From the NCBI GenBank assembly GCA_905178155.1, contig CAJINV010000003.1:191575-236653 (forward strand): a stretch of 45,079 nucleotides of DNA, written 5' to 3'. Below, piece after piece: positions 1 through 45,079 of this stretch (within the stretch, counting starts at the first letter, position 1; the number at the start of each line of letters is the position of its first letter). Origin of the DNA: Amoebophrya sp. A120. Lineage: Eukaryota > Protista > Dinoflagellata. The translations under genes and the position numbers were made by a program. The notes under the pieces were generated by a model. The model was not told where the DNA came from, ran no database searches, and saw only the letters and a list, made by a program, of their open reading frames with translations.

Positions 1-246
1 ATGCGGCGAAAAAAGGCGGCCCAAAAAGCCCCCCGGCGGCCCAGAGTTTGGGGCCGGCAGATGACCCACTTGGCGCACGGTATGCGGCGAAAAAAGGCGG
101 CCCAAAAAGCCCCCCGGCGGCCCAGAGTTTGGGGCCGGCAGATGGCCCGCTTGTCGCGCGGTATGCGGCGAAAAAAGGCGGCCCAAAAAGCTTCCCGGCG
201 GCCCAGAGTTTGGAGCCGGCAGCCGACCCAGTTGGCGCGCGGTATG
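1..246. repeat. GC-rich 81-bp tandem repeat (3 copies visible, truncated by the window start)
   Basis: Unit ATGCGGCGAAAAAAGGCGGCCCAAAAAGC...CAGAGTTTGGGGCCGGCAG...GGT starts at 1, 82 and 163. The overlapping ORFs are repeat translations. Confidence 0.93.
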
Positions 247-838
247 TGGGCGCGTGGCGTGCGCCGACCTCCGACCGACCCGACCGACGGACGCAGCCGC
301 CCGGCGGGCCTCTCCCTCCGGATTCGTGCCGCCCCCGAGTTCTGATCCATCGCACCAAGGCCGGACCAAGCCGCGCCGTGCCCTCGATTCGGAAGGCCCC
401 GGCGCCCAAGTTGCCTATGCCGGGGGCGGCGCATTCCCCGGATGAGTGTGGGCGCCCGTTCCTTTCTTTTGTGTAGATGTGTTCTGCGTAACGCTAGCTC
501 ACTCGGCTTCGCTACGTGCCTACCTTCTTATGATGAGCGGGAGGGAGCGAGTAGCTGTTCATCGTGCCAGCCCAATTCTTATTCTAGAAAACGCTGGAAA
601 GGCAAAGGAGCCCCTGCGACACTCCAGAAAAGTCGGTCTGTGAACACTCTCCCAGCCTTGCCTGCAGCAGCACAACTTGTTGGCGAAGCCCAGGCAACAG
701 TTGCGGTGCTCTCGTTGCTTGCAAGGGGGCGGCGCTTCAGCTTCACGGTCCATTTGCGTTTGGCCCGCTTTTCCAGGTAGATAGTTGGCAACTGAAAGCA
801 GTATACAAGTAGTCCCAGTCGGTGAAGAAAACGAAAAG

Positions 839-1135
839 ATGCCGCGCGTTCCGGTGTTTTGCGTTGTTGCGTTGGGTTATTTGTTTGCTGGACTTGTTCC
901 GCCGACGCACGGAGTGCGCGTTTGGCCGTTCGCACCCCCGCCCGAAGTCCATGAAGGCGGCGACAAGAAAATCAAGCTGCCCACATCTTCTGGATGGATC
1001 AAAAAGACCCAGCTCGACCCCAAGTACGACGTCGACGAGCATCCCCTGAAGCCGCACTACGACGAAACGGAGGCCGCGGTGAAGGAGGCGCAGAAGAAAG
1101 AGCATGGCGACATAGATGCTCCAGGCCTATTTTGA
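839..1135 (+). CDS. Small hypothetical protein with a predicted signal peptide
   Basis: ATG at 839 follows an A-rich context. Hydrophobic N-terminus MPRVPVFCVVALGYLFAGLVPPTHG, coding-like GC3 bias, TGA at 1133-1135. No recognised family. Confidence 0.55.
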   Translation: MPRVPVFCVVALGYLFAGLVPPTHGVRVWPFAPPPEVHEGGDKKIKLPTSSGWIKKTQLDPKYDVDEHPLKPHYDETEAAVKEAQKKEHGDIDAPGLF

Positions 1136-1946
1136 AGGGACGCTTATTTCCGATGTGGTGCATCTACCTGCCAACACTTCTGTGCGTATTCAGTACGAAG
1201 GGCTTGCGCAGCTACTTACGTAGCAGCGGGCGTGACTCGACAACATCATTGTACTCATCATGTCGAACTCATTTTTTCCATGTCTAACGCTATTCTTGTA
1301 AAAGCAGTTTCCCACTCACACTTCTCACAGTAATAGTCATCTCACGACCACCCTGTGTGTTTACTTTTTCCGGGCTTGCTGCCACCTCCTTATCGCGAAG
1401 GAAACAACTCGTGTTGTGTAACGGCATATTTACCTGCCCACCGATCTGTTCTTTTCGTGTTGTGCTGGAAGCGATATGCAAGTAGTCGTGTAGAACAACA
1501 ACAAGGAAGAATGTTTCAGGATTTTCGTGAAGCAGCTCCTCAAGTTAGAGTCTTGTTGTCTTGTCGTTCACTAAGTGCGTAGTGCTTCTGCTTCTCGACC
1601 CCGCACGGCATCATTCACGCCGGGAGAGCCCTCGCACAGAGAGATTGGTTGAGAGCGCGGAGTAGACTGTTACGAGCGGGGCAGAGAAGGGTCAGTCACA
1701 AAACGTGGGCCGATGCAGGCCTCCGCAGCAGCTATCGAAGTGTTTCTTGAGTGTGTGTCGGGTACGGGTTACCGTTCGTTTCAGGTACGTTCGATACCAC
1801 ACCGAGGTGCACAGTTTCGAGGGAGGACGAGTACCCAAGTAATATGCTACATTCGTCTGGCAGCCAACCAGCACCTACGAGGGAAAGTAAGTAAGTAGTC
1901 ACTCTTCTTCTGTTGAAAAATCGTCGTCCCCGAAATTATATTAAAA

Positions 1947-3156
1947 ATGACCGGCCGGAATACAGCGAGCCTGTGCAGCTTTCTCGTTCTCGTTCCGGGC
2001 CTTCTCCAGGACGTGCGCGCGGAGTCTTCCAGCACGTTACTGGGGCGGTTTTTCGGCATGGAGAGCAAGCGAACCGCCCGGGACGTTTCGGCCTGTCCGG
2101 GCGAGGGCGGCAGGTACGGGGACTACAAGTGTAATCACGACTCTACCCATCGAGTGTGCGCAAAGCTCGTGGAGGGAACAGTATAATATTCTGAGTTGTA
2201 AATTGTTCTTGTTGATCTTGATCAAGATGAAATTGAAAAAGCAAAAGGTTTCTCACAAAACCTTGGGCTTGGCCAGATTCATTCGTGGTAATGATTGTAC
2301 AGCGTTTATTATTATTACTTCGTTCCTTATGCTGCAACAGTGTGGGCTTCCTTAGTCCTTATCGTAATCGTTTTCTACCTTTTTGACTTTCTCTTATGAG
2401 ATCCTCTTTTGTTTATCAGGGAGGCAGCTGCGCCGCCAAGAACTGGGGGAGCTCGGATTTCTGGAGTATCACTGGGCAGCCGTCCTGGGCCGAAGACATC
2501 TGCGGCAATACCGCGAACCCGGGGGACTCCTGGTGCATCTGCATGTGGGCCTACGCGACGCTGATTGGGGAAGTATTTTTTCATTTAGAAGTTCAGTTCC
2601 TTCGTCGAGATTATCAGAGATGAATCGCTATATATTTTCTTTTTGTGGATGTGGATTGGATTTGTCACTTCACTTCACTTGCTTCGTCTATTTTGCAAAT
2701 GCAGCTCCGTCATTTAATATATATGGAAAGTGGGCAGTGAGACTACTTAGAAATGATAAAAGCAATGAAACCCACATCGCAAAAATGAAAACGAAGGTTG
2801 GGTGTGACAACGCGCCGGTGACCTGTGCCGGGACGGACGTCTCCTACGTGCTCCAGCAGTACAATGACAACGGCGTGGACCTCGCGGCGGCGCACGACTG
2901 CTTGAAGTCAAAATGCGGCAACTCCACCTCTTCCTCCTCGTTGCTGACCTCCAGTCGCAAGCTTTTGCGGGCGGTGAACGACACGACCGCAGCGGCACCA
3001 GCTGCGCACGCCGCGACCCCCAGCACATCCGCGTCGGGCCGTGCGGCGGCCGGGCATGCGAGGAGCGCGGTGGACTTCGTCGCTTCTACAGACGAGGGGA
3101 CGATTTCCAACGCGGTGAAACACGCCGACTCCGATCCCGTCGCAGTTGCTGCGTAG
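1947..3156 (+). CDS. Secreted Cys-rich protein, DUF2237-like
   Basis: Exons 1947-2180, 2420-2572 and 2797-3156, joined in frame by GT-AG introns 2181-2419 and 2573-2796. Signal-peptide-like N-terminus. HRVCA and PGDSWCICMWAY resemble the DUF2237 motifs HxVCA and PGDxWCLC. Confidence 0.75.
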
Positions 3157-4789
3157 AGCGGTGGCCTGTGCACGAGGACCAACTGGCTCCTGATCGCGTC
3201 GTCGCGTGAGACGATGCACGTGAGTAATGGAGAATTTGAATTTGCGACAGGCGCGCGCCACGCTTCTATTTCTGTTGATAGTTGTTGCGAAAAAATAAAA
3301 ATTTCGCTCGCAATGTGAGTGAGTAGAAGTTCGATATTCTCAGTACAAAACTTCTGACCTGATGATAGATTTACAATTTATGATTTGAAGATGAACCCAA
3401 AGCGTCTCTGGACGCCGTTGTAGTCGACACGGATGAGTCTTCTCTATACTGATTGAAAAGTTATTATTGCCCGCTAATTGGGTAGTAATAGTATTTCGTA
3501 CGGCCGAAAGGTACCTTTATTTGCAGAATCCTGAAGCAATTTGTTACAATTTCTATTTCGCGCGTCCGTTGTCCACGGATAGTATCTGAATCGTGAAAGT
3601 AAACATCAATCTTTGACCATACGAGAAGAACCACTTGGTGCTGCCGCTCGATGGAAAAGCGTCGGGTACAGGCAGCACTGGCAAAGATTTGAATTGTGAA
3701 GAACAAAAAGAACGACCCGAGCAGCTTTACGACGCTGATACGGGCGCACTTAACTTTTGTAATTACCTATGATGATGATGTAGTTTTTAGGTTCACCACC
3801 CCGTCGACCTTCCCCGCCCTGCAATCAGAATCGGTCTACTTGATCGCGATAAGCATTAAAAGCTGTAATTTCGGGTGATGGAAATACAATTTGTATGCGA
3901 TGTGAGTTACTATACCTTCTCCGTCAACTACATCCAAAGTGAAGAACCCAATCTGGCGATTGATGCTAATGTACTCATTTGGAAACTTTCTCAAATAAAT
4001 CAGCGTTCTTGAAGATATGTCAATTGACCAGATCATTATGTAAGAATTCGTCAAGATGTAGATGTAACTAAAGTATATATAATGTTTGTGAAGTCTGTGC
4101 CTCCATCTAGCAGTAGCTTCACTCCTACCATGAGCAGCACCTTGCTGCGTATCTGTTCGTGTCTAGCTGCATCTCCGGTGTATTTGACGAGTTTTGAATT
4201 TTTCGGTTCGTGCGCAACATGTCATTCGTTCCGAGCGGTAGTTCCACACTCGGATGAGTTTCTCTATCGTGCAAAACAGGAAAGATCGGTGAGCCGTTTG
4301 TTTGCCAAGGCTTTTTTCCTCCACAGCCAGTGGTCACATGTAAAAGTAAAACACGTCGAGGCTTTGTCCGATTTCAAGCATACAGATTTTCATTTTTCAT
4401 CTTACTACCCACTCCCCATCCCAGGACCATATCGCGTTTCACCCCACATTCCCATGAACACTATGGCGTCATCAAGAAAGATGGTCGTGCTGCGTATGTA
4501 CTAGGTGTAGGTAGCCTTACTTCTTGCGCCCTTCTTTACTTCCGGATGTGGAAAATGAAGTACTTCGGTCTCTAGGTGTGGATGATTTATTTCGATTGGC
4601 CTGCATAGATAACTTTTTCCTTACTGCTCTCCGCCAGATACTTACATTCATACGATGTTGCCTCTTTCACCAAGATCGTGATCGCTGAAGAATTGTATGT
4701 GGACCGCTTTGATGATCAACAATACTCCATTGCCGCGAGGACCACGACCGGTAGTTGTTTGACCTCACACTATCGGCACAAGGAACAGG

Positions 4790-6082
4790 ATGGCGTTCCT
4801 GTTTCCTACTGTCGTCGAGAGCGTGTCACGCCCAACGGTGAATCAGCTGATCCGGAGCCACAAGAGAAAGGCGCCCCTGCGCCTATACCAGTACGCAAAC
4901 AACCAGTACCCAAAAATCACAAAAGGTACAAGTCTTATCTAGCTGCAGCTAGCACGTACTTTCATATGTTGACATTGACAGTGTCACATTCAACGCTCGT
5001 CCTCCCTGTAAAAAAAAGGTTAGTCGACGACGATCACATCAAAGTTTGTTCTGAGTCCTGTACACACATGATCCAGATTGATTACATTCATAAATCGGTC
5101 CTCGAACTGCAGATGAACAACACCGTGCTGTCGAGCGAACCTGTATAATTTGTGTATATGATGATGATCAAAAAAAAAAAACAAAACAGCCGTGACCGGT
5201 GGTGTGCTTGGCGGGCTGGGTGACGCGGTGGCGCAGTGGCTGGAGAAGGATCCGAAGGTTGACAAGAACTGGAAGTTTGATTGGCAGCGCTGGGGTGCGT
5301 TTTCCGCGTTCAACCTGGCCTGGGCGGGGGTGCCGCTGCATTTTTACATCAACTTTTTGGAGAACAAGCGGCGGAATTTCGGTCTGGTGCAAAAAATGTT
5401 CGTGACCCACATTCTGTACAACCCGTTCCTCTACTTTCCCTCCTTCTACCTGTGCCACGGCGCGCTGATGGGCCAGTCCTTTGGGCACATCCAGCAGCGG
5501 CTTCAACGGGAAATGCCGGACGCGTTGGCGCAGTGTCTGCAGTTCTGGATCCCGATCAATTTCGTGCAGTACACCGCGATCTCGGCCAGTGCGCAGGTGC
5601 TGTTTTTGTCGGTTGCCAACGTCGCGTGGTGCGTCATCCTCAGCAGCAGTTCGTCCGACGGGGACGCCAGTCCGGCGGCGACCATCACGATCACGGAGGA
5701 GTCGCGGACCAACTCGGACACGACCATCTCCAGCTCCACTACTGTACAAGAGGTGTTCGACCACTCCCATCGCATTCGCGTAGAAGACGGGGTGCTACGG
5801 GTGCTCGACTTGATGGACCCCGCGCACACGGCGCAGCAAACGGCGTCCGACTTCGCGGAGGGGCAGTTCCGGCGGGAACAGGACCTACTCGCTGGGGAGT
5901 TACTGCCCGAGCTGCAGGGAAAAGTGAAAATAAGAGGCTTTTTACACCCGACAAAGAACACTACGACCGGGACTAGTAGCACAACTACCTCGTCAACATC
6001 AACCTCGTCAGGTGGATCGGGAGGTGGAACAACGACGACCACAACCTCGACGATAGCTCGCGATCTCGCGGCCAAACTGTAG
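4790..6082 (+). CDS. Mpv17/PMP22 family membrane protein with a low-complexity C-terminal extension
   Basis: Exons 4790-4925 and 5190-6082 (GT-AG intron 4926-5189, phase 1) give ...YPKITKAVTGGVLGGLGDAVAQ...FDWQR...FWIPINFVQY...SVANVAWCVILS, which is typical of the family. Confidence 0.88.
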
Positions 6083-7336
6083 GGCCGCTACACCTGCTGA
6101 GACATAAAGAAGCAGCACAAGCAAAAAGTTGGTGGATCATGGGACGACTGAAGATGGTGGTGGGTAAAGTGAAACAGATGCATTCAACAAATTGCTTAAA
6201 CTTGATTCTTCGCGATTTTTCCAAGCGATGTGCCTCGCCAAGGATCGGAAAGACTGGTAGGGAGCGCCTCGATATGCCAGAAAGGTGGATCATGTCGGTT
6301 GTGCTTCGTGGTCTCAAGTCGGATACTCGAGAAATCACGGAAGAAAAATGGAGAAATCCTCCTCCTGCACCTGATATTTAGTGCCTTATCTCGGCGTAGA
6401 GGCGGCAGAAAGCTTCACTATCGCTGTCATGTATGATGTTGCCATGCTCTGTCCTCGAGTACCATATTCAATTTCAATCCATATCGAATTTTTCTTTCTG
6501 GACGAGCATTTTCTGCAAAATGGTTTCCGCACATAGAGATTAGTTTCCCATGGAGCACTCCTGACGGAACTTATTGTACAAGCATCTTGCTACAACTTTA
6601 GCTTTGCTTTTCAATTTCAAGAAACAATGCGGTGCAATAATTTTCCGATATTTTTGTTCGCGCAGCTGATAGCAGTGCCACCGAAATTTAAATTTTGGTG
6701 TGTTGCTGGTATTCAGATCATTTCAGAGCTACCCGAAGTGCGACGCGGAGCGGCCAAATGGATACTCCTGCTGTCCGCACTGGTGCTCTTTATTTTCGAA
6801 GCAGCTGCGCCTGCGGCTTGCGGCAGTTCCGCAATAGGTTTGTTTCTGTGTTGATATATGCCAAGAGCTTTTCATCACTGTGACGATTGAATTACTCGCA
6901 ACATAACAAGCAAAACAAAACATGTGCAGCAAGAATTATATCCTTTCGAATTCTGGTCTGGCAAGGTATACTTGCCGGCGTTTTCGACAAAGCCTCGTAG
7001 ATTGGCGACCATGGGAGCAGCTGCCCATGCAGCTTTCTACTAAACAAGATTGAGACATTTTGCAAGTATGTTGCGAAAGATGTTATATAACTTTGATTTT
7101 TTCAACAGGAGCAAGTTGAAGATCTGTATGTTGAGGTCAAAAAGTTTAGTCTGGAATAAAAGGCACGGTAGAAGAGCCGGTATCCTTTGCTGATCTCGAA
7201 ATACAGAGATCACCGAAGTAGAAGTTGGACTTTGTGGCGGTGTTCCCATCCTTCGATATGCCATCTTTGCTCTTTTGGAAAGAGCAATGATGGCATACCG
7301 AGTCAGTGCTTAGCACTGCATTTATTTTTGATATAA

Positions 7337-9638
7337 GAGCGGGGTAACAAATTCTGACGAGTTGTGGCCGTCCCACTTCTCACCCGCCCGGCCGGGTGGG
7401 TGACTAGTGGGACGGAACCAGGATCCTGACCAGCTGGCCGGATCTGAAAGCCTCAAAAACAACGCTTTTTCTTTTCCGCACCTGATTCTGCTTCCTACCA
7501 GCCACACCCGCAGGTCTTGCAGGAGGTGGTAGAAAGAAGATTCAGCTTGTGGTAAAGAAAGTGTTGCTCCGGCTTACTGAAAGCCTCAAAAAGCACAGCT
7601 TTTTGCTTTCCGCGCCTGATTCTTCTTTCTACCAGCCACGTCTGCAGGTCTTGCAGGAGGTGGTAGAAAGAAGATTCAGCTTCTGGCAAAAAAAGCGCTG
7701 CTTTGGCTTGCTGAACGCCTCAGAAACGTCGTTTTTTGTTTTCAGCGCCTGATTCTTCTTTCTACCAGCCACGTCTGCAGGTCTTGCAGGAGGTGGTAGA
7801 AAGAAGATTCAGCTCGTGGTAAAAAAAGCGTTGCTTTGGCTTACTGAAAGTCTTAGAAACAGCGTTTTTTGTTTTCCGCGCCTGATTCTTCTTTCTACCA
7901 GCCACGCCCGCAGGTCTTGCAGGAGGTGGTAGAAAGAAGATGCAGCTCAGGGTAAAAAAAGTGTTGCTTTGGCTTACTGAAAGCCTCAAAAGCAGCACTT
8001 TTTGTTTTCCGCACCTGATTCTTCTTTGTGCCAGCCATACCCGCAGGTCTTGCAGGAGGTGGTAGAAAGACGATTCAGCTCGTGGCAGAAAAAGCGTTGC
8101 TTTGGCTTATTGAAAGCCTCAGAAATAGCGTTTTTTGTTTTCCGCGCCTGATTCTTCTTTCTACCAGCCACGCCCGCAGGTCTTGCAGGAGGTGGTAGAT
8201 AGAAAACTTAGCTCGTGGCAAAAAAAGTGCTGCTTTGGCTTACTGAAAGCCTCAGAAGCAGCGTTTTTCGTTTTCCGCGCCTGATTCTTCTTTCTACCAG
8301 CCACGTCTGCAGGTCTTGCAGGAGGTGGTAGAAAGAAGATTCAGCTCCTGGTAAAAAAAGCGTTGCTTTGGCTTGCTGAAAGCCTCAGAAGCGCCGTTTT
8401 TTGTTTTCCGCACTTGATTCTTCTTTCTACCAGCCACATCTGCAGGTCTTGCAGGAGGTGGTAGAAAGAAGATTCAGCTCGTGGTAAAAACAATGTTGCT
8501 TGGGCTTACTGAAAGCCTCAGAAACAGCATTTTTTGTTTTCCGCGCCTGATTCTTCTTTCTACCAGCCACGCCCGCAGGTCTTGCAGGAGGTCGTAGAAA
8601 GAATATTCAGCTCGTGGCAAAAAAAATGTTGCTTTGGCTTACTGAAAGCCTCAGAAGCAGCGTTTTTTGTTTTCCGCACCTGATTCTTCTTTCTACCAGC
8701 CACAACCGCAGGTCTTGCAGGAGGTGGTAGAAAGAAGATTCAGCTCGTGGCAAAAAAAGCGCTGCTTTGGCTTATTGAAAGTCTCAGAAGTAGCGTTTTT
8801 TGTTTTCCGCGCCTGATTCTTCTTTCTACCAGCCACGCCCGCAGGTCTTGCAGGAGGTGGCAGAAAGAAGACTCAGCTCGTGGCAAAAAAAGTGTTGCTT
8901 TGGCTTACTGAAAGCCTCAGAAACAGCGTTTTTTGTTTTCCGCACCTGATTCTTCTTTCTACCAGCCACGCCCGCAGATCTTGCAGGAGGTGGTAGAAAG
9001 AAGATTCAGCGCGTGGCAAAAAAAAATGTTGCTTTGGCTTACTGAAAGTCTCAGAAGCGACGTTTTTTGTTTTCCGCGCCTGATTCTTCTTTCTACCAGT
9101 CACACCCGCAGGTCTTGCGGGAGGTGGTAGAAAGAGGATTCAGCTCGTGGCAAAAAAATCGCTGCTTTGGCTTACTGAAAGCCTCAAAAGCAACGCTTTT
9201 TTTTTTCCGCGCCTCATTCTTCTTTCTACCAGCCACACCCGCAGGTCTTGCAGGAGGTGGTAGAAAGAAGATTCAGCTCGTAGTAAGAAAAATGCTGCTT
9301 TGGCTTACTGAAAGCCTCGGAAGCAGCGCTATTTGTTTTCCGCACCTGATTCTTCTTTCTACCGGCCATGCCCGCAAGTCTTGCAGGAGGTGTTAGAAAG
9401 ACGATTCCGCTCGTGGTAAAAAAGCCGTTGCTTTGGCTTAGTGAAACCCTCAAACGCAGGATTTTTTGTTTTCCGCACCTCATTCTTCTACCAGCCACAC
9501 CCGCAGGTCTTGCAGGAGGTGGTAGAATTTCCGCCGTTCTCGTGGTCAGGATCCTGGTTCCGTCCCACTAGTCACCCACCCGGCCGGGCGGGTGAGAAGT
9601 GGGACGGCCACAACTCGCCAGAATTTGTTACCCCGCTC
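7337..9638. mobile_element. Non-autonomous TIR DNA transposon, PIF/Harbinger-like
   Basis: 96-bp TIRs at 7337-7432 and 9543-9638 with one mismatch, starting GAGCGGGG. TAA flanks both sides (7334-7336, 9639-9641), matching the 3-bp TAA/TTA TSD of PIF/Harbinger. No transposase ORF; the interior is a tandem array. Confidence 0.88.
7445..9527. repeat. ~133-bp tandem array (16 core copies) inside the TIR element
   Basis: Core GCAGGTCTTGCAGGAGGTGG (or close variant) at 7510, 7644, 7777, 7910, 8043, 8176, 8309, 8442, 8575, 8708, 8841, 8974, 9108, 9241, 9374 and 9503. Confidence 0.95.
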
Positions 9639-10203
9639 TAAGTACTTACATTTTTCTCTGATTTTTCTACCTCGTTGCTGTTTTCCTTGTCTGTGTTTTC
9701 GTGTATCGATCACATTTGTTGATCTCTCCTTTCAAAATCTTTGACGCAGGCTACGATCAATTAGGTTTTGAGTAAATATATAGATATCTGGATCTGATAC
9801 GTTCCCTGGTGTTTTACTCTTATTTGAACAAAGAGGATCCTGTCATTAAGACGATGACCTCCTTCTTTACGTATGTTATGTGTAGTAAGTTGAGAGGAGG
9901 TTTTTTGGTATTTATTCCCTCGTTGATAAAGTGAACCCATTGTGCTTCTCTGATCCTGACTATGGCCACTTTATGACCACCTCCTGATCACAGAGGAAAT
10001 ACTGAAGGATTTTGCTCCTTTGCGCCCGCAAAGAACCACGACAATCATGTTGGTGTTCTTCTTGCGCGTGGTCGACAAGTGCGACGACAGCTACTTGTGA
10101 TTCAGCGGAGAGCCGCCGCGGGGGCGGATCAACATACAACGCAGTGAAGACCGCCGCCTGACTTATTTCGCAGCTTCTCACGACATAGCGCTGCCGTGTT
10201 GTA

Positions 10204-13200
10204 ATGATGGCCGGCGGCGCCGTCCAAGAAAAGAAGGCTGGCGACTCAAGAACTACACCCGGAAGAAGTAGCACGGATGATGGTAGTACGGCGCGAAGAG
10301 ATGTTGGTGACCACACGACGAAAAGCAGTAATAAAGCGCGCACCGGCGAGGATCACCACCACCTCGGTGGAACAAATAATGACCCGGAGCTGCAGCAGAG
10401 CGCCGACTACGGCTCCGCCACATCGTCCAGTGCCGTCTCAGGGGAAATACGGATGCCGAGCTACATCACGTCACAACACCGTTCGGGCGCTAGCGACACG
10501 GCGACGGAGTCCTCGAAAAACGCCGCGGAAGTCCCTCCACCACCGCCGTATCAAACAAAAAAAGTTCGTCACGATCACTCATGCGCATTTTTGCAATACA
10601 AAATTGGCTGTCATGCGTAAAAATGCATGACAGCCAAGCTTCATAGGGGATTTCCCTATTATTTCTGCAATACAAGGTAAACTTGTGATGCTAAAAAAAT
10701 TTGTAATGCAAAACCTGCAAGTTAGTGACTGTGACAAACTTTTTTCTTTCCATACGCCGGACGAGCTGTATATCAATCCGGGAGGAGGCCCATCCACTTC
10801 CACAGCGACCGGCGACGAGGCATTTGCAGCAACCGCTGGACGAGGGGGAAATAATTACTACGGCGGTAATACAATTACGACGGCTGATGTCGGTGCTGCC
10901 GCTTCTTCGGCCTTGGAAGATGATTATCAACCGAGAGGACTTGTCCCGGAGGGCGAAACTAGCAGCCTCAACAACCCGCCGCATCCCTCCTCGAGCGAGG
11001 AAAATAATGATGGCGGCGCAACGAGCACCGTGGATATCGAGCCGATTCCCATCGGCGCAGGAGGGGGAAATGCCAGTCTCAACTCCTCCCAGCATCCACC
11101 TCCGGGGGATTTGATGTCCTATTTTCCCAGCACCAGTTCCTCTAACATCACTCCGCCGCCGGGAATGGTCTCCCCGGTGAAATCGCCCGGCAAGCATATA
11201 GTGCCCAGCTTCGGCGGAGCCGGAGGCGCGAAAAAGGGTGCGCCGCTGGGCAAAAAGGGTCCCAGCGTCGACTCGGCACCGAGTAACATCCTCCGAATGC
11301 TGGGAAAAACCGCCTCTGCCGCGTCCACTAACGCGGCGAACAGTGCAGGAGGGGGCCCGCCCGGGAGCAACCCCGGTGGCGGAAAAGGGGGGTTGCCACC
11401 CGGAAACAAAGGTATTGCTACCTGTAGTTTTGTGTGTGAACGTGAAGCATGTTGCTTGCTGTTACCCAACAACTCAAAAATCTATGCAATTTGAAGTTCG
11501 TAACGTGTAACACTCTAGGTGGCGGCGGTTTCTTTGGGGGAATGGGTGTTGGGGCGCAGTCCAAGGATGAAGCAGGAGAGGACGAGAATAAAGTCGAGGA
11601 GGAAGAAGACCCACAAAAGGTCATCGAGGATCTAGAAGCAAAGGACGGCTTCGAGAAGGAAAACGACCTGGTTACATTCTTCAAATACAAGGTAATCAAT
11701 GTTATACCAGTTATACCTGGTGTCGTCCTGTTGCTGTTTCTATTGATGCAGACTCGACATGCTTCTTGTGAGTGAAAACATAGCAGCTGCATCGCAAGCA
11801 ACAAGGAACAGTACCAAAGTCAAGTAGGCCTACTTCATGAACTACGTCGAGCTCGACCTTCTTATCTTGACGCGCAAGTACATCGATTTGATTTTGTGGA
11901 GAGATCTGACCTTACGACCACGACAGGTGGCCGGCGACTACACGTACACGCACTCGTCCATAATTGGCTCCGCGGATCAGCGGATGCCCCGGACGGGGAA
12001 ACTGAACGTGACCAGGCAAGATCACATGACCAAGCTGTTCTGCGCGATCGCGTTCTTCTACCGCCAGAAGCGCCCCTTGACGCTGGTAGAAATGGCGACA
12101 ACGCGGTTCCGCTTCTACGAAGATGTGGACCTCTTCTTACCCCCGGGCTTCGTCGATACCGGCGAAGAAATCAAGGCACTAGAAAGAAGATGGATAGCGC
12201 AACTGCTGAAAATTAGAGGTACTTTGCTGAACTACATAGCAGGTCCTGCTTTTCATGTTCACCTCCGGGTTCGATTTGCAATCCATATCCAAATTTTCGT
12301 TCCAGCAGAGCGACGTAGGGTACAAATAACACGTTACCTCCTGATTGCTGCACCAGTAGAAGACATGTGTACTAGAACAAGTTCAGAGCTACCTCTACAT
12401 TCTGTACTCCAAAAATCACGAGAAATCTATCACCAGGTGCGGTGTTTGGTGCCGTGTGGCGTTCGGATGACGTGCTGGGGATCTGCCAGAATTGCTTGAA
12501 AACCACGGTGCACGTGTTTTCCTCCTCCGGTTTTTCCACGAAGTCGCAGAGCTACAAAGTTTCCCTGCATTTCGTGTGGCCCCACCTGGTTGTGACAAAG
12601 CGGGAGGCCAAGGCCATCCGCGGTGCGACAATCGAGTTTCTTCGGGAGAACACGTCCCCGGAACAGGAGGCGTTGCTCCGCATCTCCTTCCCCGACTACG
12701 TTTACAACCCGGACAGCGAACAGACACCATGGGAGGAAATTTACGACGCCGCACCAATTGAAGGCGCCAGTCTGAAGATGCCCTTCAACGACAAAGGTAT
12801 AGCTTGCTTGAGTTTCATCACTTTCAACTCCTCTCCTCAACGAGCGCATTCTTGGTAGTTTCGTCTTACAACCATGCTTGGAATAGAATCTACTTTGAAT
12901 GAGAATTATATGATGCAGATGTGAGGTTCCATCGAACTACATGTGGTAGAAAAAAATCTCCTACAGGTATAAAACCTAACCGCGACACGAAGCAGAGCGC
13001 GAAGCTGGAGAACCGGCCGAAGCTGCCGGTGGGTACGTTTCTGGTGAACTTGGTGGCCTCGCAGGTGGAGGAATCCACCATGGAACTGCTGTACGGGCCG
13101 GACGATAAGGAGGACCTGAAGTGGTTATCGGACGGAAGCATCCGGCTCGACATGGAAAATCCCCCGCCCGTGGCGAACATCTGGATTTTTGCCTCCAACA

Positions 13201-15136
13201 AGGCGATCAAGCACGACCAGCTGCTTCTGCTGCACAACCTGCAGAACGACCCCAACATCTGCGACGACGACAGCGACATTGAGGAATACCTGCAGATCTG
13301 CTCCACCTCCGCGAGCAGCGGGGGCGGTGCTCCCAGCACCCGGCCGCAGTCCGGCCGGAGCCACTACCTCACCAACGACGATGGTGCCTCCACCGAAGGC
13401 CACCAGCACCATCTTGAGCGGCCCATTTTGGATGTGTACGAAACGGTAAAGAAGGGCCTACTCGGCTCGTGGGTCGACAGCAAGGGCCAGTTTCTGGAGG
13501 TGATTCCCTTCGAGGGGCCGGATTTGCACCGCCTCAACGTCGTAGCCAACGAGGACGGAACCCGGTTCAAAGTGGCGGAAATCGAAATCAGCGAGGACGT
13601 GTTCTCTAGTCCAGTGCCAGTCTATTTTAAACCCATCGACCACCACGGCGCTCCTGCACATGATCCACCGAGCAAAAATTCTGCCAAAAAAATAGATCCA
13701 GCAAAAACTACTACTGCTGGTGCCTCGAGAACCTCGGGAGACAAAGTTTCTTCTGAGGACGACTTTTTGAAGCGGAAAAACACGGAGGGGGCCATGAAAG
13801 AGGACCATAATTATAATTCCGGCTCAGCGGCGGGAAGGTCCTCTCCGAGTTCAACAGCAGCGAAGCAGGAAAACAAGAGCACAAACGATAGTAGTACAAC
13901 AACATCAAAAGGAGCTGCACCAGGCCACGGCCAGCACGACAAAAGCACCGACGACGACTCGGACGACGAGGGCAACACTGTGTTTGTGTGGCAGTACACG
14001 GCGGGGGATCCATTTGGCGTCTGGCACGACGTGGATGCGGACGAGGAGGACGGCGCCGACGCGCTAGCTGACTCGTGGATGTGGCGCAAACCCGCAGTGC
14101 CCATCGTGGAGGAGTGGCCCAGCTTTGGGAGCGAAATATGCGTCGAGGTCGGCGAATCCGTCGAGATCGACGCAAAATTCATGGTGCTTGCGGCAAAAGT
14201 CTACGCAATTGGCCAGGATGAAACGGTACTTATAAAGAAAGTACTTACTACTTGAGTGCTTTTGTTGAGACCGCGTGCAAGTAGGTGTACTGCGTAAATC
14301 TGAACCTAGTTTCTGTAGAAGACAGAGAAAGATGTTTTATGACTACGCGTCTTGTACCCCTAGAAGTTGTTCTTCGTATAGTTTGGGAGGAGAATGTGAA
14401 TGCCATCGCTTTTTCAACACTTGAATAAATGTCGTTTACTTAACTATGTTGTTTGATTCTCAGACGTCGAAGCTGCTGACCGAGCTGGTGTGGCGTGGCT
14501 GCGTGATTTTCAGTGCGGAAGATTTTGACGAAGGTGTGGTCGGTGGCAGCGTGAACGTCGCTATGGCCAGCATCGGGTCCGCGGCCGTGGGTCTCCGCGC
14601 TGTTCTGGACCTGCAGGCGTTCATCCCGGGCGACAAAGTTTCCGCCCTAACGGTGCTAGCAAACAACCCGGCCACGGAACAAGCGTTTAACGGAGTGGTA
14701 CGCTTATATAGCAGTTCTTCGTTGTTTCCTGTTGTCATCGTAGTGGTACACTGTATGCGTTAACAAGAATGATCAAACCATAGAGCAGCATATGCGGTGG
14801 GCTGCAACAGCATGGGAGCAGCTACACAGTGGAGCCGAGGGTAAATGTCTATAGTAGTTTTTTTTTCCAACTACACATCAGATAAGCAAGCCCTACCTCT
14901 CTCCTTTGGTTGAAGTGCTTGGCAACTACAAGCAAGATTTGCTGGAAGGCGATCACTACCCGGAAATGCGAGACCTTGCGGTCACAAAAGTGGAGGCCGG
15001 GCAGAACAAGGCCTCCAAGTTTGCGAAGGAAATTCGGAACGCAGTCCTGCGCGGCGACGATATTACCGCCTGCATTGGCGATTTCGAACTGTTCGACGCA
15101 GTCATGGAAGGCTACCGCCGAGCGGCTGGTGGATAA
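10204..15136 (+). CDS. Large protein with an archaeo-eukaryotic primase (AEP/PrimPol, NCLDV-primase-like) domain
   Basis: Exons 10204-10548, 10760-11411, 11519-11691, 11927-12218, 12437-12796, 12967-14225, 14464-14697 and 14882-15136 join in frame (first intron non-canonical, the other six GT-AG). AEP-like motifs RFYEDVDL (DxD), KVSLHF (His) and IYD...SLKMPFNDK. Confidence 0.72.
10549..10754. mobile_element. TIR introner-like element forming a non-canonical intron
   Basis: Ends TATCAAACAAAAAAAGTTCGTCAC... and ...GTGACAAACTTTTTTCTTTCCATA are imperfect inverted repeats. TSD CGCCG at 10544-10548 and 10755-10759. Removing 211 nt joins two different frames as PPP|DEL. Confidence 0.8.
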
Positions 15137-16578
15137 GCCGCAGCGGCTTGTGTAAGTACTTATTTACTCCAGCGGCCGATAATACCGGGATTACGGTTGG
15201 TTTATTTGAATAAAAGTATTTTCTGATTGACGTCCAGGTTCAGGTTCACCGTCCGCTACTGTAGCGAGTAGTCCACGAAAGAAGTGATGTGGCCTATTAC
15301 AAGAAACTAACATCCAATGCAGGTGAGTCTGATTAGTTACTCACCCCTCCAGCGATTCTGATTTTGAATAGGACCAGTTTTTTCCGAGAATACAGCATGC
15401 AACTGTGATGTGAGCAGTTTTGATGTCATATAAGTTAGTTGTATAAAGCACACCGACGTTCCGAAAAAACTGTAAATTTTTTGTCAAAGTGAAAGTAAGA
15501 CTAGGAGGGCACCCTGCCTCTACCACACACGGTGTTCGGCCGCGTCACTTAATCTTTTTTATCCATAGACTACATATAAGGAATTATGCGAGGTTCTCCG
15601 TCTTTTTCTTCGGCTTTATCTACATTAGAGCTCAAGCAGCTCCTGTCCGACTGGTGAACGCTGCTGTGCCTTATCAGGAATAACGCAGTAGCTCCCCCCG
15701 CACCTTCTAGGCTGGCCTGTTGTTCTTTGTGCTGGCTACGTGCCTGCGCCGGCAACACTTCTTGTTTTCATCTCTATTGATTTAATTTCAAACGTAACAG
15801 CATATACTTGAATTTTCATCTGTGTGTAGACAATTTTTGGAACTACTCACTATCATAAAGTAGGTCTTCTTTTTTCCGTCCCTAACCCTGAGCTCCATGA
15901 TTGTGATTTCAGCTTTTCCTTCGAGTCCTGCCCAAGAATCGGAAGAGAAGTACAACGAAAGCGACAAAGTGCGACACGATGAATTGAAGCGAAGCGATCA
16001 AGTATGCCACAACGAAAATGTGGTAAAAACGAGCGCGAATATCGTTCACTGTGTTTTGGGTACTTACGCGGGAGGAAACGGCAATAGAAAATCATTTGGC
16101 TCGCAAAAATAGACCCGTGCCCGATCGAAATCGTACCCACATATAGTATGTGTATGAAATGTAAGAACCACAACAACGCTTGTTGAAAACAACTTGCCGG
16201 CTTCTTAAGACCAATTTGAGGAAGCAGAATTGAAATAAGTCTAGACAACAGAAGATGCTGAACTACTCACACGGTAAGTACTTACACGGTAAGTAAAACT
16301 TGCGAATCAAAGACGGCGAAGGTAGAAAAAAATGTTTTGTGGCCACTATTCTGCCGATGAACCCAAAGATCCTTCACAAAAATACGGATGCTGGAACGTA
16401 AAAAGTTACGTCGATCTTTGACTAAATCGACGCCACATCAGCTGACATGTTTCCATCAGGCTTGCGGTAAAGTAGAGGCGTAGACGAGATTGACTTAGAC
16501 CAAGCTTCCACTTGTAGTAGCCCGTGTGAACTGTGATTTTGCGATCTTCCACTAGACGATCCGCTTTTAGAAGGCAAG

Positions 16579-17277
16579 ATGGGCCGACGCGGACGCGACA
16601 GTAGCAGTGAGCAGTCCGCGAGCCAGAGTCGCTCGCGGTCCAACCGGAGGACGAACAACCGGCGCTCGCGGTCCAGGGGTGGTAACAACGGAGACCGTGA
16701 CCGCTACTATGACGCCCGAGAACAACAGGAGGAGAAGTCTTCCTCGAAGCATACCAGCAAGTACAATGGCAACGGCGGTTCCAAGCGCTCGAACTACGAC
16801 CAGGATCGGGACGACAATAAATACAACAGCAAGCGGGCTGCGGCCGCTCCGTCGGACCGCGAGCGCGAACAGGACCGGCGGGTTCATCCACGGGGCCGGT
16901 CGCGCGACCGAGGCGGCGGTGGTCCTCGCGATCAACAACCTTCGAGCGACAGCGAGGTCGTTGAGAAGAAACCGAAGAAGAACAAGGACCGCGGCGATCG
17001 CGACGAACAAAAGGCCGAGGCCGCTCGGAAAGCCAAGGAGGCGGCGGAGGAAAAGAAGAAACAGCAGGAGAAGGAGGAGCGGCGGCGGGAGCGCAAAAAG
17101 CAACAATCTGAGATGGAAGCGATGCAGAAGATGATGGGCTTCTCGGGATTCGGCACCAGCAAGGGCGAAGATCACACCACGTCCGAGGCCTCCGGGGTGA
17201 AGAAGCAGACAAACCGCTCGTACCGACAGTACATGAACCGGCGTGGGGCAGATCAGCCCCTCAAGTATCAGCACTAG
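16579..17277 (+). CDS. SNRNP27: U4/U6.U5 tri-snRNP 27 kDa protein
   Basis: RS/RD-rich N-terminus, followed by the diagnostic C-terminal motifs MMGFSGFGTSKG and RSYRQYMNRRG. Intronless. Confidence 0.92.
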   Translation: MGRRGRDSSSEQSASQSRSRSNRRTNNRRSRSRGGNNGDRDRYYDAREQQEEKSSSKHTSKYNGNGGSKRSNYDQDRDDNKYNSKRAAAAPSDREREQDRRVHPRGRSRDRGGGGPRDQQPSSDSEVVEKKPKKNKDRGDRDEQKAEAARKAKEAAEEKKKQQEKEERRRERKKQQSEMEAMQKMMGFSGFGTSKGEDHTTSEASGVKKQTNRSYRQYMNRRGADQPLKYQH

Positions 17278-18248
17278 TCATTTGGCGACGTGAATGAAAA
17301 AACGGATGTTGGTCATGCGTCGTGGTGCAGAACCAAAATAGTTGTACTGCGCCCACCCACCATCTGTATTTGCTTTGCACGGCTATCTTGTCGTGATAGC
17401 CATGCCGTTCCGCTCTCTGGCGTCCTTCTTCTGCGTACAGAACGGGCAATGCAATGATCGCAAAACGACCCCCGCCTCTCTGAGAGTAACTAGAAGTACA
17501 GAGTAGCGAACTTTGAAACAAGGAGCAATACGACTACACCGACGAGAAACTCTCGCGAAGAAGTCGTTTTCAAGGAAAGGTGCCCCCATTTTTACGTATC
17601 TATCTGTACATCTGTGCGACCCTATCACGACCACAAGTCATGCAGGACAAGGTTTCTGTGTTCAGCTTCAGCGAAATGAAAGAGAAGACACAATGGAATA
17701 AATCAATGTGATCCGCTTTAACATGGTGCGCACTTCTTGCAAAGAGGAACAGGTTCCGTTTGATGATGAAAAGTGTAACAAGAAAATGGAAGATCAGAAA
17801 GAATCTCAAGGAAGATGCAACGACCAGGATATTTTTTGTAAGTGATGCGGCTGAATCCACAACAAGCATTTGCGTAGCGAGAGAAAAGATCTTGACAATT
17901 ACCCAATGATATGAGATCTGTTTTCCGTTTCGCTTCTTTCATTCAAGGACACTGGTGCCCATTCTTCCACGTATGACAGCATTTTGCACCTCTGGTGCTT
18001 ATTTGAGGCATCTAGTCTCCGCGACGGATCTTCGTGTTGTGGTTTACCTGAACCAGACTGCAAGGGAATTGCCTTGTTTCCCGACCATTTATTGGATTAC
18101 TAGGTTCTTGTGTTGAAGCGAGTCGAGACCGACATATACGAAACGCGCCGTTTCAGATGAACTACTATGATTATTTACTAAACCCTCGTTCTCCACCTCG
18201 TACAAAAATACGTTCGCCTGCAATTGTTGAATCGGCGACTCAGTGAAA

Positions 18249-21200
18249 ATGGCACCAAAAAAGAAGAACGCAAACAAGAAGAACACCGGGAATTCCGGTG
18301 GCGGCGACGACACGACTGCGGGATCGCCCGCGGGCGAAGTTCCGGACTTGAGCAATGTGGAGAACATCGTGGTTGGGTTGATCCAATCCGTCGAGAAGGT
18401 ACCGAACGGAACCCTGCTGAAGGTGCTGGTGGAGGTGCCAGATCGGGATGACGAGGTCTTCATCATTACCAACGCAAAGGTCGAAGAGGGCCAGAAGGTC
18501 GTCACAGCCATCGCACCCGTGCCGCTGCCAAATGGAGTGCAGGTAGCAGGATGAAATCCATTTTTCTATTGCACTCTTCTGTATTCCGCGCACGTTCACG
18601 TTGTGCAAAATTTTGTTTATGCAGGGGAAGAAGGTTTCGCTGTGAAAAGCCGATTACAGTACATGCAGTACATCATACACAAAAATAAAATGCAGGTGGA
18701 AGTTGCGACCATCGGGGGCTTTGACAGCGAGGGCATGTTCTGCGGGCCCCGAGAGCTGCTGTGGCCAACGACCGCGTTCCGGGCGGACCTTCCCGTCACG
18801 CTGCCGCAAGCGGAAATCGGCCCGGTGCCGAGCTACGAGGAGTGCCTGACACTGAAAAACAAACCCAAAGAGGAGAACGCGAAGAAGAAAAAGGGCAAGA
18901 AAGGCGCGGCCGGAGGCAACGACGAAGAAGATGACTTCGAGGCGGCGTTGAAAGCATTCGGGGTAGTGGAAGAGAGCAAAAGCTCCGGCTCCAAGGCAAA
19001 GAAGAAGGCCGCACCTCCTCCCGCGGCTAGTACAACACCGGAGAAGGCCAGTAGCAGCACAAAACCAGCAGCGGAGCAAGTACCCGCGGCTTCGGACGAC
19101 GCGGATGAGGACGGTGACGACGCAGCTGGCGACGAGGGCCTGACCGCGAAGCAGATCGCGAACCGCAAGAAAAAGGAGGCGAAAAAGCGCAAGGAGCAGG
19201 AAGCGAAGCTCAAGGCGCAGCAGGAGGAGGAAAATAAAAAGGAGGACGACAGCCCAGGCAAGGACGCGGGCGGTAAAAAGAAAAAGGGCGGCGCCGTCGG
19301 TAAGCTGCTCGCGGCGAAATTGGCAGAGCAGCAGGCGTTGGAGGAAGAGCGACAGCAAAAGTTGAAGGAGCTGCAGATACAAGAGGAGGCGGAGGAGAAA
19401 CGACTCGAGGAGGAGGAAAAACAAAAAGCCGAAAAAGAAAGGAAAAAGAAGGAAGAAAAGGCCAAGAAGATTGAAGAGCAGAAGCGGTTAGGCACGTACT
19501 TAACCGCCGCGCAGAAAAAGCAGCAGCAGGAGGCGCAGCGCGCGCGGGAAGCGCTCGGCCTGGACACGCACGTCGTGAGTAGCGCCCCGAAGGGCCCCGA
19601 GCTGATCGAAGTGGCACTCACGCAGCCGCTGAAGGACTTTTTCAAGAAGAAGTTGCAGTTCAAGAAGAAGGAGTGGGTGGTAGAGGCCCCGCTCCCCGCG
19701 GAGATCGAAGGTGCTGATGTGAAAAAGGGGGACGCGCTGTTTAAGATCAAGACCGACGAGGGCGCGAAGATCACGGACAAAAAGTTCGGGCTCGGGATGT
19801 ACCCCGTGGACGGCAGCTGCATCTTGGTCTTCAAGCGCGTACAGAAGGTGAACCAGCTGACGCTCTTCAACGAGGGGGCAAAGAAGAAAAAGGCAGCGGA
19901 GCAAAAGGAAGATTTAGTCGTAGAAGACGTGGACGAGACCACGACCACGACCGGGAAAAACACGAAAAATACGAGCAGCAGCCCCTCCTCCCCGTCGCGG
20001 TCACCGAAAAAGACGCCGCTCAAGGAAGAGGAACCGGCGCAGGAAGAGTCGGAAGACGACTGGGAAAAAGAGTTCGACGAAGAGGAAAAGAAGTCCAGTG
20101 AGGAGGTCGACAAGACGGACACGGCAGCCACCGCAGGAGACGCGAAAAAGAAAGCCGGTGACGGTAGTACAACTAAAAAAGACGAAAACGACGACACTGC
20201 ATCGGAGAAGGATTCGGACTCCGATGACGATTCCGACTCGGATAGCTCCTCGGAGGACGAGTATCTCGGCCTGCGGTCGCCGATCGTCTGTATCATGGGG
20301 CACGTCGATACGGGAAAAACGAAACTGCTCGACAAGATCCGCCGCACCAACGTGCAGGACGGCGAGGCGGGCGGCATCACGCAGCAGATTGGCGCGACGT
20401 TTTTCCCGGAGGCCTCGCTGCAGGAGCAGCTGGTCAAGGTGGACAAGGAGATGGAGCTCGACCTTCCCGGTCTGCTCATCATCGACACACCGGGGCACGA
20501 ATCCTTCAACAACCTGCGAAAACGCGGATCCTCCCTGGCCGACCTGGCGATCCTGGTCGTGGACATCATGCACGGCCTCGAACCGCAAACACTCGAATCC
20601 CTGGAAATGTTGAAGCAGCGCAAGTACTCACTTTTCTGAATAGAGTACACACGACACGAGCACGACACACGACACGCACTACCGAGTTGTAGCGTGGTGA
20701 AGTCCTTCTTGTTTCGGATGAGTATAAAAATATGTTATCAGCATGATGCAACTGACTATCAATCTTTCCACAGGTGCAACTTTATCATTGCGTTGAACAA
20801 AGTGGATCGCTGCTACGATTGGGACAGCAAATCTTATGTGGCTTTCAAGGACAGCTTTGAAAAGCAGAAGGAGCACACAAAATCCGAGTTTTGGGACAGG
20901 TACTTAAGTACTATTGCCACGAAATGTAGTAAAGCTACGAAATTTTCTTTTTCTCTGTAGTCTTTACTTGCTGCCAACCTGATAAAGAATGGATGTTGCA
21001 GCGCACGACAAGGCATATTGAACAGGCTTTTTTATTCGACCGTAGTTCATCTGTCAAAGTGTACTACTATTATCGGACACAACGCCCGAATCGAATGAAA
21101 TCGAGGGCGGCGCAAAGCTTCTTTTACTCTTCCATCGCACAAACCTCCAGGTTCGGCAAAATTCAAACGTCCCTCGCGGAGAAGGGGTTGAATACCTACC

Positions 21201-22945
21201 TCTACTGGGAGAACCCGAACCTGAAGCAGAACGTTTCCGTGATCCCCACCTCGGCGATTACCGGCGAGGGCGTCCCGGATCTGCTTTACATGCTGATCCG
21301 GTTGAGTCAGGAAGCGATGTACCGGCGACTGGAAATTAAAAAGGAGCTGGAGTGCACGATCCTGGAGGTGAAAACCATCGAGGGTCTGGGCACCACCATG
21401 GACGTGGTGTTAGTTAACGGCGAACTGAACAAGGGTGACACCATCGTCGTCCCAGGCATGAACGGCGCGATCGTCACACAGGTACATCACTTTGGATTTT
21501 TCATATCAGCCTCTCGACGTGCTGGTGATGTGCAACTAACCTGAACAACATCACCGAAGGCATGCAGATACTAGGAAAGAAAAAGAGGAGTAAACAGAAA
21601 AAATACACAACTCCTCCTGCGTTTATTTTGTCGTGACGCTGGGCTGGCACTGGCAGATCGAAGAGCAGGAGGACCACATGGAGTATGATTCGCTCATCGG
21701 TTCCAAAAGCACAATGTAAACCTCTCTTGCCAACGTCAACAGGTCCGCGCCTTGCTGACGCCGCAGCCTTTGCGCGAGATGCGGGTGAAGGGGGACTACA
21801 TCAACCACCGCAAAGTGGACACCAGCATGGGCATCAAGATTTGCGCCACCGGGTTGGAGCACGCCCTGGCCGGGGCCAGTTTGCGCGTGTGCAACGATCC
21901 GGAGGAGCTGGAGGACGTGAGGGAGGAAGTCGAGGACGAGTTTGAGGAAATGGTGAACGCGTTCGAGAAAGAAGATTTGGGAGTGTACGTACAGGCATCC
22001 ACCCTAGGGTCGTTGGAGGCTTTATTGGCATTCCTGAAGTCGATGAACATCCCAGTGTTCCAGGCGAACATCGGCGTCGTGCACAAAAAGGACGTAAAGA
22101 AGGCGGCCATCATGCGGGACAAGGGGAAACCGGAATACGCTGTCATTTTGGCGTTCGACGTGAAGGTACAGAAATTGATGAAAATGAATGATTATAGTTA
22201 CGTATCTATGTGTTAGTTACGACAGCATGATCTCGATGTTTCATTCCACTGCATTAGCCCTACGGCTGCACGAGCACGCCTGCTGGTGCAGCTCTGGGGT
22301 CCTCTACTACGTACTTGTTTTCTCTCCGAATAGCTACTACTCAGATGAAAGTGAAATTCAAATTCTATTATCTTCAAAAAACAAACCATCCACCAGGTCG
22401 ACGCAGACGCGCGAAAAGAGGCCGATCGTAGCTCCACCGGCGTGACAATTTTCACGGCGGACATTATTTACCACTTGTTTGACCAATTTACCAAGTACAT
22501 GGACAACATCCGTGAATTAAAGAAGAAGGAGGTCACGGACGAAGCCGTCTTCCCGTGCGTGCTGAAAATCATCCCCCAGTACGTGTTCAACAAGAAGAAC
22601 CCCATCATCGTTGGCGTGGACGTGGTGGAAGGCGTGGTCAAGGTCGGCACCCCGATCTGCATCCCGGAGCAGGATGGACTGGAGATCGGTCGCGTGATCG
22701 GCGTGGAGAAGGATAAAAAGGTCGTGGACAAGGGCGTCAAGGGCGAGTCGGTCTGCGTGAAGATCCAGCCCACGGTGCTGCAGTCGCACATCGTGCTCGG
22801 GAGGCATTTTTCCGTCACCCAGGCGTTGTACTCGAAACTCACCAGGCAAAGCATCGACTGCTTGAAAGAGCATTACAAGGACGAAATGAGCATGGATAAC
22901 TGGAAGCTCGTCGTCACGCTCAAAAAAGTTTTCGGTATCCAGTAG
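18249..22945 (+). CDS. EIF5B: Translation initiation factor eIF5B with an N-terminal tRNA-binding OB-fold domain
   Basis: Exons 18249-18542, 18696-20623, 20774-20899, 21151-21481, 21743-22165 and 22397-22945, all GT-AG and in frame. Motifs [69 protein letters not shown] and C-terminal LKKVFGI. Confidence 0.96.
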
Positions 22946-23918
22946 CGACGGATAGAAGAAGTACTAGCGACGAGAATGGCTTTCTGCAATCATGTGTAGT
23001 TTACGAGTCAAGAATAATGTATCAGGACCAGGAGCGGCATTGCGATCGCGCAGCCGCTTGTCTACTGCGGCTGTACGCAGCTCCGAGCAGCACTATCTAT
23101 TGCGACTTTTCATTTCATCACATTTCATTGCCAGGAGAATATTTTTACCATGGCGATTCCAAGCAAAAGCAACTTGTTTTTTCCCGACTTGACGAAGTCT
23201 GCGCTGCCGTGGCCTACCTACAAATCTTGTGTGTTCGAAGAAGAAATCGATAGTTTTTCGCAAGTCCTCGAGCTGCCAGTTGAACTCAGTTAGATCGCAT
23301 TCCCATTGAACAAGAAGAATCTTCACACGTGATTGTGAACGGGGCTCGAAACGTGGTCCGAACCCGAAGGCAGATCGAGAAGCATTCAGGCTAGTAGACG
23401 AAAGCGTATCTTCTTTGCGATTAATTACACAGGTCCTTCATCATCCCATGCCTCTAATATACATGGATCTTCTTTCTGCAATCCATGGCGATGGCCCTTG
23501 GCCAACGTCTCAACCTACCCCTCGTAGCCATTGGTGTAGTTTTGTAGCAAGATGCATTTGTTATTGTTTTTCCATCCTAACTTTTTACACCAGATCGACG
23601 CAGCGACACCCTAGGACTCCCTTTATGTTTTCATTTTCCCGAAGAAATCATTCGAGTATCAAAATCATCTTCGACCCTCTCTGGTACTCGTGACACCTAC
23701 GCTTTGTTTCGTATACCATTCGAACCCGAACACTGGTCTAGAAAAACATAGATCGATTTCCGAACACTAGTTTCTTGACCTGGATGCCACGTCGAGCGGA
23801 CTACTAGCCGCCTTTGAACATTTTGATGCTGGCTTGAATGGGTTACCCCTACTTCACGTCAACGATACAGTCATCGCCCTATTAACATCACTAGACCACT
23901 TCCTGGCTCGTTGTGGCC

Positions 23919-26046
23919 ATGTCAGCTGCCCAAGCGCGAATGCTCCCGCCCAACCTGGTATCAAAGGGGAAGGGCAAGGGCAAGAAGCGGCCGGGGAACA
24001 ACAATCCGCCAGTCGCAAACGGGGGCGGTGGAGGTCGACCACCGCAGAAAGAAACACTCCTGCCCCCCGACGATGGAAAACCACACGACCGCAGTAGGAT
24101 GAACAAGAAAGACGGCGATGCAGCAGCAAATAAGCCGCAAAAACGACGACGGCCGAATGCGGAAGACAGCGACGAGGAGAAGGAGGTGGAGGGCAGAAAG
24201 GACTTCAATCCCTTCGGCACCTCGAAGAAAGAGCAGGCCGAGTTCGAGGATTACGACTCAAACGCACTAGACTACGAGCAGATACGGCAAAGCAGGTTAA
24301 ACGCGAGGAAAACCGGCGGAACGGTGAAGGACACGGTATTTTTTGTAGTAGAGAGGACAATTCTGGCTCTGATCATACTGACTACTTTTGATCTTGCTGC
24401 GTGTTGACCTATGAATGCAAAATGAATTCAACCGGGAAAAATAGAGATCACTATTGATTTTTGCGCATTCGGACGGTGTCGGTAGTTGTAGTTCCACTTA
24501 TATCCCCATTTGATTCCTAGATAACGATAGACTTACGACTCTGTCTTCCCGTCCCCACCCACGTAAAAATTCTTCCCAGGTCGGCGAAGGCGAGGGTATT
24601 CGCGAGGAGAATCCGACCCTGGACCGGGAGCAAGAGCTGGGGTACCGGCTGGAGGCCTTCAACATGGACCGCGAGATGGAGGAGGGGCGGTTCGACGAGG
24701 GTGAGGGCGTGTTCCAGTTCGACGAGGTGCGGCAACTGAAGGAGGTTACAGACATGTGGCTGGATGAGGTGGATAAGGGCACGAAGGAGGCAAAAATGAC
24801 CGACAAGGACATTCGACTTATACGGGAGCGGGAGGCCGAGGAAGCGGAGAAGAACAGAGGTATGCTTTGGTTGCTTGTTTCAGCTCTGGCTTCGCACATG
24901 TAGCCGACTCATTTACTAATTTTTTCCTCCGCTTCACGACTCAAAGTTGCGAGCAGTGGCCGTTAGTAGGTTGACTTGTGTGAGCAGGACGAACTACTTA
25001 CAACAATATGTGGACTTTTATAATCATTTCGCCTCTTGAGAAGGAGGCTCCAGTGCTTTCGCTTTCGAGATGAGCGCCGTGTATAAAAAGCGAAGTACTT
25101 TTTTTTTATCACTTCAGTGAACTACAACCCGGAGCGGTTAAAGCGAGAATTAGCCGACCTGCTTGCCGCGAGCGAGACACCCGGGGACGCGATGCGGCGA
25201 TTGAATCGCGAAGCCGGCATCCGCGAGGCGTCGACTACAACCGGTGGCTCCTCCTCCTCCTCCACCGCCGGCTCCTCCAGCAAGTTCCTGCTACCGCACG
25301 AACGCAAGAAGCGCAAGCTGGAGAAGCAACAGCAGGGCGTAGCGGGCACCAACGGTAATAGTACTGCGGACGGCAAGAATGGGAGTGGCAGCAAGGTAGA
25401 GACCAACAAGTCGAAGCGCGTGTTCGACCCGGTTTGGGGGACGTGGACCACTTCTTCCGGCGCGTCGTCCGGGGTTGCAGGACAACCACAGCTGGCCGCC
25501 GGGGAAGTATTTGCGCCGGGCTACAAAAAGCGGGTTGTGGACGTGAAACTCAAGGGCGCCGAGGACGCCAGTCGCATCGGGGAGCTGTGCAACATTCTCT
25601 TGGAGCTCGGGGCCTTTGACATCTACGACATACCGAAGGAGAAAATCGTACCGCCGGAGGTACGCAAGGCCCAGACTGCCCAGATGAACGACATGATGAA
25701 AGATTTGCTCGACGACTCCGACGACGAGGAGGAAGGCGGCGCGTCGAAAAACGGCGCGGTTCCAGGGAACAAAAGCAGTCCGCCGGCTGCACCAGCTGTG
25801 CCGGGAGCTGGTGGTGCAGGTCCTGCAAGTGCTACATCATCTTCCGGAGCTAGTACAACATCATCGAGAAAATGGCAATACCAGCTGAACGGGCAGACCT
25901 ACGGCCCTTTCGAGGGCGCAATGATGAAGATCTGGGAGCCGATGCTCAAGGGCAAGGGACTCAAGGTACGCGTCGTAGATGCGCAAGGCCGGCCAACGGA
26001 CGCACACGCGCCGTGGGGAAATTACGACGAAACAGATTTCACGTGA
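23919..26046 (+). CDS. CD2BP2: CD2BP2 / U5-52K (Lin1/Snu40) U5 snRNP factor
   Basis: Exons 23919-24335, 24580-24859 and 25118-26046 (GT-AG). Motifs EAFNMDREMEEGRFD, DMWLD and ETPGDAMRRL, plus a C-terminal GYF-like domain KWQY...TYGPFEGAMMKIW. Confidence 0.85.
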
Positions 26047-26489
26047 CCCGGATGGAGTTAGCAGTTTATCACAGCGACAACATCTTCACATCCGAGAACG
26101 AAAAGAAGTAAGTACATGACTTCCACGAAATAATGATACGCAGCGGCTGCAGTCCAAGAGTGAAAGCCACCGTTTAAGAATATGGACACGTACAAGGCAG
26201 ATGATTGTTCACAAGAACCACGACCGCCTAGCTATGTCCTGGGCAGTTTTGTGAGCGATTTTAGTGCCTCATGGTTGTGTTCCTAGAGGACATTGTTCTT
26301 GTCGAGATTAGTCATATCAGGAATGTCGTGTGTCAATTCCTTCGTGCTTCATCCACTTTCCTCCACCTCTTTACTTTACTCTGTTATCTGTGTGCTTATT
26401 GCCTGCACATTTCTTGTTCTGGCATTCGTACTCAGGTCATGTTTCACTGAGAAGTGGAAGTGCGTGGCCACGGCCAGCGAAGTAAGAAG

Positions 26490-27956
26490 ATGCCCCCAAA
26501 TAAATCGAAAGGAGCGCCCGCGTGGAGCGTGCAGGGTCAGAAAATCGGGCTTCTGTTCTTGTCCTCGGTTCCTCTCGCCGTTCTGTGGTTACTGTTTTTC
26601 TTTCCCGGCAGCACGCGGTCGTCTGCGCAAGACGAAGAGAACAACATCAGCAAACCGCAGACAGGCCAGCAGCATTCGTTCGCGGCGTCGCCCGTTGTAC
26701 CATTCACCGCCGAAAGCAATGACACGATGGTCGCGGACCTGGCGCTCTGGCTCCAGGACCACTGCAACGCGACCAGCGGGAAGTACGGCCTGGACAATTT
26801 GTTCCTGTCCGACTTCGTCCGGCCGCAAGCGCAGGCGGGTCAGGCGATCCGTGGGTTGGGCACGTTGCACGAAGTGAAGAAGAACGAAGACTTGCTCTGC
26901 GTGGCGCCGCAGTGCATGTTCAACGAGCACGTGTGGCCGCCCCACGTCAAGGCGCTGGCGAAGTTAAACACGCAGAAACGGCACTGCATCGGGGTGCACC
27001 TCTCCGCCATTTACTTGGCCGAGGAGATGGAAAAAGCCCCCGGGGAATCCTTCTGGTGGCCGTGGATCCAGAGTCTCCCCTCGCACGAAACCTACATCAA
27101 CACCCACCCCGCGTGGGTCCATTCCGTGCGGGACCGGATTTCTTCCGAAGCGGGACGAGAGGACCACGACTGGAGCCCCATGAACGGCCTAATGGTGGCC
27201 TACAACATGGGGAACATCAAAAAGTGCTACGACTCCTACCGTCTTCTGCGAAACCAACTCCCGGTGAAACTGCGACCGAAAAAGCTCGTCGATTACCAAA
27301 CCTACAAATACGCATACGTGGTGGTGTCTTCCCGCCGGTTCGACGCGTTGAGCATCGCGGATGACGCAAATGTACCTCTCATGGACCTCATCAACGCGGA
27401 CGTGCCGAAGCGGGTAAACACCAAGTACTCAGAGCGGGTATTGGAACAACAACAGGTACTATCTGGTGGTGCTGGTGCGCAAGAGGAGAAAGTAGAGGTT
27501 GGTGCTCCTGTCGCGGAGAAGACCACGACCGACGCCAAAAGCAAGAAGAAAAAGAAGAAGAAAAGCAAAAAACTGTTTTGCCTGACGGCGACGAAAGACA
27601 TACCGGCGCAGAGCGAGATCATTGGCGATTACGCGCCGAATAAGTTCTGGGCAATGACGTTCTTTTCCATTCACGGCTTCGCGTTCGACCCTCTCGAGCA
27701 TTTGGACCCTTACGAGAAGGAAACGCCGGACCCACTGAAAACAAACTGCACCGGCATACCTCGGTGGCGCGGCGAAGACTTGGCGAACTATGGCAGCGCA
27801 ATGGAGCGAGTATACGCTCGTTTCGGACGTGCCTACTGCCCCGGCGGAAAGAAGTGGCTAGGGCAAGATGCAAAGGAGAAGAAACGCGGGAAGAGTAGAA
27901 AAAAGCACGATAAAAAAGTAAACAAGGAGCGAGCAATAGGCTACGACGAATTGTAG
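26490..27956 (+). CDS. SET-domain (Rubisco-LSMT/SETD3-like) protein with an N-terminal TM/signal segment and a C-terminal YDEL
   Basis: Single ORF. Motifs RGL, SFWWPWIQSLP, YAYVVVSSRRF, PLMDLINAD and ATKDIPAQSEIIGDY. Hydrophobic segment IGLLFLSSVPLAVLWLLFFF near the N-terminus. Confidence 0.82.
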   Translation: MPPNKSKGAPAWSVQGQKIGLLFLSSVPLAVLWLLFFFPGSTRSSAQDEENNISKPQTGQQHSFAASPVVPFTAESNDTMVADLALWLQDHCNATSGKYGLDNLFLSDFVRPQAQAGQAIRGLGTLHEVKKNEDLLCVAPQCMFNEHVWPPHVKALAKLNTQKRHCIGVHLSAIYLAEEMEKAPGESFWWPWIQSLPSHETYINTHPAWVHSVRDRISSEAGREDHDWSPMNGLMVAYNMGNIKKCYDSYRLLRNQLPVKLRPKKLVDYQTYKYAYVVVSSRRFDALSIADDANVPLMDLINADVPKRVNTKYSERVLEQQQVLSGGAGAQEEKVEVGAPVAEKTTTDAKSKKKKKKKSKKLFCLTATKDIPAQSEIIGDYAPNKFWAMTFFSIHGFAFDPLEHLDPYEKETPDPLKTNCTGIPRWRGEDLANYGSAMERVYARFGRAYCPGGKKWLGQDAKEKKRGKSRKKHDKKVNKERAIGYDEL

Positions 27957-28841
27957 AGATCAGGGACTTCGTTGAGAAATGCGAGCTGGCCGTACTGGGC
28001 GTTTCAATAGTGACCACAGGACAGCCAGACCACTAATCGACAAGATCTGTTGCCCAGAATCATTCGTGCGGAACGGTAACAGAATTCATTGCGTTTTTGT
28101 TATTTTGACGTCTCTTTGGACGGGCTTCGGCTTCGCAGCATTCGTTTTGCCAGATCGTCACGTTGACTGTTGAAAGAACCTGACTGAAACTGATACAATA
28201 CTTCTTGATGCTGGTGCCCTTATTTTCTCACCCGACCGCTCGTGGATTTCCTAGGTTACATCTCGATGAAACGCGAAATTGATTCTGGAGATTTCCCGTC
28301 GCACGGCCGTGTTTCTGTTCTCATAAGTACGTTAACGCTATGCCCTCGTGTTGCCCCTGTCGTGAACGTGATCGCATCGTGTACAATCTTTTGCTGTGAC
28401 GACGTCCTATTTTTCGCGCATCGTCCAAAAGAAGATCTTCGTTCTCGTAGACATTCACATGCAAACTTTCCGTTTTCGTCCTGTTTTTTTTTGGGTCGTC
28501 TGACATCTCTCGTGCAACGGGTGCCCACCTCTTTTTTTAGCCCGCATTTTCACGATCTCCAACACTTTTTTCGCACCAGGTAATATCACCACATCCAGAC
28601 TCCTTTTCTCGCATCCCACTTCGGGAAGTCGTGACACAAACAATCCTTGTTGACACCAGCACTCAGGCTCTAGTAGAGCGGTTTTCTTTTTTTGGTATCA
28701 ACAACTGGCGCAGAAGCAGATCAACATCGTCGAAATAGGCTCCTTTCTTGACGAAAGCGAGACCGTCTTATCTTCATCGGATCACTACTTCTTTTTGTTT
28801 GAAGTCACACCTCCTCTGTAGTAAGTTCTTCAGCAACAAAA

Positions 28842-31267
28842 ATGGCGCTCCAGCAGTCGCAGATGAGCATGGGCAGCACGCGGCGGCCGCACCGGTCGAT
28901 GTACGTGAGTAAGTCGGACAATCTGCATATCAACTGTAAAAATGTCTGGGTCTGGAAGATTCTGACACTTGTCATGCACGTTTTGCATGAGCCATGATGT
29001 CTGTGAAGATGCATACCCTAGCAATACAGATTTTTTGAGGGCGTCTTGATGCGTATTCCGCATGACAAATGCCTTCTCAGCGTAGCAAAAATTGCATTTC
29101 CTTTGGTACTCATGCAATACAGATTTTTTTGGAATCCAAATGCAGCATCACAAGTTGCATTCTTCCAGACCCAGACACTTTTACATTTGATACTGCACCA
29201 GGTCGTCTCCCGGAACAGCGGTATGCGCGCGGACTCGGGCACTTTCGGGAAGAATCCGCGGTTTGCGGCGAAGCGACTAATGTCCCCCACCGGCGCGGAC
29301 TCACCCTGGGGAAAGGCTTTCCTCGAGCACAACCGCTTCTTCAAGGATCCGCTGGAATCACAGATTGGGTCCTGCAGTGGCAAGAAGGCCGGCTTCGGCT
29401 ACGGCAGCCGACCCACGTACGTCCGCGGCACGCCAAACCTGGGACCAGGCACCTACACACCCATCACCTCAGTCGCGAAGACCGCATCCAGTTTGGACGG
29501 AAAAAAGTAATGAAATTGTGCTTGATGGTGGTCGGTCTCGGTTTTCCTATATGAGATCTTGGTCCTCGTCGTGTGCAGTAAGCTGCAAAAATGTTGGGAC
29601 GTGCTCTTCAGTGCTGTATCTCTTATTTCTCTATACTGTGTTGATATGCTGCTGTATGCATATCGTACTGAACGACAATGCAAAAACAAAATTAATGTAT
29701 AAATTCAGGTACTGCAATGTAACTCTGAAGCAGCGAACGAAGGTGGTAGTTGGAGCGGTAAGTCCACACGAGGAGGCACGGAAGCCCGGTCCGGGCACGT
29801 ACACACTACACTCCGACATCAATGGTTTGTACGTGACACGCGGCGACAAGAAGAACTGGGTCGGACCACCAGCGTATAATTGCATCTAATTTGATGATAT
29901 CATGCGTGCCCGTGCTAAAATTCTTCATGAGCGTAGTCCCTCGTTTAAAAAAATACTTCGATTTCATTTTCGAGCTACCACGAATGTAGTCCTGTTTCAT
30001 CTCCGACTTTTTTCGTGCTTTTCAATCCAATGTGAAATCCTACAGGCCAAAAATGGGCATGGCTTTGAAGGAAGTAATCGACCTTGCTGGAGATGCTTTG
30101 TACAATGTAGCAGAAGACATGGGCACCAAGAACGTCAACAATTGGGCGGGAAAGTCTACTTTCGGCTTCGCAAAACTCGGAAGTATCTGTTTTTTTGTTT
30201 GTTGTAGTGCATCATGTTGCAATTGTTTCTGTTTTTGTTTTGTGGCGTCTGATGAAAAATCAAAGCGCGCCCCTCTTTTTTCTAGCGTTCGCTCGCGACA
30301 CGAGTATTGTCTGCATGATGATGAACGGAGCTCGTGCAGTTGAAAACGAAAAGCGATATATAAATTTTATCCTCCGCTGCATGTATGATAATGATCCCCT
30401 ATCAATTACAGACCCACACTCTTCCCAATCTCCCGACGGCGAACTTTACTACTCGCACGTAAAGTTGACGGAGGACTACACGAAAGTTGCGCGCGCCAGT
30501 GGACTCGGAAAGGGCGAGCGACCCGTCCTGAACCCCGAGCAAACCACCGCGGGCCCGGCCAGCTACTTCCCCGTGGCTTCGTGCGCAAAGACCACCAGCC
30601 CGCTGGACGGGTTCACGGTCCGCAACCTCTTATCAACTGCAAAAATGTCTGGGTCTGGAAGATTTCATGTTTGTCATGCTTGTCTGGCATGACTCTTAAA
30701 TCTGTCATGCAAGTTACCCGCCAAGAGCTTCGTTTTTCTGTGATGCACAACCGCAGTTTGTGTTTGTCATGCAGAATAGGCAACACCTAGGGCTAGGAGC
30801 TCAGAAACTTGTCATGCTGCGCCAGCATTTGTAGCCTCATCATGAGACGCCACCCAGCGTCACAAGTTTCCAGACCCAGACATTTTTACTTTTGATACCT
30901 CTCCCCGGTCACCCAGTTCGGGAAAATCAGCTCGCTGAAAATGATACCAAATGTAAAAATGTCTGGGTCTGGAAGATTCTGAGATTTGTCATGCATGTTT
31001 TGCATGACCCAGGATGTCTGTAATGCACGACCGCGCATCACAGATTTTGAGCGGGCTTCCTGATGCCTACTCCGCATGACAAACGCCCTCCCCGCGTAGC
31101 ACAAACTAGACTCCTCTTGCTGGTCATGCAATACAGATTTTCCTAGAGTCCAAAGTTAGCATCACAAGTTCCAATCTTCCAGACCCAGACATTTTTACAT
31201 TTGATAAATGAAGTCCATGACCAGCATCGCACCCTCGATGAACCGCACCATCACTCCCGGCGAGTGA
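28842..31267 (+). CDS. ODF3/SHIPPO-like PG-rich-repeat axonemal protein
   Basis: Exons 28842-28927, 29198-29506, 29709-29873, 30046-30182, 30412-30630, 30903-30944 and 31212-31267 (three GT-AG introns, three introners) give a continuous frame to TGA at 31265. Repeats LGPGTY, PGPGTY and AGPASY. Confidence 0.78.
28928..29192. mobile_element. TIR introner, family A copy 1
   Basis: ~32-bp TIR TATCAACTGTAAAAATGTCTGGGTCTGGAAGA...TCTTCCAGACCCAGACACTTTTACATTTGATA. TSD CTGCA at 28923-28927 and 29193-29197. Contains an in-frame stop. Confidence 0.92.
30631..30897. mobile_element. TIR introner, family A copy 2
   Basis: Same TIR as copy 1. TSD CCTCT at 30626-30630 and 30898-30902. Removing 272 nt gives RNLSPVTQ. 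Confidence 0.92.
30945..31206. mobile_element. TIR introner, family A copy 3
   Basis: Ends TACCAAATGTAAAAATGTCTGGGTCTGGAAG...CATTTGATA. TSD AATGA at 30940-30944 and 31207-31211. Interior is collinear with copy 1. Confidence 0.92.
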
Positions 31268-32570
31268 AGAAGATCAAGCTGCTCCGGACGTTTGGTAAAC
31301 GTGGCACATAGCCGCGCAAACGACGGAGAAGAACGCGGAAACAAAAAGACAGTTGATTTATTCTTGGCCTCAGAATTTATTGTGTTGTTGATGGATGAAG
31401 GCACGAAAGCGGTGACTACAAATTTCATCTGATATTATGCTAATTCGGAAATTATTACAATCGGACCATATACTTCTAAGCAGGTAACTAACAAATCTCA
31501 ACATTATCGAAAGAAAAGAACCCTCAGTATCGTCTTGATGTAGCTTTTCTTTGTTCGAATTCAATTTGACCATGTACATAGTTTTCTTGTTTCGTGACAA
31601 CTTTCACATGTAAATTATTTTGCGCGCCCGATGGTGGCTGTACAATAAATAAGGTAAACTCAACATTTTCAGTTCTTGTAGATCATTTGGACTTGTTAAC
31701 TTGTTTTGCCCTGTTAATAAATATTTCTGTATTTCTTCATGTACACAAACAAAAAACCGATAAGAATACGCCACTAGGATGCATCGGACTATTCTTCAAA
31801 TGCTGCGTTGATGTTGTGTTGAGTTAAGCTGTATGCACTTACCTAACGTGCAAAGCAAAGGAAGCCGCTGCAACTTGTTGTGTGTTTTGGTACTGAGCAG
31901 GGGCGGTGTGGCTGATGTCGCTTTTCATTGTCCGACGTCGAGACCTTGACCTGAGCGCAGCGTAAGGCATTTGAATTCAACATGAACACGAGCATCAGAT
32001 CACGAGCGAAGGCATACAACAGGACTAGATCTTCATGCACGCGGGAGAAATCTTAATCTCAATCTTTGACGAGAGCTGTCGCCGTGACACGCGAGAATGC
32101 AACCACCTAACATGCTGCACAGTAGAGCCTTGCAGTAGCTTCCAAGGCGCCGCGGCAGCGGCACGACGAACAAGAGCGCAGTGAGTCTGTGGAGCTCCTT
32201 TTCCGAGCAATCGAAGCGACGCTTGTTGAATACGTAGGAACAAGCTTGCGTTGGTGAGCAGCATTTCCGAAGAAACACTACAACAGGATAATTCCAACAA
32301 GTTGGTTGTAGAGCATACGCTCATCGTTACTCTTATTCGAAGACGTGAAGATTGCGACGCAGATATAGGTGGAAAGGTAAAAGCGATATATTACTACAGC
32401 CGAGCTCTCAGGCAGTTTCTCGTGTCAGCCACAACAAGATGAAGATGGCAAGAGGAGTGTGATGAAGAACTTTCTGTTGAGAGGACCACGACGGGCGACG
32501 GTGCAGCAGCGTTTACTTCTGCCATGAGTTGTAGCGAGCACGGGCGAGCACGAACAGGATTAACACTCGC

Positions 32571-35078
32571 ATGTTATGGGGGAGCAGACGTCCACTTCCA
32601 ATCGTGCGTTGCGATGGTGGCGACGGCGAGCAAGACCATCAGGCGACCCGGAGCATTAGCAAGGCGTCTGCCGTCTCGGATTTGGAACCCGAGGGTTCTC
32701 CGAGTACCGCACGAAGCACAGGGACGAGCGCGGCGTTCCGTTCGCTTCCCAACACTCCCACAGTTGGGGAAGAGCGCCCCGAGTTCCGTTCTTTTCGCAG
32801 CCAGCGAGATGAAATACACGAATATGGTGCCACGACTCCATTTTCCACTCGCGACGCCAACAATTTTTATCACCGCGAGCCGGCCGGCCAGCGTCTTGTC
32901 CCGAGTTGGGTCGAGTCGCGGAAAACTGGGGAACACCAGGCGAAGTCTTTTCTGCACAGCGAGTTTGTACGGAAGCGCTCCCTGGCGCGCTTCGCGTCCG
33001 CGAGTGAGGAAGCGGAGGTCGAGACACAAACTCTGACGGAGGCCCTGTCACGAGCGCCCAGCTTGGTAATGTTTGAATCTTCAAGTAGATGGACAAGTAC
33101 TTACTATAATGTGCCAGGCTTCGTTGTCACAGGACCGGCGCTTATACAAATAGGAAGAATCTTTCATCACTCATCTTCGAATTACAGGTTCTGGAGCCCA
33201 GTTTCGAGAGCAGTTGGCGCACCGAAGTGATGGCCGGAATCTGCTCTGGCGTGGTGCAAGTGGTGCTTTTCAACCCCTATGACCGTGTATCAAATGCAAA
33301 AGTGTCTGGGCCTGGAAGGATGCGAACTTGTGATGCGTGTTGCGGATCATACAAAAATCTGTGTTGCATGACTTGCAAAAGGTCCCCATTTCTAGCCACG
33401 CCGAGGGGGCATTTCTCATGCAGAATAGGCATCACCAAGTCCAAGACCAAGGGGCTGCCGCTGCAGAACCTGTGATGCTAGGCCCTGCATTCGAGACTCG
33501 GCGGAGCTTGAAAAACTGCATGACAAATCTCAGAATCTTCCAGACCCAGACATTTTTGCATTTGATACCGTGCCCTGTATTTGAGTGTGATTCACCAGAG
33601 AAAGTTTCTGCACCGCGAGAACTGGGGCCGCAGCTTCTCGGATTTGAACAAGGGTCTGCTGCCGAACTTGCTGCAGCGCGTCATCAGCTACGGCATGTAT
33701 TTTCCGCTCGAACAAATGTGGACCCGGGTACTGCTGAACTGCTTTCGCAGCAGGACAACTACTGGCGGCGCTTTTGTTAATGTCGGTGAAGATCCGGCTG
33801 CCAGTTCTTCCTCCTCGTCCGCTGGAAGTAGCCGTATGAGTACTGATGGCGGTGCATCTACTTGTTCTACTGCAGATAATCGTGATGTGGGTAGTTTTTT
33901 CCCGGGTAAGCAGGAGATCCTGTACGTGGCTCCGCTCGCGGGGCAGCTCACTGGCGCCAGTAGCGGGCTGGCGACAAACTACCTGAGCTTGGTGAAATAC
34001 CGCCAGTACCAGCGGGACACACACAAGCCGCTCATCCACGATGTGCGCAAAATCTTCCACAAAGAAGGCCGCCGTAAGCAAAATGTTATTTGTTCACGAC
34101 TATGCTTTTGTCGTGAATGATGTTCTCGTGAAAGTGTAACTAGTGAATTTTGGTTTTGTTGCTATCAAACATAGAAAAAATCGAAATGCGAGAAGATCAT
34201 TAGAGGTACGTGCATGCAAAAGAAAGAAAAATTAAACAATAAAAACCGAAACAGTAACGCGCGGTCTGGGAGCTACGATCTGCCGGGATTCCGTGTTTGG
34301 GAGTGTTTTCACCTCCCTGCGAGTGTTGCTCCAGGACGAGGAACGTCAGTACCTTGTGAACTTTTTCGCCGCGTCTCTGGCAACGGTGCTGTCCGGTCCC
34401 CTGAACTACGCCCGCAACCTGCAGTACGCCTATCGTAGCGGGTGGAGTAGCTCGGAGACGGAACGGCCGATGCGATCCGAATCATCCACTAGTAGTCAAA
34501 GCAGGCCCGCCTCCGCGACGAACGAAAACAGCACGAAATTTCAGCGCGGACGGGTGCTGGAGGACTATCCGACGGTGCGGCGCGTCTTGCGAGAGCTCCA
34601 CCGCGATCTGGTGTACGGGGGTCTGGCCGGGTATGGGAGTGTCAGGATTGAAAACGACAATGTTGAAATAACTTGTAATGCATAAAATCGATACCAGTTG
34701 TGTTGGAAGCCCAATTGCCGAGCGGCGCATATCAAATTTCGGCACCGTCTAAATCCTGTTTGTCATGCTGCTTAGGGACAGAAGGCGTCCTTTGTCATGC
34801 TACTTTAGTAGCTGCATTGCAGACCCCAAACAGGCTGACAGTCGGCGCCATTTGCCATCCCTGCAAGAGAGGCATTTCATGCCTTGCAATCTATGCATGA
34901 GAAATTATTTCAACTCTGACGATTTCAATCCTGACGCTTCCATACCGGGTGGCGAAACGTGGGAATGAAGTTGCGAATCGGATGGGGCACCCTGCGCGTC
35001 GGAGTTGGCATGGCCACCGGGAATTTCTTTTACCGCTACTTCGAAAACCTCCTGAACACCACCACGCTGTCCTTTTGA
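32571..35078 (+). CDS. Mitochondrial carrier family (SLC25-like) protein with an N-terminal extension
   Basis: Exons 32571-33065 (start uncertain), 33188-33287, 33573-34073, 34255-34631 and 34950-35078. Spliced motifs FNPYDRALYLS, LTRGLGATICRD, SGPLNYARN and LRIGWGTLRVGVGMA. Confidence 0.82.
33288..33567. mobile_element. TIR introner, family A copy 4 (inverted relative to copies 1 and 3)
   Basis: Same TIR. TSD CCGTG at 33283-33287 and 33568-33572. Its 3' subterminal CATGACAAATCTCAGAATC is the reverse complement of the 5' subterminus of copy 3. It splits NPYDR|ALY. Confidence 0.92.
34632..34944. mobile_element. TIR introner, distinct family
   Basis: TIR TATGGGAGTGTCAGGATTGAAA / TTTCAATCCTGACGCTTCCATA. 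TSD CCGGG at 34627-34631 and 34945-34949. Removal restores GLAG|WRNVGMKLRIGWG. Confidence 0.9.
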
Positions 35079-35751
35079 AATTTTTGATATGATTTTTTAC
35101 TAGCATAAATATGTAGATCATGAATCTGTAGTAATATCCTTTGCGCAGGAGTTACGAGCAGTCGTGCTGCAAGATAAACGCGTTCAGTTGTGTGAAGAAA
35201 TTCATCTGCAAAAATTCTGACTCGATGCACGAGCTCAGGCTCTTGCATCTGCAACGAACTGCCACGAGTAGCTGGAAAACAACATCAACAGGATCGCTTA
35301 CACGACCCATGATCGACAGGGGGCGCGGGCGCCCAGCAATCGATTCGTGCTGAACACTGTCACTGCCTCAAGGTCCGATCAAACTACAAGGCAACCGTGA
35401 ACCAAAATTGTACGTTTTCACTCCAGATGAGTCATTTTTTTCCTGATCAAAGCAATCCGATGGATTGCAAACCTCCCTAGGAACTTTTGCCGACACCCCG
35501 ATCTCTGACTGAGCCTAGCATAGTGTAACTTTTATGATTTTTGTTTATGTTTTCCAACACATGATCGGCTTTCCTTTTCGAAACAGTCTACCGAGAGAAG
35601 ACATCGTACTAAAAATTTGAGTGGACTATTGAATGCGCACAACCATGTACAAGTACAACTCTGAGTGTCGAAAGTTCTGTTCACGACCTTATGAATGAGA
35701 TAACCTCTCGCCTGCTCCCAACTTTGTTCACTGTTGGACCACCTCCCCTAG

Positions 35752-38700
35752 ATGAAGACCCTGTTTCTCAAATTACATTTTTTGCAACAATGTTGCCTTA
35801 TAGCTTTGCGGTCCAGCGCATTTATTTTTGGTGACCGACCACTATGTCGCGCTCGCGCAACAGTTCTTTTCGCAGAGGCGAGGACCACCGGAACCACGCA
35901 ATTCCCCGGCGATGATGACCTCCAAACAGCGCAGCCGCAGGCCCCCGACCCCGGCACAACGACGTCCGATCATCTTGCCACGTACCTCGATCAGTTTGGG
36001 CCCCCGGACGGCATGCTCGAAAAGTATTTTGAGAACGTGAGACTACGAAGTTCCGTGCCATGGGAGAACACGCTGAACCGGTGGCCGTTGCACGTGGCAG
36101 ATCTTTCGTGGGAAGACGGACAAGGTGTCTGGGCCAAATTCGTCGAGCGTGTGGGAAGCCATTTCCTGTCGCCACGTCGATCGGCAGCCGAGCGGCTGCA
36201 AGAGATCGATTCATGGTTTATCGAGGAAGACCGTTCTTTCGTGGCCGGTGCCGCAGATGGGTCGCCGGAAAATGTGGGGGCAAGGACCGCTAATATGGTC
36301 GATGCTGCTGGTGACGAAGACTCATCTGAAGCAGAGCCCTCGCTGTGGCACTTCCTGCCAGCGAACTTTTTCGCGGACGGAAAAGATGAGAACGGCCTGC
36401 CACTCCGAGCGGTCCTTCGAGACGCTTTGGGACCTCTTTTGGACGACCACGAAGAAGAACCCACCCTGGAGGACTTCAAGGAAAAGGTACCCAAACGCAT
36501 ACGGTTGCTTCTTCCTTGGGAGGTGCTGGAGCGAATCCTCTTTCTTGGGCGGTTGCGGCGAGTAGCAAATGCAAAATCTTCCTGCGGGTCCATCTTCGCC
36601 CCTGTGTGTTAGTTTACCGGACTTTGGAGCTCACGCGGGCTGCAGTTGTATAGTAAGTATGCATGAGTAGAACGACAATAAACGAATGTACTTATTTTTT
36701 ACAGACGTGGAGACCCAATTGATTTCATTCTGTGGTGCTCCGGCATTGCTTCTGAGTCTACTGGCACTTACACTTAGATCGTCAGGTCTGCTACGTGCTC
36801 GAAGCTTTGCAATACCGCTTTTGTGCGACCTAGCCTTGCAAATAATTCATCGGATACATACAGATTAGTACATGTGAATTACCTAGTCCTAGGGTTGTTG
36901 TCTGGGCTCAGTAAGAAGTTTTTCCTTGGATACAGAGTGTTCCACCGGTATTTGGGGAAGGACGAGGGGTTCCTCCTTAGCTGCCGCGAGTTCTGGCTTC
37001 ACCACGTAAAAACGCTGAAAACGAACACCAGCGTGCACGTTGACGGATTAGCGCAAGGGACGCGGAGTATCGAGCAGTGGATGGATTCGCTGCACGAGGG
37101 TCGGCCACCTCCGGCGACGTCGCAAGGCGACCCTCGTGGCATCCAAAAGCAGCGGTATTTCCTGGCCTTGAACTTAGCGGCTATTGAAGACGAACTCTCA
37201 GCGGCGCGGCTTGCGGAGGAGAATCTCGCACAGGACTGGTTAATGACGGATGATGAAGAAGATTCCTCAGAAGTTTCTCTTTCCGAAGAGGAAGAGGCTA
37301 GTTTTCAGGAGTACGCCAGCACCGTCGATGCACTGGCCACTCGTAGTGAATTTGCAGTGCGCCTCGGTCGCATAGTATCGGCTTCTGAGCAAGTAGTTGC
37401 ACAACCGGCGCAACAAGCAGGAATAAACAATTCTTCCGGAGGACCATCGAGCGGTCCACCCGCCTCGGTCGTACAGCCGCCAACGTTAGAAGAATTTCTC
37501 GACGTTCTGGCCAAACACCCACCGCAATTCCTGCAACCGCCAAAGTGGCAGCGGGCCTTCTGGTTCTTTTTGTTCGGTTTACAGATGCCGGGTGGGCAGC
37601 AACTACTGCCCCCGCAGTTCGCGTTCGGCGACGTTGCTGGGTGGGCGCACCGGCAGCTGAAGAAGCTCGCACCCTGGCTGACCCACAACGTGAAAAAGAA
37701 CTTCAACCAGAGTAGTGCTGCACCATCTTCGGGTACTAGTTCTGGTGCTCCCCCTCCGGCCCCCCCTCCGCCCTTCGGACCTGCGCGGTACATACTGGCG
37801 GTGGTGAAGCTGTTGCACGTTTTCCTGCGGGAGGTAACCGCGGCGCCGCCGCTGCTGGCCTTGCGGCAGCGATTGCGGGACGATCCGGACGTTCCAAAAC
37901 TGCTGAAGTACGTGGGCAAACACCGGGTTTTCCACGATTGCTTCCGGCATTTCCGCTACGCGACGCGCGACGGGATGCTCAGGGCGGGAGGTGGTGTGGC
38001 CACGAAAACGGATTTCCGGTCCTTCTTTCAGAACATTCTCCGTTCCCACTACCTGGACGTGGCGGATTTGCGGCGCAAGCAGCACAAGCGCGACCGCGAC
38101 GCAGAAAACTTCGACACCGCCGCCGCCTTTTGGGGCAACTTGCTGTGGGTCCTGATTTGCGTGACCGCGGTTCTGGCTCTGGGAAACATTGCCGCGGTGG
38201 TCTATCTCCGCTGCTCGTGGGTACGGAAGCGAAAAGAGGCGGCCGCCGCAAAAGCCGCAGACCGGGCCGCCTGGTCGTTGACGCCGCCGCGCCCAGATGT
38301 TGCAGGAGAGTATGGAAAGAGCAGTTATGAGGACGGGAAGAGGAGCGAGCGAAGCAGCTGCGGTTATAGTTCCTCACCTACATTTGCTAGTCATCTGGCA
38401 GATGATAGCATCAAGATCATCCAGGTCGGAAACAACAGGAGCGCGGCCGAGCTAAACCCGGCTGCAGCACCGACCGCCGTCGGTACAGAATTTTGCCCTG
38501 GTGCCGTGGTTGCATCACAAAACCTTCTTCCAGACGATACCGACACGAAAGTTGAGTTTTCGGGCCCGACTGCGGCCACCACGCCCCTGTTAGTATCGGA
38601 AAATAAAGACGAAGACGCGTCACAACTATTGTGCCCGGCGGGTGCAGCAACTCCTAATGCAAATGACGGGATCATGTCTGCGACTGCGTTTGTCTTTGTT

Positions 38701-39540
38701 GATCAGCCTGAAATAAATCCTCCGCTACTAAGCACCACTGCCTCCGATTGTAGCTCGTCTGCTGGACGACAAACGACCCCTTCGCCCTCAGCGTCAGTGC
38801 CCGTCTTGCTAACCTGCACCTCAGCCTCGGGCGTAGTGGCGACCGCCCCGCGGGAAGAAGGCTGGAATTGTGTCTACTCCGACGAGGGAGAAGACCACTG
38901 GCAAGAAAATCATCTGCTTCCGCCGTTGCAGCAAAGCACGATGTTCTCTGCGACGCAAGGAGCTGCACCAAATGTTGAAGCCGTGGACCACGATAATAAG
39001 CACAAGCAGACACAAGAACTTCTTCACAAAAATGCCGCGTCAGGAGCGTCGCAGCATGATTTTTATCCACTCGACATGGGTCCGCCAATCGTGTTAAACG
39101 ACCACCACGCCTTTCTTGGCTACAATAGCAATGCTCCACCGCCGGCCCGGGTCGTGAAGGATGCAGCTGGTGCAGCTCATCAACATCCGCTATTGGACTA
39201 CTGGCACAACGAGTTTTACTTGCAACGAGGAAGGACGAACAGGAGCGAGAGTGATAACAGTAAACCCTCTTGTTCTACTGTCGGACATGTCGTTGGCGCA
39301 CATGATCACGTACTATCGCCGCATCCGCACCTAGTAAATAAAAGCGCGACGAATCATGTCGAAACCGCAGGAACTGGCCAAAATCATGTCTACACAGCAC
39401 CGTCCCAAATAAACAAGGTAGCACCACTGCAGCATCACCATTTCGCCGACCCCGCTATTGGCAGGTTCTGTATGAAAAAGCAGCCCACTCTGGAACAAAT
39501 CCAGGAGGAGCCAACAGACGTGGAGAACGAACAACCGTGA
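35752..39540 (+). CDS. Large hypothetical single-pass membrane protein
   Basis: Two long ORFs joined in frame by removing 36563-36937 (exons 35752-36562 and 36938-39540). Possible signal peptide, TM segment FWGNLLWVLICVTAVLALGNIAAVVYL followed by a basic stretch, low-complexity tail. No recognised family. Confidence 0.68.
36563..36932. mobile_element. Degenerate TIR introner
   Basis: 5' end TAGCAAATGCAAAA matches the family A terminus TATCAAATGCAAAA at 13/14. 3' end ...GAAGTTTTTCCTTGGATA is an imperfect inverted partner. Flanks GCGAG and CAGAG. Removing 375 nt gives RRVFH in frame. Confidence 0.6.
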
Positions 39541-39881
39541 AAAATCCAACGCAGCAGCTGGAGCAGGACTAAACCGTGCGCAAAATTACGTTTCTGCACA
39601 GAAGCGGAAATAGCACCAACAACTCGTCGGACGCGCGCAAGAAAAGAACATCGGCAGAGGAGCGACGACCCGCAGTTTACTCTTTAAAAATGATGCTCAA
39701 CATGAAACAGAAACAGAGTCAGAGCGACGTGCTGCTTATGAGACCAAGGCAAAATGAAAATGATGAAGATGTAGATGTTGAAAAAAGAAAACCAAAACAG
39801 TCGAAGCCTGTCGACCTCATCATGTGAACAAGGGAGAAAATAACGAACTACAACCCGTGTATAATGTTACAGAAGAGCCAG

Positions 39882-41161
39882 CTTGACGTTTCACTTTCAG
39901 CGACAAAACATCCCTGCAAAAAGAGCTTTTTTGACTAATTCTTGAAGCATTTTTGAAGAAAGCACTTTTTGAAAAACAGAGCAGCTACGCCCACTGTAGA
40001 GGGTGCTCGAGGTGCGCCGGGTGCCGCATTGCAGTCAGAGCTACGACGCTACTCTGCGTGTAGCCTGATGCGGCTGTGTGATGCATCGCGTGCGCAGATT
40101 TGCGCGTCGTCGGCGACAGACCTGCGATGCAAAATTACGCTGCCTCGTTCTGCGCTTGAGCCAGCTTCTGAAAGCAGGCCACTTTGATGGCAGGCGATCC
40201 TGAGCCCCTCGCCAATAGTAGCGAACGTGCAGCGAACACGCCTTCGCGCAATTCGCCAGCCCGTGCAGCCAGTCGGCAGTTTTTGAGCAAGATCGACGGC
40301 TGTTGAAGGCAGCCAGCCACTTTTGAACGCGGTCAAAATACTTTGACGGCAGTCAAGATATTTTGACAGCAATCAAGCAATTTGTGAAGGCAATCAAGCA
40401 ATTTGTGAAGGCAATCAAGCAATTTGTGAAGGCAATCAGGGAATTCTTGAAGAGAGTCAAAAACAAGTCAAGTTTTGCGTCCCCTAATGCTACGGTCAAT
40501 TTTGACTTGCATTTGACTGCTTTTTGACGTTCTTCAAGAATTTCCTGACTTTTTTTTGACCTGTCGGGATCTCGCTTCACGTTTCGGCGTCCTCAAGATT
40601 CACCTGCAGCCAATTGACGCTGCCTCGCTCGTCTCTTTTCGGCTTCTGGCGACCACTTCGCGCAAAGGCTCCGGGGTGCGCGGCCCTTCGGGCCGCCACG
40701 AGTGTTTCTGTAGTTGCATCCACAGGACTGCAAGTCCCTCTCTTTTTGTGGGAAGTGTGGATGAGCTCACTCTTTACCACCGGGGGCCATCGTTTTTGTT
40801 AGCCGGCCGCCCATCCAAGGCTTATGTGCAAGCTACATCCTGCTTGCCGTTGGCAGTGCCGTCTTTGGCGCCTGTCGCGTTTTTGTCGCGTGCCACCACC
40901 CTAACAAAGCGCGACGCGGGAAACGAAGAAATATCTGCACACCGAGAAGCTGCGCGCGCTTTGTGTGCCATCGCGCCCCTGTTTTGGTTGTCGGGAAGCA
41001 TGGGGAAAAAGCTCGGGAGGTTGCTACGTGTAGGCAGCCCATTTTCAAAATGGCTCTTCTTCACAAATTCGTCAAAAATGCTTCACAAATTGAATTACAC
41101 CCCGGCACGGTTGACGTTAACTTGACGTTTCACCTTCAGCGACAAAACATTCCTGCAAAAA
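39882..41161. repeat. Composite repeat / possible foldback-like element bounded by 41-bp direct repeats
   Basis: CTTGACGTTTCACYTTCAGCGACAAAACATYCCTGCAAAAA at 39882-39922 and 41121-41161 (2 mismatches). 14-bp inverted pair at 39943-39956 and 41072-41085. Internal hairpin at ~40437-40546. Confidence 0.65.
40369..40452. repeat. 21-bp minisatellite
   Basis: GCAATCAAGCAATTTGTGAAG at 40369, 40390 and 40411, plus a degenerate fourth copy. Confidence 0.9.
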
Positions 41162-42119
41162 TACCTCCTAAGCAAGAACATGACACTTCACCTGCGTCTT
41201 ATGTTTAAGTAGCTGTAATTTTTATTTTGATGATGTGTGACGCGCAGACGAAAAAAATAAACACAGAAGCAACGTGCTGGCCGCGCCGGCCGCAAAATTT
41301 TCCGCGACTTCGTTTCCTACTTTAACTTTTCGCCCGCCGTTCCTTTCAACTCCAAGAGTGGGCTGTTGAACAGCAACACGTTGTCTTCTTGTAATTATCG
41401 GTCGCCTTGCCCTTGCCACCTGCACCTCCTCGCGGTCACCTGAGCTGCCTCAGTCGGGCCAGGATCAGAGTTTAGTGTGGTAATATCTACATCTAGTACC
41501 GATCACATACATACTTTACTATTTCGACACGTGGTTGTTGTATTTGGTGGTGTCGTGTCAGATCGACATCGGCGTGGATTTGTGAAAACTGGAGAGGATG
41601 ATCAAAGCTTCATGAATGTGTGAAGCAGAGATCTCTCGAAACGTCCAAAAATTCTGTTTGATCTTGATACCGAGCGAAGATCACCAGTAAGAGGTACTAC
41701 AGCAGGTGTCTAGCGCGGCTACGCAAAAAATACGTTCCAAATTCATCTTGATCATCCATCCACGACTGATCAAGTCCTCTGTTGAAGACGATGGATTTTG
41801 GTTCTGAAATGTGTTGTAAGGCTGCACAACAAGAAGAACAACTACCCCAAGCAGTGGTGTCGTGATGCAATTGACACTTATGCTGGTTTGGTTATATTTT
41901 GAGTGTGGTTCATCTGGTTGCACCAAGTAAAGAACACCAGGGCGTGTAGGTTTGAGTTCTGTCCGCCGAACATGATTCTGTGCTTGTTGAGCAGTTCCTT
42001 CCGTTGGTAATAGCTCTGTGTTTTCCTATTTGTGAGTAGTAAGTTGTTTGCACGGGATAATAATAATATTTCAACAGCAGAAGTTTTTCTTTGTGTTTGT
42101 TTTTGCCGAAGAAACGACC

Positions 42120-43688
42120 ATGGCATCATCTCCTGCTGCGCTGCAAGGTACGGAGCAAACAGCAGCCCGAGGATTAGGAGAAGTGGAGGACCTCCCAGTT
42201 AACGAGTCTCCGTCCACGGCCGCAAGTACTAGCGAAGATCCGGCTGATGTTGACACGACGACGTCTGCGTGGATCGAGCGTGTCCCACTGCCCAACGGGG
42301 AGCGGTTGCTGTTGCAAGAAGAGTATTGGTCAGCGGACGAGTACGACACCGGACAGGTGTCTTCCAACGCACAGGTTTGGGAGGCCGGGATGCTTCTGGT
42401 AAACTGCTTGCACCGCCTACTTTTATATGAACCGGTGTGGGAAACGTCGCCCTTTCTTGATTATTCAGCCAGTGCTGGACCGCCATTTGAGACCAGCAGC
42501 AGTGCGTGTAATAAAAACGCCGTAGCAGGAGCGCCAACAAGAAGTTGTGCAACATCTAGAACGGTGCTGCTTGATTTGGGTACAGGAACTGGTGTTTGCG
42601 GGCTTGCGGCCGCCAAAATGGGACTCGCGGACCACATAGTTCTCACCGACCTTCCACTCGTACTCGAAACGGTGACGCGGGAGAATGTGAAAAGGAACCA
42701 CGACTTTATTTCTGGACAGCAAGTAGGGCGAGAAGTGACGGTGGAATGCATGCCGCTGGATTGGCGGGAGATCAACGATGACAAAATCGCGGATTGCCTG
42801 CTTCGGAGCATGACCTCCTGCGACGCAAACGAGACTGGTGGTGCGCAGAACAAGTGCAGTGCCAGTACTGCGACCGGCGATGTTCTTGAGAGCACCTACC
42901 AAGGAATAGAGCCTGTGAAGCAGGTGAACCTTCGGGTCATCGCAAGTGACCTGGTCTACGCGGAGCAGGAGGTTCCGAACCTGCTTTCCGTTGTGACCAA
43001 ATTGGCGGAATGGTTCCACCGTAACCGTTTTACTTCTTGGGATAGACAGGAACATGATCCCGAAGCCGAACTGCAGGGAACACAAGAGAGGACCTTCAGG
43101 AAAGCTGCGGACGACTCGTCAAGAACAGCGGTGGAGACGACACGAACGACGAAAGGTGCTTCTTTACAAGCTTGCCTGCAAAGAACGCGACTGGTGGACA
43201 TGGAGTTTCTGTTCACAGTACAATTTCGGCCAGGCGAAACCAATCGGGCCGCCATCGCCGTTTTTGTCACGTCACTGATCCGGCTTGTTTTGTGCGAGGA
43301 TCGCTACACGGGCAAAAGAAGTTTTCGTGATACAACTTGTTCCGGACAAGCAGCAGCCGGTACTAGCGGTGCAGCTTATGCCAAAGACGTCGCGTTTTAC
43401 CCGCCCCCGACGGCCCCGGAATTCTATCCGATGTACCTTGAAGAAAGCGAAAGTTTGTTGGGACTCACAATGGACCGTCTGTGCGGGGACAATCAGGGGC
43501 TCAAGCATTGGGATTGGAAGGTTCACGACGCTGCCGTAAGACGAGCAGTCTATGGCCAAAACTGGGTGCTAGAGGAGATCACTTGGCATTACCTCTTGCC
43601 GGAGAATGGCCGAGCCTCGGTTTTAGCCCGACTACCCGGAAAAAAACGTGGGACCATTGTGCTTCTCAGGTTGCGGTCGTTGGAATGA
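42120..43688 (+). CDS. Seven-beta-strand protein-lysine methyltransferase (METTL21 / Methyltransf_16 family)
   Basis: Single ORF with QVWEAGMLL, motif I LLDLGTGTGVCGLAAA, VLTDLP, PLDW and the family signature VIASDLVY. Confidence 0.88.
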   Translation: MASSPAALQGTEQTAARGLGEVEDLPVNESPSTAASTSEDPADVDTTTSAWIERVPLPNGERLLLQEEYWSADEYDTGQVSSNAQVWEAGMLLVNCLHRLLLYEPVWETSPFLDYSASAGPPFETSSSACNKNAVAGAPTRSCATSRTVLLDLGTGTGVCGLAAAKMGLADHIVLTDLPLVLETVTRENVKRNHDFISGQQVGREVTVECMPLDWREINDDKIADCLLRSMTSCDANETGGAQNKCSASTATGDVLESTYQGIEPVKQVNLRVIASDLVYAEQEVPNLLSVVTKLAEWFHRNRFTSWDRQEHDPEAELQGTQERTFRKAADDSSRTAVETTRTTKGASLQACLQRTRLVDMEFLFTVQFRPGETNRAAIAVFVTSLIRLVLCEDRYTGKRSFRDTTCSGQAAAGTSGAAYAKDVAFYPPPTAPEFYPMYLEESESLLGLTMDRLCGDNQGLKHWDWKVHDAAVRRAVYGQNWVLEEITWHYLLPENGRASVLARLPGKKRGTIVLLRLRSLE

Positions 43689-44283
43689 CGAAGCACACAA
43701 AGACAAAGACCCTAGCGAAATTTCTCTTGCTGCTGCGCCTCGCACAAGCGTGGTAGTGCATAATACTGGCCCCTAATCATTTGAGCTCGATTTGGGGACC
43801 CCCCCAACATTTGAATCGCGACGCCGGAATGTTGTTTTCTGCTCAGACAGCGTTTCCTATAGTACCGAATCAGGTGAAATAGAGATTCATCCTCAGCGAC
43901 AATTACACTTTATAGAGCCGTTGTGCTGCAGCTCCAAAATTTGGTGCCACCTGGTCACGCTACAGAATTCTTGTTCACCCGCGTGGTTGTTCCGTGGGCA
44001 TCGCACAGATATTGGTGTTCCCCCCATGTCTTCGTTGTCGTGGCGGTGGCAAATCGCCTGCGTTAATATCGTGTAGCCGGGGAAAATGTAGGTTTTCAGC
44101 CTAAGCACCGATCGTTCTCCTCCTTCATCGATTGTCGTTGTCCGGTATCTACTTTGTCGTGGCTTAGCAGTCATTTACATTTTCACACCTCTTGTTCGAA
44201 AACAAAAGGAGTCGGTAGTGGTGGTCGTGGTCGGCAACTAGATTGCAGCTCCAACGCTGAACAAAAGACGCCGGCTTCGTTCT

Positions 44284-45079
44284 CAGTATAGCATCGTGGT
44301 GCCCAAAACTTGGAATTGCCTCTCGCTGGTCCCGGTACAGGTTTTGGGGCAGTATAGCATCGTGGTAACCAAAATCTGGAATTGCCTCTCGCCGGGCCGC
44401 GGCAGAGGCTTTGGGGCAGTACAGCATCGTGGTAAACCAAAATCTGGAATTTCCTCTCGCCGGGCTGCGGCAGAGGCTTTGGGGCAGTATAGCATCGTGG
44501 TAACCAAAATCTAGAATTTCTTCTCGCCATGCCCCGGCACAAGCTTTGGGGCAGTGTAGCATCGGGTTGGCCAAAATTTGGAATTGGCTCTCGACGGGCC
44601 CCAGCAGAGGTTTTCGGGCACTATAGCATCGTGGTAATCAAAATCTAGAATTTCTTCTCGCTGGGCTGCGGCAGAGGCTTTGGGGCAGTCTAGCATCGTG
44701 GTAACCAAAATCTAAATCTAGAATTTTTTCTCGCCATGCTCCGGCACAACAGGCTTTTGGGCAGTATAGCATCGGGGTGGCTAAACCTAAAGTCTAGAAT
44801 GGCCTCTCGCCGGGCCCCGGCAGAGGTTTTGGGGCACTATAGCATCGTGGCAACCAAAATCTAGAATTTCCTCTCGCCGGGCTGCGGCAGAGGCTTTGGG
44901 GCAGTATAGCATTGTGGTAACCAAAATCTAGAATTTCTTCTCGCCATGCCCCGGCACACGCCTTGGGGCAGTATAGGATCGGGGTGGCTAAAGTCTGGAA
45001 TGGCCTCTCGCCGGGCCCCGGCAGAGGTTTTGGGGCACTATAGCATCGTGGTAACCAAAATCTGGAATTTTCTCTCGCC
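44284..45079. repeat. ~67-bp tandem satellite (~12 copies, truncated by the window end)
   Basis: AGCATC-type anchor at 44290, 44356, 44423, 44491, 44558, 44625, 44692, 44768, 44841, 44908, 44975 and 45042. Confidence 0.94.

What the first reader, a model, noticed from the sequence alone, without database searches (positions are those of the whole stretch)
2181..36936. The element terminus supplies the host donor consensus: N+TAY matches GTAY, and the acceptor appears set by distance from the hairpin
Seen: all 21 canonical introns modelled here start GTA; 16 are GTAT or GTAC and only 3 have +5G. If each introner intron starts at the last base of the left TSD, its 5' end reads N-TAY (N-TAG in the degenerate copy). 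The resulting introns are 10548-10758 GT..CC, 28927-29196 AT..GC, 30630-30901 TT..TC, 30944-31210 AT..TG, 33287-33571 GT..GT, 34631-34948 GT..GG and 36562-36936 GT..GA. Four of seven get a perfect GTA donor, and the 3' cut always falls 4 nt after the terminal ATA whatever the sequence. Inference: the spliceosome reads +2..+4 (TAY) from the transposon end and measures the 3' site from the TIR stem. One rule would then cover canonical and non-canonical introns.
Basis: partly seen in the sequence, partly recalled or inferred. Interest (0 to 1): 0.85.

Follow-up and report, generated by a model that had tools for sequence, protein, structure and literature searches.

The report
Amoebophrya introners spliced without GT-AG
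These are the known transposon-derived introns of the marine parasite Amoebophrya A120; mutation patterns in about 200 related copies suggest the cell likely reads only "UA" at the element's start as the donor signal and likely needs neither the usual first G nor the final AG, which gives a testable rule for how such introns are removed.

Summary
The window is Amoebophrya sp. A120 DNA, and the seven elements are its published introners: terminal inverted repeats, TAT...ATA ends, 5-nt target duplications (TSD). Removing an element plus one TSD restores the frame, and at three sites restores a protein colinear with an ortholog. But mRNA cannot fix the register inside a TSD, and the "4 nt after ATA" follows arithmetically from the chosen 5' cut. 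The predicted G bias fails: G at TSD position 5 in 49 of 147 oriented copies (44.7 expected). In the 5' arm, T1/A2 rarely vary while T3 does (1-4 vs 7 copies); the 3' arm shows the reverse (8 vs 1-2; Fisher p 0.003-0.08). That mirrors canonical GTAN donors (+2,+3 fixed, +4 free). One ortholog-polarised TSD mismatch argues against it. A hairpin ruler is doubtful: the degenerate copy has unpaired ends. A branch-point A at -7 is my preferred, untested alternative. Known elements, plausible new splicing rule, unproven.

The parts
10549..10754 (.). Introner, 206 nt, TIR 19/24; TSD CGCCG at 10544-10548 and 10755-10759; inferred intron 10548-10758 in + strand gene 10204-15138
28928..29192 (.). Introner, main family, 265 nt; TSD CTGCA; inferred intron 28927-29196; folds as a long hairpin (z -7.1)
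   Evidence: exact removal matches P0002 and ortholog P0003
30631..30897 (.). Introner, main family, 267 nt; TSD CCTCT; inferred intron 30630-30901
30945..31206 (.). Introner, main family, 262 nt, 5' end TAC; TSD AATGA; inferred intron 30944-31210
   Evidence: contig of run X1 (RNA by guess) resumes at 31206 without the element
33288..33567 (.). Introner, main family, 280 nt, in the opposite internal orientation (by eye); TSD CCGTG; inferred intron 33287-33571 in a mitochondrial-carrier-like gene
34632..34944 (.). Introner, second family (TATGGG ends), 313 nt; TSD CCGGG; inferred intron 34631-34948
36563..36932 (.). Degenerate introner, 370 nt, 5' end TAG, TSD GCGAG/CAGAG (both differences synonymous); 375-nt removal is in frame, the GT..AG option 36562-36935 would shift the frame
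2181..34254 (+). 22 modelled canonical GT-AG introns, all modelled with GTA donors (9 GTAT, 8 GTAC, 4 GTAA, 1 GTAG); acceptors mostly CAG
   Evidence: three in gene 28842-31267 are fixed by P0002, five lie in the eIF5B-like gene
28842..31267 (+). Host gene (A120 protein P0002, 337 aa) with three introners and three canonical introns
35844..39540 (+). Host gene (A120 protein P0001; start codon uncertain, annotated start is further upstream) carrying the degenerate introner

Best explanation
The seven elements are non-autonomous TIR transposons with 5-nt target duplications that are removed exactly from the mRNA, likely by the ordinary U2 spliceosome cutting one base before the element (N|UA, with only +2 U and +3 A read) and likely setting the 3' cut by a short fixed distance from the first A of the terminal ATA, a predicted branch point at -7, with no AG needed. 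Shown: element anatomy, insertion in both orientations, exact removal at three sites, no G or AG preference in the TSD. Inferred: the register (about 0.55-0.6 on its own), the spliceosome as the enzyme, and the branch point (weakest step). The TIR symmetry would make either orientation spliceable, and retention of one TSD makes insertion silent.
For: Exact removal: P0002 is colinear with ortholog P0003 (69% identical) at all three sites, and an X1 contig resumes at 31206. Orientation is random: 42:40 in the largest family of 82. Polarised terminal variants among 209 oriented copies, after manual correction: 5' arm has 7 variants at base 3 (TAG 3, TAC 3, TAA 1) but 1 sure variant at bases 1-2; 3' arm has 8 at its last two bases but 1 at the first A of ATA (Fisher p 0.003). 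Arm positions 4-24 deviate symmetrically (113/3622 vs 98/3593), and the two asymmetries run in opposite directions, so strand-biased mutation does not explain them. The sure 5' exception reads G|TGT, and two of three uncertain ones give G|CAT and GT|AAT, that is GT or GC donors. Canonical donors show the same pattern: +3 A fixed, +4 free. The A at -7 lies in a YTRAY motif in 68 of 158 copies, and branch-point-to-AG spacings that put the A at -6 to -8 are documented in Yarrowia, Giardia and Trichomonas (PMC2483917). U1-70K, U1A, U1C, SF1, SF3B1-5, U2AF and PRP8 are listed for A120 (PMC7789003 supplement).
Against: No lariat or junction read was seen. The asymmetry test was devised after the G test failed and rests on about 20 variants; counting three uncertain 5' exceptions and one doubtful 3' end gives p 0.08. 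In L121 the A120 ortholog has Lys, matching the right TSD copy at position 4, where this register keeps the left copy (Arg); it needs an exonic K>R change. A codon-likelihood scan over 46 TSD mismatches favoured no register (permutation p 0.17-0.83). One 3' arm ends GTA, lacking the proposed branch A (L054); 90 of 158 copies lack YTRAY there; 55 canonical introns show no fixed branch-point position. In predicted folds the +2..+4 bases are paired in 30-35 of 40 copies, which would hide them. [quoted passage not shown] Most copies come from a relative (80% identity in one exon), whose splicing I did not observe.
Confidence: 0.38

Rival explanations
1. One reading: same 5' register, but the 3' cut is measured from the base of the TIR hairpin.
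For: Intact copies fold strongly (z -7.1) and the stem reaches the element ends in 30-35 of 40 copies. The 5' asymmetry supports the register.
Against: The degenerate 36562 copy folds like its shuffles (z 0.53) with about 10 nt unpaired at each end but is annotated as removed exactly. Terminal pairs are broken in many exonic copies (ATC, ACA, TAG, TAC ends). A hairpin cannot explain why the same pair tolerates change on one side only. The predicted G bias is absent.
Confidence: 0.18
2. The register is different (2, 3 or 5 TSD bases kept) or slides in a coupled way within the TSD, so both copies are used in part.
For: L121 fits a register of 3 or less. L109 offers GT|AAT one base upstream. 27 of 50 TSD mismatches are synonymous, somewhat more than I would expect if one copy were always intronic. 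The register scan is flat.
Against: Only the N|TA register lines the constrained bases up with the invariant +2,+3 of canonical donors. Weak strong/weak-base polarity suggests right base 1 and left base 5 are intronic (10:2 and 1:4).
Confidence: 0.2
3. A non-spliceosomal or separate machine excises the hairpin, as proposed for euglenid nonconventional introns.
For: U1 snRNA not found in A120 or A25. No GT or AG selection in TSDs. Euglenid TIR/TSD introns leave as circles without a lariat (PMC11282704).
Against: The 5' constraint copies the host donor pattern. U1 proteins and most spliceosome proteins are present. In Fritillaria the U2 spliceosome handles comparable introns (PMC13326754).
Confidence: 0.12
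4. Mirror register: the 3' end ATA|N supplies the acceptor (like ACAG) and the 5' cut lies 4 nt upstream of TAT.
For: By consensus alone it fits as well: canonical acceptors have -4 A in 29 of 55 and -3 C in 38 of 55. L121 is compatible.
Against: The base that would be the invariant -2 A varies in 6 exonic copies (ATG, ATC ends). No G excess at TSD base 1 or GT at bases 2-3.
Confidence: 0.08
5. Both ends are read at once (N|TAT...ATA|N), leaving 8 TSD bases and adding one codon.
For: It is in frame, and 8 of the 9 commonest published A120 types are NT-AN.
Against: P0002 and P0003 have no extra residue at three sites. The X1 contig resumes at 31206 with no mismatch, as exact removal predicts. 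The NT-AN excess is reproduced by consensus-seeking alignment.
Confidence: 0.02

Closest known systems
Amoebophrya A120 introner elements / non-canonical introns (Farhat et al. 2021, PMC7789003)
   Same: Same genome (window proteins 100% identical to A120 entries); inverted repeats starting TAT with an A-run, 3-5 nt direct repeats, about 240-nt size, hairpin.
   Different: That paper leaves the border unknown and calls splice sites variable relative to the hairpin. It proposes no register, no donor mimicry and no 3' rule. It lists snRNP27 as undetected, but the gene is in this window.
Micromonas / Aureococcus / Symbiodinium / Polarella introners (PMC11282704; bioRxiv 2020.10.14.339549)
   Same: MITE-like TIR elements whose splice signals come from the element end and the TSD; some work in both orientations.
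   Different: Those carry or recruit real GT/GC/GA and AG dinucleotides and so select their target sequence. Here the TSD shows no such selection.
Fritillaria borealis non-canonical introns (PMC13326754, PMC11282704)
   Same: MITE-derived TIR/TSD introns, most without GT-AG, removed by a U2 spliceosome with altered specificity.
   Different: They have their own preferred ends (AG-AC, AG-AT), with duplicated U2AF and altered snRNA m6A. Here +1 and the 3' dinucleotide appear free; U2AF and m6A were not tested.
Fixed branch-point-to-3' spacing in Yarrowia, Giardia, Trichomonas (PMC2483917)
   Same: Branch A only 6-8 nt from the intron end, which shows the proposed -7 geometry is possible.
   Different: Those keep a strict branch motif and a terminal AG in intron-poor genomes; A120 canonical introns show no fixed spacing.
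Euglenid nonconventional introns (PMC11282704)
   Same: TIR hairpin joining the ends, TSD-like repeats, non-canonical borders.
   Different: Their stem starts at +4 and leaves the ends free, and they are excised as circles; here the stem reaches +2 and the product is unknown.
IS3EU/GingerRoot DNA transposons (PMC10045372)
   Same: TA..TA termini with TIRs.
   Different: Their TSD is usually 6 bp; here it is 5 bp, and no transposase was found.

Membership tests
Amoebophrya A120 introner elements | Located in the A120 genome | tested here: met
   P0001 and P0002 are 100% identical A120 proteins
Amoebophrya A120 introner elements | Terminal inverted repeat starting TAT, then an A-run | tested here: met
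   427 of 442 ends are TAT
Amoebophrya A120 introner elements | 3-5 nt direct repeat at the borders | tested here: met
   5-nt exact in 6 of 7 window copies and 203 of 246 copies overall; the search favoured 5-nt repeats
Amoebophrya A120 introner elements | Repeated family | tested here: met
   four main-family copies in the window; 144 loci in related records; very high depth over elements in run X5
Amoebophrya A120 introner elements | Spliced out of mRNA | tested here: met
   indirect: one RNA-like contig for the 30944 copy, annotated proteins for four copies, ORF rescue for all seven
U2-type spliceosomal intron | GT (or GC) at +1,+2 and AG at the end | tested here: not met
   no GT-AG in any register for the six exact copies; obtainable in 8 of 147 copies
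U2-type spliceosomal intron | Constrained donor positions +2,+3 | tested here: inconclusive
   polarised variants, p 0.003-0.08
U2-type spliceosomal intron | Lariat with a branch-point A; dependence on snRNPs | not testable with these tools
   no raw reads of this strain covered the exons
U12-type (AT-AC) intron | U11/U12 snRNAs and the extended minor donor motif | not tested
   reported absent in A120 (PMC7789003); I did not search the genome
Euglenid-type nonconventional intron | Excised as a circle, no lariat | not testable with these tools
   needs RNA experiments
IS3EU/GingerRoot | TA..TA termini | tested here: met
IS3EU/GingerRoot | 6-bp TSD | tested here: not met
   exact 5 nt in 185 of 219, none at 6 nt (the search favoured 5)
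IS3EU/GingerRoot | IS3-like DDE transposase in an autonomous partner | not tested
   no autonomous copy in hand

The most novel reading that the evidence does not exclude
Amoebophrya A120 has a spliceosome that ignores both universal terminal guanosines: it takes N|UA as donor and cuts 6 nt past a branch A supplied by the transposon's own 3' end. A TAT...ATA inverted repeat is then a complete splice cassette in either orientation at any exonic site, which explains the genome-wide invasion.
Probability: 0.33. Interest if true: 0.85.

Novelty: new variant of a known kind. Interest (0 to 1): 0.5.

Why it matters
More than 60% of A120 introns are non-canonical, and the genome paper leaves their borders and splicing mechanism unknown. 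A single rule (N|UA donor, AG-free 3' cut at a fixed distance) would show that the G at +1 and the G at -1, near universal in spliceosomal introns, can both be dispensed with at genome scale. It would explain why these transposons insert at no cost in either orientation, and allow correct re-annotation of tens of thousands of junctions. The published splice-site spectra look like alignment artefacts, which matters for anyone using them. The rule makes exact predictions (lariat start at TSD base 5, branch at -7) that existing RNA-seq could test.

Tried and rejected
G bias at TSD position 5: absent. Selection for AG at TSD 3-4: 16 vs 10.4 expected, p 0.08, one of 16 tests; no TSD position departs from a symmetric target-preference model. 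+5G preference by orientation: 26 vs 31, none. Published NT- excess (Farhat Table S4; Gozashti dataset, family 16: GT 27%, AT 18%, AG 30%, AC 19%) as register evidence: rejected, because sliding each junction to best match GT..AG gives similar values (GT 33-35, AT 11-20, AG 37, AC 14-16) while no single register gives both. Canonical GT..AG rescue of the 36562 copy: frameshift. Loss of SNRNP27K as the cause of +4 Y donors: rejected, the gene is in the window with Met141 kept; METTL16 was not tested. Codon-likelihood register scan: flat. Phase-0 excess (75 of 158): p 0.056 after target preference, and identical for registers 1 and 4. Ortholog polarisation for L045, L030, L011, L026: hits did not cover or did not decide the junction residue. 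RNA: no RNA holder listed on record; raw-read runs X9 and X10 covered only an element arm; element-to-element joints of the DNA-like run crowded the joint table, so no splice junction row was seen. No junction was observed for the 36562 copy. Viral contigs: 0 hits with the 21-nt motif, 68 single 16-nt hits with no element-length match. Prokaryote genomes: 0. Rfam: no snRNA or other family in the window. No whole genome was held and no earlier findings existed.
Full report
Identity. Two window proteins are 100% identical to Amoebophrya sp. A120 entries. Farhat et al. 2021 (PMC7789003; I read the abstract, sections 10-12, 16, 25, 32, 36 and text passages of the supplement) describe these introners: over 60% non-canonical introns, inverted repeats starting TAT, 3-5 nt direct repeats, U1 snRNA not found, border position unknown. 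The elements are therefore known.

Observation. All seven coordinates and dinucleotides are correct. Six copies have exact 5-nt TSDs; the 36562 copy has GCGAG/CAGAG. Keeping any element truncates its ORF. My 22 canonical models in the span all start GTA, 17 GTAT/GTAC, 3 with +5G. That is partly circular, but unbiased searches also enrich GTA: 13 of 21 picks in the window and 30 of 62 in related loci, against 21% background. All registers within an exact TSD give the same mRNA, so the '4 nt after ATA' is arithmetic, not a finding.

Exact removal. P0002 is colinear with a 69% identical ortholog, P0003, at all three element sites of gene 28842-31267. A 1696-nt contig of run X1 (RNA by guess) resumes at 31206 with no mismatch and has 1120 nt upstream; the spliced model needs 952 plus a 168-nt leader. 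This excludes a +3 nt model that reads both ends. For the 36562 copy the GT..AG option shifts the frame, and P0001 has the 375-nt removal; both TSD differences are synonymous, so the protein does not fix the register.

A larger sample. One exon is 80% identical to its A120 ortholog, so this is a relative, not the same strain. I found 219 elements, 246 with a looser search (203 exact TSD, 32 with one mismatch, 11 with two), including the window's seven. Strand was called with a codon model (cross-validated 95-99% on 120-nt windows at score above 2-4; local and locus calls agreed in 124 of 131). 209 were oriented in exons, 10 were non-coding and 27 could not be oriented.

G at TSD base 5 occurs in 49 of 147 oriented exact copies (33%, CI 26-41%) against 44.7 expected; a true rate of 4/7 has p 5e-9. 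With a symmetric target preference modelled, it is 58 of 158 against 56.8, and no position stands out. Elements lie 42:40 in the two orientations, and TATG is not preferred at the 5' end (26:31). The published excess of NT- and -AN borders (Table S4; Gozashti 2025, PMC12130899, passages and 22 of 58 A120 rows of supplementary file 8) is reproduced by sliding junctions toward GT..AG; the annotation used BLAT and EST2GENOME. It is no evidence for a register.

A test that favours the register. Because the two arms are equivalent for the transposase and orientation is random, any 5'/3' difference must act on RNA. Automatic counts: base 1 deviates in 1/202 5' arms and 5/204 3' arms, base 2 in 2/202 and 1/204, base 3 in 7/202 and 0/204; bases 4-24 are even. 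Manual checks changed this both ways. L002 moved to the 3' side. An unpaired 3' arm ending GTA (L054) appeared. Three uncertain 5' exceptions appeared: L084 A|CAT at a misjoined site, L102 G|CAT with unclear strand, and L109 GT|AAT. Final tally: 5' arm, bases 1-2, one sure (G|TGT) and up to four; base 3, seven. 3' arm, bases 1-2, eight (one of them, L017, classed non-coding by the script); base 3, one, or two with doubtful L080. Fisher p is 0.003 at best and 0.08 with the uncertain cases; L080's doubtful 5' end was left out and would weaken it further. The pattern equals the canonical donor: +2,+3 fixed, +4 free. It contradicts the mirror register, whose invariant -2 A varies six times. The test is post hoc and small.

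Results against the register. In L121 the ortholog has Lys, the right-copy residue at TSD base 4; the register keeps the left copy. Codon likelihoods over 46 mismatches (two loci dropped as tandem-duplicated or doubtful) favour no register. Strong/weak polarity is 10:2 at base 1 and 1:4 at base 5 but mixed at bases 2-4, which only brackets the cut between 1 and 4.

The 3' ruler. Intact copies fold well, but the degenerate copy does not (z 0.53, ends unpaired), and terminal pairs are often broken. The one 3' base that seems constrained is the first A of ATA, at -7. It lies in YTRAY in 68 of 158 copies, and spacings of -6 to -8 are documented (Irimia and Roy, PMC2483917, passages; my conversion from their BP-AG distances). 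Against this: 7 vs 1-2 gives p 0.07-0.18, most copies lack the motif, and 55 canonical introns show no fixed branch position. I prefer it to the hairpin, with modest odds.

Why GTAY donors? Parker et al. link +4 U to loss of METTL16 or SNRNP27K (PMC10581693, abstract and section 9), and Farhat lists snRNP27 as undetected. But 16579-17277 encodes SNRNP27 (Pfam E 1e-17) with Met141 kept, so that route is closed. METTL16 is untested.

Comparison and novelty. Closest are the algal and dinoflagellate introners (PMC11282704, passages and section 6; bioRxiv 2020.10.14.339549, passages), Fritillaria introns (PMC13326754, abstract, introduction, first part of discussion) and euglenid introns. A related Amoebophrya has canonical introns and U1 (PMC12005148, passages). 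Termini resemble IS3EU but the TSD length differs (PMC10045372, passages). Four searches found no paper that fixes the A120 register or proposes this rule; the library lacks most subscription journals. Interest 0.5.

Noticed in passing
window 16579-17277 (+): Single-exon SNRNP27 (U4/U6.U5 27K) gene with Met141 kept, although the genome paper lists this protein as not detected in A120; this exact sequence is not in the protein collection, and the residues after the conserved motif diverge from human.
   Followed up: partly
window 7330-9640: Non-coding element with long inverted ends (by eye) enclosing about 15.7 copies of a 133-nt palindromic repeat (7444-9527).
   Followed up: no
window 1-246, 40344-40452 and 44284-45079: Tandem arrays of 81, 21 and 67 nt.
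   Followed up: no
window 18249-22945 (+): eIF5B/IF2-like GTPase gene with five canonical introns and no introner; its first 140 residues look by eye like an extra tRNA-binding OB-type domain (not scanned).
   Followed up: partly
window 31156-31206, run X9: About 135 raw RNA reads carry a main-family arm joined to another flank while no window exon is covered: an unspliced or transcribed element in a related organism.
   Followed up: no
L001 1-2128: At least five elements in 2.1 kb of one gene, with exons as short as about 47 nt between them.
   Followed up: partly
L002 1572-1800 and L084: The coding strand flips across an element and the TSDs do not match: misjoined assembly at TIRs or a real inversion; L002 also seems to hold a nested insertion.
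   Followed up: partly
diverged TSDs, all loci: 27 of 50 TSD mismatches are synonymous, somewhat more than expected if one copy were always free; may mean both copies are sometimes exonic.
   Followed up: partly
Farhat Table S4, strain A25: A25 elements start TTA and its nine commonest borders all start TT, which would fit the same N|TA rule with the cut at the element start; may also be an alignment effect.
   Followed up: no
window 34074-34254: Canonical intron model in the carrier-like gene is uncertain; a small internal exon is possible.
   Followed up: partly
whole window: All eleven modelled genes lie on the + strand, as in the unidirectional clusters reported for this genome.
   Followed up: no

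What the first reader, a model, noticed from the sequence alone, without database searches (positions are those of the whole stretch)
10544..36937. Transposon-derived non-canonical introns: TAY...ATA inverted termini with a 5-bp TSD, seven copies in four genes
Seen: elements at 10549-10754, 28928-29192, 30631-30897, 30945-31206, 33288-33567, 34632-34944 and 36563-36932 all interrupt coding sequence. All have TIRs ending TAT/TAC/TAG...ATA. They are flanked by unrelated 5-bp duplications (CGCCG, CTGCA, CCTCT, AATGA, CCGTG, CCGGG, and degenerate GCGAG/CAGAG). Each carries an in-frame stop or frameshift. Deleting the element plus one TSD copy (211, 270, 272, 267, 285, 318, 375 nt) restores the frame, including the carrier motifs NPYDRALYLS and LRIGWG. 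No register within the TSD yields GT-AG. At least three different TIR sequences obey the same geometry. Known: introner-like non-canonical introns with inverted and direct repeats are described in Amoebophrya, so the class itself is not new. Inference: removal is defined by the hairpin, independent of AG, and precise enough to make insertions into conserved genes harmless.
Basis: partly seen in the sequence, partly recalled or inferred. Interest (0 to 1): 0.92.

Follow-up and report, generated by a model that had tools for sequence, protein, structure and literature searches.

The report
Amoebophrya introners spliced without GT-AG
Seven small hairpin-ended transposon copies interrupt four genes of a marine parasitic dinoflagellate, and transcript-like assemblies lack six of them exactly although no cut position gives the usual GT-AG signals; the class is already published, and the only addition is a likely cut position one base before and four bases after the element.

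Summary
All seven elements lie at the stated coordinates; six have exact 5-bp duplications, and all stop the frame if retained. Transcript-like contigs of one study lack element plus one duplication: directly for two copies, by exact length arithmetic for three, by a break point for one. 10549-10754 was not tested. DNA-like contigs keep the elements.

They are Amoebophrya introner elements (Farhat 2021, PMC7789003), which already reports the TAT start, 5-bp repeats, hairpin model and RNA support.

In 180 further copies from related contigs the duplication is 5 bp and of free sequence. Both orientations occur, and AG is not required (5 of 62).

Imperfect duplications suggest the cut: upstream copy kept at positions 1, 2 and 4, downstream copy at position 5 (one gene model only). 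The intron would read N-TA(T)...ATA-NNNN, putting the element's TA where this organism's GTA donors have it.

One exactly removed copy folds no better than shuffles, so a long hairpin is not needed. Most likely machinery: a relaxed spliceosome (inferred). No autonomous transposase found. This scan noted similar introns in other dinoflagellate genomes.

The parts
10544..10759 (+). E1: 206-nt element 10549-10754 with CGCCG duplication on both sides, in the first long exon of a gene (weak AEP_C962R hit in a later exon)
   Evidence: fold z -11; 5 similar copies in related loci; no RNA laid here
28923..29197 (+). E2: family-A element 28928-29192 with CTGCA duplication
   Evidence: joint 28922 to 29193, skips 270, 5 letters fit both sides, in X1 and X4, absent from X5; fold z -7.6
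30626..30902 (+). E3: family-A element 30631-30897 with CCTCT duplication
   Evidence: removal inferred from the 392-nt unlisted middle of X1 record 1 and X4 record 5, which equals the predicted exons
30940..31211 (+). E4: family-A element 30945-31206 with AATGA duplication, left end TAC
   Evidence: same arithmetic as E3; the RNA-like piece resumes at 31206
33283..33572 (+). E5: family-A element 33288-33567, inverted relative to E2 and E4, with CCGTG duplication, in a mitochondrial carrier gene
   Evidence: 95-nt unlisted middle of X4 record 6 equals 33187-33281; orthologue P0001 is continuous across the site; orientation
34627..34949 (+). E6: 313-nt element 34632-34944 of another end type with CCGGG duplication, same carrier gene
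   Evidence: the X4 piece stops at 34626, the edge of the duplication, with 358 letters of the contig unlisted; protein continuity with P0001
36558..36937 (+). E7: decayed 370-nt element 36563-36932 with imperfect duplication GCGAG/CAGAG
   Evidence: X1 record 3 joins 36559 to 36935 with 0 other letters, keeping the upstream copy at positions 1-2; no significant fold
28842..31268 (+). Host gene of E2-E4: 338-codon frame with PGPGTY-type repeats and three ordinary GT-AG introns (29507-29708, 29874-30045, 30183-30411)
32535..35079 (+). Host gene of E5-E6: mitochondrial carrier family protein with two ordinary GT-AG introns (33066-33187, 34074-34254); start not fixed
   Evidence: Mito_carr E 5e-4, below the curated cut-off; 49% identical over 415 aligned columns to an Amoebophrya sp. 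A25 protein
35752..39540 (+). Host gene of E7: two long frames put in phase by removing 375 nt; start not fixed; no Pfam hit

Best explanation
These are short non-coding elements with inverted ends and a 5-bp target duplication (Amoebophrya introner elements, likely non-autonomous DNA transposons) that transcript-like assemblies lack exactly together with one duplication, and they are likely cut out of the pre-mRNA by a relaxed spliceosome. Shown: the anatomy; free target sequence; insertion in both orientations; loss of element plus five bases from RNA-like but not DNA-like contigs. Inferred from imperfect duplications: the 5' cut falls one base before the terminal TA(T) and the 3' cut four bases after the terminal ATA, giving an intron N-TA(T)...ATA-NNNN. 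The element's TA then sits at intron positions +2/+3, as in this organism's ordinary GTA donors, with any base allowed at +1. Inferred: the 3' cut is placed by distance from the element end, helped by pairing of the two ends, with no AG. Because both ends carry the same motif, either orientation would splice, and insertions in exons would be nearly neutral. Inferred: one transposase in trans, not found here, mobilises several end types that share the terminal motif and an internal TGTVATGC repeat.
For: Exact joints or exact length matches for 6 of 7 window elements in contigs that also lack GT-AG introns; DNA-like contigs run into the elements and one spans E7 whole. Related contigs: 108 of 132 paired candidates have an exact 5-bp duplication; in a wider set 155 of 180 do (that set required at most one mismatch), with 142 different sequences. 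Coding phase on both flanks fits keeping one duplication in 98 of 140 copies (p about 1e-18 against one third) and 62 of 71 confident ones; orientation 11 against 10; +1 base G in 22 of 62, AG end in 5 of 62. Register, upstream copy kept: positions 1-2 (E7); positions 1 and 4 (L074, four RNA-like runs); position 4 (L036: Ala in the A120 Rab5 P0006 and in 93 of 101 homologues where the motif was found, of 120). Register, downstream copy kept: position 5 (L154: Leu in A120 model P0123). All five RNA-delimited ordinary donors begin GTA. In PMC7789003 Table S4 all nine commonest A120 non-canonical pairs have T second, nearly all spliceosome proteins are present and U1 snRNA was not found.
Against: Nothing here shows which machine cuts: no lariats, no branch point, no knockdown. 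The upper bound of the register rests on one automated gene model. The L074 contigs differ from that locus at 5 of 256 letters (places not shown) and no DNA run was laid there, so those joints may be empty sites of another strain. Table S4 may reflect an aligner's liking for GTA-like donors. X1-X4 are RNA by guess and come from one study. The one certain RNA run laid (X9) covered no exon of these genes. E3-E6 are inferred from lengths or a break point, and E1 is untested. No autonomous element was found. A spliceosome free at +1, -2 and -1 at once is hard to square with known second-step chemistry (own knowledge).
Confidence: 0.6

Rival explanations
1. Same elements and same exact removal, but by a spliceosome-independent route: an endonuclease and ligase (tRNA-splicing or IRE1 type, or the unknown euglenid machinery) recognises the paired ends and cuts with a one-base 5' and four-base 3' overhang. 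This is.
For: Six of seven window elements fold far better than shuffles (z -5.7 to -14). No base is fixed at +1 or at the acceptor. U1 snRNA was not found in A25 or A120 but was in a strain with canonical introns (PMC12005148). Euglena non-conventional introns have a comparable lopsided spacer, 3 against 5 nt (PMC12501133 section 8), and leave as circles (PMC11282704).
Against: E7 has no significant fold yet is removed exactly. The inferred register lines the element's TA up with GTA donors. Nearly all spliceosome proteins are kept.
Confidence: 0.3
2. The skipped form is a reverse-transcriptase template-switch artefact at hairpins flanked by direct repeats; the real transcripts keep the elements.
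For: Direct repeats plus secondary structure are the known recipe for false non-canonical junctions (PMC4176328 passages). All RNA evidence here is assembled cDNA-type data from one study.
Against: Retention would put stops into a conserved carrier gene whose protein is continuous in orthologues and into a Rab5 gene holding three elements. Flanks keep coding phase for one duplication in 98 of 140 copies. E7, with a 3-nt repeat and no strong fold, is skipped exactly.
Confidence: 0.04
3. The elements are excised from DNA in the expressing stage, like TA-bounded ciliate IESs, so no unusual splicing is needed.
For: TA-bounded inverted ends resemble IES ends (recalled, not tested).
Against: The DNA-like run shows no 270-nt joint and holds the elements (101 weaker joints were not shown). 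Element sequence is present in a certain RNA run (113 reads on another copy, X9). Stage-specific DNA was not examined.
Confidence: 0.03
4. The genes use nearby GT-AG or GC-AG sites, or are dead genes.
For: In-frame G[TC]-AG pairs exist within 30 nt of every element.
Against: The listed joints and contig lengths fit only the exact removal. The genes are present as spliced contigs.
Confidence: 0.02

Closest known systems
Introner elements (IEs) among the non-canonical introns of Amoebophrya sp. A120 (Farhat et al. 2021, PMC7789003; catalogued as TIR DNA families of unknown superfamily in Gozashti et al. 2025, PMC12130899, supplementary file 8)
   Same: TAT start followed by seven variable bases and an A run; inverted ends; 5-bp direct repeats (Fig. 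S19 legend); length about 250 nt; RNA-supported junctions without GT-AG; many families; no transposase inside. Loci carrying the same families encode proteins identical or near-identical to A120 models.
   Different: No difference in kind. The paper leaves the border position open (Fig. 3 legend), though its commonest repeat placement and Table S4 agree with the register inferred here. The later catalogue gives duplication lengths of 2-5 and mixed mechanisms in the 21 of 58 A120 rows read. Added here: a uniform 5-bp duplication, both orientations, a register from imperfect duplications, and one copy spliced without a strong hairpin.
Euglenid non-conventional introns (PMC12501133, PMC11282704)
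   Same: MITE-like origin, paired ends, no GT-AG, fixed spacers with a longer 3' side.
   Different: The Euglena signature is N3-CDG...CHG-N5-6 followed by a purine; these elements have TA(T)...ATA. Euglenid introns leave as circles; the product here is unknown.
MITE-derived introners of Micromonas, Aureococcus and Symbiodiniaceae (PMC9860276, PMC11282704)
   Same: Non-autonomous TIR elements with target duplications that become introns without changing the mRNA.
   Different: Those carry or co-opt GT/GC and AG from the element or the duplication. Here the duplication sequence is free and AG is absent in 57 of 62 copies.
Non-canonical spliceosomal introns of Fritillaria tunicates (PMC11282704 passages; PMC13326754 search listing)
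   Same: Transposon-derived introns that escape GT-AG and are handled by an altered U2 spliceosome; the model for the machinery proposed here.
   Different: Fritillaria introns keep preferred ends (AG-AC, AG-AT). Here both +1 and the acceptor are free.

Membership tests
Amoebophrya A120-type introner element | Inverted repeat joining the two intron ends | tested here: met
   15-19 of 20 terminal bases complementary in E1-E6, 11 of 20 in E7
Amoebophrya A120-type introner element | Direct repeat of 3-5 nt at the exon-intron borders | tested here: met
   5 bp exact in six, 3 of 5 in E7; 108 of 132 candidates exact in related loci
Amoebophrya A120-type introner element | End motif TAT, seven variable bases, at least three A | tested here: met
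   A run at positions 11-13 in six of seven elements (not E6); left ends of E4 and E7 read TAC and TAG
Amoebophrya A120-type introner element | Repeated elsewhere in the genome | tested here: met
   E1-E6 have 5, 105, 39, 107, 96 and 5 matches over at least 70% of their length in 158 related loci, E7 none; summed contig depth on family A is thousands of times the flank level in X5 (not a copy number)
Amoebophrya A120-type introner element | RNA-supported removal at a non-GT-AG junction | tested here: met
   two direct, three by length, one by break point, one untested; runs are RNA by guess but lack GT-AG introns
Amoebophrya A120-type introner element | Host is an Amoebophrya of the A25/A120 kind | tested here: met
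   best named homologue of the carrier is Amoebophrya sp. A25; loci with the same families match A120 proteins
MITE (non-autonomous TIR DNA transposon) | Short, non-coding, TIR, fixed-length duplication of free sequence | tested here: met
   109-496 nt, median 262; 142 different duplications among 155; a nested insertion with its own 5-bp duplication in L074
MITE (non-autonomous TIR DNA transposon) | Autonomous partner with a transposase and the same ends | tested here: inconclusive
   no evident transposase frame in 12 long or one-ended copies, read over at most about 1 kb and judged by eye without a family scan; 0 matches in viral contigs; no genome held
IS3EU-type transposons (TAY termini; recalled) | 6-bp target duplication (recalled) | tested here: not met
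   duplication is 5 bp
U2 spliceosomal intron | GT/GC donor and AG acceptor | tested here: not met
   no register in the seven; 0-2 of 62 at any register
U2 spliceosomal intron | Lariat intermediate, dependence on U2 and U6 | not testable with these tools
   needs lariat sequencing or inhibition
Euglenid non-conventional intron | CDG...CHG signature at +4 and -8 | tested here: not met
   ends read TA(T)...ATA with no fixed CAG/CTG pair
Euglenid non-conventional intron | Released as full-length circle | not testable with these tools
   no raw RNA reads covered these genes

The most novel reading that the evidence does not exclude
Amoebophrya has a splicing code with only two fixed intron letters: any base followed by TA opens the intron, and the 3' cut is measured four bases past the element's mirror-image ATA with no AG. 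A symmetric transposon end therefore supplies both splice signals in either orientation, and a spliceosome lacking normal U1 and AG recognition removes it exactly, even after the long hairpin has decayed.
Probability: 0.45. Interest if true: 0.7.

Novelty: already known. Interest (0 to 1): 0.4.

Why it matters
The elements themselves are a published curiosity. How they are removed is still open, and the original paper left the borders undefined. If the inferred register holds, it gives exact cut sites and a two-letter donor rule. That makes the choice between a relaxed spliceosome and a separate endonuclease-ligase route directly testable. It would also explain how tens of thousands of transposon copies can land in exons in either orientation at little cost. 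Imperfect target duplications offer a cheap genome-wide way to read the register from existing RNA-seq.

Tried and rejected
No whole genome is held, and the related contigs could not be extended, so no genome-wide count, DNA-level empty-site search or transposase search was possible. The run search listed no holder on record as RNA. X9, the one certain RNA run laid, gave 116 reads, all on another copy of the element and none on exons, so it says nothing about these junctions. A loose TA...TA scan was at chance level. A stop-free-frame test discriminated poorly (84 against 82 of 86 at 60 nt; 15 against 4-6 of 69 at 270 nt) and was replaced by a codon-phase test. The codon model can miscall orientation: L074 was called + and -. 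The L074 lay was meant to test position 5, but that element proved to be nested inside an older one, so positions 1 and 4 were tested instead. Three other position-5 mismatches (L002, L019, L100) are synonymous and cannot be read from proteins. L034, L089 and L150 gave no usable frame evidence. The search for an annotated protein across E1 returned only a low-complexity chance hit. Pfam gave nothing for 11 of 14 exon translations, Rfam nothing for the window, viral contigs no element end. A branch-site reading of the TTGAT near the 3' end was considered and left: other ends read CCATA, GCATA or GGATA.
Full report
Observation. The seven elements (E1-E7 in window order) are at the coordinates given, with the flanks given. 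Removing the element and five bases takes out 211, 270, 272, 267, 285, 318 and 375 nt, and no register in any duplication gives GT-AG. Each element stops the frame if kept. A strict scan finds six such structures against none in 20 shuffles. E7 alone is not above chance in a loose scan and rests on its end motifs and on RNA-like data. E2-E5 form one family (68-84% alike), E5 inverted. E1, E6 and E7 give no blastn match to the others, yet six elements share an internal motif, TGTVATGC, which has 23 of its 26 window hits inside them; E7 has none.

Host. The E5-E6 gene is a mitochondrial carrier: Pfam E 5e-4, below the cut-off, with an Amoebophrya sp. A25 protein as best named homologue, 49% identical over 415 columns and continuous across both sites. 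This is protein continuity, not a DNA-level empty site. Related loci carrying the same element families encode a Rab5 exon identical to an A120 model and a piece matching a second A120 model. The organism is therefore an Amoebophrya of the A25/A120 kind.

RNA evidence. No run holding the stretch is on record as RNA, but X1 and X4 behave as cDNA: they skip the GT-AG intron 29507-29708, which X5 keeps. They are two samples of one study. E2: joint 28922 to 29193, 270 skipped, five letters fitting both sides, in X1 and X4 and not in X5. E7: one X1 contig joins 36559 to 36935 with no other letters. E3 and E4: both contigs have an unlisted middle of 392 nt, equal to the predicted exons of 137, 214 and 41 nt, and the model totals 1766 nt, the length of the X1 contig. 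E5: a 95-nt middle equals 33187-33281. E6: the X4 piece stops at 34626, the edge of the duplication; its last 358 letters were not listed. X5 contigs run from the flanks into the elements and one spans E7 whole. The tables were cut (101 joints and 13,503 pieces not shown). X9, certain RNA, covered only another copy of the element.

More copies. Of 132 paired candidates, 108 had an exact 5-bp duplication, 13 one mismatch and 11 more, several of these mispaired across neighbours. Adding other end types gave 180 elements with at most one mismatch (155 exact), 109-496 nt long, with no bias to multiples of three (71, 56, 53). The 155 duplications hold 142 different sequences. With a codon model trained on window frames, scoring each flank separately, the phase fits keeping exactly one duplication in 98 of 140 copies with enough flank (15 of 155 dropped) and in 62 of 71 confident calls. 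Among those 62, no register gives more than two GT-AG introns. The 21 that could be oriented against E4 lie 11 one way and 10 the other. So the elements sit largely in exons, at free targets, in both directions.

Where the cut falls. A perfect duplication hides the cut; an imperfect one shows which copy the product keeps. E7 keeps the upstream copy at positions 1 and 2 (no other letters between contig and window). In L074, four RNA-like runs carry the upstream letter at position 1 of one element and position 4 of another. Those contigs differ from the locus at 5 of 256 letters and no DNA run was laid, so they may be another strain or empty sites; they then show only the ancestral letter. In L036 the upstream copy gives Ala and the downstream Asp at position 4; the A120 model and 93 of 101 homologues with the motif (of 120 listed) have Ala. 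In L154 the A120 model has the residue given by the downstream copy at position 5. Together these point to a cut one base before the TA(T) and four after the ATA. The upper bound rests on a single automated model. At that register the first base is free (G 22, A 18, C 13, T 9) and the last two are AG in 5 of 62. The element's TA then lies at +2/+3, as in all five RNA-delimited ordinary donors here, which begin GTA.

Hairpin. E1-E6 fold far better than shuffles (z -5.7 to -14). E7 does not (z -0.3, and +0.71 with flanks), and its end duplex is no stronger than those of ordinary introns. It keeps the end motif on both sides and a residual stem, and at the inferred register begins GT. A long hairpin is thus not needed, at least in this one copy.

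Mechanism. Most likely, non-autonomous TIR transposons are mobilised in trans by an unidentified enzyme making a 5-bp staggered cut, then removed from pre-mRNA by a relaxed spliceosome. That spliceosome would read N-TA as donor and place the 3' cut by distance from the mirror end. I put the exact removal at about 0.95, the register at about 0.6, and the spliceosome over a separate endonuclease-ligase at about 2 to 1. The main rival is the latter, as proposed for euglenids. Template switching during cDNA synthesis is a real hazard for hairpins with direct repeats (PMC4176328, passages). It does not explain the kept coding phase, the conserved proteins or E7.

What is known. PMC7789003 (read: abstract, passages, sections 10 and 16 whole, supplement passages and part 3 of 5; figures not seen) describes these elements in A120: TAT start, seven variable bases, A run, 3-5-nt direct repeats with a 5-bp example, hairpin model, 29,850 copies in 1,954 families, no U1 snRNA found, no transposase found. 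Its Fig. [quoted passage not shown] That agrees with the register inferred here, possibly through aligner bias. PMC12130899 (passages; 21 of 58 A120 rows of supplementary file 8; files 13-14 not searched) lists most of these families as TIR DNA elements of unknown superfamily, with duplication calls of 2-5, and notes one family with Copia/Gypsy-like frames between TIRs. That is a lead for the missing enzyme, since Copia integrases make 5-bp duplications (recalled). Also seen as passages: PMC11282704, PMC9860276, PMC11453091, PMC12005148; PMC12501133 abstract and section 8; PMC13326754 listing and a term search without a mention of Amoebophrya. Roy et al. 2023 (Curr Biol) appeared only in reference lists and was not read. 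Five searches turned up no paper that reads the register from imperfect duplications. Subscription papers, unseen figures and unread supplement rows may hold it.

Verdict. A real, well-supported example of an already described system. The small addition is a testable cut register with a two-letter donor rule, and one copy spliced without a strong hairpin. Novelty: already known. Interest 0.4.

Noticed in passing
window 7337-9638: A 2.3-kb element with 97-nt, 99% complementary inverted ends, flanked by TAA on both sides (PIF/Harbinger-like, recalled), filled with about 16 tandem copies of a 133-nt unit. Unrelated to the introners.
   Followed up: partly
L074 594-1179: Nested insertion: a family-A copy (601-869) sits two bases inside one end of an older element (599-1174); RNA-like contigs skip the whole 581 nt.
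   Followed up: yes
L036 160-1008: A Rab5 gene carries three elements in about 850 nt, inside the conserved GTPase domain.
   Followed up: partly
window 36933-36937: The downstream duplication of E7 differs at two bases and creates TACAG, a canonical-looking acceptor one base off the frame-keeping length; the one contig seen does not use it.
   Followed up: partly
window, inside E1-E6: Internal motif TGTVATGC is repeated 3-5 times per element across unrelated end types, and occurs in 179 of 180 elements in related loci; possibly a transposase or splicing-factor binding site.
   Followed up: partly
window 31156-31206 (matching another copy elsewhere): 113 raw reads of RNA run X9 carry the 3' end of a family-A copy with other flanks, and X1 and X4 show the same upstream loose end: one copy is abundant in RNA.
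   Followed up: no
L080 601 to L081 323 (one contig): A family-A element of about 970 nt with a CGCCG duplication and foreign internal sequence without a long frame; other one-ended copies also carry foreign interiors.
   Followed up: partly
window 18248-22946: Multi-exon translation-factor GTPase gene (GTP_EFTU hit, eIF5B-like by recall) in which no element was found.
   Followed up: no
window 1-249 and 44284-45079: Tandem arrays of 81-nt and 67-nt units at the two ends of the window.
   Followed up: no

Follow-up and report, generated by a model that had tools for sequence, protein, structure and literature searches.

The genomes of Amoebophrya, a parasite of algae, contain introner elements, introns that recur in many copies, lack GT-AG and have inverted ends and direct repeats of 3–5 bases. 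How tens of thousands of introns lacking GT-AG ends are removed in Amoebophrya has been a standing question since 2021. According to the accessible text of the describing report (Farhat et al. 2021, PMC7789003), these elements are ~240 bases in size with TIRs of 8–20 bases, and those of strain A120 share the end motif TAT-N7-AAA (TAT, then seven looser bases, then at least three A). The same text reports that Amoebophrya retains 83 of 89 spliceosomal proteins together with U2, U4 and U6, that U1 was not found in A25 or A120, and that the authors expect distinct machinery; it does not take up how the elements face relative to their host genes. Both-strand introner classes, in which TIR/TSD transposons make introns either way, are known from Polarella glacialis and Aureococcus (10.1101/2020.10.14.339549), and both-strand introners of Huff et al. 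2016 are cited in the accessible text of the same paper by Roy et al. Introners of Fritillaria borealis are MITE-derived, with fixed AG..AC/AT ends within their TIRs (PMC11282704), and depend on the U2 spliceosome despite these non-canonical ends (10.1101/2025.08.15.670264). Euglenid nonconventional introns have paired ends, slidable direct repeats and a proposed MITE origin, and are cut at fixed spacers of 3 and 5 bases from paired motifs (PMC12501133). Both the intron class and both-orientation introners are thus already in print.

The window examined here is the whole analysed stretch of 45,079 nucleotides from Amoebophrya sp. A120 (contig CAJINV010000003.1), in which two host genes carry five elements, as follows (TSD coordinates in brackets).

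28842..31267, + strand: host gene 1, 337 codons once spliced, containing A1, A2, A3 and three GT-AG introns
28928..29192, + strand (reference orientation): family A element A1, 265 bases, TIR 32 bases (28923–28927 / 29193–29197)
29507..29708, + strand: GT-AG intron of gene 1, an internal check that the RNA is spliced and on which strand
29874..30045, + strand: GT-AG intron of gene 1, joint in likely-RNA contigs
30183..30411, + strand: GT-AG intron of gene 1, joint in likely-RNA contigs
30631..30897, - strand: family A element A2, 267 bases (30626–30630 / 30898–30902)
30898..30939, + strand: 42-base exon flanked by the back-to-back TIRs of A2 and A3, its borders sliding within the TSDs
30945..31206, + strand: 262-base element A3 of family A, collinear with A1 (30940–30944 / 31207–31211)
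32571..35078, + strand: host gene 2, resembling mitochondrial carriers and with an uncertain start codon, containing A4, B1 and two GT-AG introns
33066..33187, + strand: GT-AG intron of gene 2, in the same contig as the A4 joint and 95 bases upstream of that joint
33288..33567, - strand: 280-base element A4 of family A, facing opposite to A1 and A3 (33283–33287 / 33568–33572)
34074..34254, + strand: GT-AG intron of gene 2, joint in likely-RNA contigs
34632..34944, strand (.): second-family element B1, 313 bases (5-base TSD 34627–34631 / 34945–34949)

Family A was represented in the window by four copies of ~265 bases each, with TIRs of 30–34 bases and 5-base TSDs, in two + strand host genes. 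B1 had a longer TIR and the same TAT...ATA ends, and a 5-base direct repeat bordered 5/5 elements (four of family A and B1). All six frames of each of the five were interrupted by stops, and no long reading frame was seen inside one 972-base copy that was examined. Short (median element length 262 bases), non-coding, bounded by TIRs and fixed-length TSDs and present in many copies, family A has the attributes of a MITE. Compared with the accessible text of Farhat et al. 2021 (PMC7789003), the elements are Amoebophrya introner elements, a class already described: they agree in occurring as introns in many copies without GT-AG, in their inverted ends and short direct repeats, in size, and in the A120 end motif, which fits the family A TIRs, and apart from TIR length (30–34 bases here vs 8–20 reported) nothing separates them from that class. 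No exact TIR match was found in viral contigs. Rfam matches at 30866–30976 were to plant miRNA hairpin models, far below cut-off, and were rejected as an artefact of the A2 and A3 TIRs standing back to back. In the DNA-like run X5, summed depth at the TIRs was thousands of times flank depth, from which no copy number is drawn.

Alignment of the four family A copies in both orientations showed that A1 and A3 were collinear (global score 285 forward, 64 reverse) and that A4 was the reverse complement of A1/A3 (174/193 reverse vs 11/39 forward). For the interior test 40 bases were cut off each copy end, so that the TIRs were unable to decide orientation and the inversion of A4 is shown by its interior alone, which aligned in reverse only (local scores 66 and 75 vs 20 and 21 forward; best of 200 shuffles 23 and 25). 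A2 was a diverged subfamily leaning to the orientation of A4 (73 forward/17 reverse against A4), with an interior that was ambiguous against A3 (32/33). The global and interior alignments thus bear out the preliminary description, in which the copies at 28928 and 30945 were collinear and the copy at 33288 inverted. It had also placed A1, A3 and A4 in sense-strand CDS, and the host genes agree. Taking out each element with one TSD left frames of 350 and 545 codons free of stops, each on the + strand, and the GT-AG introns whose joints share contigs with the element joints all read on +. Gene 2 aligned with an Amoebophrya sp. A25 protein with no gap across the A4 joint (49%, E 9e-121), A25 supplying the best host-protein homologues (49–50%). 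In Pfam, the Mito_carr match of gene 2 (E 5e-4) was below the family cut-off, and three single exons of gene 1 had no match. The product of gene 1 carries PGPG.Y-type repeats, which resemble SHIPPO/ODF3 repeats.

RNA evidence consisted of assembled, cDNA-derived contigs from four runs (X1–X4; two samples from one study) that are presumed from indirect evidence to be RNA. Precise joints were recovered for 5/5 elements in 4/4 of these likely-RNA runs, in contigs that also carried GT-AG joints; the contigs lacked each element together with exactly one TSD, and also lacked the five GT-AG introns. In each of the four runs, 270 bases were skipped at A1 (28922>29193), 272 at A2, 267 at A3, 285 at A4 (33281>33567; support in X4 being one thin contig of depth 3.7) and 318 at B1. 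Raw-read runs X9 and X10 had no coverage of either host gene. The notion that inverted copies remain unspliced is contradicted by the A4 joint in 4/4 likely-RNA runs, and the proposal that one family is tolerated in both orientations holds for this locus.

Joints of this kind could in principle arise from reverse-transcriptase jumps over a hairpin between direct repeats, with the element bypassed otherwise or retained in the cell; all joints come from cDNA-derived contigs, and direct repeats with strong structure are a known artefact signature (PMC4176328). We consider this very improbable, as each host gene in X1–X3 was a single unbranched contig with all its joints, stops interrupt the three sense frames of each of the five elements, exact removal is required by conserved proteins, and equilibrium RNA does not offer A2 and A3 their own stems. 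Precise excision of DNA in some cells or life stages, with transcripts coming from empty alleles, would suit elements that are transposon-like and DNA and RNA runs from different samples, but is extremely improbable: at each flank, contigs of X5 continued into the element with an even depth of 41–46, no A1 joint was seen among these contigs (which drop rare variants), and cut-and-paste excision seldom takes exactly one TSD.

U2-type introns have GT/GC..AG ends, which the window elements lack: in none of the five did any possible cut position give GT/GC-AG ends. The G[TCA]..AG sites that element or TSD supplies in the target-constrained introners of Polarella and Aureococcus were likewise found in 0/5 window elements, with any such register possible in just 15 of 101 copies listed from another assembly; family A shares with those introners the formation of an intron in either orientation and neither their sites nor their target constraint. 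No AG..AC or AG..AT register existed in the five window elements, so that family A, like the Fritillaria introners in its MITE derivation and non-canonical ends within TIRs, differs from them in having no fixed end pair, U2 spliceosome removal being established on the Fritillaria side. The euglenid purine-start rule was absent (flank positions +1 to +6 held purines in 51–59 of 101 copies), as were CAG/CTG motifs from the TIR consensus. Family A further differs from euglenid introns in being a recent high-copy family with long TIRs, and resembles them in slidable direct repeats, paired ends (predicted here), cut sites a fixed spacer away from the pairing and a proposed MITE origin (PMC12501133). 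TSDs had no consensus (≤ 0.11 bit per position among the copies listed from the other assembly). The target is under no sequence demand. Since five arbitrary bases leave with the element, one or both cuts must be positioned by their distance from the TIR and not by a dinucleotide.

That assembly held at least 137 complete copies in at least 151 loci, known from sequence alone, with host strand assigned by codon use. Among the matches listed, the 5-base TSD was perfect in 115 of 137 copies and had one mismatch in 13; ten imperfect TSDs had mismatches spread over all five positions, from which no cut register emerged. Removal of element plus TSD scored better as coding than removal of the element alone in 102 of 123 listed matches. 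The strand caller, whose training frames were drawn from + by assumption, was wrong for 2/5 window elements at 90-base flanks (margins 4.8 and 2.4) and for 3/5 at 60-base flanks, and the strict orientation count was therefore limited to margins ≥ 6. The preliminary description had called for orientation to be tabulated against host genes; in this assembly both orientations occurred, at 25:24 (n = 49 among the matches listed), with no bias detected (95% interval 36–66%), whereas all Polarella and Aureococcus introners show an orientation bias. One inverted copy interrupts the RPB1 motif between GEMVGTIA and AQSVGEPATQMTLNTF, and its removal restores the motif exactly. We found no published account of unbiased orientation, a free TSD or a fixed 5-base offset.

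Removal in both orientations, with nothing needed from interior or target, places the information in the symmetric ends, and clean removal without normal splice sites makes the mirror-image ends the likely site of the cutting signal. The preliminary description had gone further in denying removal any dependence on a strand-specific branch point or polypyrimidine tract, and this part is not supported. Both signals usually occur in the final ~50 bases of an intron, and a branch point may serve here, since the terminal ~45 bases, which contain a TGAC/TCAC motif and a U-rich run, look alike in either reading direction. The last 30 bases were 27–29/30 identical among the four copies, whichever their orientation. 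Among the matches listed, the A of a GCAT[CG]ACAA motif lay ~36–46 bases from the end, which held for 47 of 50 copies facing one way and 42 of 43 facing the other; this end motif was present in 89/93 oriented copies vs 278/3688 background windows, and also recurred in element interiors. It may be no more than a transposase site. Strict YNYTRAY occurred in 1 of 101 copies listed. The last 22 bases of the elements were 59–68% pyrimidine, with a loose TNAC motif in both readings; the contrast with normal introns is weak, since the host GT-AG introns have little pyrimidine tract (27–68% pyrimidine, strict YNYTRAY in 0/5).

As to the TIR stem, which had been named as part of the symmetric information, what stands is that removal works both ways without need of the asymmetric interior or the target; the stem itself was predicted in isolated copies in both directions (mean pair probability 0.82–1.00), and two tests of selection on pairing were negative. 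In the wobble test for RNA-level selection, G-U numbered 70 vs 77 for A-C (p 0.62), and own arms matched at 27.0 vs 26.8 of 30 for shuffled partners, with 6% of shuffles as high. Equilibrium folding mispaired A2 with A3 and 5/8 other close pairs. Cross-pairing of A2 and A3 was favoured by 11.8 kcal/mol, yet the two were removed separately, and the exon at 30898..30939 was retained in contigs although that pairing spans it. A2 and A3 form a natural competition between neighbouring arms.

These observations bear on two further explanations. One, the reading of an earlier note, is a non-spliceosomal, Euglena-like pathway in which a structure-reading endonuclease and a ligase would take the base of the TIR stem as reference point and cut at offsets totalling five bases, the element perhaps being released as a circle. 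The absence of any dinucleotide rule, the fixed offset, stems predicted in both directions, the U1 undetected in the accessible text of PMC7789003 and the fixed spacers of euglenid introns (PMC12501133) are consistent with it. We hold it possible but doubtful: wobble/covariation signal is absent, the Euglena CAG/CTG and purine rules are missing, inverted repeats were present in just 11% and 30% of Amoebophrya non-canonical introns in a first count (accessible text of PMC7789003), and equilibrium mispairing of close neighbours means that a stem rule requires co-transcriptional capture. The second is a relaxed spliceosome that would read linear end signals, the stem being a by-product of transposase-site conservation with no role. 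Negative pairing tests and correct removal at A2/A3 despite favoured cross-pairing fit this, as do a perfect YNYTRAY that B1 has 11 bases from each of its ends and, at TIR position 4, a weak 5'/3' asymmetry (27:11, p 0.003). This asymmetry was post hoc at one of 34 positions and came to 15:9 (p 0.31) in the strict subset, so position-4 polarity is a lead only; a stem of ~30 pairs would, moreover, hide linear signals, and we judge this explanation improbable.

Overall, we conclude that family A elements are transposon-derived introns, whose removal from RNA proceeds in both orientations and relies on end-symmetric signals (probability roughly 0.9). For the full chain of events, belief and doubt are about balanced. 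The elements would be non-autonomous DNA transposons inserted by a putative transposase acting in trans. Their terminal ~45 bases (TAT start, TGAC/TCAC candidate branch site, U-rich run, ATA end) would be recognised, identically in both orientations because transposon ends are mirror images. Each element's own arms would pair co-transcriptionally, and a modified spliceosome, with catalysis by U2/U6, would cut at a fixed distance from the element ends. Lariat, branch point and cut register are beyond what contigs can show. A splice-site-free system distinct from the spliceosome, combining co-transcriptional paired-end recognition with a ruler that removes the element and exactly five arbitrary bases, seems to us unlikely. 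If true, the ruler would reverse in RNA the staggered cut made in DNA by the transposase, insertion of the family A class would be silent at any sequence and in either orientation, and the removal machine would be a programmable tool for scarless RNA excision.

The standing question of how non-GT-AG introns leave Amoebophrya transcripts is narrowed by these results, as target sequence and element direction are irrelevant and the length removed is the element plus exactly five bases, while equilibrium hairpin pairing fails to predict the outcome for the close neighbours A2 and A3. Scarless removal both ways explains how elements could flood genes, RPB1 included, at low cost.

Compared to one another, the family A introner elements of gene 1 (A1–A3) and of the mitochondrial-carrier-like gene 2 (A4; the gene also holds B1), both genes on the + strand, differed in direction. 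The preliminary description had placed A1 and A3 in the same direction with A4 inverted, and this was borne out: with 40 bases trimmed from each end, the A4 interior gave local scores against A1 and A3 of 66 and 75 in reverse vs 20 and 21 forward, only the reverse alignments exceeding shuffled sequence (best of 200, 23 and 25), and family A interiors were non-palindromic (self-reverse scores 18–26). Terminal inverted repeats (TIRs) of A1–A4 spanned 30–34 bases and started TA(T/C)CAA, and each element was bordered by a perfect 5-base direct repeat (the duplication) whose sequence differed from site to site.

Elements and repeats in the window
28928-29192: A1, family A, in gene 1 (+ strand), collinear with A3
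30631-30897: A2, diverged subfamily of family A, in gene 1 (+ strand), leaning to the direction of A4
30945-31206: A3, family A, in gene 1 (+ strand), collinear with A1
33288-33567: A4, family A, in gene 2 (+ strand), reverse complement of A1/A3
34632-34944: B1, second family, in gene 2 (+ strand), TAT...ATA ends as in family A, 5-base duplication
10549-10754: likely third family, TAT...ATA ends, imperfect TIR of ~30 bases, 5-base duplication
7336-9639: 2.3-kb element, 97-base TIRs (99%), TAA-like flanks
1-249, 40361-40465 and 44284-45079: tandem arrays with units of 81, 21 and 67 bases

B1 shares an internal motif with family A, and in either orientation its TIR carries a perfect YNYTRAY placed 11 bases in from the end. 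At 10549-10754, the + frame is predicted to stay open when element and duplication are removed. The 7336-9639 interior holds ~16 tandem 133-base units, with the stretch 8991-9034 inverted. Direct repeats of 46 bases at 39882 and 41121 enclose inverted repeats.

Contigs from all four runs X1–X4, which were classed as RNA by guess and represent at most two samples of one study, skipped 270, 272, 267, 285 and 318 bases at A1, A2, A3, A4 and B1, in each case the element plus one duplication. Five + strand GT-AG introns were missing from these same contigs, which shows that the contigs derive from spliced transcripts and establishes their strand; X4 coverage of gene 2 was thin and fragmented. The copy described as inverted is indeed inverted and is removed in these likely-RNA runs, so neither outcome named beforehand as refuting the preliminary description occurred. 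The spliced frames were stop-free over 350 and 545 codons, and gene 2 matched an Amoebophrya sp. A25 protein (49%) without a gap across the A4 joint and with a single-residue gap lying a few codons upstream of the B1 joint. Template switching could also yield such joints, but we consider it improbable. Excision at the DNA level is the least probable account: in the DNA-like run X5, contigs entered the element from each flank at a depth of 41–46, and the A1 joint was absent. In raw-read run X9, ~140 RNA reads at 31156-31206 carried a TIR end flanked on each side by foreign sequence, representing a copy from another locus that is retained in RNA.

One scan of one public assembly returned at least 151 family A loci, none of those listed matching the window flanks. 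At least 137 distinct complete copies occurred in the listed loci (perfect duplication in 115, one mismatch in 13); 14 were dropped for two or more duplication mismatches or flanks under 60 bases, and among the matches listed the 123 kept comprised 84 of the main subfamily, 30 A2-like and 9 unassigned. In 102 of these 123, the coding score was higher when element and duplication were both removed than when only the element was; the best frame was free of stops in 110 vs 89. The strand of the host gene was predicted from codon usage by a caller that at the margin used was correct for 41/41 held-out pieces and concordant in 10/10 same-contig pairs (it was wrong on 2/5 window elements, both below that margin). 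Among the matches listed, orientation to the predicted host strand was 25 vs 24 of 49 strict calls (95% interval 36–66%) and 40:34 by a looser call, and 4/7 adjacent same-subfamily pairs were opposed. An inverted copy interrupted RPB1 (Pfam E 8e-39) inside a conserved motif, which removal of element plus duplication would restore exactly. RPB1 (L074/L075) holds family A copies, one of which has intact ends but is enlarged to 972 bases (L075 1191-2162) by an extra 710 bases that lie between direct repeats of 19 bases.

Removal signals were examined in 101 copies in transcript direction (97 loci among the matches listed, and four from the window). The duplication had no consensus (≤0.11 bit per position), GT/GC..AG occurred at none of the 6–7 possible cut positions of each of the five window elements, and G[TCA]..AG was possible in 15/101 copies. 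These candidate positions arise because the joint can slide within the duplication. Since five arbitrary bases are removed along with the element, at least one of the two cuts must be set by distance from the TIR, which supports the earlier proposal that removal information lies in the symmetric ends. The accompanying exclusion of a strand-specific branch point or polypyrimidine tract does not follow, since 3'-end signals are alike in both directions: the last 30 bases were identical at 27–29 positions and ended in a U-rich run, and GCAT[CG]ACAA, its A ~36–46 bases from the 3' end, was present in 47/50 and 42/43 copies of the two directions (background, 278 of 3688 windows). This motif also occurs again in element interiors and may instead serve a transposase. 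Recognition of linear signals alone seems rather unlikely. Strict YNYTRAY was found in 1/101 copies and in 0/5 host GT-AG introns (29507-34254), which had 27–68% pyrimidine near the 3' end (n=5) and a weak or absent tract; two of the five were A-rich before AG.

A non-spliceosomal ruler reading the stem is a less likely but serious alternative. Isolated copies are predicted to fold the TIR stem in both directions (mean pair probability 0.82–1.00). However, G-U pairs did not outnumber A-C, their mirror on the antisense strand (70 vs 77), and the match of an arm to its own partner was only marginally above that to a random partner (27.0 vs 26.8 of 30). When A2 and A3 were co-folded, a partner swap was predicted (0.98 and 0.95; 11.8 kcal/mol better), as in 5/8 other close pairs; it would hide a 42-base exon that was kept in 4/4 runs, so the equilibrium hairpin is not the rule, which leaves stem capture during transcription or directional recognition. 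The weak G excess at TIR position 4 of the 3' arm (27:11; strict subset 15:9) is only a lead, and TATGG/TATGC end variants (positions 4–5) were about twice as frequent in the 3' arm of the transcript (31 vs 15 of 101; loci L001–L149), a post hoc skew non-significant in the strict subset.

The most likely chain, to which we assign a probability of about one half, is that a transposase acting in trans would make a 5-base staggered insertion of the element at arbitrary sites, that the transcript would present identical ~45 terminal bases in either orientation, and that a modified spliceosome, aided by co-transcriptional pairing, would recognize these and cut at a fixed offset.

The available text of Farhat et al. 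(PMC7789003) describes exactly this element class, including the A120 end motif that the window TIRs match; its supplementary figures S19–S25 may bear on orientation. Polarella and Aureococcus introners likewise occur in both orientations, there with canonical sites and orientation bias in all classes, according to the part of Roy et al. consulted (10.1101/2020.10.14.339549), and a candidate filter in the accessible portion of PMC12130899 retains 5'-to-5' matches. Further comparison drew on portions of PMC9860276, PMC12501133, PMC11282704, PMC12005148, PMC12787238, PMC12621601, PMC4176328 and a tunicate preprint (10.1101/2025.08.15.670264). Orientation, target freedom and neighbour pairing of Amoebophrya elements were not found stated in the literature searched, which lay mostly outside subscription journals. 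The observation is real and well supported, and family A belongs to a class already described; it is not a new system, but it tightens the constraints on how such introns are removed and allows this to be tested directly.
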